NCBI GenBank assembly: GCA_051294905.1
Contig: CM119372.1
Coordinates: forward strand, 8,186,001-8,250,000
Length of the DNA stretch: 64,000 bases
Reading direction: 5' to 3'
Origin: Botryllus schlosseri
Taxonomy: Eukaryota
The position numbers and the translations under genes were made by a program. The notes below the pieces were generated by a model. It had not been told where the DNA came from, did no database searches, and saw nothing but the letters and a program-made list of their open reading frames with translations. Positions 1-64,000 of this stretch are shown one piece after another (position 1 is the stretch's first letter; every line of letters starts with the position of its first letter).

Positions 1-1280
1 TTTTATTCGGCTCACGGTCCTGGAACCCCCAAAATCCGCCTCGATCTTTGGATTGTGATCTAATTTGGCATTGTGACGCACAATTCTGCCTGACAAAAAC
101 CAACTGCAGTTCAGGAGAGTGAGCCAGACATTCTTGTTGTATAGTTCTTATGTGACGTTATGGTCAGCACCGTAACTGCCGCTTTTTCAACTTTTTCAAA
201 ATTTTTTCGCGCTGCGCGCGATGTCAAGCTGCCAAACATCTACAATATTTGTAGCCTACTCTTCCTCCAAGAAAATACACGCACGATTTATAGAAATAGA
301 CATATCGGCGTTGGCCAATACCGCACCAAGACATATAACGATTTAGGACATATTATATGCGACTCCAGGAAGTGTGCCAGAACGATCGGCAGTGCGAAAA
401 CGTTGGCCGAAAAGGACCGCCCTTACGCTGTCCGAAAACTTCGTTATATATACAAAATACACATAGGCTTAATTGTCAATAGGCGCCTAAATGGCTGGCG
501 CCAAATGTTCCTCTCTTGGCAATCTGAACCTCAGAAGACAAATACCATCCCGCAGGGAAAAATTATATGCCAGTGAAGAGATATCGATTTGAAATCGTCT
601 GCGTCTTTTAGTTTAGTACGTTTGGGCTATTCTATATTTTTTGATATAGCAGACAGGAGTTCACGTTACGTCACATCATGTAACGAAGAGATACCAACGG
701 GTCCGCCCGTCCGAAGATGTTTAATTATTATTTACGGGCCCTACAGTTTCCGGTAAATCTGATAACGTGAGCAGAGAGGACAAGAAATTGATAGCAACAT
801 ATATGCAATTACAAATCTTATTGGCCGCTTTTATCATGATTCATGAATTATCGAAAATTTTCGCGCTTAGCGCTGGCTCACTGGACAGTACGTCTTATTT
901 CGTGACAAAAGCGAACAACGTGATGGGGGAGGGGGCGGGTTATCACCCTACCGGAGCCAAAGACCCATTTTTTTTTTTGGGGGGGGGGGGCTGACGAAGT
1001 GCTGTTTCATTCCTGCCAACGGGTGTACGCCCGATAATATTGACCGGTTCAATCATGAATTATATAAATTTTTCGCGCTTCGCGCGTCCAGGCGGGAATA
1101 TCCTACTCGCTAAACGGACACCCAATGTAGATGACAAGTAGCGGCAAAGATCGGATTGCCGAAGGGGGGTCTGGGGGGCTTCGCCCCCCCAGAAGTTCGG
1201 TTTATCACCGTATGGGGGCCCCAAGACTAACGTTTTTTTTTTGGGGGGGGGGGGGCTGACGAAGTGCTGTTACGGCCCTG
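1..1280. mobile_element. Non-autonomous DNA transposon copy, probably extending past the window start; same family as 3318-5273, inverted
   Basis: 225-1280 aligns by eye to the reverse complement of 3318-3878 plus 4542-5137. Ends in the terminal sequence gttacggccctg at 1280. ORFs 160-576/4827-5132 and 767-994/3603-3857 are mutually similar translations of this repeat. Confidence 0.8.
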
Positions 1281-1621
1281 GTTATGGTATAGTTCTTATG
1301 GACCTTCTAAGAGGGACCTTGACCATGCAGTCTTAGTATCATTTCAAAGAGACGATGTGCAAGCGTAGTAGGCCTACACTACGGTACAGTGTTTGTTTGC
1401 GAGGGCTCGTTTCATTCTTTCGCACCAGTGATCACTGATCAGAGCGTACCGTATGCGCATGCGCATATGCCCATTGTCCAATGACCATGGATTGCTAATA
1501 GTTCAAATGTCCATGACCTATGGAATGTAGATCATTTTTATGGTATTACGGGAACAGAAACTAGTAAATAAATAATTGCTAAACGGACCGCGTATAGACT
1601 GCAAATATGGAACATGACCTG

Positions 1622-1955
1622 TCAATCAGCACAACATCTGATGATGTGAAATTAAGCAAACGTCGGCGATGAGTTAGCAAAAACGTAACTCTTGCAGATG
1701 GCCGGGTTTACCTATGCACCACTGACCTTTTATAGAGATGCATATGAAACTGCCCAATACCAGGCTGAACCCACGAATCGCATATGGAGTCACAATATAT
1801 GATATGCAAAGTCAAGCACAGCATCTGACGATGTGAAATTGAGCAAACATCGGGGATGAGTTACCGAAAACGCAACCTTACAGATGGCAGAGGTTTACCC
1901 AAGCACCACTGACCTTTCAGAGGGACGCATATGAAACTGTTCAATACCAGGCTAC
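1622..1955. repeat. Tandem duplication of an approximately 185-bp unit (2 copies)
   Basis: gcacaacatctgatgatgtgaaatt...caataccaggct at ~1629-1765 recurs as gcacagcatctgacgatgtgaaatt...caataccaggct at ~1816-1953. Confidence 0.75.
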
Positions 1956-2663
1956 ACAATAAATATGATAAATAACCAATCCTATGTGTAGTGAATAAAA
2001 TACAGTATAGATTGAAAATATGCATGTTTAATTTTTCTTATAGTCAGACAACATTGTCAGCACTTTTCAATACGAACCTATGTAGTTGTAGCCAGTATTG
2101 CCACTCGGTTCGTGAAAAAACACTAGATTTGCCAACGAAAAACACTAGATCGACAAAAACACACTAGTTTTAAAATATAGGAAAAATCTGTTTCATAAAT
2201 CATTGATTAACACCAATGAAGTTACGAGAATACTTAACAAATGACAAATTGATCACATTTCTGCAATCTTTTTCGCATCAAACAGTATTAATATTTATTT
2301 AACCATAGCAAATGCATTTTTTTTACTCTAAACTAGCACAGATTCTTGCGAATATTATTAATATCCATTGCATTCGATCCAAACCGATTGAGGGATATAA
2401 AAATAGGTGGAGCGTCATACACTCACATGTCAATGGGTAGTTTTCCAGCTTTTCCACGGTCAAAAGATCAGAGAAAGCTACACAGGGAAATTTTAATAAA
2501 TTAAAAACACTAAAGCCAAATCATAGGCAAGTAAGAATATCCATGCAAAATTAGACTTTTTCGTTATGGCGTCACGCCATTTTTCAATTCAAATATCGTA
2601 CCTCAAGACATTTACATCCTTGGCAACACTAGGGATATATAACTGAGTGTATATTCCCAGGAT

Positions 2664-3090
2664 CAGAGGTGGCTTTTGGGGTGGGCGAGGTGGGCGGTCG
2701 CCCGGGGCCCCCCCTGGTCGAAGGGCCCCCCCTATTCGGATTATGCGCTTTTTTTAAGGATAATAACGAATAAACATGGAAATCCGTGTACCAAGCCAGA
2801 ATATGATTCCGTACGGATGTGTCAATCATCATCAAATCTCTGCATTTTTTAGAAAAGTCCCGTATCCCCATGATCATCACGTCTCTGCATGCGGTAGAAT
2901 TACTTAGTCTTGATGTAGTCTATCCTTAGACACATACAATAACAGACATAGTCGAATCCAACAGCTAAACCTTACCGCGGGAAAGGGGGGTCTGGGGGGC
3001 GGAGCTCCCCAGAAGTTACGGTTAGATACTTATAGGCCCCCCCCCCGGTAAGTCTCGCCCACGGCCCCCCCGTTCGTAAGGCCACCACTG
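2664..3090. mobile_element. MITE nested in 2093-5438
   Basis: TIRs cagaggtggc / gccaccactg; perfect 8-bp TSD cccaggat at 2656-2663 and 3091-3098. Confidence 0.85.
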
Positions 3091-3317
3091 CCCAGGATAC
3101 ACAGAATATGCAATCATTCATGAATTGGCCCACACAATTTGGACAAAGTTGTAATATTCGCTTCCGTCGTCCGTTTCCTTTTGGGATTAAAAACCGGTAT
3201 CAGGCTAGAATCTTCACTCTGCCAGAGATAGAAATGAACGACAGCAAGGTAAGTTACGTTCTTGTGCTGAATCAGCAAGTGTAGACGGATAATAATTATT
3301 GTTGCTTGAAGTACATA

Positions 3318-5273
3318 CAGGGCCGTAACAGCACTTCGCCAGCCCCCCCCAAAACGTTGGTCCTGGGCCCCATAGGGTGATAAACCGAACTTCTGGGGGG
3401 CTTCGCCCCCAGACCCTCCTCTGGCTGTACGCTGTTTACCGCTGCTTATCATCTATATTGAGTGTCCGTTTAGTGAATCAGCTTTTATCCCCTAAACGCG
3501 TAAAGCGCGAAAAATTTCTATAATTCATCACTGAATCGGGCAATATGATCGGGAATTGCATATATATTGCTATCAATTTTTATCCTTTCTCTGCTCACGT
3601 AATCAATAATAAATAAACATCTCCAGGTGTATTGTATACCCGTTGGCAGGAACGAAACAGCACTTCGTCAGGCCCCAAAAAACTGGAGTCTTGGGCTCCG
3701 ATAGGGTGACAAACCGACCCGCCATCACGTTGTTTACTTTTGCCACGAAATTATAGATGTACTGCTGATAGTAAGCCAGAGCGAAGCGCAAAAATTTTCG
3801 ATAATTCATGATAAAATTGGTCAATAAGATCGGGACTTGCATATATATTGCTATCAATTTATTGTCCTCTATGCTCAGTAGGGCTCTTCAAAAATGACTT
3901 TTTTTCTCAAATCGTACTGGCTACTTGATAAATTTGTTAGGTTACCTAATTTAAGCCTACACACAAAATTTGGTTCAATTCCAGCTAGTAACCGCTTTGC
4001 TACAGGAGAAGTAAGTTTCTATTTATTATATAAAAATAAATGATAAAAAATTTGAAAAATTTCTGTTCACCCCATGAAAGTGTTAGGCTGTCTATAGAAA
4101 CGATGCTCACCAAATTTGGTTCAATTCCAACCAGTGGAAGCGGAGTTATTGCCGTCGAAAAATTTGGATTTGAATAAAATAGTATTTACGGTGAGCACAA
4201 CTATAATAAATAAACTAAGAATCGGTCACCGTAAATACTATTTTATTCAAATCCAAATTTTTCGACGGCAATAACTCCGCTTCCACTGGTTGGAATTGAA
4301 CCAAATTTGGTGAGCATCGTTTCTATAGACAGCTTAACACTTTCATGGGGTGAACAGAAATTTTTCAAATTTTTTATCATTTATTTTTATATAATAAATA
4401 GAAACATACTTCTCCTGTAGCAAAGCGGTTACTGGTTGGAATTGAACCAAATTTTGTGTGTAGGCTTAAATTAGGTAACCTAACAATTTTATCAAGTAGC
4501 CAGTACGATTTGAGAAAAAAAGTCATTTTTGAAGAGCCCTAATGCTCAGTTATTCACGTAATCAGATTAACCGGTAGAGGAGCTGAGTCAGGTGTTGTCT
4601 TGGAAAATATAGAGCCCGTAAATAATAATTGAACATCTTCGGGCGGGTGGACCCGTTGGTATGACTTCGTTACATGATGTTATTTCGTGATCTCCTGTCT
4701 GCTATATCAAAAATATTCAATCGCCCAAACGTTGGCTACTAAACTAAAAGATCACACGATTTCAAATTGGTATTTCTTCACTGGTATATAATTTTTCCCT
4801 GTGGGGTGGTATTTGTCTTGTGAGGTTCAGATTGCCAAGACAGGAACATTTAGACGCCAGTCATTTAGGCGCCTATGGACTAATAAACCTACGTGTATTT
4901 TGTATATATAACGAAGTTTTCGGTCAGCATAACGGCAGTCCTTTTCGGCCCAGGTTTTCTCGCTGCCGATCGTTCTGGCACACCTCTTGGAGTCGCATGT
5001 TCCATGGCCTAAAACTTTATATGTCTTGGTGCGTCGTGGCGAGGTAATGGCCAACGCTGATATGCCCATTTCTATAAATCTTGCGTATTTTTTCTTGTGG
5101 GAAGAATACCCAATAATCAAGATACTTGGCAACTTGAAATTTTTTTGATAAAGTTGCCTAAATTTTCAAAAAATACTCTATAATTTATGCTAATTCACGA
5201 AATAATCTTCGGCCCCCTTCGAGCTCGGCCCCCCCCCAATTGGGGGGTTTGGGGTGCGGCAGTTACGGCCCTG
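3318..5273. mobile_element. hAT-like non-autonomous element nested in 2093-5438
   Basis: TIRs cagggccgtaac / gttacggccctg; perfect 8-bp TSD agtacata at 3310-3317 and 5274-5281; second copy at 1-1280. Confidence 0.9.
3879..4541. mobile_element. Near-perfect palindromic (foldback) MITE nested in 3318-5273
   Basis: Arms of ~315 bp (3879-4194 and 4226-4541) are almost exact reverse complements; termini tagggctcttc / gaagagcccta; perfect 8-bp TSD atgctcag. Confidence 0.95.
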
Positions 5274-7626
5274 AGTACATATCATGTAGAGCACATCAAC
5301 ATATCATCTTCATTTTAATCTATATTTTTATGAAAAAAACACTAGATTTGCAGAATTTTGTTAAAAAATACACTAAAACACCAGGTCAATTCGAAATACA
5401 CCAAATATAGTTTAAAAACACTAGGAGTGGCAGCACTGGTTGGAGCGTCGGTTACATGATATGGTACTTCAAGAACGGGTCAGTGCCTACGTTCGGTTCA
5501 CGTTCAATTTCGGTATGCGAGCCTTGATAATAGAGGTTCACGTTCCCGAACGAACCTCGACAGGTACAACTCGCGAAAAAGTGTTTGTGAAATACCGGTA
5601 TTTTCTTGTAATCTTAACATCAATCATCAAAATACCTAGGACTTCAACTAGATCGCGATAGCAACAAAGAAAGTTTAACGCATGATTAAGAGAAACCTTA
5701 TGACCTAATAAAATATATTGATTTTCGAAAATGTCGTTTGATATATCACGCTATGTTAGCTGACTCGCTTGAGTCACTGCCTATATATTCCCGTGCAGTG
5801 GCAGGGTTATCTATATCTGATGAGACACATCTGATGTTGCAATATAGTTACTAATGGGCTCTGAATATTCTCCGAGCATTCCTACATATCTACGCATAGG
5901 GCTGGGGCGAACCCTTGAAATGTTCTAGTTCGTGTGAACACCAACATTTATCAAAGATTTTCTTTTATCATGAACTTATGACTTCCCTGTCTAAAGATAT
6001 TGCCGAAGTACTACTCGTTGATAAACTCGCTGGTAAAAATATCATAGATCCCAGGTAATTTGTTTCGCAAAGTTGATAACAGTTTACTGTTAAATTTCCT
6101 TTGTTGTCACGGGTATCTGTTGAAGCCCAATGGATTTTGATCATTGATGTTAAGATTACTCGAAAATTCTGGTATTTCCCAAAACAATGTTCACATAGGG
6201 TTCACATTCCGAACACGAACGTGAACCGAACGTTCGCACCATCCCCAGTTTGCACTGTGTACTTACGGTAAGGTCGCAAGTCGAGATTACGGTAATGACC
6301 TAAACAAACGTTTACCTTCATGCGATCCCGTTGGCTCGCGTGAAGTTCTGCAAACGCGAAAGGCTGTTACAATAACTAAGAAATAGCTGAAATGAGTGTC
6401 CACGTTCAAATATTTGACAAGTCATCGATCCGCGTTTCTCGATCCTGGCGGAGGCGAGCTACTTTGACCGAGGCAAAAGGACAAGCGAGTATACCTCATT
6501 GCGACATGACTAACGGTCATATTGACCATATGACTGTTTTGCAGCTGGCTAAAGTTCGAACCGCAGTTGAAAGATCGAATTACTGTTTTTAAACTTGGGC
6601 AACAACAACTGCAAGGCTGTCATAGATTCCGAACAGACGATAATGGACCTTAGACCTGGACATCATATTTGGGCAATTTACAACGCTTACTAAAATTAGG
6701 ATCATGTTCATGTGGCATTTGACTTCCACTTTCCTATGCCAAAACGTAGGAGAACGAATCCGCATAAACCGGATTGTGAGATTTTAACCAAATTCGGTAT
6801 GCGCTACTTGTAACACCGGTTTTGAAGCGGATATGTGCCATTACCTTACAGAGCTTGGAGGTACAGAACTTCAATGTTCAATTGAACAGTATATTCATAT
6901 TGAAATGAACCTGAATATTTTCGGATGACGTTCGCCAGGAGTATTCATCAGCAAATAGTACAGAATTAGAAAGAATATTGTATATCAACAATCGTATCAC
7001 AAAATATGACGTCACCGGCTTGGAATGAAATCTCAAATAAGAGAGCGTTCGGATGGTACCTTACAATGTAAAATACTTGCACGGGTGCGGGAATGAAATT
7101 TACAAGACCCGATGCCCATGCTTTTATTTTAAATATGAATACCGCTCGTCTCGATCCATTTCACGTTGATCGAAACAGACAAAATTGATCCCTATTTTCA
7201 CGCGAGCAAACATTGAAAAAATGACCGCGAACAATGTGACCGGTCACAAGGACAAATTTCTTCGAAAATGCGCGCTATTCTAGCCACTCGCTCATCTCTG
7301 GTCCCTGCACTTCAACCCCAGTGTTTCAGCTGAAACGCACTCCGTACAAAACCGAACAGGCTATAATTGTTTCAAGTCGAAGATCTCATATATTATCGGG
7401 AAGCAACAAAGAATCACCAAGATCACCACACCGTGGTGGCGGAAATAAAACAGTAAATTGTAAGAGCATCGTCTAACTAGGGAACTTACAAACTTACAGA
7501 GGCAGATACGAAAAGATTAAATTGAGGCATTGCTGAAGTACGTCGAAAATGGTGCGGTGACACAAGTAAAATGATAATACTATCGTCGTAAAAGTGATAC
7601 GCGGCTTCTGACGCAATCGAGTAGCG

Positions 7627-9321
7627 TCACACCGAAAGGTAACTGGTTATCTTCGCAGGCGGGGCGTACGAGGCGAGCCTTGACACCCACGGAAGTTTTA
7701 CCGACGGTATGTGCGAAAGGAGCTTATGAACGAGAATTTGTACCACGATAAATAACTTACAAAACAGTAACTTCACTTCTTCCGCGATCTTTTCTTTGGC
7801 GTCTAACAGTGTTTCTACGATGTCGTAGCAGTTCGCGCGGGTCGCTTTTTCGAGCTCGCACACTATAGCCGACATTTTCGCCAACAGCCATCGTAAATTC
7901 GCGGGCACCAGGGAAACGTGCTTCATAACGAAAAGAGCTAAGGAAAATGATTTTTCTAGCGAAGCACGTGTGATTGATAGAGGTTTACCGCAAAGAGACG
8001 CCAGTTTTCCGATACCGGTACTAATGCGTCCCTTCTGATCTAACTGACACTCTTCCAAAGCCTTCATGACCACGTGCGGTAAATTGGAATGTAAAATATG
8101 ATCTAGTTCTTCCGCCGAGGAAGGCAAGTCTACTATAGTGGCGATCGGGAGAAATTTAAACAGCGGGTTGTCTTCAAGGTATTCTTTCAGTGGGTTCGTC
8201 GTAGCCTCCATGTCATCCGAAGTAGCCGTCGACGAATCCTCGTCACTGTCAATGTATTTCGTTGTGTCTTCCGATAAGCATGCATCGCTATCGCCGGTGC
8301 TAGCGACATCAGAGCGACGATCGTAGCTCATCGTGAGATAATCGCTGTCGGAGTGTTCGGATCCGGTTTCGTCTTCTTCCCGACACACTTCGTCAATGAA
8401 ACAATTGTTACTGGACTGCATAGCCATCCATTGAGACGACATCGACATTTTTCTGAACTGCTTACGTCTGGCTTCGACGTGCTCCAATTCGCCGGAGAAC
8501 GACATGCTCTTTTGAGTCGGGTTGACCGTCTCAAACAAACCGTGATCTACTAAATACCTCAGCGCTTCGCGAAAGCCTTGCTTGCAAAAATCGCTCAATA
8601 TTTTGCCCTCTGGTGGGAAAAGCATTCGGGACAGTCTCTGCAGATTTTTCACGGTCATCTGCACGCTGGTGTTGGCGATGTTGACGTCGAGGAGGTTATT
8701 CGCCGAGGAATCTCTCGGACAGATATCGCTACCTCCCGACCACGGAGAGATAGTGATTGTGTCAGAATCGGATGGTAAATTGTTTGTTAGCCCGCCGTCG
8801 ACGTAATAAACTCCTCTGTACGTGGGAGGTACGAATCCTGAGTAAAACGGGACAAAAGAACTACACAACAACGCGTCAATAAGTTCGTCTCTTGTGGCGT
8901 ATTCGCTGACGATAACATTTTTCATGTCGCTGACCCTCGTCAACGAAATGAACAGCTTGTTGTTGCATCGTTTATGCGCGTCCGGCGGAAGAACCCGTCG
9001 AAACCCGTCTCCAAGGATCTGACTTGGCCGAAATCCGGGGCTGAGCGGGCCTAAATACCGAGAACGGACGTTTTTTACGATGTCCAGCGTCGAACGGCAT
9101 AGCTCGCCCCCGCACACGTCCGAAAGTAGCATGGCCGCTATGATGGAGCCCGCGGAACATCCATAGATTTTCTTGATTCTCTTCAAAAACTCAGGCGCGT
9201 GTTGTCGCAAACAGCTGGCCACTCCGATGTGATAGACCCCGAGAAAACCGCAGCCCGAAAATGACAGATTTTGCGGTTGGCAGCCAACATGTACGGTACT
9301 GCATTTTCGATCCAGCACCAT
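7627..9321 (-). CDS. PNPLA2: Patatin-like phospholipase domain protein, PNPLA2/ATGL-like triglyceride lipase (564 aa, single coding exon)
   Basis: NLSFSGCGFLGVYHIGV oxyanion loop, GCSAG nucleophile elbow, YVDGG catalytic Asp, FVPFYSGFVPP and TITISPWSGGSDICPRD motifs typical of PNPLA2/3/4. Upstream acceptor ttctttcttccag at 9358-9370 and candidate donor gtaagtg at 9821 suggest a 5'UTR intron. Confidence 0.92.
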   Translation of the reverse strand: MVLDRKCSTVHVGCQPQNLSFSGCGFLGVYHIGVASCLRQHAPEFLKRIKKIYGCSAGSIIAAMLLSDVCGGELCRSTLDIVKNVRSRYLGPLSPGFRPSQILGDGFRRVLPPDAHKRCNNKLFISLTRVSDMKNVIVSEYATRDELIDALLCSSFVPFYSGFVPPTYRGVYYVDGGLTNNLPSDSDTITISPWSGGSDICPRDSSANNLLDVNIANTSVQMTVKNLQRLSRMLFPPEGKILSDFCKQGFREALRYLVDHGLFETVNPTQKSMSFSGELEHVEARRKQFRKMSMSSQWMAMQSSNNCFIDEVCREEDETGSEHSDSDYLTMSYDRRSDVASTGDSDACLSEDTTKYIDSDEDSSTATSDDMEATTNPLKEYLEDNPLFKFLPIATIVDLPSSAEELDHILHSNLPHVVMKALEECQLDQKGRISTGIGKLASLCGKPLSITRASLEKSFSLALFVMKHVSLVPANLRWLLAKMSAIVCELEKATRANCYDIVETLLDAKEKIAEEVKLLFCKLFIVVQILVHKLLSHIPSVKLPWVSRLASYAPPAKITSYLSV

Positions 9322-10651
9322 TTCCCGAGACGGAGTAAAATTAGCGATAATTATTAGCTGGAAGAAAGAATAGGCACAGAATTACAGTCGGGTCAGCGGC
9401 CTAACATCTGAATAGTACTTGTAATCATAGGCTATAAATTATCTGATTTTCGCGCGGCAGGTACAAGTTATCGACTAGGTGTTTTACTGTTTTATTACAA
9501 CTCACTTATTATACTCGGGAAGTCATTACTGTTCTGTTCATATTAGTCGCCTCCACTGCGATTGTGTTTCCAGTATAATTGCAAACTTGTCATGAACGAA
9601 TACAGCTGTCTATCTGGTTGCTAATTATCCACAATTCAGTACCAACGTAACAGCACAATATCGAACGAATTATGTTCGCGAATAATACCTAAATTCGCAC
9701 CATTTGCATGAGCAAAAAACGATGGTCTTGCCGCTTCGAGACCTGATCACGGTAATAAGCGAACGTGAAATTAGGCTGTCTCACTGGCTTAAATTCCGCA
9801 CTGGACGAACTTTGCACTTACAAGACAGATACCGCACAACAGCGAGTATACAGACTGCAAATGTAAACGAACACAATCTCTATAATAATACCAAAGTCTC
9901 TCTTATGCTAGGTCAATGAACGACTATACCCGACACGCCCGCTTCGAGCCCTCTGACGCGAATAGCGCGTTCGGAAGGCGTATCATAGCGTGAGTGTGCC
10001 GCTCGCTCAGTCTTAGCTAGGCTGCTATCGCGCCACCGAGTTTATAATAGGTCAAATGTCTCTGGAACTGCGGTCGGAATTTCAAAATCGAACCATTGTC
10101 CGATCTCAGAATTATGTAATAGATAGGCACCTGCTTCTCAATGGATGGAATTATATGTACTAGCATATTTTGACAAATGTCAAATGACCTATCAACCCTA
10201 ATCGCAGTGCACTTTGAACAGATCTCGTAATGCCAATACATATGGGTGCATCGTATCCAATTAGTGTCAAAATCACTCTCAAGCATATAAATCATGCGTA
10301 GAACGAGTTAACTCATCGCATTTTGACTTTTGAGTCCCGATATAATTAATTGTGGAACGCGTATAGTAGGCATTCATAGTATTGTTTGACACCGCCGATT
10401 GGTTAACTTTGAAAAAATTCAGCGCAGTGCTCATCAATAGTGCACAAAATTCCCCGCTGCAAGCTCTGACGTATGTGTGCCTCGCGTCAATCCTGAAATA
10501 TGCTTCATATGTCCAAAGTATGTGTGCGACAATGTGACGCACAGTGATTGATCACTTTCAGTCTGTATTCACCTAACCACAAGAAGCTTTCATTACTGAT
10601 ATCGCAGAACTACACCGGTGCGACATAAATGATGCCGAGTTATATCTTAAC

Positions 10652-11239
10652 TAGGGCTGGCCACAATGATTCGAGTACTCGAATCTGAATCGAGTAATAA
10701 TTCTAATGATTCGAATCGAGTAGTAAAGGACGGTTTTTTCGAGTACTGGAATTATACACTCCTCGCCATTGCAAGTTAATTTATCAACGAGAATTGTGCT
10801 TTCGGTACTATTTGCCACTGTGAAGGCCCCGAAACCTTGATTGGCCCATCACAGTATACGAAACATATTGTACAAAGTCATGAACATTACAGGAAATAAC
10901 ACATTAAAAAGTCATGATCATCCCGCAACATTGTCACGAGGTGCAACGAAATCCGTAAAGTCGAAAAAACACCAAAATATATTTAATGTAATGCATAATA
11001 GGCATTTGAAGAGTGTCAGCTCGAAAAGCTTCGGGTTTTAACATATTTATGATATTAATATATTATTAAAATGTATAATAGACATTATATTCGTTGCGGT
11101 GGCATAACAGGCAGGCCTACATATTTGAACTTGGACATATTGCAGTCTGCTATGATCTCATAAGGAGTGATACTCGATTACTCGACTCGACTCGAAGCAT
11201 AATACGGATCACTTAAGGTACTCGATTTTGCCCAGCCTA
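10652..11239. mobile_element. MITE, same family as 38674-39182
   Basis: Termini tagggctgg / cccagccta; degenerate TSD atcttaac / gtcttagc; body aligns with 38674-39182. Confidence 0.8.
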
Positions 11240-11770
11240 GTCTTAGCTGGTAATATCAATATGAGATACACTAATTTACTCGAAATTGTGACTTCGGTTT
11301 TTACATCCGGTTTCCACCACTTTCAAATCCAGTTCTTGTATCCTACTTTATTCTACTCTGCTGACAAGTAGTCCCGTTTTTCTGCGTACCGTGCCTCCAA
11401 CTCGTGAAAATACAAACTGACTCTTGTTGGATGGATAATCTCACCACAAGCTTCGTATCGCTCGTATCGCTTCGTATCGCTCAAAATCGTAAAGTGCGAA
11501 TGTGACCTCGATTGTCAGTGGTTAAGAATTCTCAAACTATTCAAATCAAGTCGGTATTTGACTACGATTTGACATTCTTTCGTTGGAAAGACTGCGACAT
11601 TAACAACGGATGACACTTTGCAGCTAAGTTCAACGTCGAGCTAAGCGTAGCCGTATAATAGGCACAGAATACAAAAAGGATCATAATTATATGCCCTATG
11701 GGGATCATAAATATAAACGGCGTCTATCTATCTCGATACCCGTATATGTACGGTACAGTACATATAACAA

Positions 11771-12334
11771 TCACAAATTTTCAGGTCCTTCAGAGTTTAT
11801 TGAATTATCACCCGATGTTTCCATCGTCAATTCGCATTTGTTTATTATCAACTCAAGTTTCTGAGGTGAAATATGTAACGCGGCATTGATCGATAAGGAT
11901 AATGTCAACGCTCTGGTATTGCTTTCTTCCACACACGAGTTCAGCAGTTTTTGAATACAGTTCAGGAGCGTCATTTGTAATTGACAATCATGAGCATTCA
12001 ACTCAATTTTCAGCTTTTCTTCAACATCGACAACATTTTGTGCTGTTCCCCCTAAATAGAAGTGGTCTGCAGCGTCTTCGTTCTCACATTTTTCTTCTTC
12101 TTCGCTTTTAAGATTCATCGCTACAGCGGCGAGCATAGAAAACGCGGGAATTGTTCCCTTCAAGTTAATGTTGTTCCGCCATTCGCCTTGTCCACGGACA
12201 TAATTTTGTACCGCCACCGAGGCGTAGCGGTTGCCAAATATCGCTGAAGTGGTATGGAGTTTGAGCGCGACCCGGTGTCTGACTGATTGCTGAACCCAAA
12301 AAGGAAACACACGACGACAAAGCCAAATAAGCAT
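11771..12334 (-). CDS. Hypothetical 187-aa ORF, possibly an exon of a decayed gene
   Basis: Longest unexplained ORF, with protein-like composition, an Arg-rich N-terminus lacking acidic residues, and an acceptor (cattgtag) just upstream at 12349-12356. No family recognised. Confidence 0.35.
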   Translation of the reverse strand: MLIWLCRRVFPFWVQQSVRHRVALKLHTTSAIFGNRYASVAVQNYVRGQGEWRNNINLKGTIPAFSMLAAVAMNLKSEEEEKCENEDAADHFYLGGTAQNVVDVEEKLKIELNAHDCQLQMTLLNCIQKLLNSCVEESNTRALTLSLSINAALHISPQKLELIINKCELTMETSGDNSINSEGPENL

Positions 12335-13339
12335 TTGACTATCTTTACCTACAATGATTTGTGAAGATAATTACAAGTTGAATGCCTTTATTCACTAGGT
12401 AGAAAATCACGAAAGTCGCGAAGCAAAATATTTACTGTCACTGCGACACGAAGAGCGTCATTCGATATGAAAACTTTTACCGCAACGGTTCTCTTGAATT
12501 AATCGTGTCATGTAGAGCATACGCACTAACTTATCTGAACTGTTTAGACACCCCTGTAAGTTGGATCGTACCAGAGATCCTGATAGTGCTGCGTACGCAA
12601 TTTTAAATTTCCCGCGAGCCCCTGATTATACGAAAAATGTGAGGTCGAAACACTATAGTGGGCAGTGGCGCATGCGAACTACTAATCATGGCGATTTAAA
12701 TTTCTGGAATTAAATTTGAACACTACGGAACCTAATCTCGCCAAGTTGATCCAAACCGTATACTGTGCGCTCTCCAATTCGATATCTATATGTTGAATGA
12801 CCATGACCAATAATCACTTAAATACCCGGCGCAAAAACCCCCCGACAGACAACTTGCGATCAACAGTGTATCACACAACTCCTTTGTTCTTGCGAACTCC
12901 GAGCTGACTTATTGATGGACGCAGCGCGTGACTTCCGCATTGCTGTCAGCTTAGAACTCTGCATCCTGCATTGATTTTATGTACCGTTTTGCAAACTGTT
13001 AACGGACAGTCGGACACGCTCCAATTACCACGGATCATATTCACGTGATTTGATTTATAACGCAGAATGCTTCCTCCTTTACACAATTCACATAGCGGAT
13101 TTTCATCAACATAGCCTACTGAAGACTGCGCCCTCAACTCAATAAAGTTCATGTTCGCATTTCAGACGAAATTTATTAATGGACGAGCGAAACACAAACA
13201 TCAGTTACAAGCATGCGTCACGACCGGATCTTACATGTCAATTTCGCCAAGCTCTTACCAACAAACCCGGTCAGTCCCATGTAACCTACTAACTCATCTA
13301 TTTAACATGACTATTTGTGTAAACAATTCAGGAATATCT

Positions 13340-13603
13340 AGCGAGATAGTGTAATGGTTATGCGTCGGGCTTCTCGAGCGGTAGGTCGTGGGTTCGATCC
13401 CCGGCCGGGTCATGCCGAAGACTCGAAAATTGGTATCCGCAGCCAGATTGCTAGGCGCTCAGCAATCACGGATAGCATGGAGGAGAAAAAACCAGGGGCG
13501 CAGACTAGATGACCTCATGGGGCCGTATCGCAACTCCGTCGTCAAAGCATCTCGATGGTGCAGGCGAAAAAGAATATCATATCTCTCTCTCTCTCTCTCT
13601 CCC
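13340..13603 (+). mobile_element. tRNA-derived SINE (type 1)
   Basis: A-box-like gatagtgtaatggt, B-box ggttcgatccc, non-tRNA body, (ct)n tail at 13583-13600. Confidence 0.75.
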
Positions 13604-13732
13604 TGAATCAACTCATTTAATCAGTCTGAGTAATTCTGTGTTTCTGAATCACTATACAATTATTCATTCACCTTGATCGTATTTATACTGCTATTGTAGG
13701 ATGGGATGAAGGTCTGATCATATAATGTAGAC

Positions 13733-14615
13733 CAGGGGTCTCCAACACGCGGCCCGCGGGCCGCATGCGGCCCGCCAAGTCATATTCTGCGGCCCGCGAC
13801 CTGATTTGAGATTTCAGAAAAAAAACTAAGAAAACCAATTTGAAATGCTAAAATTGACTACAGTCTCAACTTGTTTTCTGTTGTTTCAAAATAAGCTATT
13901 CTCCTGTGTCCAACATCACTATTCGTCACTAGCCAAAACGGCTCTGGTGATGGCAACAGCATTCCATCGAGGGAGAATCAGCTGATATGAATGGGCATAT
14001 TGCCTTGACTTGCAATGGCCCAAACACCGCCAAGACCAAGACGCATAGAAAACGGCTCAGGGCAGTGGTTTACAAACTGGGGAACGCGAAAGCATCAGAA
14101 GGGGAGGCGGAGCTGCGCTCAACTGAAAATTTTTTCGCGCTTCGCGCGATTTACCTCTAATTCATCGTTATTGCTCTGTGTATAGGCCGGAATTCATCTT
14201 ATAGAGCTCTCTCATCATCAATCATAACCTTCCATGCCATCAAACTAGCCGTTGGGATTGCTAGCTTCCTGGTTGCATTTTGTGATATGACGATTTTTCA
14301 GTATCATAAAGGGGGGCGTGTCTAAAAAAGTTAGAGAACCACTGGCTTAGGGCTTTCCCACAAGATCAAACTTTACGTGGAGATGGTATGTCAGCTAGTA
14401 ACGGATCTCCCTAGTCCCAATATCGACTCCTTAGTCGCTGAAAAGCGTTTCCACGTATCGTGCACAGCTCACAGTTCAAAATAGCTCAGCGTCGTACTGA
14501 CGTAGAGTTTTAGAACGTGGTTGCCTATTTTAGATCGATATCGAATTCATGCGGCCCGCGGCCTCTACGAAATTTGAAAAGTGGCCCGCGACCCGTTTTG
14601 AGTTGGCGACCCCTG
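13733..14615. mobile_element. Charlie/Buster-type hAT deletion derivative
   Basis: TIRs caggggtctccaac / gttggcgacccctg; gcggcccgc subterminal repeats; perfect 8-bp TSD atgtagac; residual peptide PSPNIDSLVAEKRFHVS (~14410-14460) resembles a Buster transposase C-terminus. Confidence 0.9.
14063..14344. mobile_element. MITE nested in 13733-14615 (related copy at 23900-24200)
   Basis: TIRs cagtggtttacaaact / gttagagaaccactg; TSD gctcaggg / gcttaggg. Confidence 0.8.
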
Positions 14616-16076
14616 ATGTAGACTATTGTTAAGTCGTTTCAACTATTTCATGTCTGTCATAGTGTCTAAGTCTTAGGATGATTTGAAGTCATAAAATCGT
14701 TCGATATGTATAAGAATTGGCGAAGACACAAATCTGCAGAGTAGACCAAATTAATTGGCCGCGATCGACTACAATACAATAAGATGATAACATGTTGAGA
14801 TTAATTCTTATATATTATGTTATTTATCATCAAGGCAGTATATTCATTCTCAATTACAGATCACACTGGCGATATCGGCATCTATAAAAAATTCGTACGA
14901 AAGCAATGGGAACATACCCACAGACGTATTTCTCATGCTCATGGGCCCTCGCTCACGACTGAATAACACAATGTTCCGCGGATCTTCTCCAGGGATATCT
15001 AGACTAGATATCCCTGATCTTCTCGCTGAGATGACGATCTCGCCTCTAGCCAACTCATACAATGGTACAAAACAATGCCTATAATTTCGGGTCACCTCTC
15101 ACATTTCATGCGATTACATATTTCATTATTTTTTCGTTCAGTATGCACTGTGGATGTGCACGTGCACGGTTCATTGCACCATCATATTTTAAATTGCTAT
15201 GTGCAGGCCGGGGCTGGTGTTTGATAATTAGGTTTCGCCATATCAATGGTTCAATCATGTAACAATCGAGCAATATTGAGAAAGTAGTTACAGTACATGC
15301 AAGTCGTGTAGGCAAGAGGTATACAATTGTAGTTTCGGCACCTTCCTATCCTTTCATTGTATTGCAGTTTTGTGGTATTTTGAAATGATGAAAATATTAA
15401 TAAACTGATACTAATACTGAATTTTATCGAAAACAGAGAAATTTGTGTTCTGTATCATCATCTAACGGTCGTAATGCGATCTGCCGCGAATTCTTATCAC
15501 ATTCAAATTTCAGAACCAATTTATGAACCAGTCCAGTAGCGTAGCCAATCAATAGGCAAAAGACACCAGTGTACAGAACCCTCAATAAAAACTGATTTGC
15601 CATTGGGATGTCGGATTCGTTTGCTACGCCATGCATGATATATCTGTGACGTCTCTTCATTGGCATATCTTCTCGGGAAATTATTATTATTATTATTATT
15701 GACATTTTACAGTGGTGCTTCTCGCCTTTTCCAGGCTATGTGCACCACGTCACTAATTTTTGTAATGTTCATATTTCTTGGTCTTCGGTAATCTTGGGGA
15801 CGACTTCTTCAATCTTTCGCTCATTCAGATGTCAGTCTCTCTCGCACCCATGCGTCCCCGTCGTGGTCTTTGCCGCCGACTTGTAGCACGGCTCACTTTT
15901 AGTCTGGGCTTTTCAATGCACTGTAACTGCAGTGAGGTCGGCGATGAGGAGCTCAGAGAAACCTCCGACACGTAGAAGTTGGTCCGAACCGGGATTCGTC
16001 GGTGACGTGACGCTGGTGCTTAACCAACTGCCCCACTCGCTTCTCCCTTCTCTGGAAATATTAATTCTGTTTACCC

Positions 16077-17945
16077 CTAGGGTTCCCAAACTTTTTAAGG
16101 TTGCTACCGCAAATTTCGATTTGAAAATGTTTCGCGACACCACCTCTCTATTAGGCGTGTTTGTTTACGTGACTATTACGTGTATGTATCATAGCCCCAG
16201 TGCTCTTTAACCTTTTCCGTCGTGGTACACCCTTTTAACGTTTACTCGATACTCGTACACCCCTGATCACGTAACTCACTGATTCCGCATATAAGCCTAA
16301 TCCAGGGGTGTTCAAACTACTTGCTACTCACGGTCGTGCTTAGTTTCATATATAGCATACGGCCGCATTCCGGCTGAAAGTCGTCATGGCCCATCTGGAC
16401 ATCATATACTAATGTTAAATTGGTTACTGGAAACTTCGCACCGCGGAGAGCCCTTGTAGTGTGCCATCTGGAGGGTTAATTTCGTCGATAATATTGGCAG
16501 TTTCATATATTACTGTCAAATGTTTATCCATTATTATCAGCTAACGTGATCAGATTAACCAACATAGCTGATGGAGGGTGTCTTGGAAAATGTTTGGCAG
16601 AAAATTATTGATGATGCATCATCGGGTTTTTATTAATCACTTTGTTGCATGTTTTTATTTTTTGACCTCCCATCAGGATTCTACGCATATAGTCGAATAT
16701 ATATTGGAATCGGGCAAACGTACTTAAAAAAACCTTCAATTGTGGGACGCACACGAGAAGCGCACTCGGTATTTCTTTATGGGGTGCATCATTTTCCTCT
16801 GCGGTTCGCATTTGTACGGTGGACTCAGATTACACTATTACATTAAAAACAAAAAATCCACGTCGCCCTCAATCGCGCAAAGCGTGAATAAAATCTTCAA
16901 GTTTAAAATCTCTCAAAGATTCGGGAACCAATTCTTTAATTCAAATTGCATATTGACGGACGCCAACACGGGCAAATTTAATTACATGTAGAGAGCCGAA
17001 TAATTTTTGTTTAGCGGCAGCATGCGAACGTACATCTGCAGGTTGGTCACCTCTAGCCTGTTGAAATAAGGATGAACAAGGTTGCAACGCATTGGAAATG
17101 CTTAATACTAATCAGGGCTCGAAGTTACCGGACCAACATCTAGCACGGTGGTTCTCAAACTCGACCTATCGAGACAGGCTGGCTACGGCCCTGCAATTAT
17201 GTGCAATGCGCTATTTACAAGCATCTCGCAAAAAGTATACCAATTAAATATTTATGATCTCACTCGTCGGTTTCCTGAACAATCATCATAGACATATATC
17301 GCAAGCAAAACACATATGTCAACTCAATCCTGTTCTACTTCAAAAGGAACAAATAAATCCATTACAAACATTTAAATAAAGAGATGCATATGCTTATGAC
17401 ATCAGAAAAGGAATGTAATGGTGCGAAATGCACACCCGGTCAACATGTTCTGAAGCCTAAACTTGCCTATTTATTGTGATAGCTAGTCATTGGCCAATTT
17501 TAATGCGAATCTGGTACACCCCTGTACACCCCATCTGAGTGGTACACCCCAGGGTGTACGAAAACCCCGGTTGAAGAGCACTGTCATAGCCTATATTGTT
17601 TATGTTTACACATATTACTACCGGTCCCATAATCTTTCCACACGGAAATATTACCGTCCTATTGGTTTCTATGCTCCCGACACTATAATTTTCATATTAA
17701 TGACCAGACACCGACCTTGCGTTATAGTAGGTGGCGCTTTAAATGACGCTTCGACTGACCTGATACCTTGTTTGCAGGGTCCGCGTTAGTTTTTCCTTCC
17801 ATTTTGAAAGACGAACTACAATATTCAGAAATGAGCCCTCTCAAGCATCCGCTTAATCGACATTCTTCTAATAGTTATCAGTATTTAATTTTAGTCTGCG
17901 CGACCCCAGAGAATGGGCAAACGACCCCTAGTTTGGGCACCCCTG
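16077..17945. mobile_element. Nested Buster-like MITE cluster (outer 16077-17945; inner 16198-17583; further fragments 16302-17056 and ~17145)
   Basis: Outer TIRs ctagggttcccaaact / agtttgggcacccctg with TSD gtttaccc / gtttacgc. Inner TIRs cagtgctctttaacc / ggttgaagagcactg flanked by tcatagcc on both sides. Confidence 0.75.
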
Positions 17946-19049
17946 GTTTACGCTCTTTAACAGGCCTGTTACAATTCAAACAGGTATTTCCAGAATATGA
18001 TTTATTTGCTTTTTCGGAAAAAGAGCGATTATAGTATATTGGGAATAATCTCCACAATCGTTCAGTTTAACTCAAAATTACTAACCTAACTGTAGGTTTG
18101 TAATATATAGTTTAACAGAGATCGTAAATGATAACACTCCACTAGTCTATGTATTGTTATACTTCCGCGTTAGTGAGTCTATTGGTAAAATTTTGAATGC
18201 TGAGAAACAAAGTATCGAATCAAGATGAGATATCATTATATCACGCATATTGCCGAACCAGTATGTCTACAAACTGAAACTGGATGATCACATTGGTTTC
18301 CGAGATGATAATACATCCATATGCTGATATCCGTATCTGAATCGCCTTGGACAAAAACGTAAACAGTATTGTGATGAGTAATTGCCGAAAGGTTCACGCA
18401 AAACATATTACTTCTACGACCCGGATGAATTGATGTTATTTCTTACATATATTTTCTACCAATAGGTACGTTGAAGTTTGACATATATATATCTAGTATA
18501 TACTATGTTATACTTGGTATTCGAAACAAATATTTTATATAATTGAATATTGCCAGCTATCACTTTATAACTTAATAACTGAAAACGATAATAATTTACT
18601 GATTAAAAGATCATTCATCATCATTACTTGATTGACAAATTATTGATGAGTAGGACTATATTTAATCTTAAATAATAATATTTCGCTATGACCTCCTCTA
18701 AATAATAATGATGATCCAAAATAGTACAAATATTCTAATTAAACAAAAATTATACGTTCACACCAGAGATGGCGATTGATAATATAAAAATATCATTCCG
18801 TTTTTCAGCTTCAAAGTCAAGTTCGAATGCAAATTTTGCATTATGTGCAAATGCAAATGGATTTCGTGTTATGTCTGACTCCAGGTCTATATATCCGGGA
18901 CTGACTAAATTTTAACCAAACGTTGCATGTGAATTCACAACAATCGAAAAATCGACTTTAAAATCCAAATCCAGTTCAGCAGCAAACCGTAAATTCAAAT
19001 CAGTTGGTTCCCAAATACAAATCCATGCTTATATCTAGTCAAAAGTCTG

Positions 19050-22000
19050 TTACAACTTTTTACAGCAGAACCGGACTTTATAGTCTTCGCACTGCGCATC
19101 CCCCTGCTTGTAATTATGGCAGCTTAAACCGAACCGAATTCCAATTTTGACAGTTTCTCCCGATTCCGTATAAGCCGTATTGTTCTTCACGAGCTTGGCT
19201 TGGATAGCGGTGGGTCGCATGCAGACGGCAGTCCGGTTTCCTCTTCTAATTCGATTGAGATATTCCAGGTCTCCGGTCCCGCTTTTTGGATTGTCGATGT
19301 TAAACCAGGCTGTCCATTGGCTGTCTTTGCACGTGCCGACTTGCCCAGCAACTGTTGAAAATTGTAATTTTTGAAGTGAAACTATGATAACAATTTATTT
19401 CAAAAGAAATCGTAATTTTACGGGAATTCACAGTGATTTTGTAATCATTCTTTGACTTCACAATTGATTTGATCTTACGGAGCACCATTCACGCAATGGG
19501 TAATATGTAGGGTTACCATACGTCCTCATTTAGGAGTGTTTGCCCTCCTTTTTCGGGTTTTTGAAAATGTCCTCCAAGGACGCCTAAATGTCCTCCTTTT
19601 TGAGATTTTGTCCTCTTTTTGAGGTCTCTGGGTCAAATTTATAGCGAAATTCGACTGAGATGCCGCAAATCAGCACCGAAGTGACGCCGAGTGGACAAAC
19701 GACCTTTTTTTTTAGTCAACTACCTGATAAAGTGAAGGAAAAAACAGTATTTTGGTCGCTGAGCGAGAAAGACCTTTTTTTTAAGTCAACCGACTACGAA
19801 GTGGAAAAAATGTACCATTTTTTCAGTATAGGCTATTCCATCGGTATTATAAGTTTGAAAAGTTTGAAAAAGTGTCCTCCCTTTCCGTTTCCAAAATATG
19901 GTAACCCCATAATATGTAACTCAGATATCAGGAATGCTTGACATATCTGATATATACAGAGACTATATAGTCTATCTGTTCAAGTATATGCTTTGCTTAT
20001 GGTTTTCACGCTCGACTACCATGCAGCAAGGCAATCTGAGTTGAGATTTATTAATATAATATGTGTTGGAAGAGTTGACAAATTTTCCTCATGACACTGA
20101 CAGTCACTCACGCTTTTTTGGTTTCGTCACTTGAACTCTGAACATAGTCGACACTTGTCTCGATCTACCCTTGTTTTCTTCGGCATTGCAATTCGAGACG
20201 ACGTTATATAAAACCGTTTTCGACCTCATAACCATTGCCAGCTTTTGCGAGAGACACTGAGGTGCATTAATGGCTTTCATTACGATCGGTTTTGACGGCA
20301 GAATATTTATAATTCCGTTGCTGGATAAACGGAAGTTAATGCGCCCGCCGGACGCTTGTGATATGATCTTTTTGAGGTTAGTAGCTCTTTTCGATCTCGT
20401 CGAAGTTCTGTTCTGCAGACCGATGTCACTTTGCGAGCAACTTCGTATGTATTCTGTTCTGATCTGCGTAATTCTACATAAGATCAAAACATATAGTTCT
20501 TCGGTAAACTCACAGATACTCACTTGCACTCAGAACGATGTTTGTTAAGGAATCTCACTAGTTGTCCGATTTTGTAGGATGGTTTGAACATCTCAGTTCC
20601 CGGCTTGGTGATGATGACTGCTGTCTGTAGGAAAGCGGTATTTGAAAGACACTGGACATAATTCGTTTCCGATCCAGGGCATCCGAGCATTGGTTCAAAC
20701 TTTTGATAAATCGGAGGACGATACACCGGCGGCTCCACGTTTTCACAACGGGTCGACGATCCCTTCGGAGCTATTAAGAGTTGCAAAGTAAATTCACCTC
20801 ATATTAATTATACTTTCGTGTGCGATGAAGAAATTGGTTGCCCGACATATGAGCATGCGACACAATGGAAAACGACAGTTCAGCATGGAACACATCAGCA
20901 TGCGTCACTTCAGCATGTGACTGTATAACCCAAAAACTTACCCTAACCCGAAGCATAGCCTAACCTAACCTAACCTAGCCTAACCTAGCCTAAACCCTAA
21001 CCCTAACCCAACCATCAACCTAACCTAACCTACCCCTAACCCGTAATTTAACCCACATGCCCATGTGTCGCATGCCAAATTGTCGCATGCCGAAGTGTCG
21101 CATGCTGTAATGTCGCATGCTCATATGTCCACGGACCGAAGAAATTGGGACTTTCTTATTAAACCGAATGCGACTGCCATTTTCTGTGACTCCAAACGCC
21201 ATTCCTTTATTGGTTATACTCGTAGCTTTCATTGGCGTTAAAATCGAGTAACACTAAAAAGACTTACTCATGTACTTGACAATGCAATTCTTCACGTGCG
21301 GATATTTGTACGAATTAGGCTTTATGAGATATTTCAGATTGTCCAGCCAGCATTCTAAACCTTTCTCTCTTAAACAGATTTCACATCAGCAAATAACACA
21401 AGAATTCATCACTATATGTTCATCCAATGACGGATATACCTGCAGAAAAATGTGTCGGTAGCATAATACCAGGTGTCATCCCAGACCACGTAGTCGACCA
21501 GGGTTTTCCAACGAACACTCACGCCCGCCAACTTCTTGGAGAGGCATTCCGTGAAAAACGGCCTGACACTTTTCGGAACGCCTTTCCCGCCTTGGCACTT
21601 CGGACGACATCCTTGAAAACAGGCAAATTTTGTGGGCAGAGCATAATTTGATATGCAAAGCGACATTTCCATATTCCACCAGCCTCTGCCTGTCTTTTCC
21701 ATAACATATATTATACATTCCACATACTTCCTACTTTCTCAGTGTCCCGACATCTCATATACATTTATATTTTGCTGTGTGGATACCCTTCAGTGTTTAC
21801 ATGCTAATGACTGTGGATGGAATTATGCACTGTGCATTCCTGATACATCAATTCCACCGCCAATATTGTTGTGAGACGTATCAACGATTTAGGTAACTTC
21901 ATCATTGAAGACAGCTAAGATAAATATAAAGGACTCTTTTGGACTTAAATAGAAGCGAGTTGGACTCAAGACATGCAAAACTAGTGTGTGAACGCATTGC

Positions 22001-22763
22001 TGACCTGCAGTGAGGATGATCGGAAAATTATATAAACCAAAGTTGTTGTCGCATTATAAAATCTCTTAAAATACAACTTTGTATTGCAGCAATCCTCCCT
22101 CCTTGGGTATGTTGTGATAGCGGGTCAACTTATCCCCGTGACATATACACAGATGATATTCAGTAGGTTCATTAGTCTACACGAGATGTGTCAACTCATT
22201 ATTTGTGAGTTGGAGATTTATCGATCCGATCGGGATCAGGGGTGTCTGACAAAAGCCTCGAAAGAAAGTGTCTATGAAGGGGGTATATTCTACCGATACT
22301 ATATTAAAGTAGCTAAGGTATTCATCATGCTGCCTATATTTCCTGAGATATTTCTTGAGATACTTAGAATATAACCAGTCCCACCCGGTTACCCCCTTTC
22401 CTGGCCACTTTCGTCAAGATGGATGGATGGATTGGATACCCCCTTAACGGATACGCCCCGCACTAGCATGACGATATTTCTGATACCTTAGTTAGTTAGT
22501 AGCCTAGGCTTCCGAATATTTCGTATACTGTCTCCTTAACCCCTATAGTAACTTTATGTTACTTGAGATGATGTATAAGTGTTTAGGCGGCCGGGTAATT
22601 GGGATCATGTGATACTATATATACAGCCGACACCATGCTATTTCCTTGTCGCGGGGAAACTAACAGCCTGCTTTAGGTTACCTTGCGTCTCCTCAAAAAA
22701 CAATAACACCACAATGTATATTGCGAAGCGTCTGCATATCATCGTGGATCCAGCGGGTTTCAT
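19050..22763 (-). CDS. Gene A: secreted protein with two novel Cys modules and a C-terminal WxxW/CysD domain (421 aa). Exons 22763-22682, 21611-21440, 21368-21268, 20770-20524, 20473-20112, 19351-19050
   Basis: All introns are GT-AG with phases 1,2,1,2,1; the 1266-nt splice is open to TAA. Signal peptide MKPAGSTMICRRFAIYIVVLLFFEETQG; RSKR site; last exon C..SQWTAWFNIDNPKSGTGDLE...C..PTAIQAK...GLSC.N..Q...CEDYKVRFCC matches the mucin/CILP WxxW domain. Confidence 0.85.
19508..19909. mobile_element. MITE of the tagggttacc family, in intron 5 of gene A
   Basis: Termini tagggttaccata / atggtaacccca; flanking duplication taatatg; tgtcctc repeats; relatives at 26521-27320, 41158-42578 and 48698-49020. 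Confidence 0.85.
20836..21137. mobile_element. Mutator-like MITE with internal telomere-like (CCTAA)n, in intron 3 of gene A
   Basis: Perfect 9-bp TSD gaagaaatt; GG..CC termini; inverted gacatatgagcatgcgaca; internal ccctaa/cctaa repeats; second copy at 40278-41147. Confidence 0.85.
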
Positions 22764-23139
22764 CTAACGGACGTTTACCGCTACCCATCCAGGAACTTGT
22801 CTGTCGTCTCTAATATAGCACATTTGCCTCCGGGGTTTGATTTAAACGCTAGCAATAGCGTATATCTACACTGTAGATTCTAAAGAGAGTGATATCATCC
22901 ATACCGATGAAATTCAACACCTGTAGTGTCAGTGTCATTACACAGCTTGACACGCGTGACTTTGTGAGATATTGATTGAACGCGGAAACTACGTAAATGA
23001 CGTCAACGACATCATACGCATTAGGCAATGTTTAAATATATAATTCTTGTTTTATCGAGAGGCAAATAGCAACTTGAAATTTTATACCGTATATACTTCA
23101 AACAAATAAAAGGAGACACACCACAGACAGGTTTATTAC

Positions 23140-23292
23140 TAATACCGAGAATACTATTACCGAGATGGACACCTCCGAAAATACTATTACCGAGAATGGA
23201 CATTACCGAGAATGTATATTACCGAGAATGGACATTACCAAGAAAGGCAACGACCAAGAATGGACATTACCGAGAAGGACATTACAGAGAAC
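23140..23292 (+). repeat. Array of ~16-bp repeats (ggacattaccgagaat), inverted partner of 25048-25225
   Basis: About 9 degenerate copies; the reverse-complement array lies at 25048-25225. Confidence 0.75.
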
Positions 23293-23899
23293 AAGGTCTA
23301 TACTTGAGATTTGACATAAAATGCACACACATAGGGTTTCGAAAATCTCAACATCGGGATCCAAATTCCTTAAATTTCAACCTACTGACACTAGTTGTGT
23401 CACCGTGACAGCAAAAAACGTTTAACACAAAACTAAGATGGAGCTTGCGGCAGAATAGTACTGACTTTAAAATACTTTTACTTAAAGTATCACGCTCTTC
23501 TGCTTGTGGAAAATAAGATGACTCCTTCCCGTCAGTGCTACAAGTTTGACCAGGGAACAGGCTGGATTTAGCTCCGCTGTCGTACGCTATACGATGAAAA
23601 TCCGAATGGAGAAGACGTCTTTGCCTATCTGGAAGACGCAAACTGATTTGTGCCTCGCCACTTACCAAAATCGAGTTTCGAAAACACCCGCGTATATCTT
23701 GAATGCGTGCGGATATACGTAACCCAGTTGTATTAAAATAATGGTCCAGTGTCGTACGCAAATGGTTTTACACCTCTATAATTGAGCATCGAGAGTTACG
23801 CCGAAGTATCAGGGATATATCTAGTTTTAGATGTCCCTGGAAGTATACACACAAAAACAACGAAGCAGGAGATCTCGTCGACCTCGTCTCTCTTTATAT

Positions 23900-24200
23900 C
23901 AGCAGTTCTCAAACTTGTTTAGACACGCCCCCCTTTTTGATAGCGTCCCCTTATCGTCATATCACAAATGCGATCAGAATGCTGGCAATCCCAACAGATA
24001 TTTTGATGGCATGGGTGGTTATGACTGTTGATGAAATAATTCTCAAATATGAAATTCGGACCAACACACAGAGCAATAACTACGAATTGGAGGTAAATCG
24101 CGTGGAGCGCGAAATTTTTTTTCATTTGACGCAGCTTCGCCCCCTTCAGATGCTTTCACGCCCTCCAAGGAGGGCGCGCCCCTCAGTTTGAGAACCAATG
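23900..24200. mobile_element. MITE (family of 14063-14344)
   Basis: Termini cagcagttctcaaact / agtttgagaaccaatg; body similar to the reverse complement of 14063-14344. Confidence 0.7.
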
Positions 24201-24420
24201 CTCTATCATACCAGTCAGAACCTGATTTCACGGATAATTATATAAATTATAATCCCATCTCCAAGGCGGAATCTGTTAGCCTATATCGTGATGGATCTTG
24301 AGATGATTCGGTTCGCTTGGAAGAGTAACGTCTATACGTCGCGTTTTAAATTCGTTTTATTACTGAACGCCCTGCTCAAATATTTGGGCAAATGGATTAG
24401 GCTCCCATCATATATAGGCG

Positions 24421-24920
24421 CAGTGGTTCCCAACCGGCGGGGAATAAAATGGTTTGTGGTGGGAATAGACGTATTTGTAAAACATCATATACAGGATAGT
24501 CTACAATCTACATATTTACGGAGACACGTACGCGATTACCGTTACCAGTTAACTGCTCTGGAATGTATGTATCGAAAATTATAAATTGAAAGCGTCCTCC
24601 GATGACGCCTAAATGTCCTAATTTTTGGGAATTTGTCCTCTTTTTCTCTGAAAAGGATTTGAATGACATGAAAAATGCGAGCTCGACGCTGTGAACGTCA
24701 GAGTTTCGTAAAAAATCGGAAGCCGAGTCAAAGTGATGACCTTTTTTTGTCAACACAATGCTATCGGTCGAAAAAATTTCAAAATCACCAGTTTTCTTGG
24801 AGATTTCAGAATTTACGGTACCCTATTTTAAAGGGTATATTGGAGTTTTGGGTAGTGGGAAATGAAGACTCGGAATAAATCTGAAGCGGGGAATGAAGAC
24901 AAAAGGGTTGGGAACCACTG
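24421..24920. mobile_element. Buster-like MITE
   Basis: Perfect TIR cagtggttcccaacc / ggttgggaaccactg; degenerate TSD tataggcg / tactagcg. Confidence 0.8.
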
Positions 24921-25047
24921 TACTAGCGCAACAATGGCGTGGAGAAACAATACCTGACATCACTGACCATGACCAATGACCATGCGCCGCGTCTCGCGAG
25001 TAATCTGAATTTCATCGTTTTAAATGACGTTGAATGTTTTTATTATT

Positions 25048-25225
25048 TCCTCGGTATTGTCCATTCTAGGTCATGTCTTTCTCGGTAATGTTCATTATCA
25101 GTAACAGCATTCTCGGTATTGCACATTCTCGGAAATATACATTCTCGGTTGTGTCCATCTCGGTAAAAGCATTCTCGGTTGTGTCCAATGTCCATATCGG
25201 TAATAGCATTCTCGGTATTGACCGG
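25048..25225 (-). repeat. Array of ~16-bp repeats (attctcggtaatgtcc)
   Basis: Reverse complement of the 23140-23292 unit. Confidence 0.75.
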
Positions 25226-25734
25226 ATAGCGGATACGCCACACATCAATACACCAATACTGGGAATATCGAAACCCTACAGCTGTTGGTTTTACCTACTA
25301 CAGCTGTTGGTTTTACCTATTTTAGCTAGCTATCTCAACTACAAATCTGTGATACCCCAGATGACAATTTGAACTCGCCTGCTAAGCACTGAACAGTGAA
25401 CACGGGACAACCTTAGGTTAACACACACATATTGCGACAAGGGATATATTTATTCTAAAAAACAGTAGGCAGAGCAATCAGTTGAACATAAATTAGGAAA
25501 TACTTTAAAATATAAATATATTGCAACAAACGTGAACATGTAATAATCTCCTTGTTTAGACAGACAGTAAATATTCTGAGAGACAATTACGGAATACGCA
25601 CAGTAGGGACACCTTTTACGGAATTGCTATCGAACCAAAGCAAAGCAATTAACGCCGACGTTGCACTTCCGCTGTGACAAGCTGCTATTTCGCCCGATGT
25701 TGTTCATTCAACCGTTCTCTTGACTTTTGTGATG

Positions 25735-28700
25735 TCATGCGGTGCACGATAAGAAAAGATTTCGGAGTTCTGAATCATTTTTCACCAGACGGATCATAAC
25801 AGTGTCCAGGCAAGTCTTCGCTGAGTTGCTTCGCGCTTGAAGAAGACTGCATGCTCGGGATGGCTCATTCGTCGTGGGATCGATCGTCTTTTCACTTCTA
25901 GATAAATGAGGATGGGTGTTCGTATTAGTTCATTCCTCAAATTACAGATATCTATGCTCAAATGCGACTTCAGTCCTTCCTTTTCATTAATACATGAATA
26001 AACAGTGCTCAGTCAATTTACCGCTTCGGAACTATTAGAGTAAGAAACCGTGATTCATTGCCCATCCGACATAACTATTTTTGATCACGATCATTTGTGC
26101 TAAAGTCATAGTCAGGCATATTGCAATCGGCAAAGACGACGCGGTCCGCAAATCAATAATTAAGTTACTGCGTTGAAAATTATATATCCGTGTATAAAAT
26201 AGCTGAGTAGGCTTAGTCATGCAATAACAGGGTACGGCAGATAACATAACTTACGAGCAAGGCGATGCATACTCTTGAAAGAACCGGATTACCGACGCCA
26301 TGTCATCCTTAGAACGGGGCTGCATGTTAATCGACAGAGATCGCATGCTTGACATATAAGGATTTTCCACCGATGTAGTGACGCACCGTTCAAACCTTGA
26401 TTCCGAAGCGTCATCGCAGCGCTGAGATGTCACAAATGGCGCAATGCCTAAAATGCATGCCTCGGTTAATGACTCGTACAGATTGCAGATGGCAGTTTCG
26501 CAAAATTATTCCCGAATTATTAGGGTTACCATGTTTTGGAAATTTGAAGAGAGGACACTTTTCCAAAATTTCCGGACTTACAATACTGGAATAAAATCCT
26601 GAAAAATTGGTAAATTTTTTCCGACTTTGTGGTCGGTTAACTGAAAAAAAGGTAATTTTTCTGGATCACGCCCGGGAAAACCCGTCGGTCCGTTACTTGG
26701 CCGCTGATTTCCTATATCTCAGTCCTATTTCCACGTAAATTTAACCAAAATCCTCAGAAAAGGGGACAAATTCTCAAAAAAGAGCACATTTAGGCGTCCT
26801 CCGAGGACACTTTCAAAAAAGTCAAAAAAGAGGACAAATCCTCAGAAAAGAGGACGTATGGTAACTAGGGTTGCATTTATAACAAACGGTGTTTTAAAAC
26901 ACTTTGTTTTAAACTTGTTTTAAACAGTGTTTCAAAAAAAGGCCTTTAAAAAATTGTTTTTTTAAGCAGTAAAATTATGCCATAATTGTGTCATTACTTT
27001 AAAAAAACATTTTATGAGCCTACGGACAATGACCACCCGATGTTGCCGACGTATATCGAAATGGGATGGTTGGAACCTTCAAAATAGTCGGTTCAACAGC
27101 AATAGTACATATATTTCGTCAAATGAGCTATTTCTACCCTATATTTTCAATTGTCAAGGTCAATCCCCTATGACGTCACAATTGAATATTCGTGACGTCA
27201 TGGCTTTGTTAAAAAACACATAAAAAACAATAAAAAACATGTTTTAAATTAGGGCCTTGTTTTAAACATGTTTGTTTTGAATTGATTTTCGTTTTAAATG
27301 CAACCCTGATGGTAACCCTACCGATTACGAGCTAACCGAGCTTACGTCGGAGTCAGTCCATCTTCCGCGTAGGCTATAACTTGTTACAGACATGCAGGTC
27401 GCAGACATTGTATTTGAAAATATGTAGGCCATTACACAGAATTTAGTTTGGTAAAATAGGTATGTTACCTGACGACGGATATCTGCCTGGAGCGGTGGAT
27501 ATAAACGGACTTTTCGTTCTTGTCGGCTGCCAGCTGCCACCATATTGAAACGGTCCGCTGGTTGGCGGAAGTGTCGTTTGCTGCGTCATACTGCGATAGT
27601 GTCGTAGCAAAAGCAACAGGTTCATGTCGTTCTGCGTCAGAGGCTGTCGTCTGTAACTGGACTCGTAATGCACTCTTGCCAGCGGTGTCCTAGTAGACAT
27701 CAGCGCCATTGTAGTTTGTTGAGTTGGTACCCGCCAATGATTCACTACAGGGGGTAGAGTAGTGGATTTAGATGTAACATGTGGTCGCTGAGTCACGGAA
27801 GCGTGCGGGTTAAGCCAACTTGGCAGTGTGGATGGGGTAGGGTGACCTGGGGATATAAATCGCGGTGCCACAACCGGCGCCTGTGTTCTCGCGGGAGGAA
27901 CAAAAACAGGCGCAACAGTTCTATGCGGATTGTGCTGCACGGGCGCTGGTTGTTGTGGGCGGTACGAAGGAGCCCTCGGAGGAACATATGGGATACTTGG
28001 ATAGGTGGCCTGTTGTGGAGCTGTCGTAGGCGATGTTGTTTGCTGCGCGCTGTTTTGAGATAACCTCTGCCTTCGAAACCAGGAGAGCCAAAATGTAGAT
28101 CCCACATCCCTCTTTCGACGACCTGACCTCGCAACTGCGTGAAAATTAAAACAAATATTAGGTTACACGACATCTGATTCGTCAATCTCGGAAAAGTCAT
28201 TAGTAGGTGTCGTTCAGCAGTTGAAAAATACAACTCTATTTTGATAAAGGGCGTATACAAGTGTGCCGAGATTGGCGTACCTCAGCGGTTTCTATGATTT
28301 TCATCCGCCCAAGACACACAATGTACACGAAATGCAATGCATAATGCGATGTTATGACCAGCTATGAGGATGTCGAAACCACCAAGAACGGTCTATCATT
28401 CTTGCATCCACATCACCTAATCGTTAGCTCCATCATTATACAATACATTAACATTGCACACTCACAAAGAACTCACGAATGTTGTCACCGGCGGAAATTG
28501 GAGGGAAAGGGCAAATGCGATCATGCGATCACCACCGATTTTCGCATTTTCTACAGAGTGAGGAGGATGTTGTTGGCCATGTCACGATGTATATGCGACG
28601 TCATCTCCCTAATGAAGTTTTTATTTTTGTTCCCGTATCAAATTGAAATGTGCTTACGCCACCGTTTCTTCACTTTACTATGGAATCGATTTAGGTTAAC

Positions 28701-30675
28701 GGAGGCGCGGTCAAAATTGACCTGCTCGCAAAGAAGAACGCATGCGCTAGATGGTATCATTGAGCTATAAAAGTTTGATCATTTTTATGATGTACGATTG
28801 TACGCCACATTACACTCCCGTACGCTAAGGTACGCAACGCATCCTAGTTTGTATCTAATGTTATCGAATCGAAGCTTGAAACAGGGCAGGCTCACCTTGG
28901 AGTCGAGAAATATTGTCTTTAAATCGAGGTGTGGTTCGACCTCCGGTACTAGCATATTCGCGAATGCATTCGCTGATATGCCGTATATATACCGATGTTG
29001 GGTCGACGAGGAATTTCACTTGCCCGCGCCAACATTCGTCGGTGTCACGCTCCCCCCTGAAATAAAATTAGAATGTTTCTCTCTTTAAATCTCGATGTGC
29101 ATTGCGTTCCAACAAGGAAATCACGGCTGAATTGAATTAGAATTTTAGGATTTCAAGACTTCGTGCTTTTTTTTTGGGTCACTGCATGCGTATTCGTTCC
29201 CATTAAACCGCTTTTGTCATTGTTACATTACTACTATATCGTATACAACTATACATACCAATGTATATACATTTGGATTTTATTGACTGAGATGTAGCAT
29301 CAATAATTATGTACTGAAATGAGGCCATGGAACATGAAAGTTTAAAATGACTTGGTTTGGCCTAAGTTGAACTGCGCGGTATATTGTTGACATTTGGACG
29401 CTGTCTAGATCGTAGTTACACAATGACACGTATTCTTCGGCACATAACAATTTCTCGGAATTGTAAAACGGATTTGGTCAATTCAAAATTATATAGACCC
29501 AATGCGAGTGGCTTTAATGAGCTGGTGAAACCTGATCCATGCGTAATTACGCTTCCGTGTCTGTATTTATCCTAAGATCCATTGTTTATAGCCGTCTATA
29601 AATCTAATTACCGTCAATCAAATTGGCCTGCGGGTAAGAGTGCAGGGTCAAGCGAAATCATTATCTTCGGAGGGTATTTCAAACTGACAAAATTGATCCT
29701 TTCGCGACCTTGTAATTAAGTCGTGCGGTTTCCGTTTGGGGCTTAATGCGACCACTTGTGTCAGTATATACTCCACAAAGCGAAGAATCGCTAAACAAAG
29801 TATGGCATACCGTCGCGCTGTGGACTCGATTACATTTCGGTAATTCAAACTTTAGAGTTGCATTTCCGGCAGTAAACATCTGATTAGTATGCACTTTCAC
29901 AGGAACTGCGGCGGAAATTAGAATAAGAGAAACGGTCTTTGTGCGATATATTTTCGCAGCACGTCCACGATGATATAAGCGAGTATAATACAGGCGTTAA
30001 ATCCTTCCGTTGTTACGTCCTTGGCGCAATAAAAATATGCAAACCGGGTAAATGTGTAGCCAAGGGGATTACAAGGGAGGATCATAAACTTTGTACATGT
30101 GTACTATTACTTGAAGCATAGAATTGTATGTACAGGTAATAACATATAGTCTGCATTTTGGTCGTCAATACTTTGAAAGTAGAAGTTATATTCGACACAA
30201 TGTCATTGCCCCATGCTCGGACAACGTTTTCCGTGTATTTAGTGAAGGATATTATCCATCACCAAATATACGAAATTTCGATTCGGACGGTAACTGAGAA
30301 TGTACGACTCGTATCTTTCAAAACTAACTTTCCAATCCCGCTACACGTCACGCACTTACCCACAGTATGCGTAGCTGCTCTCATCGTACCACGTGGTATC
30401 TTCCACCGTGAATCTTACTACAGCTTCCCAGCGAAAGTCCTTCCCTGCCCTGTCTGATAAGCACTTCGAGAAGAACGATGTCAAGGTGCCGCTAGTACCT
30501 ATTCCGAGAGATCTGGTACTGGATCTTCTTTTGATCGTATGGCAACCTACAACAAAACACGACTTTGATTACATCATTATCAACTAAAGCGGCATGTGCG
30601 ATTTGCGTGCTGATACGTACCTTGGGAAGTCGACATCATCATGAAAAATATTGGTAATATTGCTATGCGGATCAT
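25735..30675 (-). CDS. Gene B: secreted paralog with two novel Cys modules separated by a Pro/Thr/Gln-rich mucin-like exon (474 aa). Exons 30675-30621, 30546-30360, 29056-28896, 28134-27469, 26447-26255, 25897-25735
   Basis: GT-AG introns, phases 1,2,1,1,2; the 1425-nt splice is open to TGA. Signal peptide MIRIAILPIFFMMMSTSQG; FFSKCLS...RWEAVVRFTVEDTTWY...YCG; ECWRGQVKFLV...ECIREY; RRKR site; AATAAA ~280 nt downstream (25449-25454). Confidence 0.85.
26521..27320. mobile_element. tagggttacc-family MITE with a second MITE (26866-27308) inserted in its terminal repeat, in intron 4 of gene B
   Basis: Inner TIRs tagggttgcattt / aaatgcaaccctg; perfect TSD atggtaac, which is part of the outer TIR atggtaacccta. 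Confidence 0.85.
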
Positions 30676-33600
30676 ATTTATTAACTTTGGATATTTGGTG
30701 ATAAATGATATTCTCACAACCTGCGAACAAGGTACAATACTCATAAATACAGATCCATGCTTTGCCGTATCATTATAGGAGTAGACTAGAAATTTTACAA
30801 TGTCAGCTATCATTCGTCTGCCTCTCCTGTAAACCTAGATTTGTGAACTAATATTCGGAATGACAAACACGAGCGAATACAAGACAATCTTTATCTCATT
30901 CTGTTGGATCAACTTTCTCGACAAAATTGTCATCGAACAAAAAAATGAAATCAAATTTTCCAGTCGGCACAGAATGTGCTCTCTGCACTTCAGCCCATTG
31001 TCCACATTACTAGACTTCTCTCTCCAAATAATATCCTGTTTTCGACTGACGATTGCCCACAATGAATTTATATTCTCATTTGTCGACACGACCGTATTAG
31101 CGACGCCGATCAAAGTGACTCTATAAACTGGTTTAGCTTGCTCAGCTCATTCATGCACTAGCGCTGTCGTCGGTGAATTTTAGGAAAACGGTGGGATTAC
31201 AAGCACGAGTTTTAAAGTCAGCTTGCCCTATTAGACGTATCCACTAATTGGCGTCATTTAGAAACTCGCTAAATGCGACGATCCATGCGATACGAATAAT
31301 TATTTGATATTTTACAACACCGAGATGATGAAACAATACCGCGACCCCTGCGCTTTTAACAAGTGGCCAATTTTCTACCGTGTTCCGAGGGACTAACCAC
31401 CTCTAACAATAAAGTGCTGACAAAATATCGGTCACCGTACATAAATTCTACATAGTAGGGCTTTTTCTGTTGCAATTGATTGGGGTAAGGGTTTGTTTCT
31501 TAAACTAATTTAACTCAGTGTTGCTGTACGGACACGCCAGTAACACACCTTATATGTCGAAATTTACAACGGGTAAAACATGAACCCATCAAAATCATAG
31601 CTGTGTCACGATCGCACGATGAATATTAATCATAGCATATTTAAGTGAACATCTAAGCTATATGAAAAAGATACTACACATTAATAAAATATATAATTCT
31701 CAAATGTAGTTAGGCCTATTTAACCTTTATGAACCCCTTATTAATGTGTTATGCTCAACGAAATCGAATCATCAAGCATTATGTAGCAGCGATTTCAAAT
31801 CTAGTCGAAGAAGAGGTTTGTATTAGCCTTCGAGTAGTCTATATATGTCATCGAAGTAAAAATAAGCGTATAACGACAGTGTCGAGTATATAGTTAACAA
31901 TATCATAAACACCGAAATCCACGAGTGAGATCATGGTATAAGCATCGGCAAAATACAGCAGTTTTCTGTATGATGTATACTTTATATCAGCAAAATTATA
32001 TGGCCGATCATAAAATTATTTGTGAAAATTAAGAGTTAACAAATAATAGTGAGCACTGAAATGAAATTGACATTATATCATGAGAAGACGACATAAATTC
32101 GATGTCACGTCATCAGATTGTTTGGCATCAAAAGTATGACAAAGCCAAACGTATAGCCATATCATTCTAGTCTGATTGGAAACCTGATATCACATGGAGT
32201 ATGGACTGATATTGGAATAATATCGATCCACTTGGGTACATACAAATCTTAAATGCCCCGCATGCTAAAAAGAAATAGCCCGGTACTAATATACAACTGA
32301 CGACAATGAAAACTTCTGTCTATTTCTGTCTGCACTTAAAGCAGCCATGTGCAAAGACGGTCAGCGCATCAATGCTCGTTAGAGGTGCCTGTATTTGTGT
32401 AATAATTTTCACAAAGTCACAAACCTCACGTCTAATAATTAGACCTTCCGTGGTCACCTTCGGTTCGAATTTGTCAAATCTTTCCATGTAACGTTCAGCG
32501 CCTACATATATAATTTGCTCTTTTAATGCGTCATAAAAACTCAATTAACGGCTTGCGACCGACTATAATCTGTAAAGCAGTTAACAAACTATCATGACCA
32601 ATCTTCGCAGTTACTGATAGCAATCGGTTCGGTTGTTAGTGTAATACGCTGTTGTTTGTACGGTGCGTGATGCTACGGAATCCCCATTATGTGTACCGAA
32701 AAATACCCGAGATCCATAATACAGTTCAGCTGGCTACAATCCGTTAATTTTATACATTACTTCTTCCGCGCGGCTTTGCTTAGGATTGGAATGAGAAGTC
32801 AACTTGACTGTCTCCACTTTCAACTGTGAAAAAATTCGTACCAGCCACTAATTTAGTAACGTCCAAGCAATATTACGTGGCGAAGCAACATCGATGGCTA
32901 CTTAGAAGTTGAATTGACTCAATCACATTTGCATGCGGCGGATTTGCATGAAATATTGCAATAATACCTTTGCATTCATCGATTCACAGAAATGAGTACC
33001 GCCGCGTTTGCTTCTTACGCGTACGCTGCGATTAGAGCGTAGACACAATGGATCTAATTGCAAATTTTAGCGATCGAATTCCCATTAGCCAATAGGTGTG
33101 GCATGTCGCCAACAGGCCAACAGTACAACAAGAATTAGTGATTTGCGCTCGGTACTGAGCTTACAAATAATTCGTCCATTTGAACCCCGTTGCAAAAGGA
33201 AAACAGGTCGATACGAATTTACATTGTATCAGCGCAAGTGCTAATTAAGTATTTAGCGCAAAGTGTACTTTCGACGCTGTATGCAGCGTGAAATAAGAAG
33301 ACAAAGAATTTATCGACTTTCGCCAAATACCAGAACATCGCTAAATGTGATACCTACTTAGCTATACTTACGGTCGAAATTGTCACAAATAGATTGGAGT
33401 CTGCACTAAATTTCGATGCAAATTGGAATGCTTGCTAACTTAACTTTATACCACAATAAACATACGTATTTGTTCACAAGGCAATAGGAGTTGCCTTTCG
33501 GGCATCAATTGTACATGATTCCTGGATGAGTTGACCATAATTTTCATCGATCGGTTGTATTAACGATTGAGGTTTGTTTTGCTACATTCTGATGCCTTCA

Positions 33601-36245
33601 AGGTGAAATGCCATGGCGCTTGTAGATATAGACATGTAAACGCAATGTCGCAATATCTGTTCTGCTACAAGTAACAATAAAATTAAGTCAACAAGCCTCT
33701 CGTGCCTCGTTGTTGATAATATTTGTGTGTCTCTCGTATAGTGCTATCCTTCGGTATTACTTGTAATCGGTATGGATGTACCAGTTAGAGTTTTAATTGT
33801 GTCAAAAGCAATAAATAGTACTATGTATAAGACTACATTACTATTTTCTATAGTTCATGCCGTTTTATCAACAATTTGCGCGCTTCAAATAAGAATTATT
33901 AGGCGGGAATTGCGACTCGCCAGTTGCCCGATAATGATGAAAGGATTGTAGCAAATAAAATGATATAATTATCTCTTTAGTTGTAGATCACACGGAAACG
34001 TGACCTATTGTAATCATACGGCGAAGACTTATGATTGGTAAACGTCTGCCGGCAGTCGGCGAAACGACAATAGAACAGGTTAAGCGCAAAATCACATTCC
34101 CGCATTATTCGAGGTATACTAGGTATTCCAGGAAAAAAGTAACCGAATTCAGACCAATACATATTGAAATGGACCACAGGACTATTTTCAAGGATGGAGT
34201 TTCCCGTAGCGACTCGTTGTGCTGTCGTCAGCAAGGAACCAGCAATCAACTAATAATAGGACATCGGTCACGCAAACACTTCCGAAATTTTTACTGTTTC
34301 TTAGCCAGAGTCCCCTGCTTCAGTTCGACGCGGCCTGTTTTCTTGAAAAACTACGCATACATAAACGCTTTAAAAACACATTCAATCTCGTCGTCTGTAA
34401 ATGGATGGTATAGTCCGATTATATCTGAATCAGACGTTGTATATTTATCACACCGTGTATCACGGGGATGAATCAATTTTAGCGACTTATAGACATCAAC
34501 ATAACCGTTCGTGACTGCAAAATAAATTTTCAGCACCCGCCCGCTACTTCATTTACCAATGTCAATACTCCTTCGATTTTGGCGAGGTCACGGGAAGTGC
34601 AAGAATGTTCAGCGTGTTCACGACAGCCGCTTCAAGGAGGCTTCGCGAATTTAAGTCGTACCTTTGTTTGGACATTAATGCGATTTGAGTTATTGACGCT
34701 GGCTGGGCTGCGAATTTGTCATTGAAAGGAAAAAGGTGCTATTGACATTTGACCTGTGCGGCAGTGGTTTTGGACGAACATTATATAATTGGATGCAGGC
34801 CGTCACAAGGAGATAATCGGCCGTATTAAATTATCGTCAAAATGACGATACGATGTATAATAGTTTGTGGTTGCTGTTCTCGAAAATATTACTTTCATTT
34901 TCGGCACGATAATCGTAATATTTCCAGATTCGTGCATACGACACACCGCACTCTCTACTAAGTTGTAAATCAGTCTGTCCAGACCCTCTGCCTACATACA
35001 CTAACAAGAAGTCCACTTGTAACGGTGTTAAGATGGACCCGTTTCCGAGAAGATATGAGCCTGAATTATTGTAATTAACTTTCTATCCGATCGGGTCCGA
35101 ACAAAACATCTTGCACCATATTGATACGCCAATATTCCCTATATAGGGCCCTGACAAAGTTTAACCTGATGTATCCGACATGATAAGTAGAAAAGTGCGT
35201 AATACCGGCCAATTATGATTTTTTTGAAATAAAATAATTTTCCACTAGCAAACTTTCGACAACCTGCTGGTATGATACACAAGAAATTACTAAGTATACC
35301 AAAAGAAAATAACTACAGTATATATATACTTGAAAATATACTCTGATTTTTTGTTCCGTTGCTGGAATCCCGATTACCTATTTTTAGGGATGACAATCAT
35401 TGTTTGGATATTTACGACCTGATTTGAAAAAAAACACGAGGATTTGTTGACAGATCGCCTGCCCATTTAAAAAAATCTGTAATCTAGTATTTCTCATTGA
35501 GTGTACACTTGTGCATGTCCAAGGTAGGAGTGATTGATTGACTCCACCAACTTGTTCCGGCTCCTTCCTATCTTTTCGTTGTGTCGAGGTCATTGTGGTG
35601 TTGTGAAGCAACATAAATAATGTTTAACGAAATAATGGATGAATTTTCACATCACCCTCCATTACTCAATGCCTTGTTTATCAAGTACCAAGAAAAACAT
35701 ATGAAACTTTAAAGGTTTTGTCATAACCAAATTGATCGTATAGTGGTACGGATAAACGGCCTGCTATATAGGTCGTTGTTGTTTGTGGTATTCATGGTGT
35801 TTGTCGAATGCTATGGTGGTTTACTCCAGGCCAATTTTATTCACTTTTATTCCGTAGCATGCCAACTTGTAGCGCGGCCCACTTTTAGGTAGTAATGATT
35901 GTGCAAAGCTTTCATCACGTACAAATAAATTCTGTAAATTTCCTATATACGATGCGACCGTTTTGTGTATTGGAGAGTTCTGATTGTCAATGTTTCAGCA
36001 ACATAACATCGATCTTACTTTTTCGGAGTACTTAACAATGTTTTTAGTCAAAACTACTTACTATTTAGACTTTGGAATTTGTAAAGTAGCAAGTAGTTCG
36101 AGGGGGTGTTTGCATCACCGTTTTGAGTAATATTGTCTTACCTGCCGGGGAAAATAGCCACTGTAACTGTATTTATTTTCGGAAATAGCGCATTAGTGTC
36201 ATTAATCATTTTGAGTTGGTCGTAAAGATTTTTGTGGGGGGTATT

Positions 36246-37351
36246 TAGGGATGGTGTGAACCTCTGAAAGGCTCAGGTTCGTGTGAACGCGAACCGTTTT
36301 GAAAGGTTCTGTGTGAACGCGAACGTGAACCTCATGATGTCACGTGACGTCATATTGCTAATTCCAACCCTACATTTCAATGAAGTGATAGCCTATAATG
36401 TGCATTGTACCTAGCGACGACTCGGGCCACATAATGCCGCAATGCTGAAGTACATATTTACGTTTTAAACGTCGCCAGATGTATCAATTGGGGCAATCAA
36501 ATGATATCATAATAACATAAAATCAATACCTTCCGACACTTTGCCAACAAATTCGACGAAGAATATAAGTTTACGCCTTAACGGTCTAGGCCAGACCGGA
36601 CAATGTATTCAGCGTCTGAGTATTGCTATACGTTGATATTGAGCAGAGTGTAAAACGGATTTATACTTGTACCGATATTACCCCTTAAACAAGTTATACA
36701 GCCGTAGCCAACACCCCAATCTCACGGATTTGGTTTTTATCATACCATACCATAAACATATGAAATCAAGATTGATCCCGTATGCCTGCTAGATTTTTGA
36801 CATTTTTGACATTTTTTCATTGATTGGTTGAATAAGCATCATTCGCTGACTACCTACATGTATTGTATTTCGCTCTTGATGTTGTGTTGTTGTTGTTGTT
36901 TATTAAAAAGAAAGATTTGGCGCTTATCACCTGTTGGTCTTTTGCACCACGACCATGAATTGCATAATAAATGAAAATCAGTCTATGATGGAGTATGATG
37001 TTGTGTGATTGCAGGTCAAGCTCACAGCAGAGAGTAACTAAGCATTCACAAACGGAAAGCTGGATATTTCGAGCAAACTTTTGTAACAAAGCAAGTTAAA
37101 TTTGTAAGATTGTGAAGGTGCATGTTCCTTCAGTGTTGATTTTTCATGATGTCAGAGCCATGCATACAGTGGTTCGTAGTTGAAATGCAATAAATTTCTT
37201 CCAGAGATGTTATAATGAGGTGAATATTGTAATATATGAAAAAGGTTCACAGTGCAGAACCTACCAAGGTTCGTTTGTGAACGTGAACCTCTAAATTTCC
37301 GAAGTTCACTCACAGAACGCGAACGCGAACCTCACGTTCACACCATCCCTG
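36246..37351. mobile_element. MITE with gtgaac/gttcac subterminal repeats (relic relative at ~5480-6246)
   Basis: TIRs tagggatggtgtgaac / gttcacaccatccctg; repeated gaacgcgaac motifs; weak TSD ending tattt. Confidence 0.75.
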
Positions 37352-37623
37352 GACTATTTATAGTGTTTGTCGACTACAATGGTCATTTACACCGGGCCTA
37401 TCTAATGCATTTTTATTCAGTATCGGCCGACTTATAGCACGGCCCACTTTTAGCCTTTTTATAAGACACCGCTGACGCGGATGAGATGGCGAGGAGGAGC
37501 CTAGATAAACCTCCAACACTTAGGTAGGAAATCTGGAGTCGACTTCGGTCGGACTCGAACCCACAACCCACAACCCATTGGTGTTGCAGCAGTGGATTAT
37601 ACCACTGCGCTATCTCGCCACCC
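37352..37623 (-). mobile_element. tRNA-derived SINE (type 2)
   Basis: Reverse strand begins gtggcgagatagcgcagtggt (A box) then ggttcgagtcc (B box); body matches 37756-38030 and 57594-57870. Confidence 0.8.
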
Positions 37624-37755
37624 GGTCGCGAAGATGCATCGTAATTTCAAAAATAGTCACCTCCGATTAACTGCCAAATTATGCGACCCATCGACTACAT
37701 ATACGATTTGAAAGGCGGATCACATGGCGGCCGGATCAAATGGTGATCACATCAC

Positions 37756-38030
37756 GTGGCGAGATAGCGTATTAGTGGTACGTTCCACAGCTGCAACACC
37801 AATGGGTTGCGGGTTCGATTCCGACCGCAGTCGACTCCAGAATAATTCCTACCTAAGTGTTGGAGGTTCATCTAGGCTCCTCCTCACCTCGTGTGTCTTA
37901 AAAAGCCTAGAAGTGGGCCTTACTACAAGTTGGTAAATACGGAATATTAATAATAAAGAATATCGGCATGGTGTAAATTGAACAATGTGGTCGAAATACC
38001 ACGAATATCATAAACAACAACAACAACATG
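37756..38030 (+). mobile_element. tRNA-derived SINE (type 2)
   Basis: gtggcgagatagcgtattagtggt ... ggttcgattcc; (caa)n tail at ~38012-38028; fragments also at ~35770-35890 and ~38040-38130. Confidence 0.8.
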
Positions 38031-38673
38031 GCTGGTGGGACTCTAGACTAGATAGACCTCCGAAACGTAGGAATTCTGGAGTCGGACTCTAACCCGCAAC
38101 CCATTGGTGATGCAGCTGTGAAACGTATAGCATTACGATGGAATTCGTCAGTATTTAAGGTTACGTATTGACAGCGTGAAATATCTGCTCCTTCAGTAAC
38201 GCCAGGAAGTGGTTTGGTCTGTCTTATTGTATCGAAAGTTACCTACGAAACCGACTTTCTTGCGAGGATTCGACCCCTCAACAGCAATCCAGCGCACCTG
38301 TCAGACCGCCAAACCACCAATCCATACTGGAAATGCAATGTGTGCTGGGCAAATAATTTCAACAAATATTATTGAAATCGCACCAATTAACGGTCATTAT
38401 CGACCGTCACGTACGCCGGAACAGTCACGACTTTTGATGCAAAAGCTTGAAAATAAACAGCATCAAGTATACGGAATACTTTCCAATTGCGTGTCGTTAC
38501 ATTCTTTGTACCGTTACCTGTCATTTTATGATCCCATTACTCACGGTTTACATCGTGGTATCGCGACTGTGCACTGTGCAGTGTGCATGAAGTTTTCATC
38601 GGTGACGTTGGTTTTCTTTGCTCATTATAGAGGTGGGTAACTGATTGACAACTTACCCGAAGGTTGATTACAG

Positions 38674-39182
38674 CTACGGCTGGGCACAATAATTCGAGTA
38701 CTCGAATCTGAATCGAGTAATAATTTTAATGATTCGAGTCTGTAGCACAAGACGATAGTACTGACATTATACGCATATTGTCACTGAAAGTTAATTTATC
38801 AACGAGAATTACAGTTTCGATACTAATTTTCACTGTTGAAGCCCTGAAACCTTGATTGGCGGTATCGTAGCATACGAAACATATAGTACAAAGCTACGAA
38901 AGTTACTGGGCGTAGCACATTAGCGAAGTCATGATTATCCCACAACATTGTCACGAAGTGGAATGAAATCGGTATGGTCGAAAAATACCAAAGTATCATT
39001 TATGAGATGGATAACAGGCATTATATTCTTTGTGGTGACATAAACGGTACATATTTGAACTTTGACATATTGCATTCTGTTATGACGTCATAAGGAGTGA
39101 AACTCGATTACTCTACTCGACTCGAAGCATATTTCGTGATTCAGAATCGAATCACTCAGGTACTCGAATTTACCCAGCCCTA
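38674..39182. mobile_element. MITE, same family as 10652-11239
   Basis: Termini tacggctgggca / tacccagcccta; perfect 8-bp TSD attacagc. Confidence 0.85.
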
Positions 39183-39447
39183 ATTACAGCGTTATTTGCG
39201 AAGCCAGAAAACTAATACAATGTTTATAATTTATTGAGTCCAGTGGTGATTCGGTCCGACTTAAGCCGGAAATATTTTCCGAAGTCAAGTCTTGATTCGG
39301 TTCAGTTCGAGCAAGCAAACCAAAACAAGGTCAATTTCAAATTGAGAAATAATATAGAAGAGTACCCCAGTGAGTAGTGTAGTGTGGTACGCTATCTTTC
39401 TGATTTCTCCCCAATATCTGGCACCATCACTATTAACATGTCACCGT

Positions 39448-40065
39448 CACGGCTGTTCAAAAATAGCTTTTTTCCTGAATCTTGCTGGCTACGTGATTAA
39501 ATCGTTAGGTAGCCTTAAAAAACGACGCACCCCAAATTTTAAGTCATTCCAACCAATAATCGCGGATTTCGTACAGTTTGAAAATTTTGAATTTGCACAA
39601 ATATGCAAAAAAAATTTTTTTTCAAATTTTTCTGTCAACCCCATGAAATTGTTGCGCTGTCTTCAAAGACGATGTAAAACAAATTTGACTCAATTCCAAT
39701 TCGTAGAAGCGGAGTTATTTGGGGTTTTCGATGATAATTCTTGGATTATCCACCGATCAAGGATAATCTCCGAATTATCGAAGAAAATCTCAAATAGCTC
39801 CGGTTCTACGGGTTGGAATTGAGTCAAAATTGTTTTGCATCGTCTTTGAGGACAGCACAACAATTTCATGAGGATGACAGAAGAATTTGAAAAGAAAATT
39901 TTTTTGCATCTTTGAGTAAATTCAAAATTTTCAAACTGTACGAAATCCGCGATTATTGGTCGGAATGAAATAAAATTTGGTGTGCGTCGTTTTTTAAGGC
40001 TACCTAACGATTTAATCACGTAGCCAGCAAGATGCAGGAAAAAAAGTTATTTTTGAACAGCCCTA
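39448..40065. mobile_element. Palindromic foldback MITE related to 3879-4541
   Basis: Arms of ~290 bp are reverse complements (the ORF-track peptides 39370-39822 + and 39690-40019 - mirror each other); terminus ttttgaacagcccta. A partial relative lies at ~47295-47520. Confidence 0.9.
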
Positions 40066-40277
40066 CTGCACAGTGCACAAAGTACCCCGACATTACTGGC
40101 ATATGTGCACAGGGGTCGGGAGCATTTTTCGACCGAGGAGTCATATTGGCCCAATATTTTCAATTGTAACTCCAAAGAGCCATACACGTCAATCAATTGT
40201 TACCGTATAACGTATTTGTAGCACTATCAGGGATTCGTATAGTGTGCACCATATTTTTCTGTCCACATGCGTATAGG

Positions 40278-41147
40278 GGTCTGTGGGCATATGTGCATGC
40301 GACATTATAGTATGCGACACTTGAGCATGCGACACATGAGCATGTTGGTTAAATTACGGGTTACGGGTGGGTTAGGGTTGGATTTAGGGTTGGGTTAGGG
40401 CAGGGTTGTAATGACTCGAGTCATGACTCGACTCGAATACGATACGAATCGCGATTTTCTGATGAGTCGAGTTGACTCGAGTAATTTTCTCAAAATACTG
40501 AAATGACTCGACTCGACTCGACTCAAGTCAATCTGTATATTGACTCGACTTGGACTCGAGTCATTGCTCATGACTCGGACCAAGTCATATGGCTCGAGTC
40601 TCATCGGCCAAGACCGACATTTCATTGTAATTTCGAAGATTAGTAAAGAAACCACACTGTTGATATTTCACCTGTTGGCACTGGTACTTGAAAATGCAGT
40701 CAGAAACTGGTAAAAGTATGAAAAATTGGTATATTTTAAATGCGAATCATTTGATATCACCGAAGAGTTATAAGAAGTGGTCGTAACAAGACTTCAACTC
40801 GAAACTGAGCAGTCAACGCAATGACTCGGACTCGAGTCATAATACCATGGCTCGGACTTGGCCCTCTGCTCACTGACTAGGTTTGGGACTTGACTCGGTG
40901 GTGATTTAAAAATGACTCGACTTGACTCGAGTCAAATCTATGAAAGTGACATTGACTTGTGACTCGGACCCTGGGTTACGGTAAGACGTGTGGTTAGGAT
41001 ATATATATGGGTTAATTTCAGGATTATGTTTCGGGTTAGGGTTAGTTTTTTGGGTTACAAAGTCACATGCTGAAGTGACGCATGCTAAATTGTCCCATGT
41101 TCAACTGTCGTTTTCAATTGCGTCGCATGCTCATATGTCAGGCAACT
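40278..41147. mobile_element. Mutator-like MITE with TTAGGG-like interior, interrupted by a gactcga-repeat MITE (40401-40973)
   Basis: 9-bp TSD gcgtatagg; inverted copy of 20836-21137. Inner element cagggttg...ggaccctg with TSD ggttaggg / ggttacgg. Confidence 0.8.
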
Positions 41148-41157
41148 GCGTATAGGT

Positions 41158-42578
41158 TAGGGTTGCCATACGTCCAGAATTTCCCGGACATGTCCGGAAT
41201 TTCACTGTTTTTACTGCGTCCGGGAGGAATTTCCAAAATATGCCCAAATGTCCGGAATTTTGAAGGCTTGAAAAAAGCTCATAATTTTTTCGTAAATGAA
41301 CATAGGCAAGATTGTTTTTGGGCAGATTTATCAAATTTTTCTTCGCGCTGCGCGCGATTTAGTATCACATATCTTCGTTTGGATATCGGGACTACCACCC
41401 TCTCAAAAACTATGATAAAAAATATAAAATAGCAATTATTTACATAAATGAGTCTAATTGTAATCGCAATTACAAGGTCACGGTATATTCATAGAGTCGG
41501 TTGAGGCCGTTTGGATGCATTATTCAAAGATAGTTTGCCTTTATTCTGGGGTTTACGAAGGGTTGAACGTAATCAGCTTCCAAAATCGGCTGTGAGTATA
41601 AATCTGGGCAAATTTGCCGACCATTAATTAGTAATCAGCTGGGCAACGCCAGTTGGAAATGGAGTCGCGAAACCACCGAATGTGCGGTGTTTATGTAGCT
41701 CAGTGGTACAGGCTGATAAATGATCTTATCGGTGTGAGATGATCATGACGTACAATTACGCTACTTGCATTTTCGAAGTCGTCATCCTCCACCAACTCGA
41801 CCGCTAACTCTGATCATGTGGGCGGAGAGAGGATCAAAATTATATAATAATATATGGAAGAACCAATATTATTGACATAATTCCACAATACGCGAGGGAG
41901 ATAGCGTAGTGGTGACGATAAGGGCCCACTAACCGGGCGGCCCCGGTACGATTCCCGCCGGAGGCTTATCTGGTCTCCTCTTTCCCCGCCGTAAAAAGCC
42001 CAGAAAAAGATCCGACGACAGAAAACACTCACACGGAATGGAAAGAACTATAAAGGGCCGCGGCTTCATAAAATGTCAACATCGAAAAGAACTGTGACGT
42101 CGGGCACTATAGGCCTATCTGTTCATTACAACGCATTGTGTCTTATCGCATTGTAGGCTACCTTGTGTGTCTTGTTCAGATAAAAAAAAAAGTATCCCAA
42201 CGATAAATTATTATCATTATCGATATTGATTATCGATTATCGAAGAGGATTAGCTCTCCGCACTCTTCTGTAATTCATTCAAATCATTTACGACCAGATG
42301 CATATAGTAAGCCCCCAGAAGTTGCATCGATTACCGTACGGTGGGCCGATCAGTGTTTATTTGTGCGGGAGGTGAAAAAATGTGGCTTCGGCCGTAGTTA
42401 CAACTTACAACACACAGCCACATACTCCTGAACCGGATCGTAACCACCTCTAGTCGATAGACAAAGCTTTGCTGGTGTGACGTCATATTGATCGAAATGT
42501 GATCATAACTCATTTATAATCCGCTAGTGGGCGCTAAAGAGCGTTCGGAAGTTGGGTCACAAAAATATGGTAACCCTA
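41158..42578. mobile_element. tagggttrcc-family element containing a tRNA-like SINE head at ~41895-41965
   Basis: TIRs tagggttgccata / atggtaacccta; perfect 8-bp TSD gtataggt; internal gagatagcgtagtggt...ggtacgattccc A/B boxes. Confidence 0.85.
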
Positions 42579-44442
42579 GTATAGGTGGACCCAAGCATGG
42601 TCACTACAGCAGTACAAACCCACCGCAGGTTGTGAATTGTGATACGTCAGTAACGTGAGGTTAGGGGACGTAAGCGAGGCAGTGTCTTAGATATCGTCAG
42701 GTATGAGTGAAGGAAAATTGTGAAGCCTTCAATGATTATTACTGTCATTTTCCATCAATGTTCGTGAATGACAAAATTTTGAGCATTTTATTCCCCAAAT
42801 CACGGAATTTTCATGTTTATTGTTCGAAAATACAGAGCGAAAGGAGAGGTAAGGCACAGATGAGGCACAGACGGGCCAAGCCTCACCTCTGATGGCGCAA
42901 ATATAGCTTAGCTTAGAATTTATCATCACTGATATTAATCAAATGTAATTGTCGCGCTGATTCCGAAAATTGATCGATTTCTAAAGTATTCGGCGTAACT
43001 TAACGTTGCGCTACACACCTACATTTTACGGCGATGCTAATAGAAAGCTACTTACCAATCAAGAACATGGATAGCTTTTCCGTTGTTTTTAATTTGAATT
43101 TGTAATTGTCAATGTCACTTCCAAGGCAGTTTTAGTTCTCGGCGTGGATCAGGAAGACAATGTGTATCTGAAAACTGTGTTGTCCTATAAGCGTCGCCAT
43201 GTCTGCTATTCTCTGTGATCTATCAAGGTATCGTGCAATCCAAGATTTCGAGGCGCGCGATGGTGGGTAGATCGAATTCGCGAGTGGTGTTACGTGTTAG
43301 TCGCCGGCGCGGCAGCATCTTAAATTTGGTGATTTTGAAAAGAGAGCGGTACGAGCCCCTAACCCTGGATACCCCACTTTCTTGACATCTCAAAGAATGT
43401 TTATGCAGCCGCGAGAATCGTTGTTCTGGCCGTCATATAAATATACTAATAAGTTGTTGCAATATTGATAAATTATAAGTACAAAATTAAAAATTTCTTA
43501 TGCCCAAAAGAGCAATATATGGCTCGCGGGTCATAGGTTGCCCACCCCTAATACAAGTGTACAGTGTACGTAGACACATGAAATACGTACAGGCGAATTT
43601 GGTGTTACATTGCATTGCACTGATACATTGTTAAAGCACTCTCTGCTAAACGTGAGCGTACCAATCATAACATAGGCCTACCTAGCGGTTGGCACATTTT
43701 AACCACAATATTCCGCAATTGAGATCGGAATATTCACGCGTTGCGTTAATAGTAATAATTGAGGCATAATTAGTTAATTATAATCAAGAATTCAAGTCCC
43801 GTGTCGGGTACAAAGGCGTCATTAAGTTCCTAGTAAATCCCTGTATCCATCAGTATATCTAACTTATTATCTCCAAGGAATGTATGAGAAATTTTTTGTC
43901 AACGTCGTGCGTTTCCCAATCGCGGTTTCAACATCTATTTCACGACGAGGCGTCTTCGTTGGTAAACAAACATTCGAGGCATTAACGATGTAGAACTGGA
44001 TAAATTTGCAGTTGAATGATCACATTTCAATTTGCAACCCAAACAATCGGTTGACCAATAACGGAGTTCCCGCTCACATTCTACTAAGTAACGTCATGTT
44101 TTGACGACGGCTTGTCGATAAAGTAAAACACGAAAATTGAAGGATATATACAATTTGAAAATATCACACCCGCATTTACATGGGTGTACCTACACCTTTA
44201 CACAATTCGAGACATTCTTGTGAAGGCTCTCGATGGGATATCTCAGGACATCGTATCTTATATCAATGATCTCTTACCACAACGGGTAACGACAGACATA
44301 ATCAGCCTACAGGGCTCTCTTACACTATTGATGAATAGTATAGTTTCAATATGGCATGCATCGAATAATATTATTCTCAGCAAGTGGCGCAGACAGTTCT
44401 TGGTCTAGATATTCTTTGATATCACGCTCGTTTGAACTAGGC

Positions 44443-45118
44443 CAGGGTGTCAAACTCAAATTGCGTGGCGGGCCGGATTCAAACCTTCAAATCGCTCGCG
44501 GGCCCACCAGTCAACTGATTCCAAAATCATGCCCTATCTTTTCACTTGAGTACTTTATTATCAAGCATGTACAGATAACAGTATATTGCATTGTACCATG
44601 GATCATAGGGGTGTTATTCTAGCAAGTAGCAACGCCTTTATTCGCGAACAATGGCTATTCTGGTTGGTCTGGAGGCCGGACACCTTTTGAGTAAGAAGTG
44701 ACACAGCAGTGCAACCACGGATATTTGCATTGTATTTTTCTATAACCAGTAACCACTATATTCGACATGTAAACTGCTTATAACGGTTTCGCATGTGCGT
44801 TTTTGCTTTTATGAATAACTGCGTTTTTTGTTTCATTTTTCCGTAAAACTCTAAAGTTAGCGTGGACCCCATGCCTTCTCGAAATTGGGTGATAAAGTCA
44901 ATTTTTTCCCTTTGGTATCTAGAAAGAAACCGCAACGCAACAGACGAGTGGTAATACATTTGCTGTCTTGGGGCATTATTTAATGGAAGGAATTCCAACA
45001 AAAAATCTCAACATTTGTTTTCAAATGTGATGGATAATATAAATATATATCAGTCAACTCAGAATTGGTCCGCGGGCCGGATGAAATGGCTTGGCGGGCC
45101 GTATGTTTGACACCCCTG
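44443..45118. mobile_element. Buster-like MITE
   Basis: TIRs cagggtgtcaaac / gtttgacacccctg; gcgggcc repeats; TSD aactaggc / aactgggc. Confidence 0.8.
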
Positions 45119-45349
45119 AACTGGGCTATACGTAGAGATGACATGCTCAAGTGACAGTGATGGGGGTCGATTGATGATTAGCAAGTTCGGTACGGTATAG
45201 CTAAGCTATATAGTCTTACCCTTTCCACTGTGATGGGTTGCGGGTTTCACTGCGACCATGTGTCACTTAAGAGTCCCTACCCAAGCACTCGAGCTTTATT
45301 CTATATCAATTTATTATTCTCCTCAGGGTGGAATGCGACTGAGTCTCAT

Positions 45350-45841
45350 TATAGATAACTAACCTACGGATAGATACGCAACCCCCGTCGTCACGCTTGC
45401 TTGCCCGGAGGAAATTACTGCTCAGCAATCTGAACGCAACATAATTGCTAATCCCATAGCTGACGACCCGCGAGCTTAAATTCAATAAAGTTGATCTTAT
45501 TTGAAAGCTACTGCCGCAATCGCACAATCGCAGCGATGCAGCACAATGACCGTAACAATGACCCTTGCGTGGTTGCGATTGTTTAGAACAATGCCGATTT
45601 TCAAACTTCGTGGTGTATTTCAAAGGGTTTCCATTGCCCTGATTATATTTTAATGTATATTTTCGGAATCAGTGCGATAGCAGCTTTCAAATAAGATCAA
45701 ATTTATTGAAATTAAGCACGCGGGTCGTCAGCTATGGGATTAGCAATTATGTTGCGTTCAGATTGCTCAGCAGTAATTTCCTCCGGGTAAGCAAGCGTGA
45801 CGACGGGGGTTGCGTATCTATCAGTAGGTTAGGTATCTATA
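45350..45841. mobile_element. Palindromic MITE with ~160-bp arms
   Basis: 45350-45510 is the reverse complement of 45680-45841; flanked by gtctcat on both sides; spacer resembles the 51630-51780 spacer. Confidence 0.85.
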
Positions 45842-47012
45842 GTCTCATATAATAGACATAGCAAACACCATGCAAATGAAACAGACAACCACGATTATTC
45901 AAATACGCCTTCTAGCGGATACGTATTTTCCGGGTCCTTCCATTCTGCAAGACCGGAAGTCAGGACAGCACATCGGAGATGAGTATGGATTTAGATTTGG
46001 ATCTGGAAAAAATGATTCGATGATATTTGCCGGATTTGGATCGGATATGGACTTATCACTATTTGGAATGTCTGATTCGGACTTGGCATGGACTTGGAAT
46101 CCGTCTATTTCTGCAGAACACGTGGTAATTTCATAGGGTTCGCAATCAAACACTCGACGCCGTGCGCGGCGAATGAGAAGATCTCAGGATAAAGGGTAAT
46201 CAAAATCAGCCAACAATTAGAGGGAAATACGACGATGTTGGAAACGAGATCCCATCTAGTGTTAACACAGGCGAGCATTTATTTATTCAGTAGCAGCTGC
46301 TTGACTTATGTTTAGAATTAGCACAGCAAGAGGCTCTCCGCTATTTGGACATGACTTTAAACATGATAATCACACATCGAATCTTCTGTCACCGCAAAAC
46401 CGTTATTAATCCGATTGAACCTAGGAAACATCATGACATGTAACGCAAACCCGTGACTAATAATTATTTAACCCCTCAGCAGTGTACTGGGATGAACTCG
46501 CCTACGGCCGTAGATGCCGTTCATTTTAACTTGCGCGTTTGCAAAGACTGCCTCCGCGTGAACTCCGCCGTCACATTTTAGGCAAACGGACAAAGTTTTT
46601 CCTAGCATTTAATTTGATACTTGCAAAGTTTGCTACTTGCATACTTTAACTGCGTTAACCTACCGTGACGTTCGGTATGCATGTCGCCACAAGATAATGA
46701 ATGAGTATGACAAGATGATTTTAATAATGTTGAACAGCTTAATTTACCCTGTACCATACTTACACTGTCCGCCTTCAGAACGCCCTTGTCACGTGATGAC
46801 TAGCACGTACTAATTTTGCCGACCTGTAAATCTGCGCTGGACACAATATAATGACATCGATCACGATTACAAAATTTGCCCTTGTTGTCCATCTTTGGCC
46901 TAAATATATCCACATCATCCTCATTTACACCGCTATAGTACATAATTGCTACATGCTCATTCATTCACTTGAGACCGCACAAGTCGGTAGCTGGGAAACG
47001 AGTTGACGCAGA

Positions 47013-50000
47013 ATGGGGATATCATGCAATATTTTGTGCTACACGGCAGCTGCGCTGGTACTGTATGTCTCCGTTAGTAACGGTGAGCTTAGACAATGAG
47101 TACCAGAAAATATTACCTCATATAATCATAAGAGCGTGTTCAAAATAACTTAAATGAGGGTTTATCGCGCTAATTTCTATTTGGTAGAGAGACGTGGTGA
47201 GGCTATCCATGATTCACTGGTATAAACTCAAATGAAAGTTGCAACATTCTACATCTACGCGTTATTTCGATTCGATTTCCCCATCATGTACATTAGAGTT
47301 GCTCAAAATTAACTTTTTTCAATTTTTTTCGGCTATTAGCTAGAATTGTTAGTTTGACTAAAAACACGTTGCACACCAAATTTGGCTCTATTTCTACAAG
47401 TATCAGTGAAGCTATTAAAGTTGGAAAATTTTGAATTTATTATAAAAAATTGGAAAATTTTCGAACTCTAATCGCTTAATTCGACCATTTTTGGTCCGCT
47501 TACTTTTGACTGAATTCAGCGAAGAAACATCTTTATCCGAATTAAACGGAGAATGAATTGTTGGTTTCGTGGTCATTGGTCAATGGTGATGCATAAAGGC
47601 ATGCACGCAATCCGGTAGAAATACTTTACTGTTGCGTAATAAATGAATTGCAGCTGCGTTATACTGCAGTAATCGGTACTGATCGCATGAAACGTACTAG
47701 AGTTATACCTTCAGGATAGTTGTATGTACAATATTTTTATATATAGGAATTCAACAGATACTGTATTACTGTGTAATTAACTCATTTAGGATTATAATAT
47801 TCCAGTTATTCTTCGAATGTGGTAGTAGCCATGCAGAAACGGCCTAAACGGTATTCTCACTTGAAAAATCCACACCACGAAACAGTGGGAATAAAAATCA
47901 AAAAGCTATTAGCGGGGCACAATATTATTATTGGAAATGCTATCAACGCTAATTGAATGCTAAATCCACCAAACCAACGGTCCCGTACGCTTACGTTGCG
48001 GCTGCGTCTTGAATTTGGCGTCAAGTGAATTTGAATAACTGCATGATGATGCCACATCCTGTTCTACAAGATGGACGCAATTGTGTCCTTGCATGAGCTC
48101 ATTGTCGATTGTTACTTCATGGATCGCCTTTGTCTCGCACTAATCACTCATCTTGTATTAAAACGAACGAAGTAGGCCTACTACGTATTTCGTCATAACC
48201 AAAGGATAGAAATAGCGAGAATGAGTTCGAATTATCCAAAGTTTTTTACGTGCAATTTTAACTTTTGTTTCGTACCCGAGCATTTTGGTAGAATAAGACG
48301 GTTGTGCGGGTTATCCGGTGTTCGAATTAAAGGAGCACTGCACTCTAAAAATGATGTGTTCTCAAATTTAAGGGCAAAATGAAAAAAAAAATTTGGCCAC
48401 AGCCATTTTCTTTAGAACGCCACCGTAATGGAGCTGCAATTTATTGAAATTTCCATATAGAACCTTCAAGCTCCAGCTGCCACGGCAGCGCGTCATCGTC
48501 TCTTGACCCGTTGATAAAATTTATGGCGCGACATCTTCACCGTCGCACTTGCTCGACGCGATTAGGCAATCACTTAGAGAACAAACTTTAGATAGCTGTC
48601 AGCCGATATTATGAAGGAATTTTGTCTTACACACCAGGGTGGTTTAGTTACGTTAAGTATAGGCGTAATGTACCGGCGCTCAACGTATGATGTTAAGTAG
48701 GGTTACCATACGTGTTCTTTTAAGAGGATTTGTCCTCTTTTTTGACTTTTTTGAAAGTGTCCTCGGAGGACGCCCTTTTGTCCTCTTTTTTGAGATATTG
48801 TCCTCTTTTCTGAGAATTTTGGTCATATTTATAGCCCAATTCGACTGAGATGCCGTAAATCAGCACCGAAGTGACGCTCCGGCGGGTATTTCGGGAGCTG
48901 AGCGGAAAGTTGACCTTTTTATTTTTTTACTCAACCGACCACAAAGTGGGACAAATTTACCATTTTGTCAGAATTCTCCTCCGGTTTTGCAAGTCTGAAA
49001 ATTCTGAAAAAGTGTCCTGAGGATTTGTGTCATGACTTTATAATATTTGCCAGTTGCCTGATACTGAGATGCCATTACAGTTGTATATTTATGCAAAGCT
49101 ATCTATAGAGCTGTAATTTTCAAGCTGTAATTTCAGTCCACAACCTTTAGAGTAGGACATGATCTATTTTTGTCCTAAAGAAATAGAATACACTAGGTCC
49201 GATTTAGACATAAATCTCCTGACTGAACTGAACATCGTCCGTTGAACGCCGTATCTAAACCACCTTCGCGTGTAAGACATATTTCCTTCATAACATCGGC
49301 TGTAAACTGAGTGACTGCCTAATCGCGTCGAGCAAGTGCGATGGTGAAGACATTCTGTCATGTAACGAGTTAAGAAATGACGCGCAGCCGCGACAGCTGG
49401 AGTGTGAAGGTCCTGTGTAAATTTCAATAAATTGCAGCTCCATTACGGTGGCGTTCTGAAGAAAATGGCTGGGGTCAATTTTTTTTCGTTTTGCCCTTCA
49501 ATTTGAGACCACATCATTTTTAGAGTGTAGTGCCCCTTTAAGCGGAGTTGAATGTATATAATTTCGGATAACTTCAGTAACCCTCAACATGCAGCTTGCC
49601 ACATCGCGGCGCACACGAAGCCAACCGCCCCGCTGGATTTTAGTGGCAGGAAGAAAAGAAGTGCGGATTGCGCTAACTGTGCGGAGGATGTCGACGAAGA
49701 GTTATCCGCATTCTTTACCGAGTGCATGGAGAGGAAACGTCCGCAACAATTCAAATCGTGGCGGGGGGTGGTGAACTTCGTCTTGCGAGACAGTCTGTGG
49801 TACACCGCGACTGACAGATCATACTGCAGGTAAGACAATTTGCGATGGTGGCAAATGTATTTCGACGTAGTGCCTGTCAGAGTTGAATCAATTACATTAA
49901 ATCAGTTTAATTACGATTACAATTACTCCCTTGCATGTTTTAATTACATTACAATAACAATTACTCCATGCCAAAAATATCAAATTACAATTACAATTAC

Positions 50001-53000
50001 AATTACAAGAAAATGTAACCAATTGCATTCAGCTCAATTACAAATTACTAACGTATTGCTTCTTTTTCAACGTCATCTTCAATCCAGCTGTTTTTAAATA
50101 GTGGATCAAGAAGAAATGCAAGTCAGTTGTCAGGAGAATTGGTATATGGCAACTATCTTTTAAAAACAGCGTCTTTAAGATTAGCTGTCAGTTTCTGGCA
50201 GGAGATTAGAGTTTTTTAGTTGTTCAATTGCTTTCAGTAAGCCAAGCACTACCGAACAAATACAAGAGGATATTACACGGTATTTTCTCCTTCAACTTGG
50301 GGCATTGTTTCCTTGAAAGGCAGTAGCACACTCACGAGCTCACTCAATGCCAAATAATCTTGATTTGTTATTTTTTCCCGTGACTGGATCAAGGTGAGAG
50401 CCGCGTTGACTTCTTCGTGATCCTTTAAAACACTTTTGTAACATAACAAGCTGCGAATTACATCTTGTCACATTATGTGCTCTTAAAGTTATTTTCTTAT
50501 GTTGCAAATAAAAGGTAGCATTCACCGATTTTCGTACTGAATTTACAATTTTGGCCATCTTTCCCAGCTGCTTCCCAACGTAAGACCTAGAAAACTCTTC
50601 TTCCATTTGCTGAATAACCCTTGGTATAATAAAAGTTGTAAATGTTAAGAGGTTTGGTATTACATATCTTGGTTAAGCAGTCAACAACAGAATTCTGAAT
50701 GTTTGACTAGCTACAATACTTAATGGTAACTGATCACAAGCTTTTGATTTGAGTAGAGCTTTTGGTTTGCTTTTTGAGTGGCATGATATGAAGCAAATAT
50801 GCTGGGAAGAAGTTTGAAAAAATGACTCGACAGGTGGTTGACTCTGGTCTATCTTTGTCTTCTTCGTGTATTCCTGGTGTTTTCTTTTGGGGCTTATATA
50901 TTCAAGATGAAGATCATAAGAATATCTCTTCAAATGCGTGATCAAGTTTGATGAAGCTTTGGTTGAAAAATTGAATTATTTTGGCAATTGTTGCAGCAAG
51001 CCTCAATACTGGTCAAAGACTTGAAAAAACTCTGACGGTGGTGTAGTAAATGGTTTAGCACAGGTTTCAGAAGAGTTCATTATTTGCTGTTCATCCATTT
51101 TTGAAATATTAAGATTTGGACCAGGGGTCGGGAACCTTTTTCAAAGAAAAGAGCCATATTGACTCTAAATTTTTAATTGTAGTTCCCAAAGAACCACACA
51201 TCGATGTCAACTATGACGTCAAAATCGAATATGCGTGACGTTACAGAGGCCCTAAATTAAAAGTAACTAGTTGGGATTCGTCGTGTTCGCCATATCTTCT
51301 ACGTAAATAGGCTACTGATTTGTTATTACAACGCCTCCACTACAGAATGTAAACATGGAACGGCAACGACCGATTTTGCAGCTTCGTTTCGCTTCGCTGA
51401 GGCTGTTTTTCACAATAGTTTTGCGTAAGCGACTGTAGGATTTCTGGCAATCCAAAAGTTATCTTCCAGAGCGCAGAATTTACTGAATTTGTTTTTGATC
51501 GAAAGCTACGGTTGCACTGATTCCAAAAATATAAATTAGAGTATGGTCAGGCTCCAGACTTAGAAGAAAAATCACCCTGAGCATCTGAAATGTGCATTGT
51601 TCAGAACAATCAGATAATCGTAAAACAATGACCATAACAATGACCCGTTGCGGCTCTCCAATTGTTCGGACAATGCCGATATTTCAGACTTGGGGGCGGA
51701 TTCTAAGTGGATCAGTGCCTGATCATATTTAAATTTATATTTTCGAAATCGGAGCGACAGTAGCTTTCAATCAAGATCAGATTCAGTAAATTTTGCGCTC
51801 TGGAAGATAACTTTTGGATTGCCAGAAATCCTACGGTCGCTTACGCAAAACAGTTCTCAATCTCAAATACAGCCTCAGCGAAGCGGAACGAAGCTGCAAA
51901 GTCGGTCGTTGCCATTCCATGTTTACATTCTATACCTCCACTAATCATGACGGTTGCGTAACATTTGAGCATTCGACACAGTGCAAAATGACAGTTGAAT
52001 ATGTGACACCATGTGTATTTTGAAGCAAAACCAACATTCGTGGACAACAGTAAACGTGCGATTCAATTGCATATTCTTCGGTAACACGGCTTTACAATAA
52101 ATCCGAGCAGCACGCGCGAGGGTAGCCAACTAGCCATGCCTCAATTGCTCTTTCTGACAGTGCGATGCTCAATCAGTTGCTCCAAGCCGTTAACCGATAT
52201 GATTTAGTAAACTTGAATATTATGCACTCAATCCTCAAATGGTTCGGAGTTAACACAAGGATGCGCTACTAGCATGCGTTTTAACGGGCGTTGCGAGCAA
52301 GCTACCTAACAATCGGGATTTCGGATGACTATATCTGTAAGTTGAATTTGTAATTGAGAATGTCACTTCCGAGGAAGTCCATTTCTCGGCGATGATTAGA
52401 AAGAGAAAGTGGGTTTGAAAACTGCATTGCCATAAAGGCGTCGCCAAGTGAGTAGGGGTTCAACCCGCTCAGAGGCCGAACGCCAGACGCCAAACGCCGA
52501 GCGGCGGCCAAATGTCTATACGGCGTTCAGCGTCTGGTTTTCTGAGACGCCAAGCAGCTATACGGCGTTTGGCGTCTGATATGGTGAGACGCCGAGTAGC
52601 TAGCTATACGGCGTTTGGCGTCTGGTATGTTGAGACGCCGAGTAGCTATACGGCGTTTGGCGTCTGATATAAACTGAGCAGAGGCTAAATCATTTCATGG
52701 CGCGACTATTAAGTTCTCGCAACTATATGATACCTAAGATTGCATATATTGTTACATTTTTGTCATAATAAGCGGTGGCAGAATCCCAAATGATTGAATG
52801 TTCAGCTGTTTCAAATTATTGTGTCACCGCCCAGAGTTGCAATGTATCGAGTCATGACTCGACTCACAATTTTTTTGCTGACTTGAGTCATTTTCTTAAA
52901 AATAGATTTACTCATTCTATGATTTATTCAAGAATGGTATATCAGGACTTATAAATGAAAAATAGGCCCTAAATCTGCCTTTTATCGGTTACAATGAACA

Positions 53001-56000
53001 TATTAATCATCCGAGGCCTTCGATATCACCCCCGAGAGTTCCACAGAAGTGACCTGAAGCTGAACTAGATGGGAGAACAGTAAACACCATGACTTGGACT
53101 CGACCCATTGCTCTCGGACTTGACACGGTGGTGAATTGAAAATGACTCGAGTCAAATGACTCGGCACCTGTTGACTTGGTTACATCCCTGTCACCCCCCA
53201 TATTTGTACACTCGCAATGAATTTCAGGCCCCAGTCTGCAGATACAGTATGTAATGAAAACACAATAAAAAAACAAGCAACGAAGCCACAGTAAAAGTCA
53301 TTAAGAAACAAGCAACGAAACCACAGAAAAAGTCTCAAAGAAATAAGCAGTGGAACCACAGTGAAAGTGACTGAGAAATAAGCAATGGAACCACACTAAA
53401 AATCATTATGAAACAAGCAACGAAACCACAGTAAAAGCCAATAATAAATAAGCAACGAAACCACAGTAAAATGTCCCCAATAAATATATAAACAAAAGAA
53501 TTTACATCTTGGTACATAGCATGCAATAAAAATCATCATCAGGATCAGGTATCGGCTGTCGTGGGCGACAGTCCTCGTGCGTCCATCGACCACAGCCGTC
53601 ACACGCAACCTGGAAACAAGTTAGAATCAATATTCCGGTACCTGACAAATGTAATCTCGTAATTGCGTACCCATTTCATGTCTTTTTTTTTTGGGGGGGG
53701 GGGGGGGGGGAGGTTGGACCAGTGTTGGGATTGACTCGAATCACCTTCGTATGACTTGACTTGACTCGAGTCACTTAGCTAAAATGACTTGACTTGGCGT
53801 ATCAGAAATGTGGATTGACTCGCGACTCGGAGCAAACGAGACAATTTCAAGTCATCAAGTAATCGGTGTCGATAAAAATCACTGTATCTTGCATATATTC
53901 GGATTGTTCGTGAACCGCTAGTGCAGGGCTGGTCAACCTTTTCAGCCAAAGGGCCGCATTGGATTGACGAACTGTTGCGCGGGCCACTAGCCGCGCCAAG
54001 CGCGAAAATTTTTTGAAGATCACAGGTCAATAATATTGTCACCTGACTATATTGCGGGCCTGCTGTATATCGCTGGGCTCAGTTTGCAAGGACTAGGTAA
54101 TCGGCGTCTGGACATATCGATATCGAAAGTTTCGACCGACATGCGTCAATCATTTTGTGCCTAGGTTTCATAGTCGACGGTCTTTCTGCGAGTGCAATTG
54201 CAGCAAAGTCGCATATGTTGAACGACACTCTGTCTCGTAATCGCGAATATAGTTAGATTCAATCTGATACATAGGCGCTCTTTCATTTTCACAGGGGCAA
54301 CAATATTAAAATCAAGAAATCGAGTGACAACATGTTGCGCGAAGCGTGTAGAAAATTTTTACTTTTGATAAATCCATCGCAAATCATTCTGCTTTATTGT
54401 AGTGTACGAAGATTTACCAATATGTGACGGAACTTTACCAATACGTCGGAACTGATATCTTAGTCATCACCTCAAGTATTGCGGCCAGACTAATCAAAGT
54501 TTTGGTTGGCCTCACAAGTTTACAATCTGTGCAATCCATTTTTGATAACATTCCAAATTTCGGAAATTACCTCGCGGGCCACTCAAAACCTTCTCGCGGG
54601 CCACGGGTTGGCCGGCCCTGCGCTATAGTGTAACCCATGAGAGCGACCAATTATTCAATGATCGTGCGTTTTACTGAGTCTCCATTGTTCTCTCACAAAT
54701 AAATTGACCACAAACGAGGCGATCGAAGCTTACAGCTTACGTTATCGTAAACTAGTAGTAAAGTAATTTAATATCAAAATATCTATTTCTGTTCGCTGTT
54801 CTTACCTTAACCAAACCTCTTGTTTTATTGAAATTGAAATCGAAAATAGTTTATAATATACTCCTCAACCATTGGCGCAGACTCGAATTGTATCATATCA
54901 ATATGTATAAATGATACTGCATCTTATCAATTCGTTTCTCCATTCTCTATGCTCTATTTGGATGGTAACTATAAACTGAGGCTATGCAATTACTTACGCA
55001 ACTGTGCTACGCATATGTGAGCGATACAGCGCCTTCTTGCGTCTATGTATATTTAACTCTATATTCGTTCATCGGTTCAGAATCAATGACCACTCAATCT
55101 GTATTTCAGACAGCTAGCAAAATGCAATGACGTAATCGTGCCACATACTTCGAAAAGGCAGCTTGAATTGAATTGTGACTTGACTCGAGTCACCTTTGAA
55201 AATCGATTGACTTGACCCGAGTCAAAATGTGCAATGACTCGAAATGACTCGTGACTCGAAGGTAGTGACTTGATCCCAACACTGGTTTGGACTAGGTACT
55301 GTATTGAATGCAATAATCTCCCAATTCTTTCTTATCTGCGTGAAAAACATGCTAAGTATTTAAAAATGGTCTTAATCTGACATGGACTAACATACCCGTC
55401 GCATCCAGCAAGATTTGACCAAACTGCTGGCGGAAGCTTTCGCAAGCTCGTCGAGAATGATCACAATCCAGGTTTGCATCAGGGATTGATGATCCAGTGG
55501 TCAAGTAGAGTTCGGCGGTCTATTACGTGAAAGTAGATTGCAAATCGGATCCCGAGACCCCGACCCGTGATTTAGACTATATTGTAATTTACCAAGTTTT
55601 CTGTTGCTACTGAAGTATGGTAAACAGTTTAGCATGGCTGAATTATCTAGTTAACGAGGCACGCATAGCACACCTATATAAATATACTTAATTATTTTAT
55701 GTAGTGCTTGTCAGGTCTCAGTAACAACGTATTGTAATTCAAATCGTAATTAGGCAAAAATTTCATCAAATTACAATTACAATTACAATTACAATTACAT
55801 GAAAAAATCTGATAATTACATTCAGGTCAATTACAAATTACAATTGATCATCCTCTGGTACCTGTGTATTGTGTAACTGTAGATAACAATGACACCATGT
55901 AACAAAAATTTAGTTGAGCCGATTTTTTGATATTTCCTATACCATATTCCTTGATAAAACATGTTCCGGCATTTTCTTGCCACAAGTGTCGTTTAAAAAT

Positions 56001-59000
56001 GTCATTTTAAGGTTTTTAAACTTCCTGCACCGTGTATTTCAAGCTCTCTTATTGAATTTTCTATTAACTATGACGTCACATTGATCCATCATTCAATTCA
56101 TAATAGTTGGTTGTTAGTTAGTAACGATCATCTTCTCAGTCTCAGTTAGTCAGTATTGGCCACAGAAAGCAATCTCAAATTCCTTTTCGTTTTGTTCTGT
56201 TAATGCGCTGATTGTGGACCTAATTAGTATAATCTCATTATAAATGTCAACATCACAAATGAAATCTACCAGCTTGCTGTTTTTGCCATATCTGTGGCCT
56301 GCATATCAGTTTGACAAGTTAAGTACAAAATATAGTTAGAACTATAAGTTTTTTTTTTATGCTTAACTGTACTTTGGCATGAAAATTGGAGACAAAGATA
56401 AAAACTGGGCATTCCATGTAATCTGTGAAACATGCCGATGAAATGTGGATGGATGGCTAGGGGAAGATCGACATTCAATGTCATTTGCTATTGAAGAATC
56501 TGAAGGGAATTTCGAAACCTTATATGTGACTACAATTTCTGCATGCACTCCAAGATTCAGAATAACTAAACAATGACTTGACATTGCATATCCTTCTATG
56601 CCATCTCCTCTTAAGCACCTGCTCCGTATTGCAGTAAGTTTTCACTGCCCAAACTATGAGGCAAAAAAGCTCCAGAAGAGTCGACAGGGCTTAAAGATAC
56701 AGAAAACGACTCCAAAGACGACTTCAACATATCTCATATAGCTATTAATCCAGAACCACGCGAAATTGATGATTTAGTTGGGATTCAAAAATCTAATGCG
56801 GAAATTCGGACTCCAAGGTTGAACTAGGGAACTTGTTGCGTTCATCGTGTCGATGTCCTTCGTCGAGAAAAGTGCATGAACGATTTTCAGGGTATTTTTC
56901 TGTGGCAGGTTCTCCTTGCCTATGCGGCAATGTGGGCAATCTTTTGTAAAGCACTTGACAATAAAATGACTGCGGGAAAAGCAGGAGCATTCAAGGCATT
57001 TCGAGATGTAATTGTGCATATTCTTTCTTTTTGTTAGTGCATTCATATTACAGGGCAATTTTTGAGTAAAACGCGAAATCAGAAAAAGTGACATTTCTCA
57101 AAGTCTAGGGACAGTTCAGAAGAAAATTTTGTATTTTAGTGATTGGTTTGGAATAGCAAAACACAATACATAAAAATTTTTACTCAACTGAAATTTTGCA
57201 AAATTTTATTACATGGTGTTATTTGTGGTCCATAGGGAGAGAAGATTTCTCATTTCACAGAAGCAAGTCACGCAAACAAAACTACTTCTGACAATTTTTA
57301 AAGTGTTGCATTGTTACATGATGCATGAGTAAGCTATATTTGTTCATATTATCCTTTTCATTAACGTTTTCTTTCGTCCAATAAAGAATTATTGTGATCA
57401 ATATCGAGCAATTATGAGTAAAATCAAAAATTAGAGAAATTGACATTTCTTCAAAATTTGGGACACTTCAGAAAAAATTATGGTATTTTGGTAATTAGTT
57501 TGGAATACTAAAACACAATACATCAATAATTTTGCAAAATTTTGTTACATGGTGTGATCTATTCATTACGACGAGCAAATTACATTGGGTGTGTGTGGCG
57601 AGATAGCGTAGTGGTTTAATCCACAGCTGCAACACAAATGCGCTGCGGGTTCGAGTTCAACCGAGGTCGACTCCAGCATTCCTTCGTACGTGTTGGAGGT
57701 TTATCTATAGGCTCCTCCTCGCCATATCATCCAGGAAAGCGGTGTCTTGAAAAAGTCTAGAAGTGGGCCGTGCGACAAGTCGGCAGCTACGGAATAAAAA
57801 TGAAGAAAATTGGCTTGCTGAAAAGGACCATAGTAGTCGACAAACACCGTGAATACCAAAAACAAAACATTGGTTGTTTGTGTTATAAAATAATAAACAG
57901 AGCTTTGGCAGGAATTGAATCGGCGTCTCGGGTCTATTAAGATGCTTGGAATCACTGCACTGGATTCTAATCTCTGAACGGAAGTGTATTCAGTCCATTT
58001 CTATCGTAGTGTGCAAATCAGGTCAATAACACTTTCTGGTACGAAATCTTGCTCCCACACCTGTTCCAGATGGAGAAAATGAGACAAATACACCAATTCA
58101 TATAGGGGTATGGAAATTCTAGAGTAGGTTCTGTTTGCGTGTACCACGTTTTAGGATAGTATAATGCAAGCTTTAGTCGTTAAGGGTGTCACTGTATATA
58201 AATAACCGGGCAGTGATAAGTTGTATTACATAAATAATATTTAATTATGATATTTATTATTTACTCGCTATAGCGACCCCTAATGATTCATCCGAATTTG
58301 GCGAACATTGCAAGCGATGTTATACCTGCATGTTATGGACAACTTTCGGCAGGCTTATTTCCAAATCCCGCAGTTCACAGACAAAGAGTTTCTATGAGTT
58401 TAGTAAGTAGGCTATAGATATCACAATTGAATGTTCGGTTTCCAATTTCGATGCTATTACAAGACATTATCTAAAGAATTATCGACTGGTTCTCGATAAG
58501 CAAAGAGGAAGTCATCGGTTTTCGAATCGAGAGACAGAATCGCATGCCGGGTTCGGGGGATCAAGACTGTTAAAATCAATCAAACCGGATCGGATCCAAA
58601 AAATACTGCAATCCTCAACACATTCAACTCTTTGTACTCCTGCGCGCACAAATTCTCTCTCTTTCGCAACAGTGGCAGGAAGGACAGTGCTAAATGCTGG
58701 CAAAGACGGGTGATGTATTTGCTGCGATATGACTCGATGATTGTGGAGCCGACGAAATCGTGCATCAGCGAATACGACAGATCAATAAAAGATCTATGTA
58801 AGCGCTCATGGCACTTGTATTAGGTAGCCTATAGAAGGAACGGTTTATTTATGGTTGGTTCTCAACTGTGATGCGTAAAGGAAATAGTATTTTCTACTGG
58901 AACCTTCCGCTCAAAATGCGTAAACTGAATTGCGTTTCATCCAGACATGGATGCGACCTCTGTTCTCAGTATCTCGAAAAGAAAACATTATCGTTTAATT

Positions 59001-62000
59001 ATTGGGGGTAAACAGAATCGGTTCACAGTTGATTCGAATGACAAACCAATATTCATGCCAGTATCGAATCACTCTCTTAAAATTATGTTCAATAACTGGA
59101 ATAAAATGCCAATAATACTTCCAAAATACCGGTGTCTTGAATGAGCGAGTGTCTAGCAAGCACCCAATTCTCCACGTTTTAAGGGGACGTTGACCGCGCA
59201 ATTGATTCGAGCAAGTCAGTGGTGAGATAGGGTTGCTACTCAAGCAGAAGTATAGAAGAATCTATTTCCAAGACATGTCAAAACTACAACAAGTAGAAGT
59301 AGAAATGAAGATGTGAAAGTACTCAACTGAGTAGTTTCGAAAACTAGATTTGGCCAAGGGATCGCATACTTTTCGCAATTAATCGGAGGTGGTTACATAT
59401 ATACTTTCAAAATTGCAAGATTTATCTTGACGACTAACCCGACTACATAACAATACAAATATAGGTTCAAGCGCCTGTCGCCCCATTGGACACTCCACTG
59501 ACTCATACCTGAAAATTTGCAGACGGCACCGAATTTGAAGAATTCTACGTTAACAATTTCGACTCGTACGACTCATCTTCATCCATGGGAGAATTTCACC
59601 AGCTGATGAAGACCGCACAGCATACCATAGACTCGGCCATGGACCTTATCCGTGAGAAAGGGGCCACTATAAAAAAGCGGCTTTGTCCTTCCAAGTTCAA
59701 CAAAGGATTCTACCAGAAATGCGCCGCGTCTTCTTTCAATTCCAAGACGCACTCTATCTCTGATCAGTTTTCGCCATCGCAGCTCTTCGACCGCACGTCC
59801 GTCTTTGACTTCCTCAATACCGACTTTACAAGCTGCAGGTGAGAAGTTGATGCTGGTCGTTCCCGATTTGTTTCGGAAATTTCTGATATCGGTGTATACA
59901 TTTTGTTTCATCGCTGGCGAACGATAGATTCTCATACACGCAGAAAGTCTGGTGTAGAAGTTGAAAAGATATACTACGAGAAACCGAGCCATATCAAATC
60001 CAAATAGTGTTGATGGAACTGCAATGAGCGCCTCCAATATTTACAATACGGATAGGGATACTATATTCATTTTGTTTTTCTAATCAAGTACAAATACAAG
60101 TCCACGGACTCGAAATCGCGATCATTTACATGGAAATTTATGGTCATCACATCTCATGTCAATAATTGGAAGTTCATGCCCATGTAGACTATGCGACATA
60201 ATATCCCATTATGACTATATAATAATCAACTACCTCAAGGCTGTAGAACGTAATTTGGCGTATAGTTTCCAACATAAATGCATTTAACATATCTTCTCGA
60301 GAAATCGTGACTCAAGTCATTGAAATACGTAACGATTATGTTTTAAGACATACCCTTGCTACATTGTTCACAGGATATCTACTAAAGATCAAAACGGGAC
60401 AACTCTATACCAAGAGGATTGCCCCCTATCAGAAACAGCTACTGAAAGCACTTCGCTCGTCCATTCTGATATAGCGATTGTAACGCCTTGTCTTGTTTAC
60501 GATTATCGATCTATCGTGAGGTCCAATTCGCCGGGATATTCTTTAATTACGAGTTGCTATGAAAATGAAGGGTCCACTCTCACTCAATCTGAGACAGCGA
60601 CTAGCCCCGAAGCGCCGTTAACGGTACCGACGCCGATTTTGGAAAACTCCATACTACACAAAAATTTCAAGAATAAAAGTACGTACATTCGCAATTACAT
60701 TGTATATATACAGCAACGACGTGTTATAATCGGATCAGATTCAATATGCGGTGTCATGTGATGTTAACACAAAACAATATGCGAAATATTAAAGCAAAGG
60801 GAATGGAGTCGAGACCGCAGAGGTGCCATTGGATGGAAAGTAGATCCCAACGAAAACTCAGCAAATATACGAATAATCCACATACTCGACTGGGACTAAC
60901 GCTTAGCTCACGTATGCTCAGCAGTGTTGGGATCAAGTTACTACCTTTGAGTTATAAGTAATCTCGAGTCATTGCAAATTTTGACTCGAGGCAAGTCAAG
61001 TCATTCTATTATCGCAATCAGGGCATGTCACACAGGGCATGTCAGCGAGTACCTTGTACAGGTACAGCGACTTCGTTGACACCGATTACTTGATCAATTG
61101 AAATTGACTTGAAAATTTTGCTTCGAGTCACGGGCCAATCCATATTTTTGAAACGCCGAGTTAAGTTCAACTCAATACATTTTTGCCAAGTGACTCGAGT
61201 CAAGTGAAGTCATCTAAAAAGTTTACTCGAGTCGTTCCAACACTGATCCGCAGTGGAGATAAGAATTAGTTGATGACCAATGCTCTGAACTTTCAGTGAC
61301 TTGACTTTGAATATCCCCGTTGGCAATGTCTTAGTATATTTTTAAAATGTTATATTCTATTCTATTTATCATTATATCAGTCAATGGATGGCGTTTATCG
61401 GCCCTTGTCTGCTTCACAAACTACGAGTGATTAATAGACTATATGACAAGCTAATCAGATTTTTTACTGGTAACAACGAATTCGGCCATGATGATAAATT
61501 AACTAGGAGCATGGTCATTGGTCAAAAATCAGTTGTACCGGCAGATGTCTTCAGTGATCGGCTGAAAAATTCTTTCACCGCGGCCGTTCGTCACGATTAT
61601 AGATAGCCTATACGAGCAACTTATAAGGGCAAGGAATCGCAGGTATTACAAGCTATTTAAACGCGTGCGAATATTCTCATCAGTCGTTTATTGTGCAATA
61701 AGAGCGATCACTCAGCACCATATTCTTGCAATTGAAAAGTATCAGATCCAAGCCAACAACTGTAGATCGGCATTTCAATCGTTGAAAACAGTGAAATGAC
61801 CGTAAGCACCACCGTTTTCATTTTATCAGAAAGGATCGGCTCATGCGGTATGCTTAGCAAATGGACAAGTTATCACAACCTGGGCCCCCCAGACGAAATT
61901 GGAGACACGGAAACGCTGGAGGGACTGTTGAAATTCTATCCGGGCGCCGCATGCGAAAATCCAACGGCCGTGGAGGCGCGCACAGTCACAGATAACTCGA

Positions 62001-62128
62001 GCGGCGATGACGTATTTCTGTCGCTCACTGATGGCTTACGATGTCTACACGTGATGCAGAAAGGAAGATCATGCTCGGATTATAAAATACGATTTTGTTG
62101 CCGAATAATAAACTTTTGGGCAAAGTAA
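47013..62128 (+). CDS. Gene C: secreted paralog with two novel Cys modules and a C-terminal WxxW/CysD domain (449 aa). Exons 47013-47082, 49595-49829, 58673-58797, 59523-59838, 60374-60678, 61830-62128
   Basis: GT-AG introns, phases 1,2,1,2,1 (same as gene A); the 1350-nt splice is open to TAA. Signal peptide MGISCNILCYTAAALVLYVSVSNA; RKKR site; FFTECM...SWRGVVNFVLRDSLWYTATDRSYC; KCWQRRVMYLL...SCISEY; last exon KWTSYHN..PP..IGDTE...CENPTAVEAR...GLRC...Q...CSDYKIRFCC. Confidence 0.82.
48331..49537. mobile_element. TTAA-targeting non-autonomous element (Kolobok/T2-MITE-like) in intron 1 of gene C, with a truncated tagggttacc MITE inside (48698-~49020)
   Basis: ttaa|aggagcactgcactctaaaaatgatg ... 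catcatttttagagtgtagtgcccct|ttaa; inverted arms of more than 100 bp. Confidence 0.85.
50100..51100 (-). pseudogene. hAT (ZBED-type) transposase fragments
   Basis: ITHLKR (end of BED finger), DQLPLSIVASQTFRILL, and NVTRCNSQLVML (TRWNS motif), in broken frames. Confidence 0.75.
51345..51930. repeat. Inverted repeat / foldback MITE with ~165-bp arms
   Basis: gaatgtaaacatggaacggcaacgacc... at 51345 mirrors ...ggtcgttgccattccatgtttacattc ending at 51930. Confidence 0.8.
52515..52670. repeat. Minisatellite, ~41-45-bp unit x4 (ctatacggcgtttggcgtctg...gagacgcc), hairpin-forming
   Basis: Four visible copies, each with an internal ggcgtct / agacgcc inverted pair. Confidence 0.85.
53265..53475. repeat. 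Minisatellite, ~30-bp unit x6-7 (aaacaagcaacgaaaccacagtaaaagtc)
   Basis: Directly visible tandem copies. Confidence 0.85.
53720..55284. mobile_element. gactcga-repeat MITE containing a Buster-like MITE (53924-54620), both inside the hAT relic
   Basis: TIRs cagtgttgggat / atcccaacactg with TSD ggttggac / gtttggac; inner TIRs cagggctggtcaacc / ggttggccggccctg. Confidence 0.8.
55893..57556. mobile_element. Unclassified TIR element with coding relics, in intron 2 of gene C
   Basis: TIRs acaccatgtaacaaaa / ttttgttacatggtgt; right end duplicated (57060-57220 resembles 57410-57556); Cys-rich broken ORFs on the minus strand. Confidence 0.65.
57594..57870 (+). mobile_element. tRNA-derived SINE (type 2)
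   Basis: gtggcgagatagcgtagtggt ... ggttcgagttc; body matches 37352-37623. Confidence 0.8.
60922..61245. mobile_element. gactcga-repeat MITE in intron 5 of gene C
   Basis: TIRs cagtgttgg / ccaacactg; TSD atgctcag / atccgcag; related to 53720-55284. Confidence 0.8.
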
Positions 62129-64000
62129 AGCTATATATCACACGGACGAGAGGATTTGATGTGTCCGTGTCGTCAGGGCCCAGACTGCTATAGCAGGGTT
62201 ACTTAAAGTATGGGTCGCGAGAGTATGAATTAGGGTCCCGACCAGCCTAGAGAAATTGCTAAATTTCTAACCACAATAACAATTTTTCGCGCTTTGCGCG
62301 ATCTCATGCGCATGGTTTATTCCAGTGGTGGCTCTTGACAATATCGAGTGATCTGGCAGGAGGTGCACGCGATGTATGTTGTCTAAATGACGTCATAATA
62401 GTGTATTCCGACGTGAAAATGTGACTTCATGGTGGTCACACACAGTTTCTACGGGGTATAGACATTAGGTATGGTTACCTAGGCTTACGTATTTCAAATT
62501 ATTCTGAAGAAAATATGAAGTACAGTAGTCCATACCTGCATATTTTAATGTTTGTACCAGCAGGCCTATTGTGCGCGGCGTGATTTCATTGTTGCAAAAT
62601 GTTCAATGACGATTTCATTGAAATCTGGAATACCCAGAATGACAGCGTTGAAAATCGAGAGAACGCAGCTAAAGCATCGAGCCTCTCTTTGCACATCCCG
62701 ATCCTAAGAAAGGACCAAGTCTCTTTCTATACTTCTAATTTTTGCTCGAAAGCAGGGGTTCCCTACCTTTTTCGACTCAGCACCGCCTTATCAATTTTGA
62801 CTTGAATTTTCACCCCCTCTCCGATCCGAAAAAGAGGACATGTAATCGGGAAATTTATTCACTTAACTCTGTTCGCTGGTGAATTTACGAAAAAGGTCTT
62901 TTCCGAGGTGATGAGCTCGGAAAACCAATTTCCGCGTCTACTTTCTGTTGAGTTGATCTTTTTTTGCATCATATACAGAATAAGCCGCTTTCACTTGCAT
63001 ATTTTGGCCGTGTTAATTAAATATACCGCACTGGACGCTCTAACATTTTCGCCCCAAATCCCCCCCCCCCCAGTCGCCCACTTTGGTGTTTTCGCTCCCT
63101 CTTAATCAAAATAGCCCACTGTTGGGCGATATCGCTCATGTTGGGAACCCATGCTTCAAAGAAAACTGTATAAACGGCGTACGGAGCGCAAAGATTCAAC
63201 ACGATTCATGTTCGCACTTGACCTGACTAACAATCTGCAGATATGACTCTGACTTGACTTATTGTGTATTCCTTACAGGAATGGTCATCGAGTTCAGACA
63301 GATACGCCATTGTTATCTCATAGATTGGCCCTGTCATATTCAATTCAACGCATCATTTTGAATGGTCTTTGAAGAACGATAGCGATAGATAACGATCGAT
63401 ATCGGGAATGAAATTAGGTCTGGGGACAACATAGGAGATTTAGATTTTGGCCTTGAACTGGAGACTGTGATACAACATATACGGCTTACTGACGATACTG
63501 CTGCGAAACCGACATAGGGAAATATATTACCGACTAATTACGTGAATAAAAACCGTAAACTTGTACAATATTATACATGACATCATCGATAAGTAGCATA
63601 TACGCAATCTCATGACCCATTTCGGTATGGTGCACTGTCAAAATCAATACAGACAGACCAACGTCGAGCATATTGAGGAATGGGCTTATCGAGTGCTCAT
63701 CTGTTAGCCGACATCGAAAACGATATAATTAGCGCACATTCGCACTTGACAGGGGATTGTAAGCAAATGGCTTGAAGGTCACAATTTCACGGTGGAATGG
63801 ACATTAGAGAACATAAAATTAAGTAAATATTTGAATGCAAACCGAGAATCTTGGTAAACTGATTCATGAGATCATCGATATGATACCATGTGAAATCTCG
63901 TTACCTATCTCAGTGTGGAACTCAGTTAAAATTAGCACAGACCAACACCGGCTTTTGCGTAAAATCCGCAATACAGTGGTAAATGCCAGATCAGCGAACA

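Follow-up and report, generated by a model that had tools for sequence, protein, structure and literature searches.

Modules whose exons begin and end in phase 1, such as TSP1, EGF, CUB and Sushi, build mosaic extracellular proteins, a phase rule of the exon-shuffling literature. Lang et al. (2016; PMC4948705) treat CysD and Mucin2_WxxW as one and the same domain; in their account, MUC2- and MUC5-type mucins contain it within their Pro/Thr/Ser-rich (PTS) regions. Two of the three genes analysed here, A and C, encode in their last exon a CysD domain of the type present in the gel-forming mucins MUC2, MUC5AC and MUC5B. All three lie in a 64,000-nt window of the Botryllus schlosseri genome (assembly GCA_051294905.1, contig CM119372.1, positions 8,186,001-8,250,000, forward strand), A and B on the minus strand and C on the plus strand. 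Our analysis indicates that their products are very probably mosaic proteins that are secreted and have a head domain that is duplicated and so far undescribed.

Each gene was re-derived as six exons, with GT-AG boundaries at 15 of 15 introns and intron phases of 1, 2, 1, 2 and 1. The product of A has 421 aa from an in-frame ATG at 22763, or 414 aa from the ATG at 22742; those of B and C have 474 and 449 aa. The lengths of 421, 474 and 449 aa are those given in an initial annotation of this DNA, which had proposed six-exon genes with first exons ending in phase 1. The exons, in window positions and with the evidence for each in parentheses, are:

22682..22742, minus: A exon 1, start codon and signal-peptide-like region, phase-1 end, with an alternative in-frame ATG at 22763 (sequence; RNA joint to exon 2)
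21440..21611, minus: A exon 2, conserved N-terminal Cys and module 1a (FFTEC...WY...C), phase-2 end two bases past a Cys codon (motif; X1/X3 joint 21368/21440)
21268..21368, minus: A exon 3, module 1b (CW-x20-CIVKY), phase-1 end (motif; donor GTAAGT)
20524..20770, minus: A exon 4, module 2a, phase-2 end two bases past a Cys codon (X1/X3 contig ends/starts at 20770, joint 20524 to 20473; family profile)
20112..20473, minus: A exon 5, module 2b and an inserted stretch with RSKR, phase-1 end (RNA joints 20473/20524 and 19351/20112; family profile)
19050..19351, minus: A exon 6, Mucin2_WxxW (CysD) domain and stop codon (Pfam PF13330, E 1.3e-23, 83.9 bits)
30621..30675, minus: B exon 1, start codon and signal-peptide-like region, phase 1 (sequence)
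30360..30546, minus: B exon 2, conserved Cys and module 1a, phase-2 end past a Cys codon (motif; X3 contig over 30359-30544)
28896..29056, minus: B exon 3, module 1b, phase-1 end (motif)
27469..28134, minus: B exon 4, Pro/Thr/Ser-rich spacer, phase 1-1, starting with RRKR (X3 contigs: start 28134, joint at about 27468 to 26446)
26255..26447, minus: B exon 5, module 2a, phase-2 end past a Cys codon (joined on both sides in an X3 contig; in frame; family-profile match)
25735..25897, minus: B exon 6, module 2b and stop codon, with the 3' UTR reaching at least 25469 (X3 contig; family profile)
47013..47082, plus: C exon 1, start codon and signal-peptide-like region, phase 1 (consensus-like GTGAGC donor; 449-aa total; alignment of homologue P0002)
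49595..49829, plus: C exon 2, conserved Cys, RKKR site and module 1a, phase-2 end (motif; homologue alignment)
58673..58797, plus: C exon 3, module 1b, phase-1 end (motif; homologue alignment)
59523..59838, plus: C exon 4, module 2a, phase-2 end two bases past a Cys codon (homologue alignment; family profile)
60374..60678, plus: C exon 5, module 2b and linker, phase-1 end (homologue alignment; family profile)
61830..62128, plus: C exon 6, Mucin2_WxxW (CysD) domain and stop codon (Pfam PF13330, E 1.1e-15, 58.5 bits)

The initial annotation had proposed checking the junctions against RNA; in RNA contigs and raw reads, A and most of B prove to be spliced as modelled. Four of the five introns of A (19352-20111, 20474-20523, 21369-21439 and 21612-22681) appear among the joints listed for the X1 and X3 RNA contigs, and the joint between A exons 1 and 2, at 21610/22681 (or 21611/22682 if cut one base further on), is also crossed by seven raw reads of RNA run X24. 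Exons 4, 5 and 6 of B are joined in one X3 contig (record 8), and another X3 contig contains the start of exon 4 at 28134; RNA coverage of B is low, with a contig depth of 4-9. In X3 record 10, the 92 nt upstream of B exon 2 map elsewhere and would represent B exon 1, and X3 record 9 opens with 160 unplaced nt that probably correspond to B exon 3, which is 161 nt long. For C exon 1 we chose the candidate with the GTGAGC donor, which ranks sixth by hydrophobicity among the ATG-initiated phase-1 candidates; the choice is consistent with homologue P0002, which aligns with C from residue 1 and end to end (42% identity over 446 columns, E 2e-126). Judged by eye, the first exons of A, B and C encode a basic start, then 11-14 hydrophobic residues, with a Gly or Ala ahead of a conserved Cys. 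This Cys directly follows the signal-peptide exon in all three genes, the preceding codon being split by the phase-1 intron, and its column shows at least 90% conservation in alignments of 25 and 21 relatives.

The head of each protein spans ~230 residues, the first half forming module 1 and the second half module 2. Two signatures of module 1 were counted in the window: among 2,207 stop-to-stop open reading frames (at least 20 aa, six frames), W..[LV]V.[FY].[VL].D..WY occurs in three (21415-21738 and 30359-30568 on the minus strand, 49552-49830 on the plus strand), and CW-x15-25-C[IVL]..[YF] in another three (21257-21385 and 28864-29067, minus; 58500-58820, plus). The scan reproduces the spacing first reported for this module, FFxxC-x33/32/33-C in A, B and C followed by CW-x20-CIxxY. 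All three thus carry the module 1 signature by which we define the family, FFxxC ... W..[VI]V.[FY] ... WY ... C followed by CW-x20-C[IV]xxY. Paralogy of the three genes, also proposed at the outset, is borne out by blastp between the module 1a reading frames, with E values of 1.8e-9 for C/A and 1e-7 for both C/B and B/A; the last exons of A and C match at 8e-17. As had been noted, there is no similarity at the DNA level: comparison of the three coding sequences by blastn (word size 7, E<=1) gave no match. Neighbouring genes are 23-31% identical on a fixed frame of Cys and aromatic residues. Ratios of dN/dS are about 0.2-0.5, below 1 in all four measurable pairs of close paralogues (module 1a, 49 codons), and together with relatives in Styela, Ciona and Clavelina they agree with the earlier view of an old family under purifying selection.

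Modules 1 and 2 have the same architecture. The head unit consists of ~90 residues with four conserved Cys, encoded by an exon pair that is phase 1-1 overall, and in both modules a phase-2 intron separates the two exons, two bases past a Cys codon. Profile-profile alignment of module 1 with module 2 (hhalign) gives a probability of 93.8%, an E value of 1.8e-7 and a score of 41, compared with scores of 9.2 and 10.5 for reversed controls and 12.2 for the best of 30 column shuffles. As judged from these alignments, module 2 is module 1 in a second, diverged copy, and the head a tandem duplication of one unit. The family profile covers residues 6-413 of A and 12-442 of C, and in B it covers residues 1-175 and 363-473. 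The second B segment, encoded by exons 5-6, matches profile positions 152-243, which correspond to module 2, with a conditional E of 8.3e-11. In B, a phase 1-1 Pro/Thr/Ser-rich exon has been inserted between the two head units; this spacer of 222 codons (221 aa) contains 15% P, 12% T and 11% S.

Structure models were of moderate confidence (mean pLDDT about 70). Module 1 is predicted to form five helices (pLDDT 84-95), and the model of the head alone is all-helical (pTM 0.68). No Pfam family falls on the head in any of the 31 profile-search matches (E<=0.001), and none is shared on the head among 21 members at E<=1. A sequence profile search of the PDB returned nothing covering the head, and fold searches gave best VIA-align Z scores of 3.1-3.4, a best Foldseek E of 0.83 and no usable match in the ESM Atlas. 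Going by these searches, the head is a domain undescribed in Pfam and among solved structures.

The tails of A and C are of a known type. Exon 6 of both genes scores above the PF13330 gathering cut-off of 22.4 bits; the W-x-x-W motif reads W-T-A-W in A and W-T-S-Y in C, where the second Trp is replaced. B falls outside PF13330 because none of its exons scanned with Pfam matches the family. The fold was compared on an A-like protein of Styela (P0005) rather than on A itself: VIA-align matches its CysD domain to MUC2 and MUC5B CysD structures with Z scores of 10.6, 10.3 and 10.3 (rmsd 2.2 Å, 84-91 residues), of which 8ck2_A (MUC2 CysD1) gives 10.6 with an rmsd of 2.2 Å over 84 aligned residues and 8oer_I gives 10.3, and Foldseek gives an E value of 5.9e-5.

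The Botryllus schlosseri genome contains at least 24 loci of the family (17 plus 7 further), at least five of them in the local cluster. Searched against 1.84 billion proteins, a profile built from 15 paralogues has 31 matches at E<=1e-3, with relatives in Styela, Ciona and Clavelina. The family is apparently restricted to ascidians, as far as can be gauged from one profile search over 49 positions in which 30 matches were looked up, 11 of them without an organism name. In the relatives, the head always comprises two units, with unit 1 at the extreme N-terminus, and the C-terminal domains include CysD, TSP1, EGF, CUB, Sushi, trefoil and LDL-receptor repeats. The initial annotation had presented a hidden cluster of three genes built on one unrecognised cysteine module, and several parts of that description need revision. 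Module 1 does match no Pfam family, solved-structure sequence or fold, but NCBI annotates the relatives as 'uncharacterized protein'. There are three paralogues in the window, but two more lie just beyond its end, in addition to the loci elsewhere in the genome. Module 1 does unite the three genes; overlooked were the CysD domains of A and C, module 2 with its homology to module 1, and a set of convertase-type sites.

These sites flank unit 1. Ahead of FFxxC, the motif R-x-[KR]-R occurs in 12 of 17 paralogues in the Botryllus schlosseri genome; for homologues the count is 22 of 30. In the 24 homologues whose module 1 is complete, counted by regular expression with the start mis-set in a few proteins (P0002, P0004, P0005 and P0018), it is present before the module in 18, within 70 aa after it in 13 and on both sides in 11; by our own estimate, chance would give a rate of about 0.02 per 70-aa stretch. 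In the linker, the majority consensus is RxKR. Within the window, A has no site at either head position, B has one only after unit 1 (RRKR at 140) and C only before it (RKKR at 42).

The interpretation we favour, at slightly better than an even chance when taken as a whole, is that A, B and C are expressed genes for secreted mosaic glycoproteins of a multigene family so far seen only in ascidians, with a head that functions in binding or assembly and is tethered to a matrix. A signal-peptide-like exon is followed at once by the conserved Cys and then by the predicted all-helical head, in which disulfides would lock the helices of each unit. In much of the family, proprotein convertases may cleave R-x-[KR]-R sites on either side of unit 1. 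The head would serve as a family-specific binding or assembly part, and the C-terminal modules would hold it in an extracellular secretion or matrix, such as mucus, tunic or a blood-facing matrix. The narrower proposal that the head is a binding part tethered to matrix or mucus is plausible, though it falls somewhat short of an even chance. The roles suggested in the initial annotation (mucus net, tunic, adhesive or defence proteins) are conjectural. Chance chains of reading frames or pseudogenes are a highly improbable source of these models: one could point to the shallow coverage of B and to the reliance of C on sequence comparison, but the spliced contigs and junction reads essentially refute this for A and B, and the open frames, uniform GT-AG introns and full-length collinear relatives in other species argue against it throughout. 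Gene C, supported by its open spliced frame and full-length homologues, is on present comparisons a real gene.

Other functions for the head are less probable. It might be a fast-diverging surface that binds microbes or non-self, carried on complement-like or adhesive modules, as the size of the family, its tandem clusters, the low identity of neighbours on a fixed Cys and aromatic frame, and the partner domains TSP1, CUB, Sushi and CysD would suggest; however, dN/dS for module 1a stays below 1 and matrix proteins use the same partner domains, and we regard this as unlikely. The convertase-type sites raise a further option, in which the head unit is a new extracellular fold from the tunicate lineage and unit 1, at about 100 residues, is cut free as a diffusible, two-disulfide helical ligand, cytokine- or hormone-like and tunicate-specific, with unit 2 and the CysD, TSP1, CUB or LDL-receptor-like tail left as a matrix-binding carrier or depot. 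The counts of flanking sites against the estimated chance rate, the linker consensus and the invariably N-terminal position of unit 1 are consistent with such a pro-factor. Against it, both sites are missing from A, and only one is present in B and one in C; conservation extends to unit 2, as would suit a domain of two units; and the few residues that precede the first site include a conserved Cys and may therefore stay disulfide-linked. We consider release of a ligand quite unlikely. It is similarly doubtful that the head belongs to a known family of helical, disulfide-rich proteins as a member too remote for our searches to detect. Helical bundles are hard to match, and VIA-align Z scores below about 13 are uninformative for helical proteins, but neither the fold searches, nor Pfam at E<=1, nor PDB sequences provided a match on the head.

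With this family, a domain absent from Pfam and without a match among solved structures receives a name and boundaries; it heads at least 24 genes in Botryllus schlosseri and many 'uncharacterized' proteins of Styela, Ciona and Clavelina. The family offers a clean case of a lineage building new extracellular proteins: tandem duplication of a two-exon phase 1-1 unit was followed by its attachment to CysD, TSP1, CUB, EGF, Sushi or LDL-receptor modules. Should the head turn out to be a ligand, or to serve in assembling mucus, tunic or blood-facing matrix, it would bear on structures special to tunicates. Expression mapping, structure determination and knock-out in Ciona now have a well-defined target in it.

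Compared with gel-forming mucins, A and C have a single C-terminal CysD domain instead of CysD domains interspersed in long PTS arrays, and B, unlike MUC2, MUC5AC and MUC5B, has none. A stretch resembling a short PTS region is present only in B, in exon 4, and is lacking from A and C. The N-terminal VWD-C8-TIL units of these mucins were found neither in the exons of A, B and C (Pfam, E<=1) nor in the 31 relatives (E<=0.001), and the Pfam scan of A, B and C found no cystine-knot domain. The closest counterparts are three Styela clava proteins encoded on one 25.6-Mb chromosome record, for whose loci we found no name, function or paper. XP_039267712 (LOC120342798) is collinear with A end to end (45% identity, 416 columns, E 7e-127) and has the same head and CysD tail; XP_039267694 (LOC120342784) aligns with B end to end (29% over 520 columns, E 3e-51) and has the same head and PTS spacer; XP_039267313 (LOC120342514) is collinear with C over its full length (32% identity) and has the same head, with two CysD domains rather than one. 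As in other phase 1-1 mosaic proteins, phase 1 is found at both ends of the head unit, of the PTS exon of B and of the CysD exon. The head unit differs from the usual modules of this class, being in none of the domain libraries searched, always N-terminal, always present in two copies and split by an internal phase-2 intron.

In A, B and C, the three six-exon family genes of the window (A and B in tandem on the minus strand, C on the plus strand), an N-terminal hydrophobic exon is spliced to a duplicated head of ~230 residues, predicted to be helical, whose two units (modules 1 and 2) have ~90 residues and four cysteines each; RNA from A and B demonstrates expression. We searched the 2,207 stop-to-stop ORFs of at least 20 aa in this 64-kb window of a 495-Mb genome for the two halves of module 1 (exons 1a and 1b), and each was found in three ORFs:

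21415-21738, minus strand: module 1 core, W..[LV]V.[FY].[VL].D..WY
30359-30568, minus strand: module 1 core
49552-49830, plus strand: module 1 core
21257-21385, minus strand: second half of module 1, CW-~20-C[IVL]..[YF]
28864-29067, minus strand: second half of module 1
58500-58820, plus strand: second half of module 1

The cysteine spacings given in the initial annotation (x33/x32/x33 and x20) were reproduced from the ORF sequences. In an ORF-versus-ORF blastp comparison, the first halves of module 1 from A, B and C match one another with E values between 2e-9 and 1e-7; for the last exon of A against that of C, the E value is 8e-17.

Gene models were built by reading the sequence and splicing the exons by script; for C, the upstream sequence was scanned for a signal-peptide exon ending in phase 1. 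A, B and C each have six exons and the same series of phases following exons 1-5 (1,2,1,2,1), and 15/15 introns have GT-AG ends. B encodes 474 aa and C encodes 449 aa; the length of A depends on its start codon, with 414 aa if translation begins at ATG 22742 and 421 aa if it begins at the in-frame ATG 22763, which is immediately preceded by a stop codon. Because splicing returns the 421, 474 and 449 aa reported initially, those six-exon models are evidently identical to ours. For B, we preferred the junction from 28896 to 28134 because the donor is strong, the frame is kept, a contig from the coded sequencing run X3 fits and the product is 474 aa. We discarded an alternative donor for exon 3 (A|GTACCG, around 28950) together with a short putative exon at ~28476-28551.

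The junctions had been proposed for checking against RNA, and in A and B the X1, X3 and X24 sequencing runs yield spliced products for four of A's five introns and for the joints between exons 4, 5 and 6 of B. Contigs from X1 and X3 skip 19352-20111, 20474-20523, 21369-21439 and 21612-22681 in A, and every skipped segment has the reverse complement of GT..AG at its ends. The joint between exons 1 and 2 of A is also found in seven raw reads of X24, a run on record as RNA, whose reads on the stretch are mostly repeat-derived (a fraction of 0.96 run on into unlike sequence). The exon 3/4 joint of A is absent among the joints listed; the length of one X3 contig (1,534 nt) would fit a continuation through exons 3, 2 and 1. 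An X3 contig of B runs through 27736-27468, 26446-26255 and 25897-25469 and so shows that splicing connects the long proline-rich ORF with two more coding exons. In a second X3 contig, exon 4 begins exactly at 28134 and the other 160 nt place elsewhere; exon 3 of B has 161 nt. The 3' untranslated region of B, at 25469-25734 on the minus strand in the X3 contig, extends at least 266 nt beyond the stop codon.

Interspersed repeats lie within introns and in the stretch separating A from B; there, X1 and X3 contig depth reaches thousands (up to ~14,900) and loose ends are numerous; related copies lie at 48650-49100. The other features of the window are as follows:

7630-9381, minus strand: uninterrupted ORF of 584 aa, Patatin-like phospholipase (PF01734, E 1.5e-26, residues 39-203)
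19435-19868, 22907-23340, 23775-25076 and 26379-27680: the interspersed repeats described above
20946-21042: TTAGG/TTAGGG-like microsatellite inside intron 3 of A, skipped as a repeat in read mapping
39358-40046: inverted duplication with opposite-strand ORFs, 75% identical over 117 aa
50343-50975, minus strand: pair of neighbouring ORFs (110 and 100 aa) within intron 2 of C, which spans 8.8 kb

The patatin-like ORF is a nearby gene with no relation to the head family. The ORFs of the inverted duplication have no Pfam match, and the sole match for the pair at 50343-50975 is sub-threshold (IMD, E 0.0012).

The head extends beyond the module 1 first described and consists of an internally duplicated unit. 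Two alignments, of 25 and of 21 relatives, show a conserved order of a cysteine after the signal peptide, usually R-x-x-R, module 1, a linker with the majority consensus RxKR, and module 2, which ends in SPL....C. The family profile spans residues 6-413 of A and 12-442 of C; its match to B falls into two segments (residues 1-175 and 363-473), which identifies exons 5-6 of B as module 2 (conditional E 8.3e-11). Aligned with hhalign, modules 1 and 2 match over 76 columns with a probability of 93.8%, an E value of 1.8e-7 and a score of 41, compared with 9.2 and 10.5 for reversed modules and a maximum of 12.2 (median 7.9) for 30 column shuffles. Gene structure agrees with this duplication: a phase-2 intron two bases after a cysteine codon splits the unit in 6/6 cases (two per gene), and each two-exon unit is in phase 1 at its start and end. 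In B, the two units are separated by exon 4, an inserted phase 1-1 exon of 222 codons with a high content of Pro (15%), Thr (12%) and Ser (11%).

The cluster extends beyond the three genes initially described. A query with module 1a of A found 17 places in the window's own genome and a second single query found seven more, giving at least 24 loci. Two members lie just outside the window, so that the local cluster has at least five genes, and a second tandem cluster lies on another contig:

G000:C2:8254871-8255014 and G000:C2:8280637-8280783 (contig carrying the window), plus strand, as C: family loci L002, L004 and L018, 4.9 kb and 30.7 kb beyond the window end
G000:C5:3490454-3516413, minus strand: second tandem cluster of four members (L007, L011, L012, L015), 80-94% identical in module 1a

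In module 1a, the first of the two loci past the window end shares 64% identity with C.

A profile built from 15 paralogous segments of module 1a matched 31 of 1.84 billion representative proteins at E<=1e-3 (four at E<=1e-10), always near the N-terminus. We looked up 30 of these 31 relatives, most of which are labelled 'uncharacterized', and 19/19 with a named organism are ascidian (nine from Styela clava, eight from Clavelina lepadiformis and one each from Ciona intestinalis and Ciona savignyi). A word-index protein search with a longer module 1a of A, the head of the homologue P0012 or the head alignment returned nothing new or only three Styela proteins, the index being too coarse for this family. 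In support of the gene models, all three spliced proteins match homologues along their whole length: A matches S. clava XP_039267712 (45% identity over 416 columns, E 7e-127), B matches S. clava LOC120342784 (29% over 520 columns, E 3e-51), and C matches both the transcript-derived protein P0002 (42% over 446 columns, E 2e-126) and S. clava LOC120342514 (32%). LOC120342784 (P0024, B-like), LOC120342791 (P0010, a family member) and LOC120342798 (P0005, A-like) lie on one 25.6-Mb S. clava chromosome record, and their near-consecutive gene numbers hint that the cluster is conserved between species.

Among A, B and C themselves, protein identity is 23% over 436 columns for A and C, 31% over 122 for A and B and 29% over 93 for B and C. 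Blastn finds no similarity among the three coding sequences at E<=1, in agreement with the initial annotation. In module 1a (49 codons), dS between C and its downstream neighbour is saturated, and dN/dS is 0.49, 0.22, 0.30 and 0.23 in four more similar pairs of paralogues from other parts of the genome. These values and the occurrence of relatives in three ascidian genera support the earlier proposal of an old family under purifying selection.

Module 1 had been described as unrecognised, and this holds at the reach of our searches. No Pfam family falls on the head in any of the 31 relatives, nor is any common to the heads of 21 members at E<=1. AlphaFold predicts module 1 as five helices (pLDDT 84-95), and for P0028, a Styela member that consists of the head alone, the model is helical throughout (pTM 0.68, mean pLDDT 69.7). 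VIA-align found no solved-structure match for the head of either model among 48,161 chains (best Z 3.4 and 3.1), the best Foldseek E value for the head was 0.83, a PDB sequence profile search returned nothing on it, and the ESM Atlas gave no usable match for the P0028 head. The head could still be an undetected member of a known helical family, which we regard as improbable; likeness to saposin-like, RAMP, Frizzled-CRD, GFR-alpha and CD38 proteins was considered, and none is among the fold matches listed. A two-copy complex prediction of the P0028 head gave no verdict (score 0.00), with the partner's own fold uncertain and the supplied alignment unused. Our literature search, which covered text outside supplementary tables, found no paper on this family. 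The genes had been called hidden, yet NCBI has models of their relatives, so this does not hold in general; for the head itself, our searches returned neither a name nor a domain entry, and neither a structure nor a paper.

We are highly confident in the architectural reading of A, B and C as mosaic proteins, predicted to be secreted, that carry an undescribed duplicated head domain. How the proteins work is more tentative. Disulfides would brace each head unit, and many family members may be matured by convertases around unit 1. R-x-[KR]-R occurs between the N-terminal cysteine and FFxxC in 12/17 paralogues in this genome and 22/30 homologues. Among homologues with a complete module 1, a site lies before it in 18/24, within 70 residues after it in 13/24 and on both sides in 11/24, counts that are approximate because the regular expression mis-set the start in four proteins; by our own estimate, chance would give ~0.02 sites per 70 residues. 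Within the window the pattern is incomplete: A lacks a site at either position, module 1 of C is preceded by RKKR, and that of B is followed by RRKR. Cleavage of this kind could belong to a released ligand, a reading of low probability.

Behind the shared N-terminal region, 15/31 relatives carry known modules (CysD in six, TSP1 in five plus one weak, EGF in two, and CUB, Sushi, trefoil and LDL-receptor class B repeats in one each), and the other 16 have no Pfam match. Such interchangeable C-terminal modules might anchor the head in secretion or matrix, with the head itself serving as a family-specific binding or assembly surface. A binding role tethered to matrix or mucus is possible, and we propose it tentatively; a recognition or defence family, which would also use the head for binding, is unlikely.

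A and C carry a CysD tail behind the head. The last exon of A matches Pfam Mucin2_WxxW with an E value of 1.3e-23 and that of C with 1.1e-15 (cut-off 22.4 bits); the remaining scanned exons of A, B and C have zero Pfam matches at the curated cut-off. Lang et al. (2016; PMC4948705) use the name CysD for the Mucin2_WxxW domain, which they describe in mucins of the MUC2 and MUC5 types. When the Styela A-like protein is modelled with AlphaFold (mean pLDDT 70.9), its CysD superposes on MUC2 CysD1 and MUC5B with Z scores of 10.6 and 10.3 (rmsd 2.2 Å, 84-91 residues), and its Foldseek E value is 5.9e-5. Gel-forming mucins differ from A, B and C in their VWD, C8 and TIL domains, which Pfam finds neither in the exons of the three genes nor in the 31 relatives, and A, B and C are therefore not gel-forming mucins. 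The head is a new domain family within an ordinary kind of protein.
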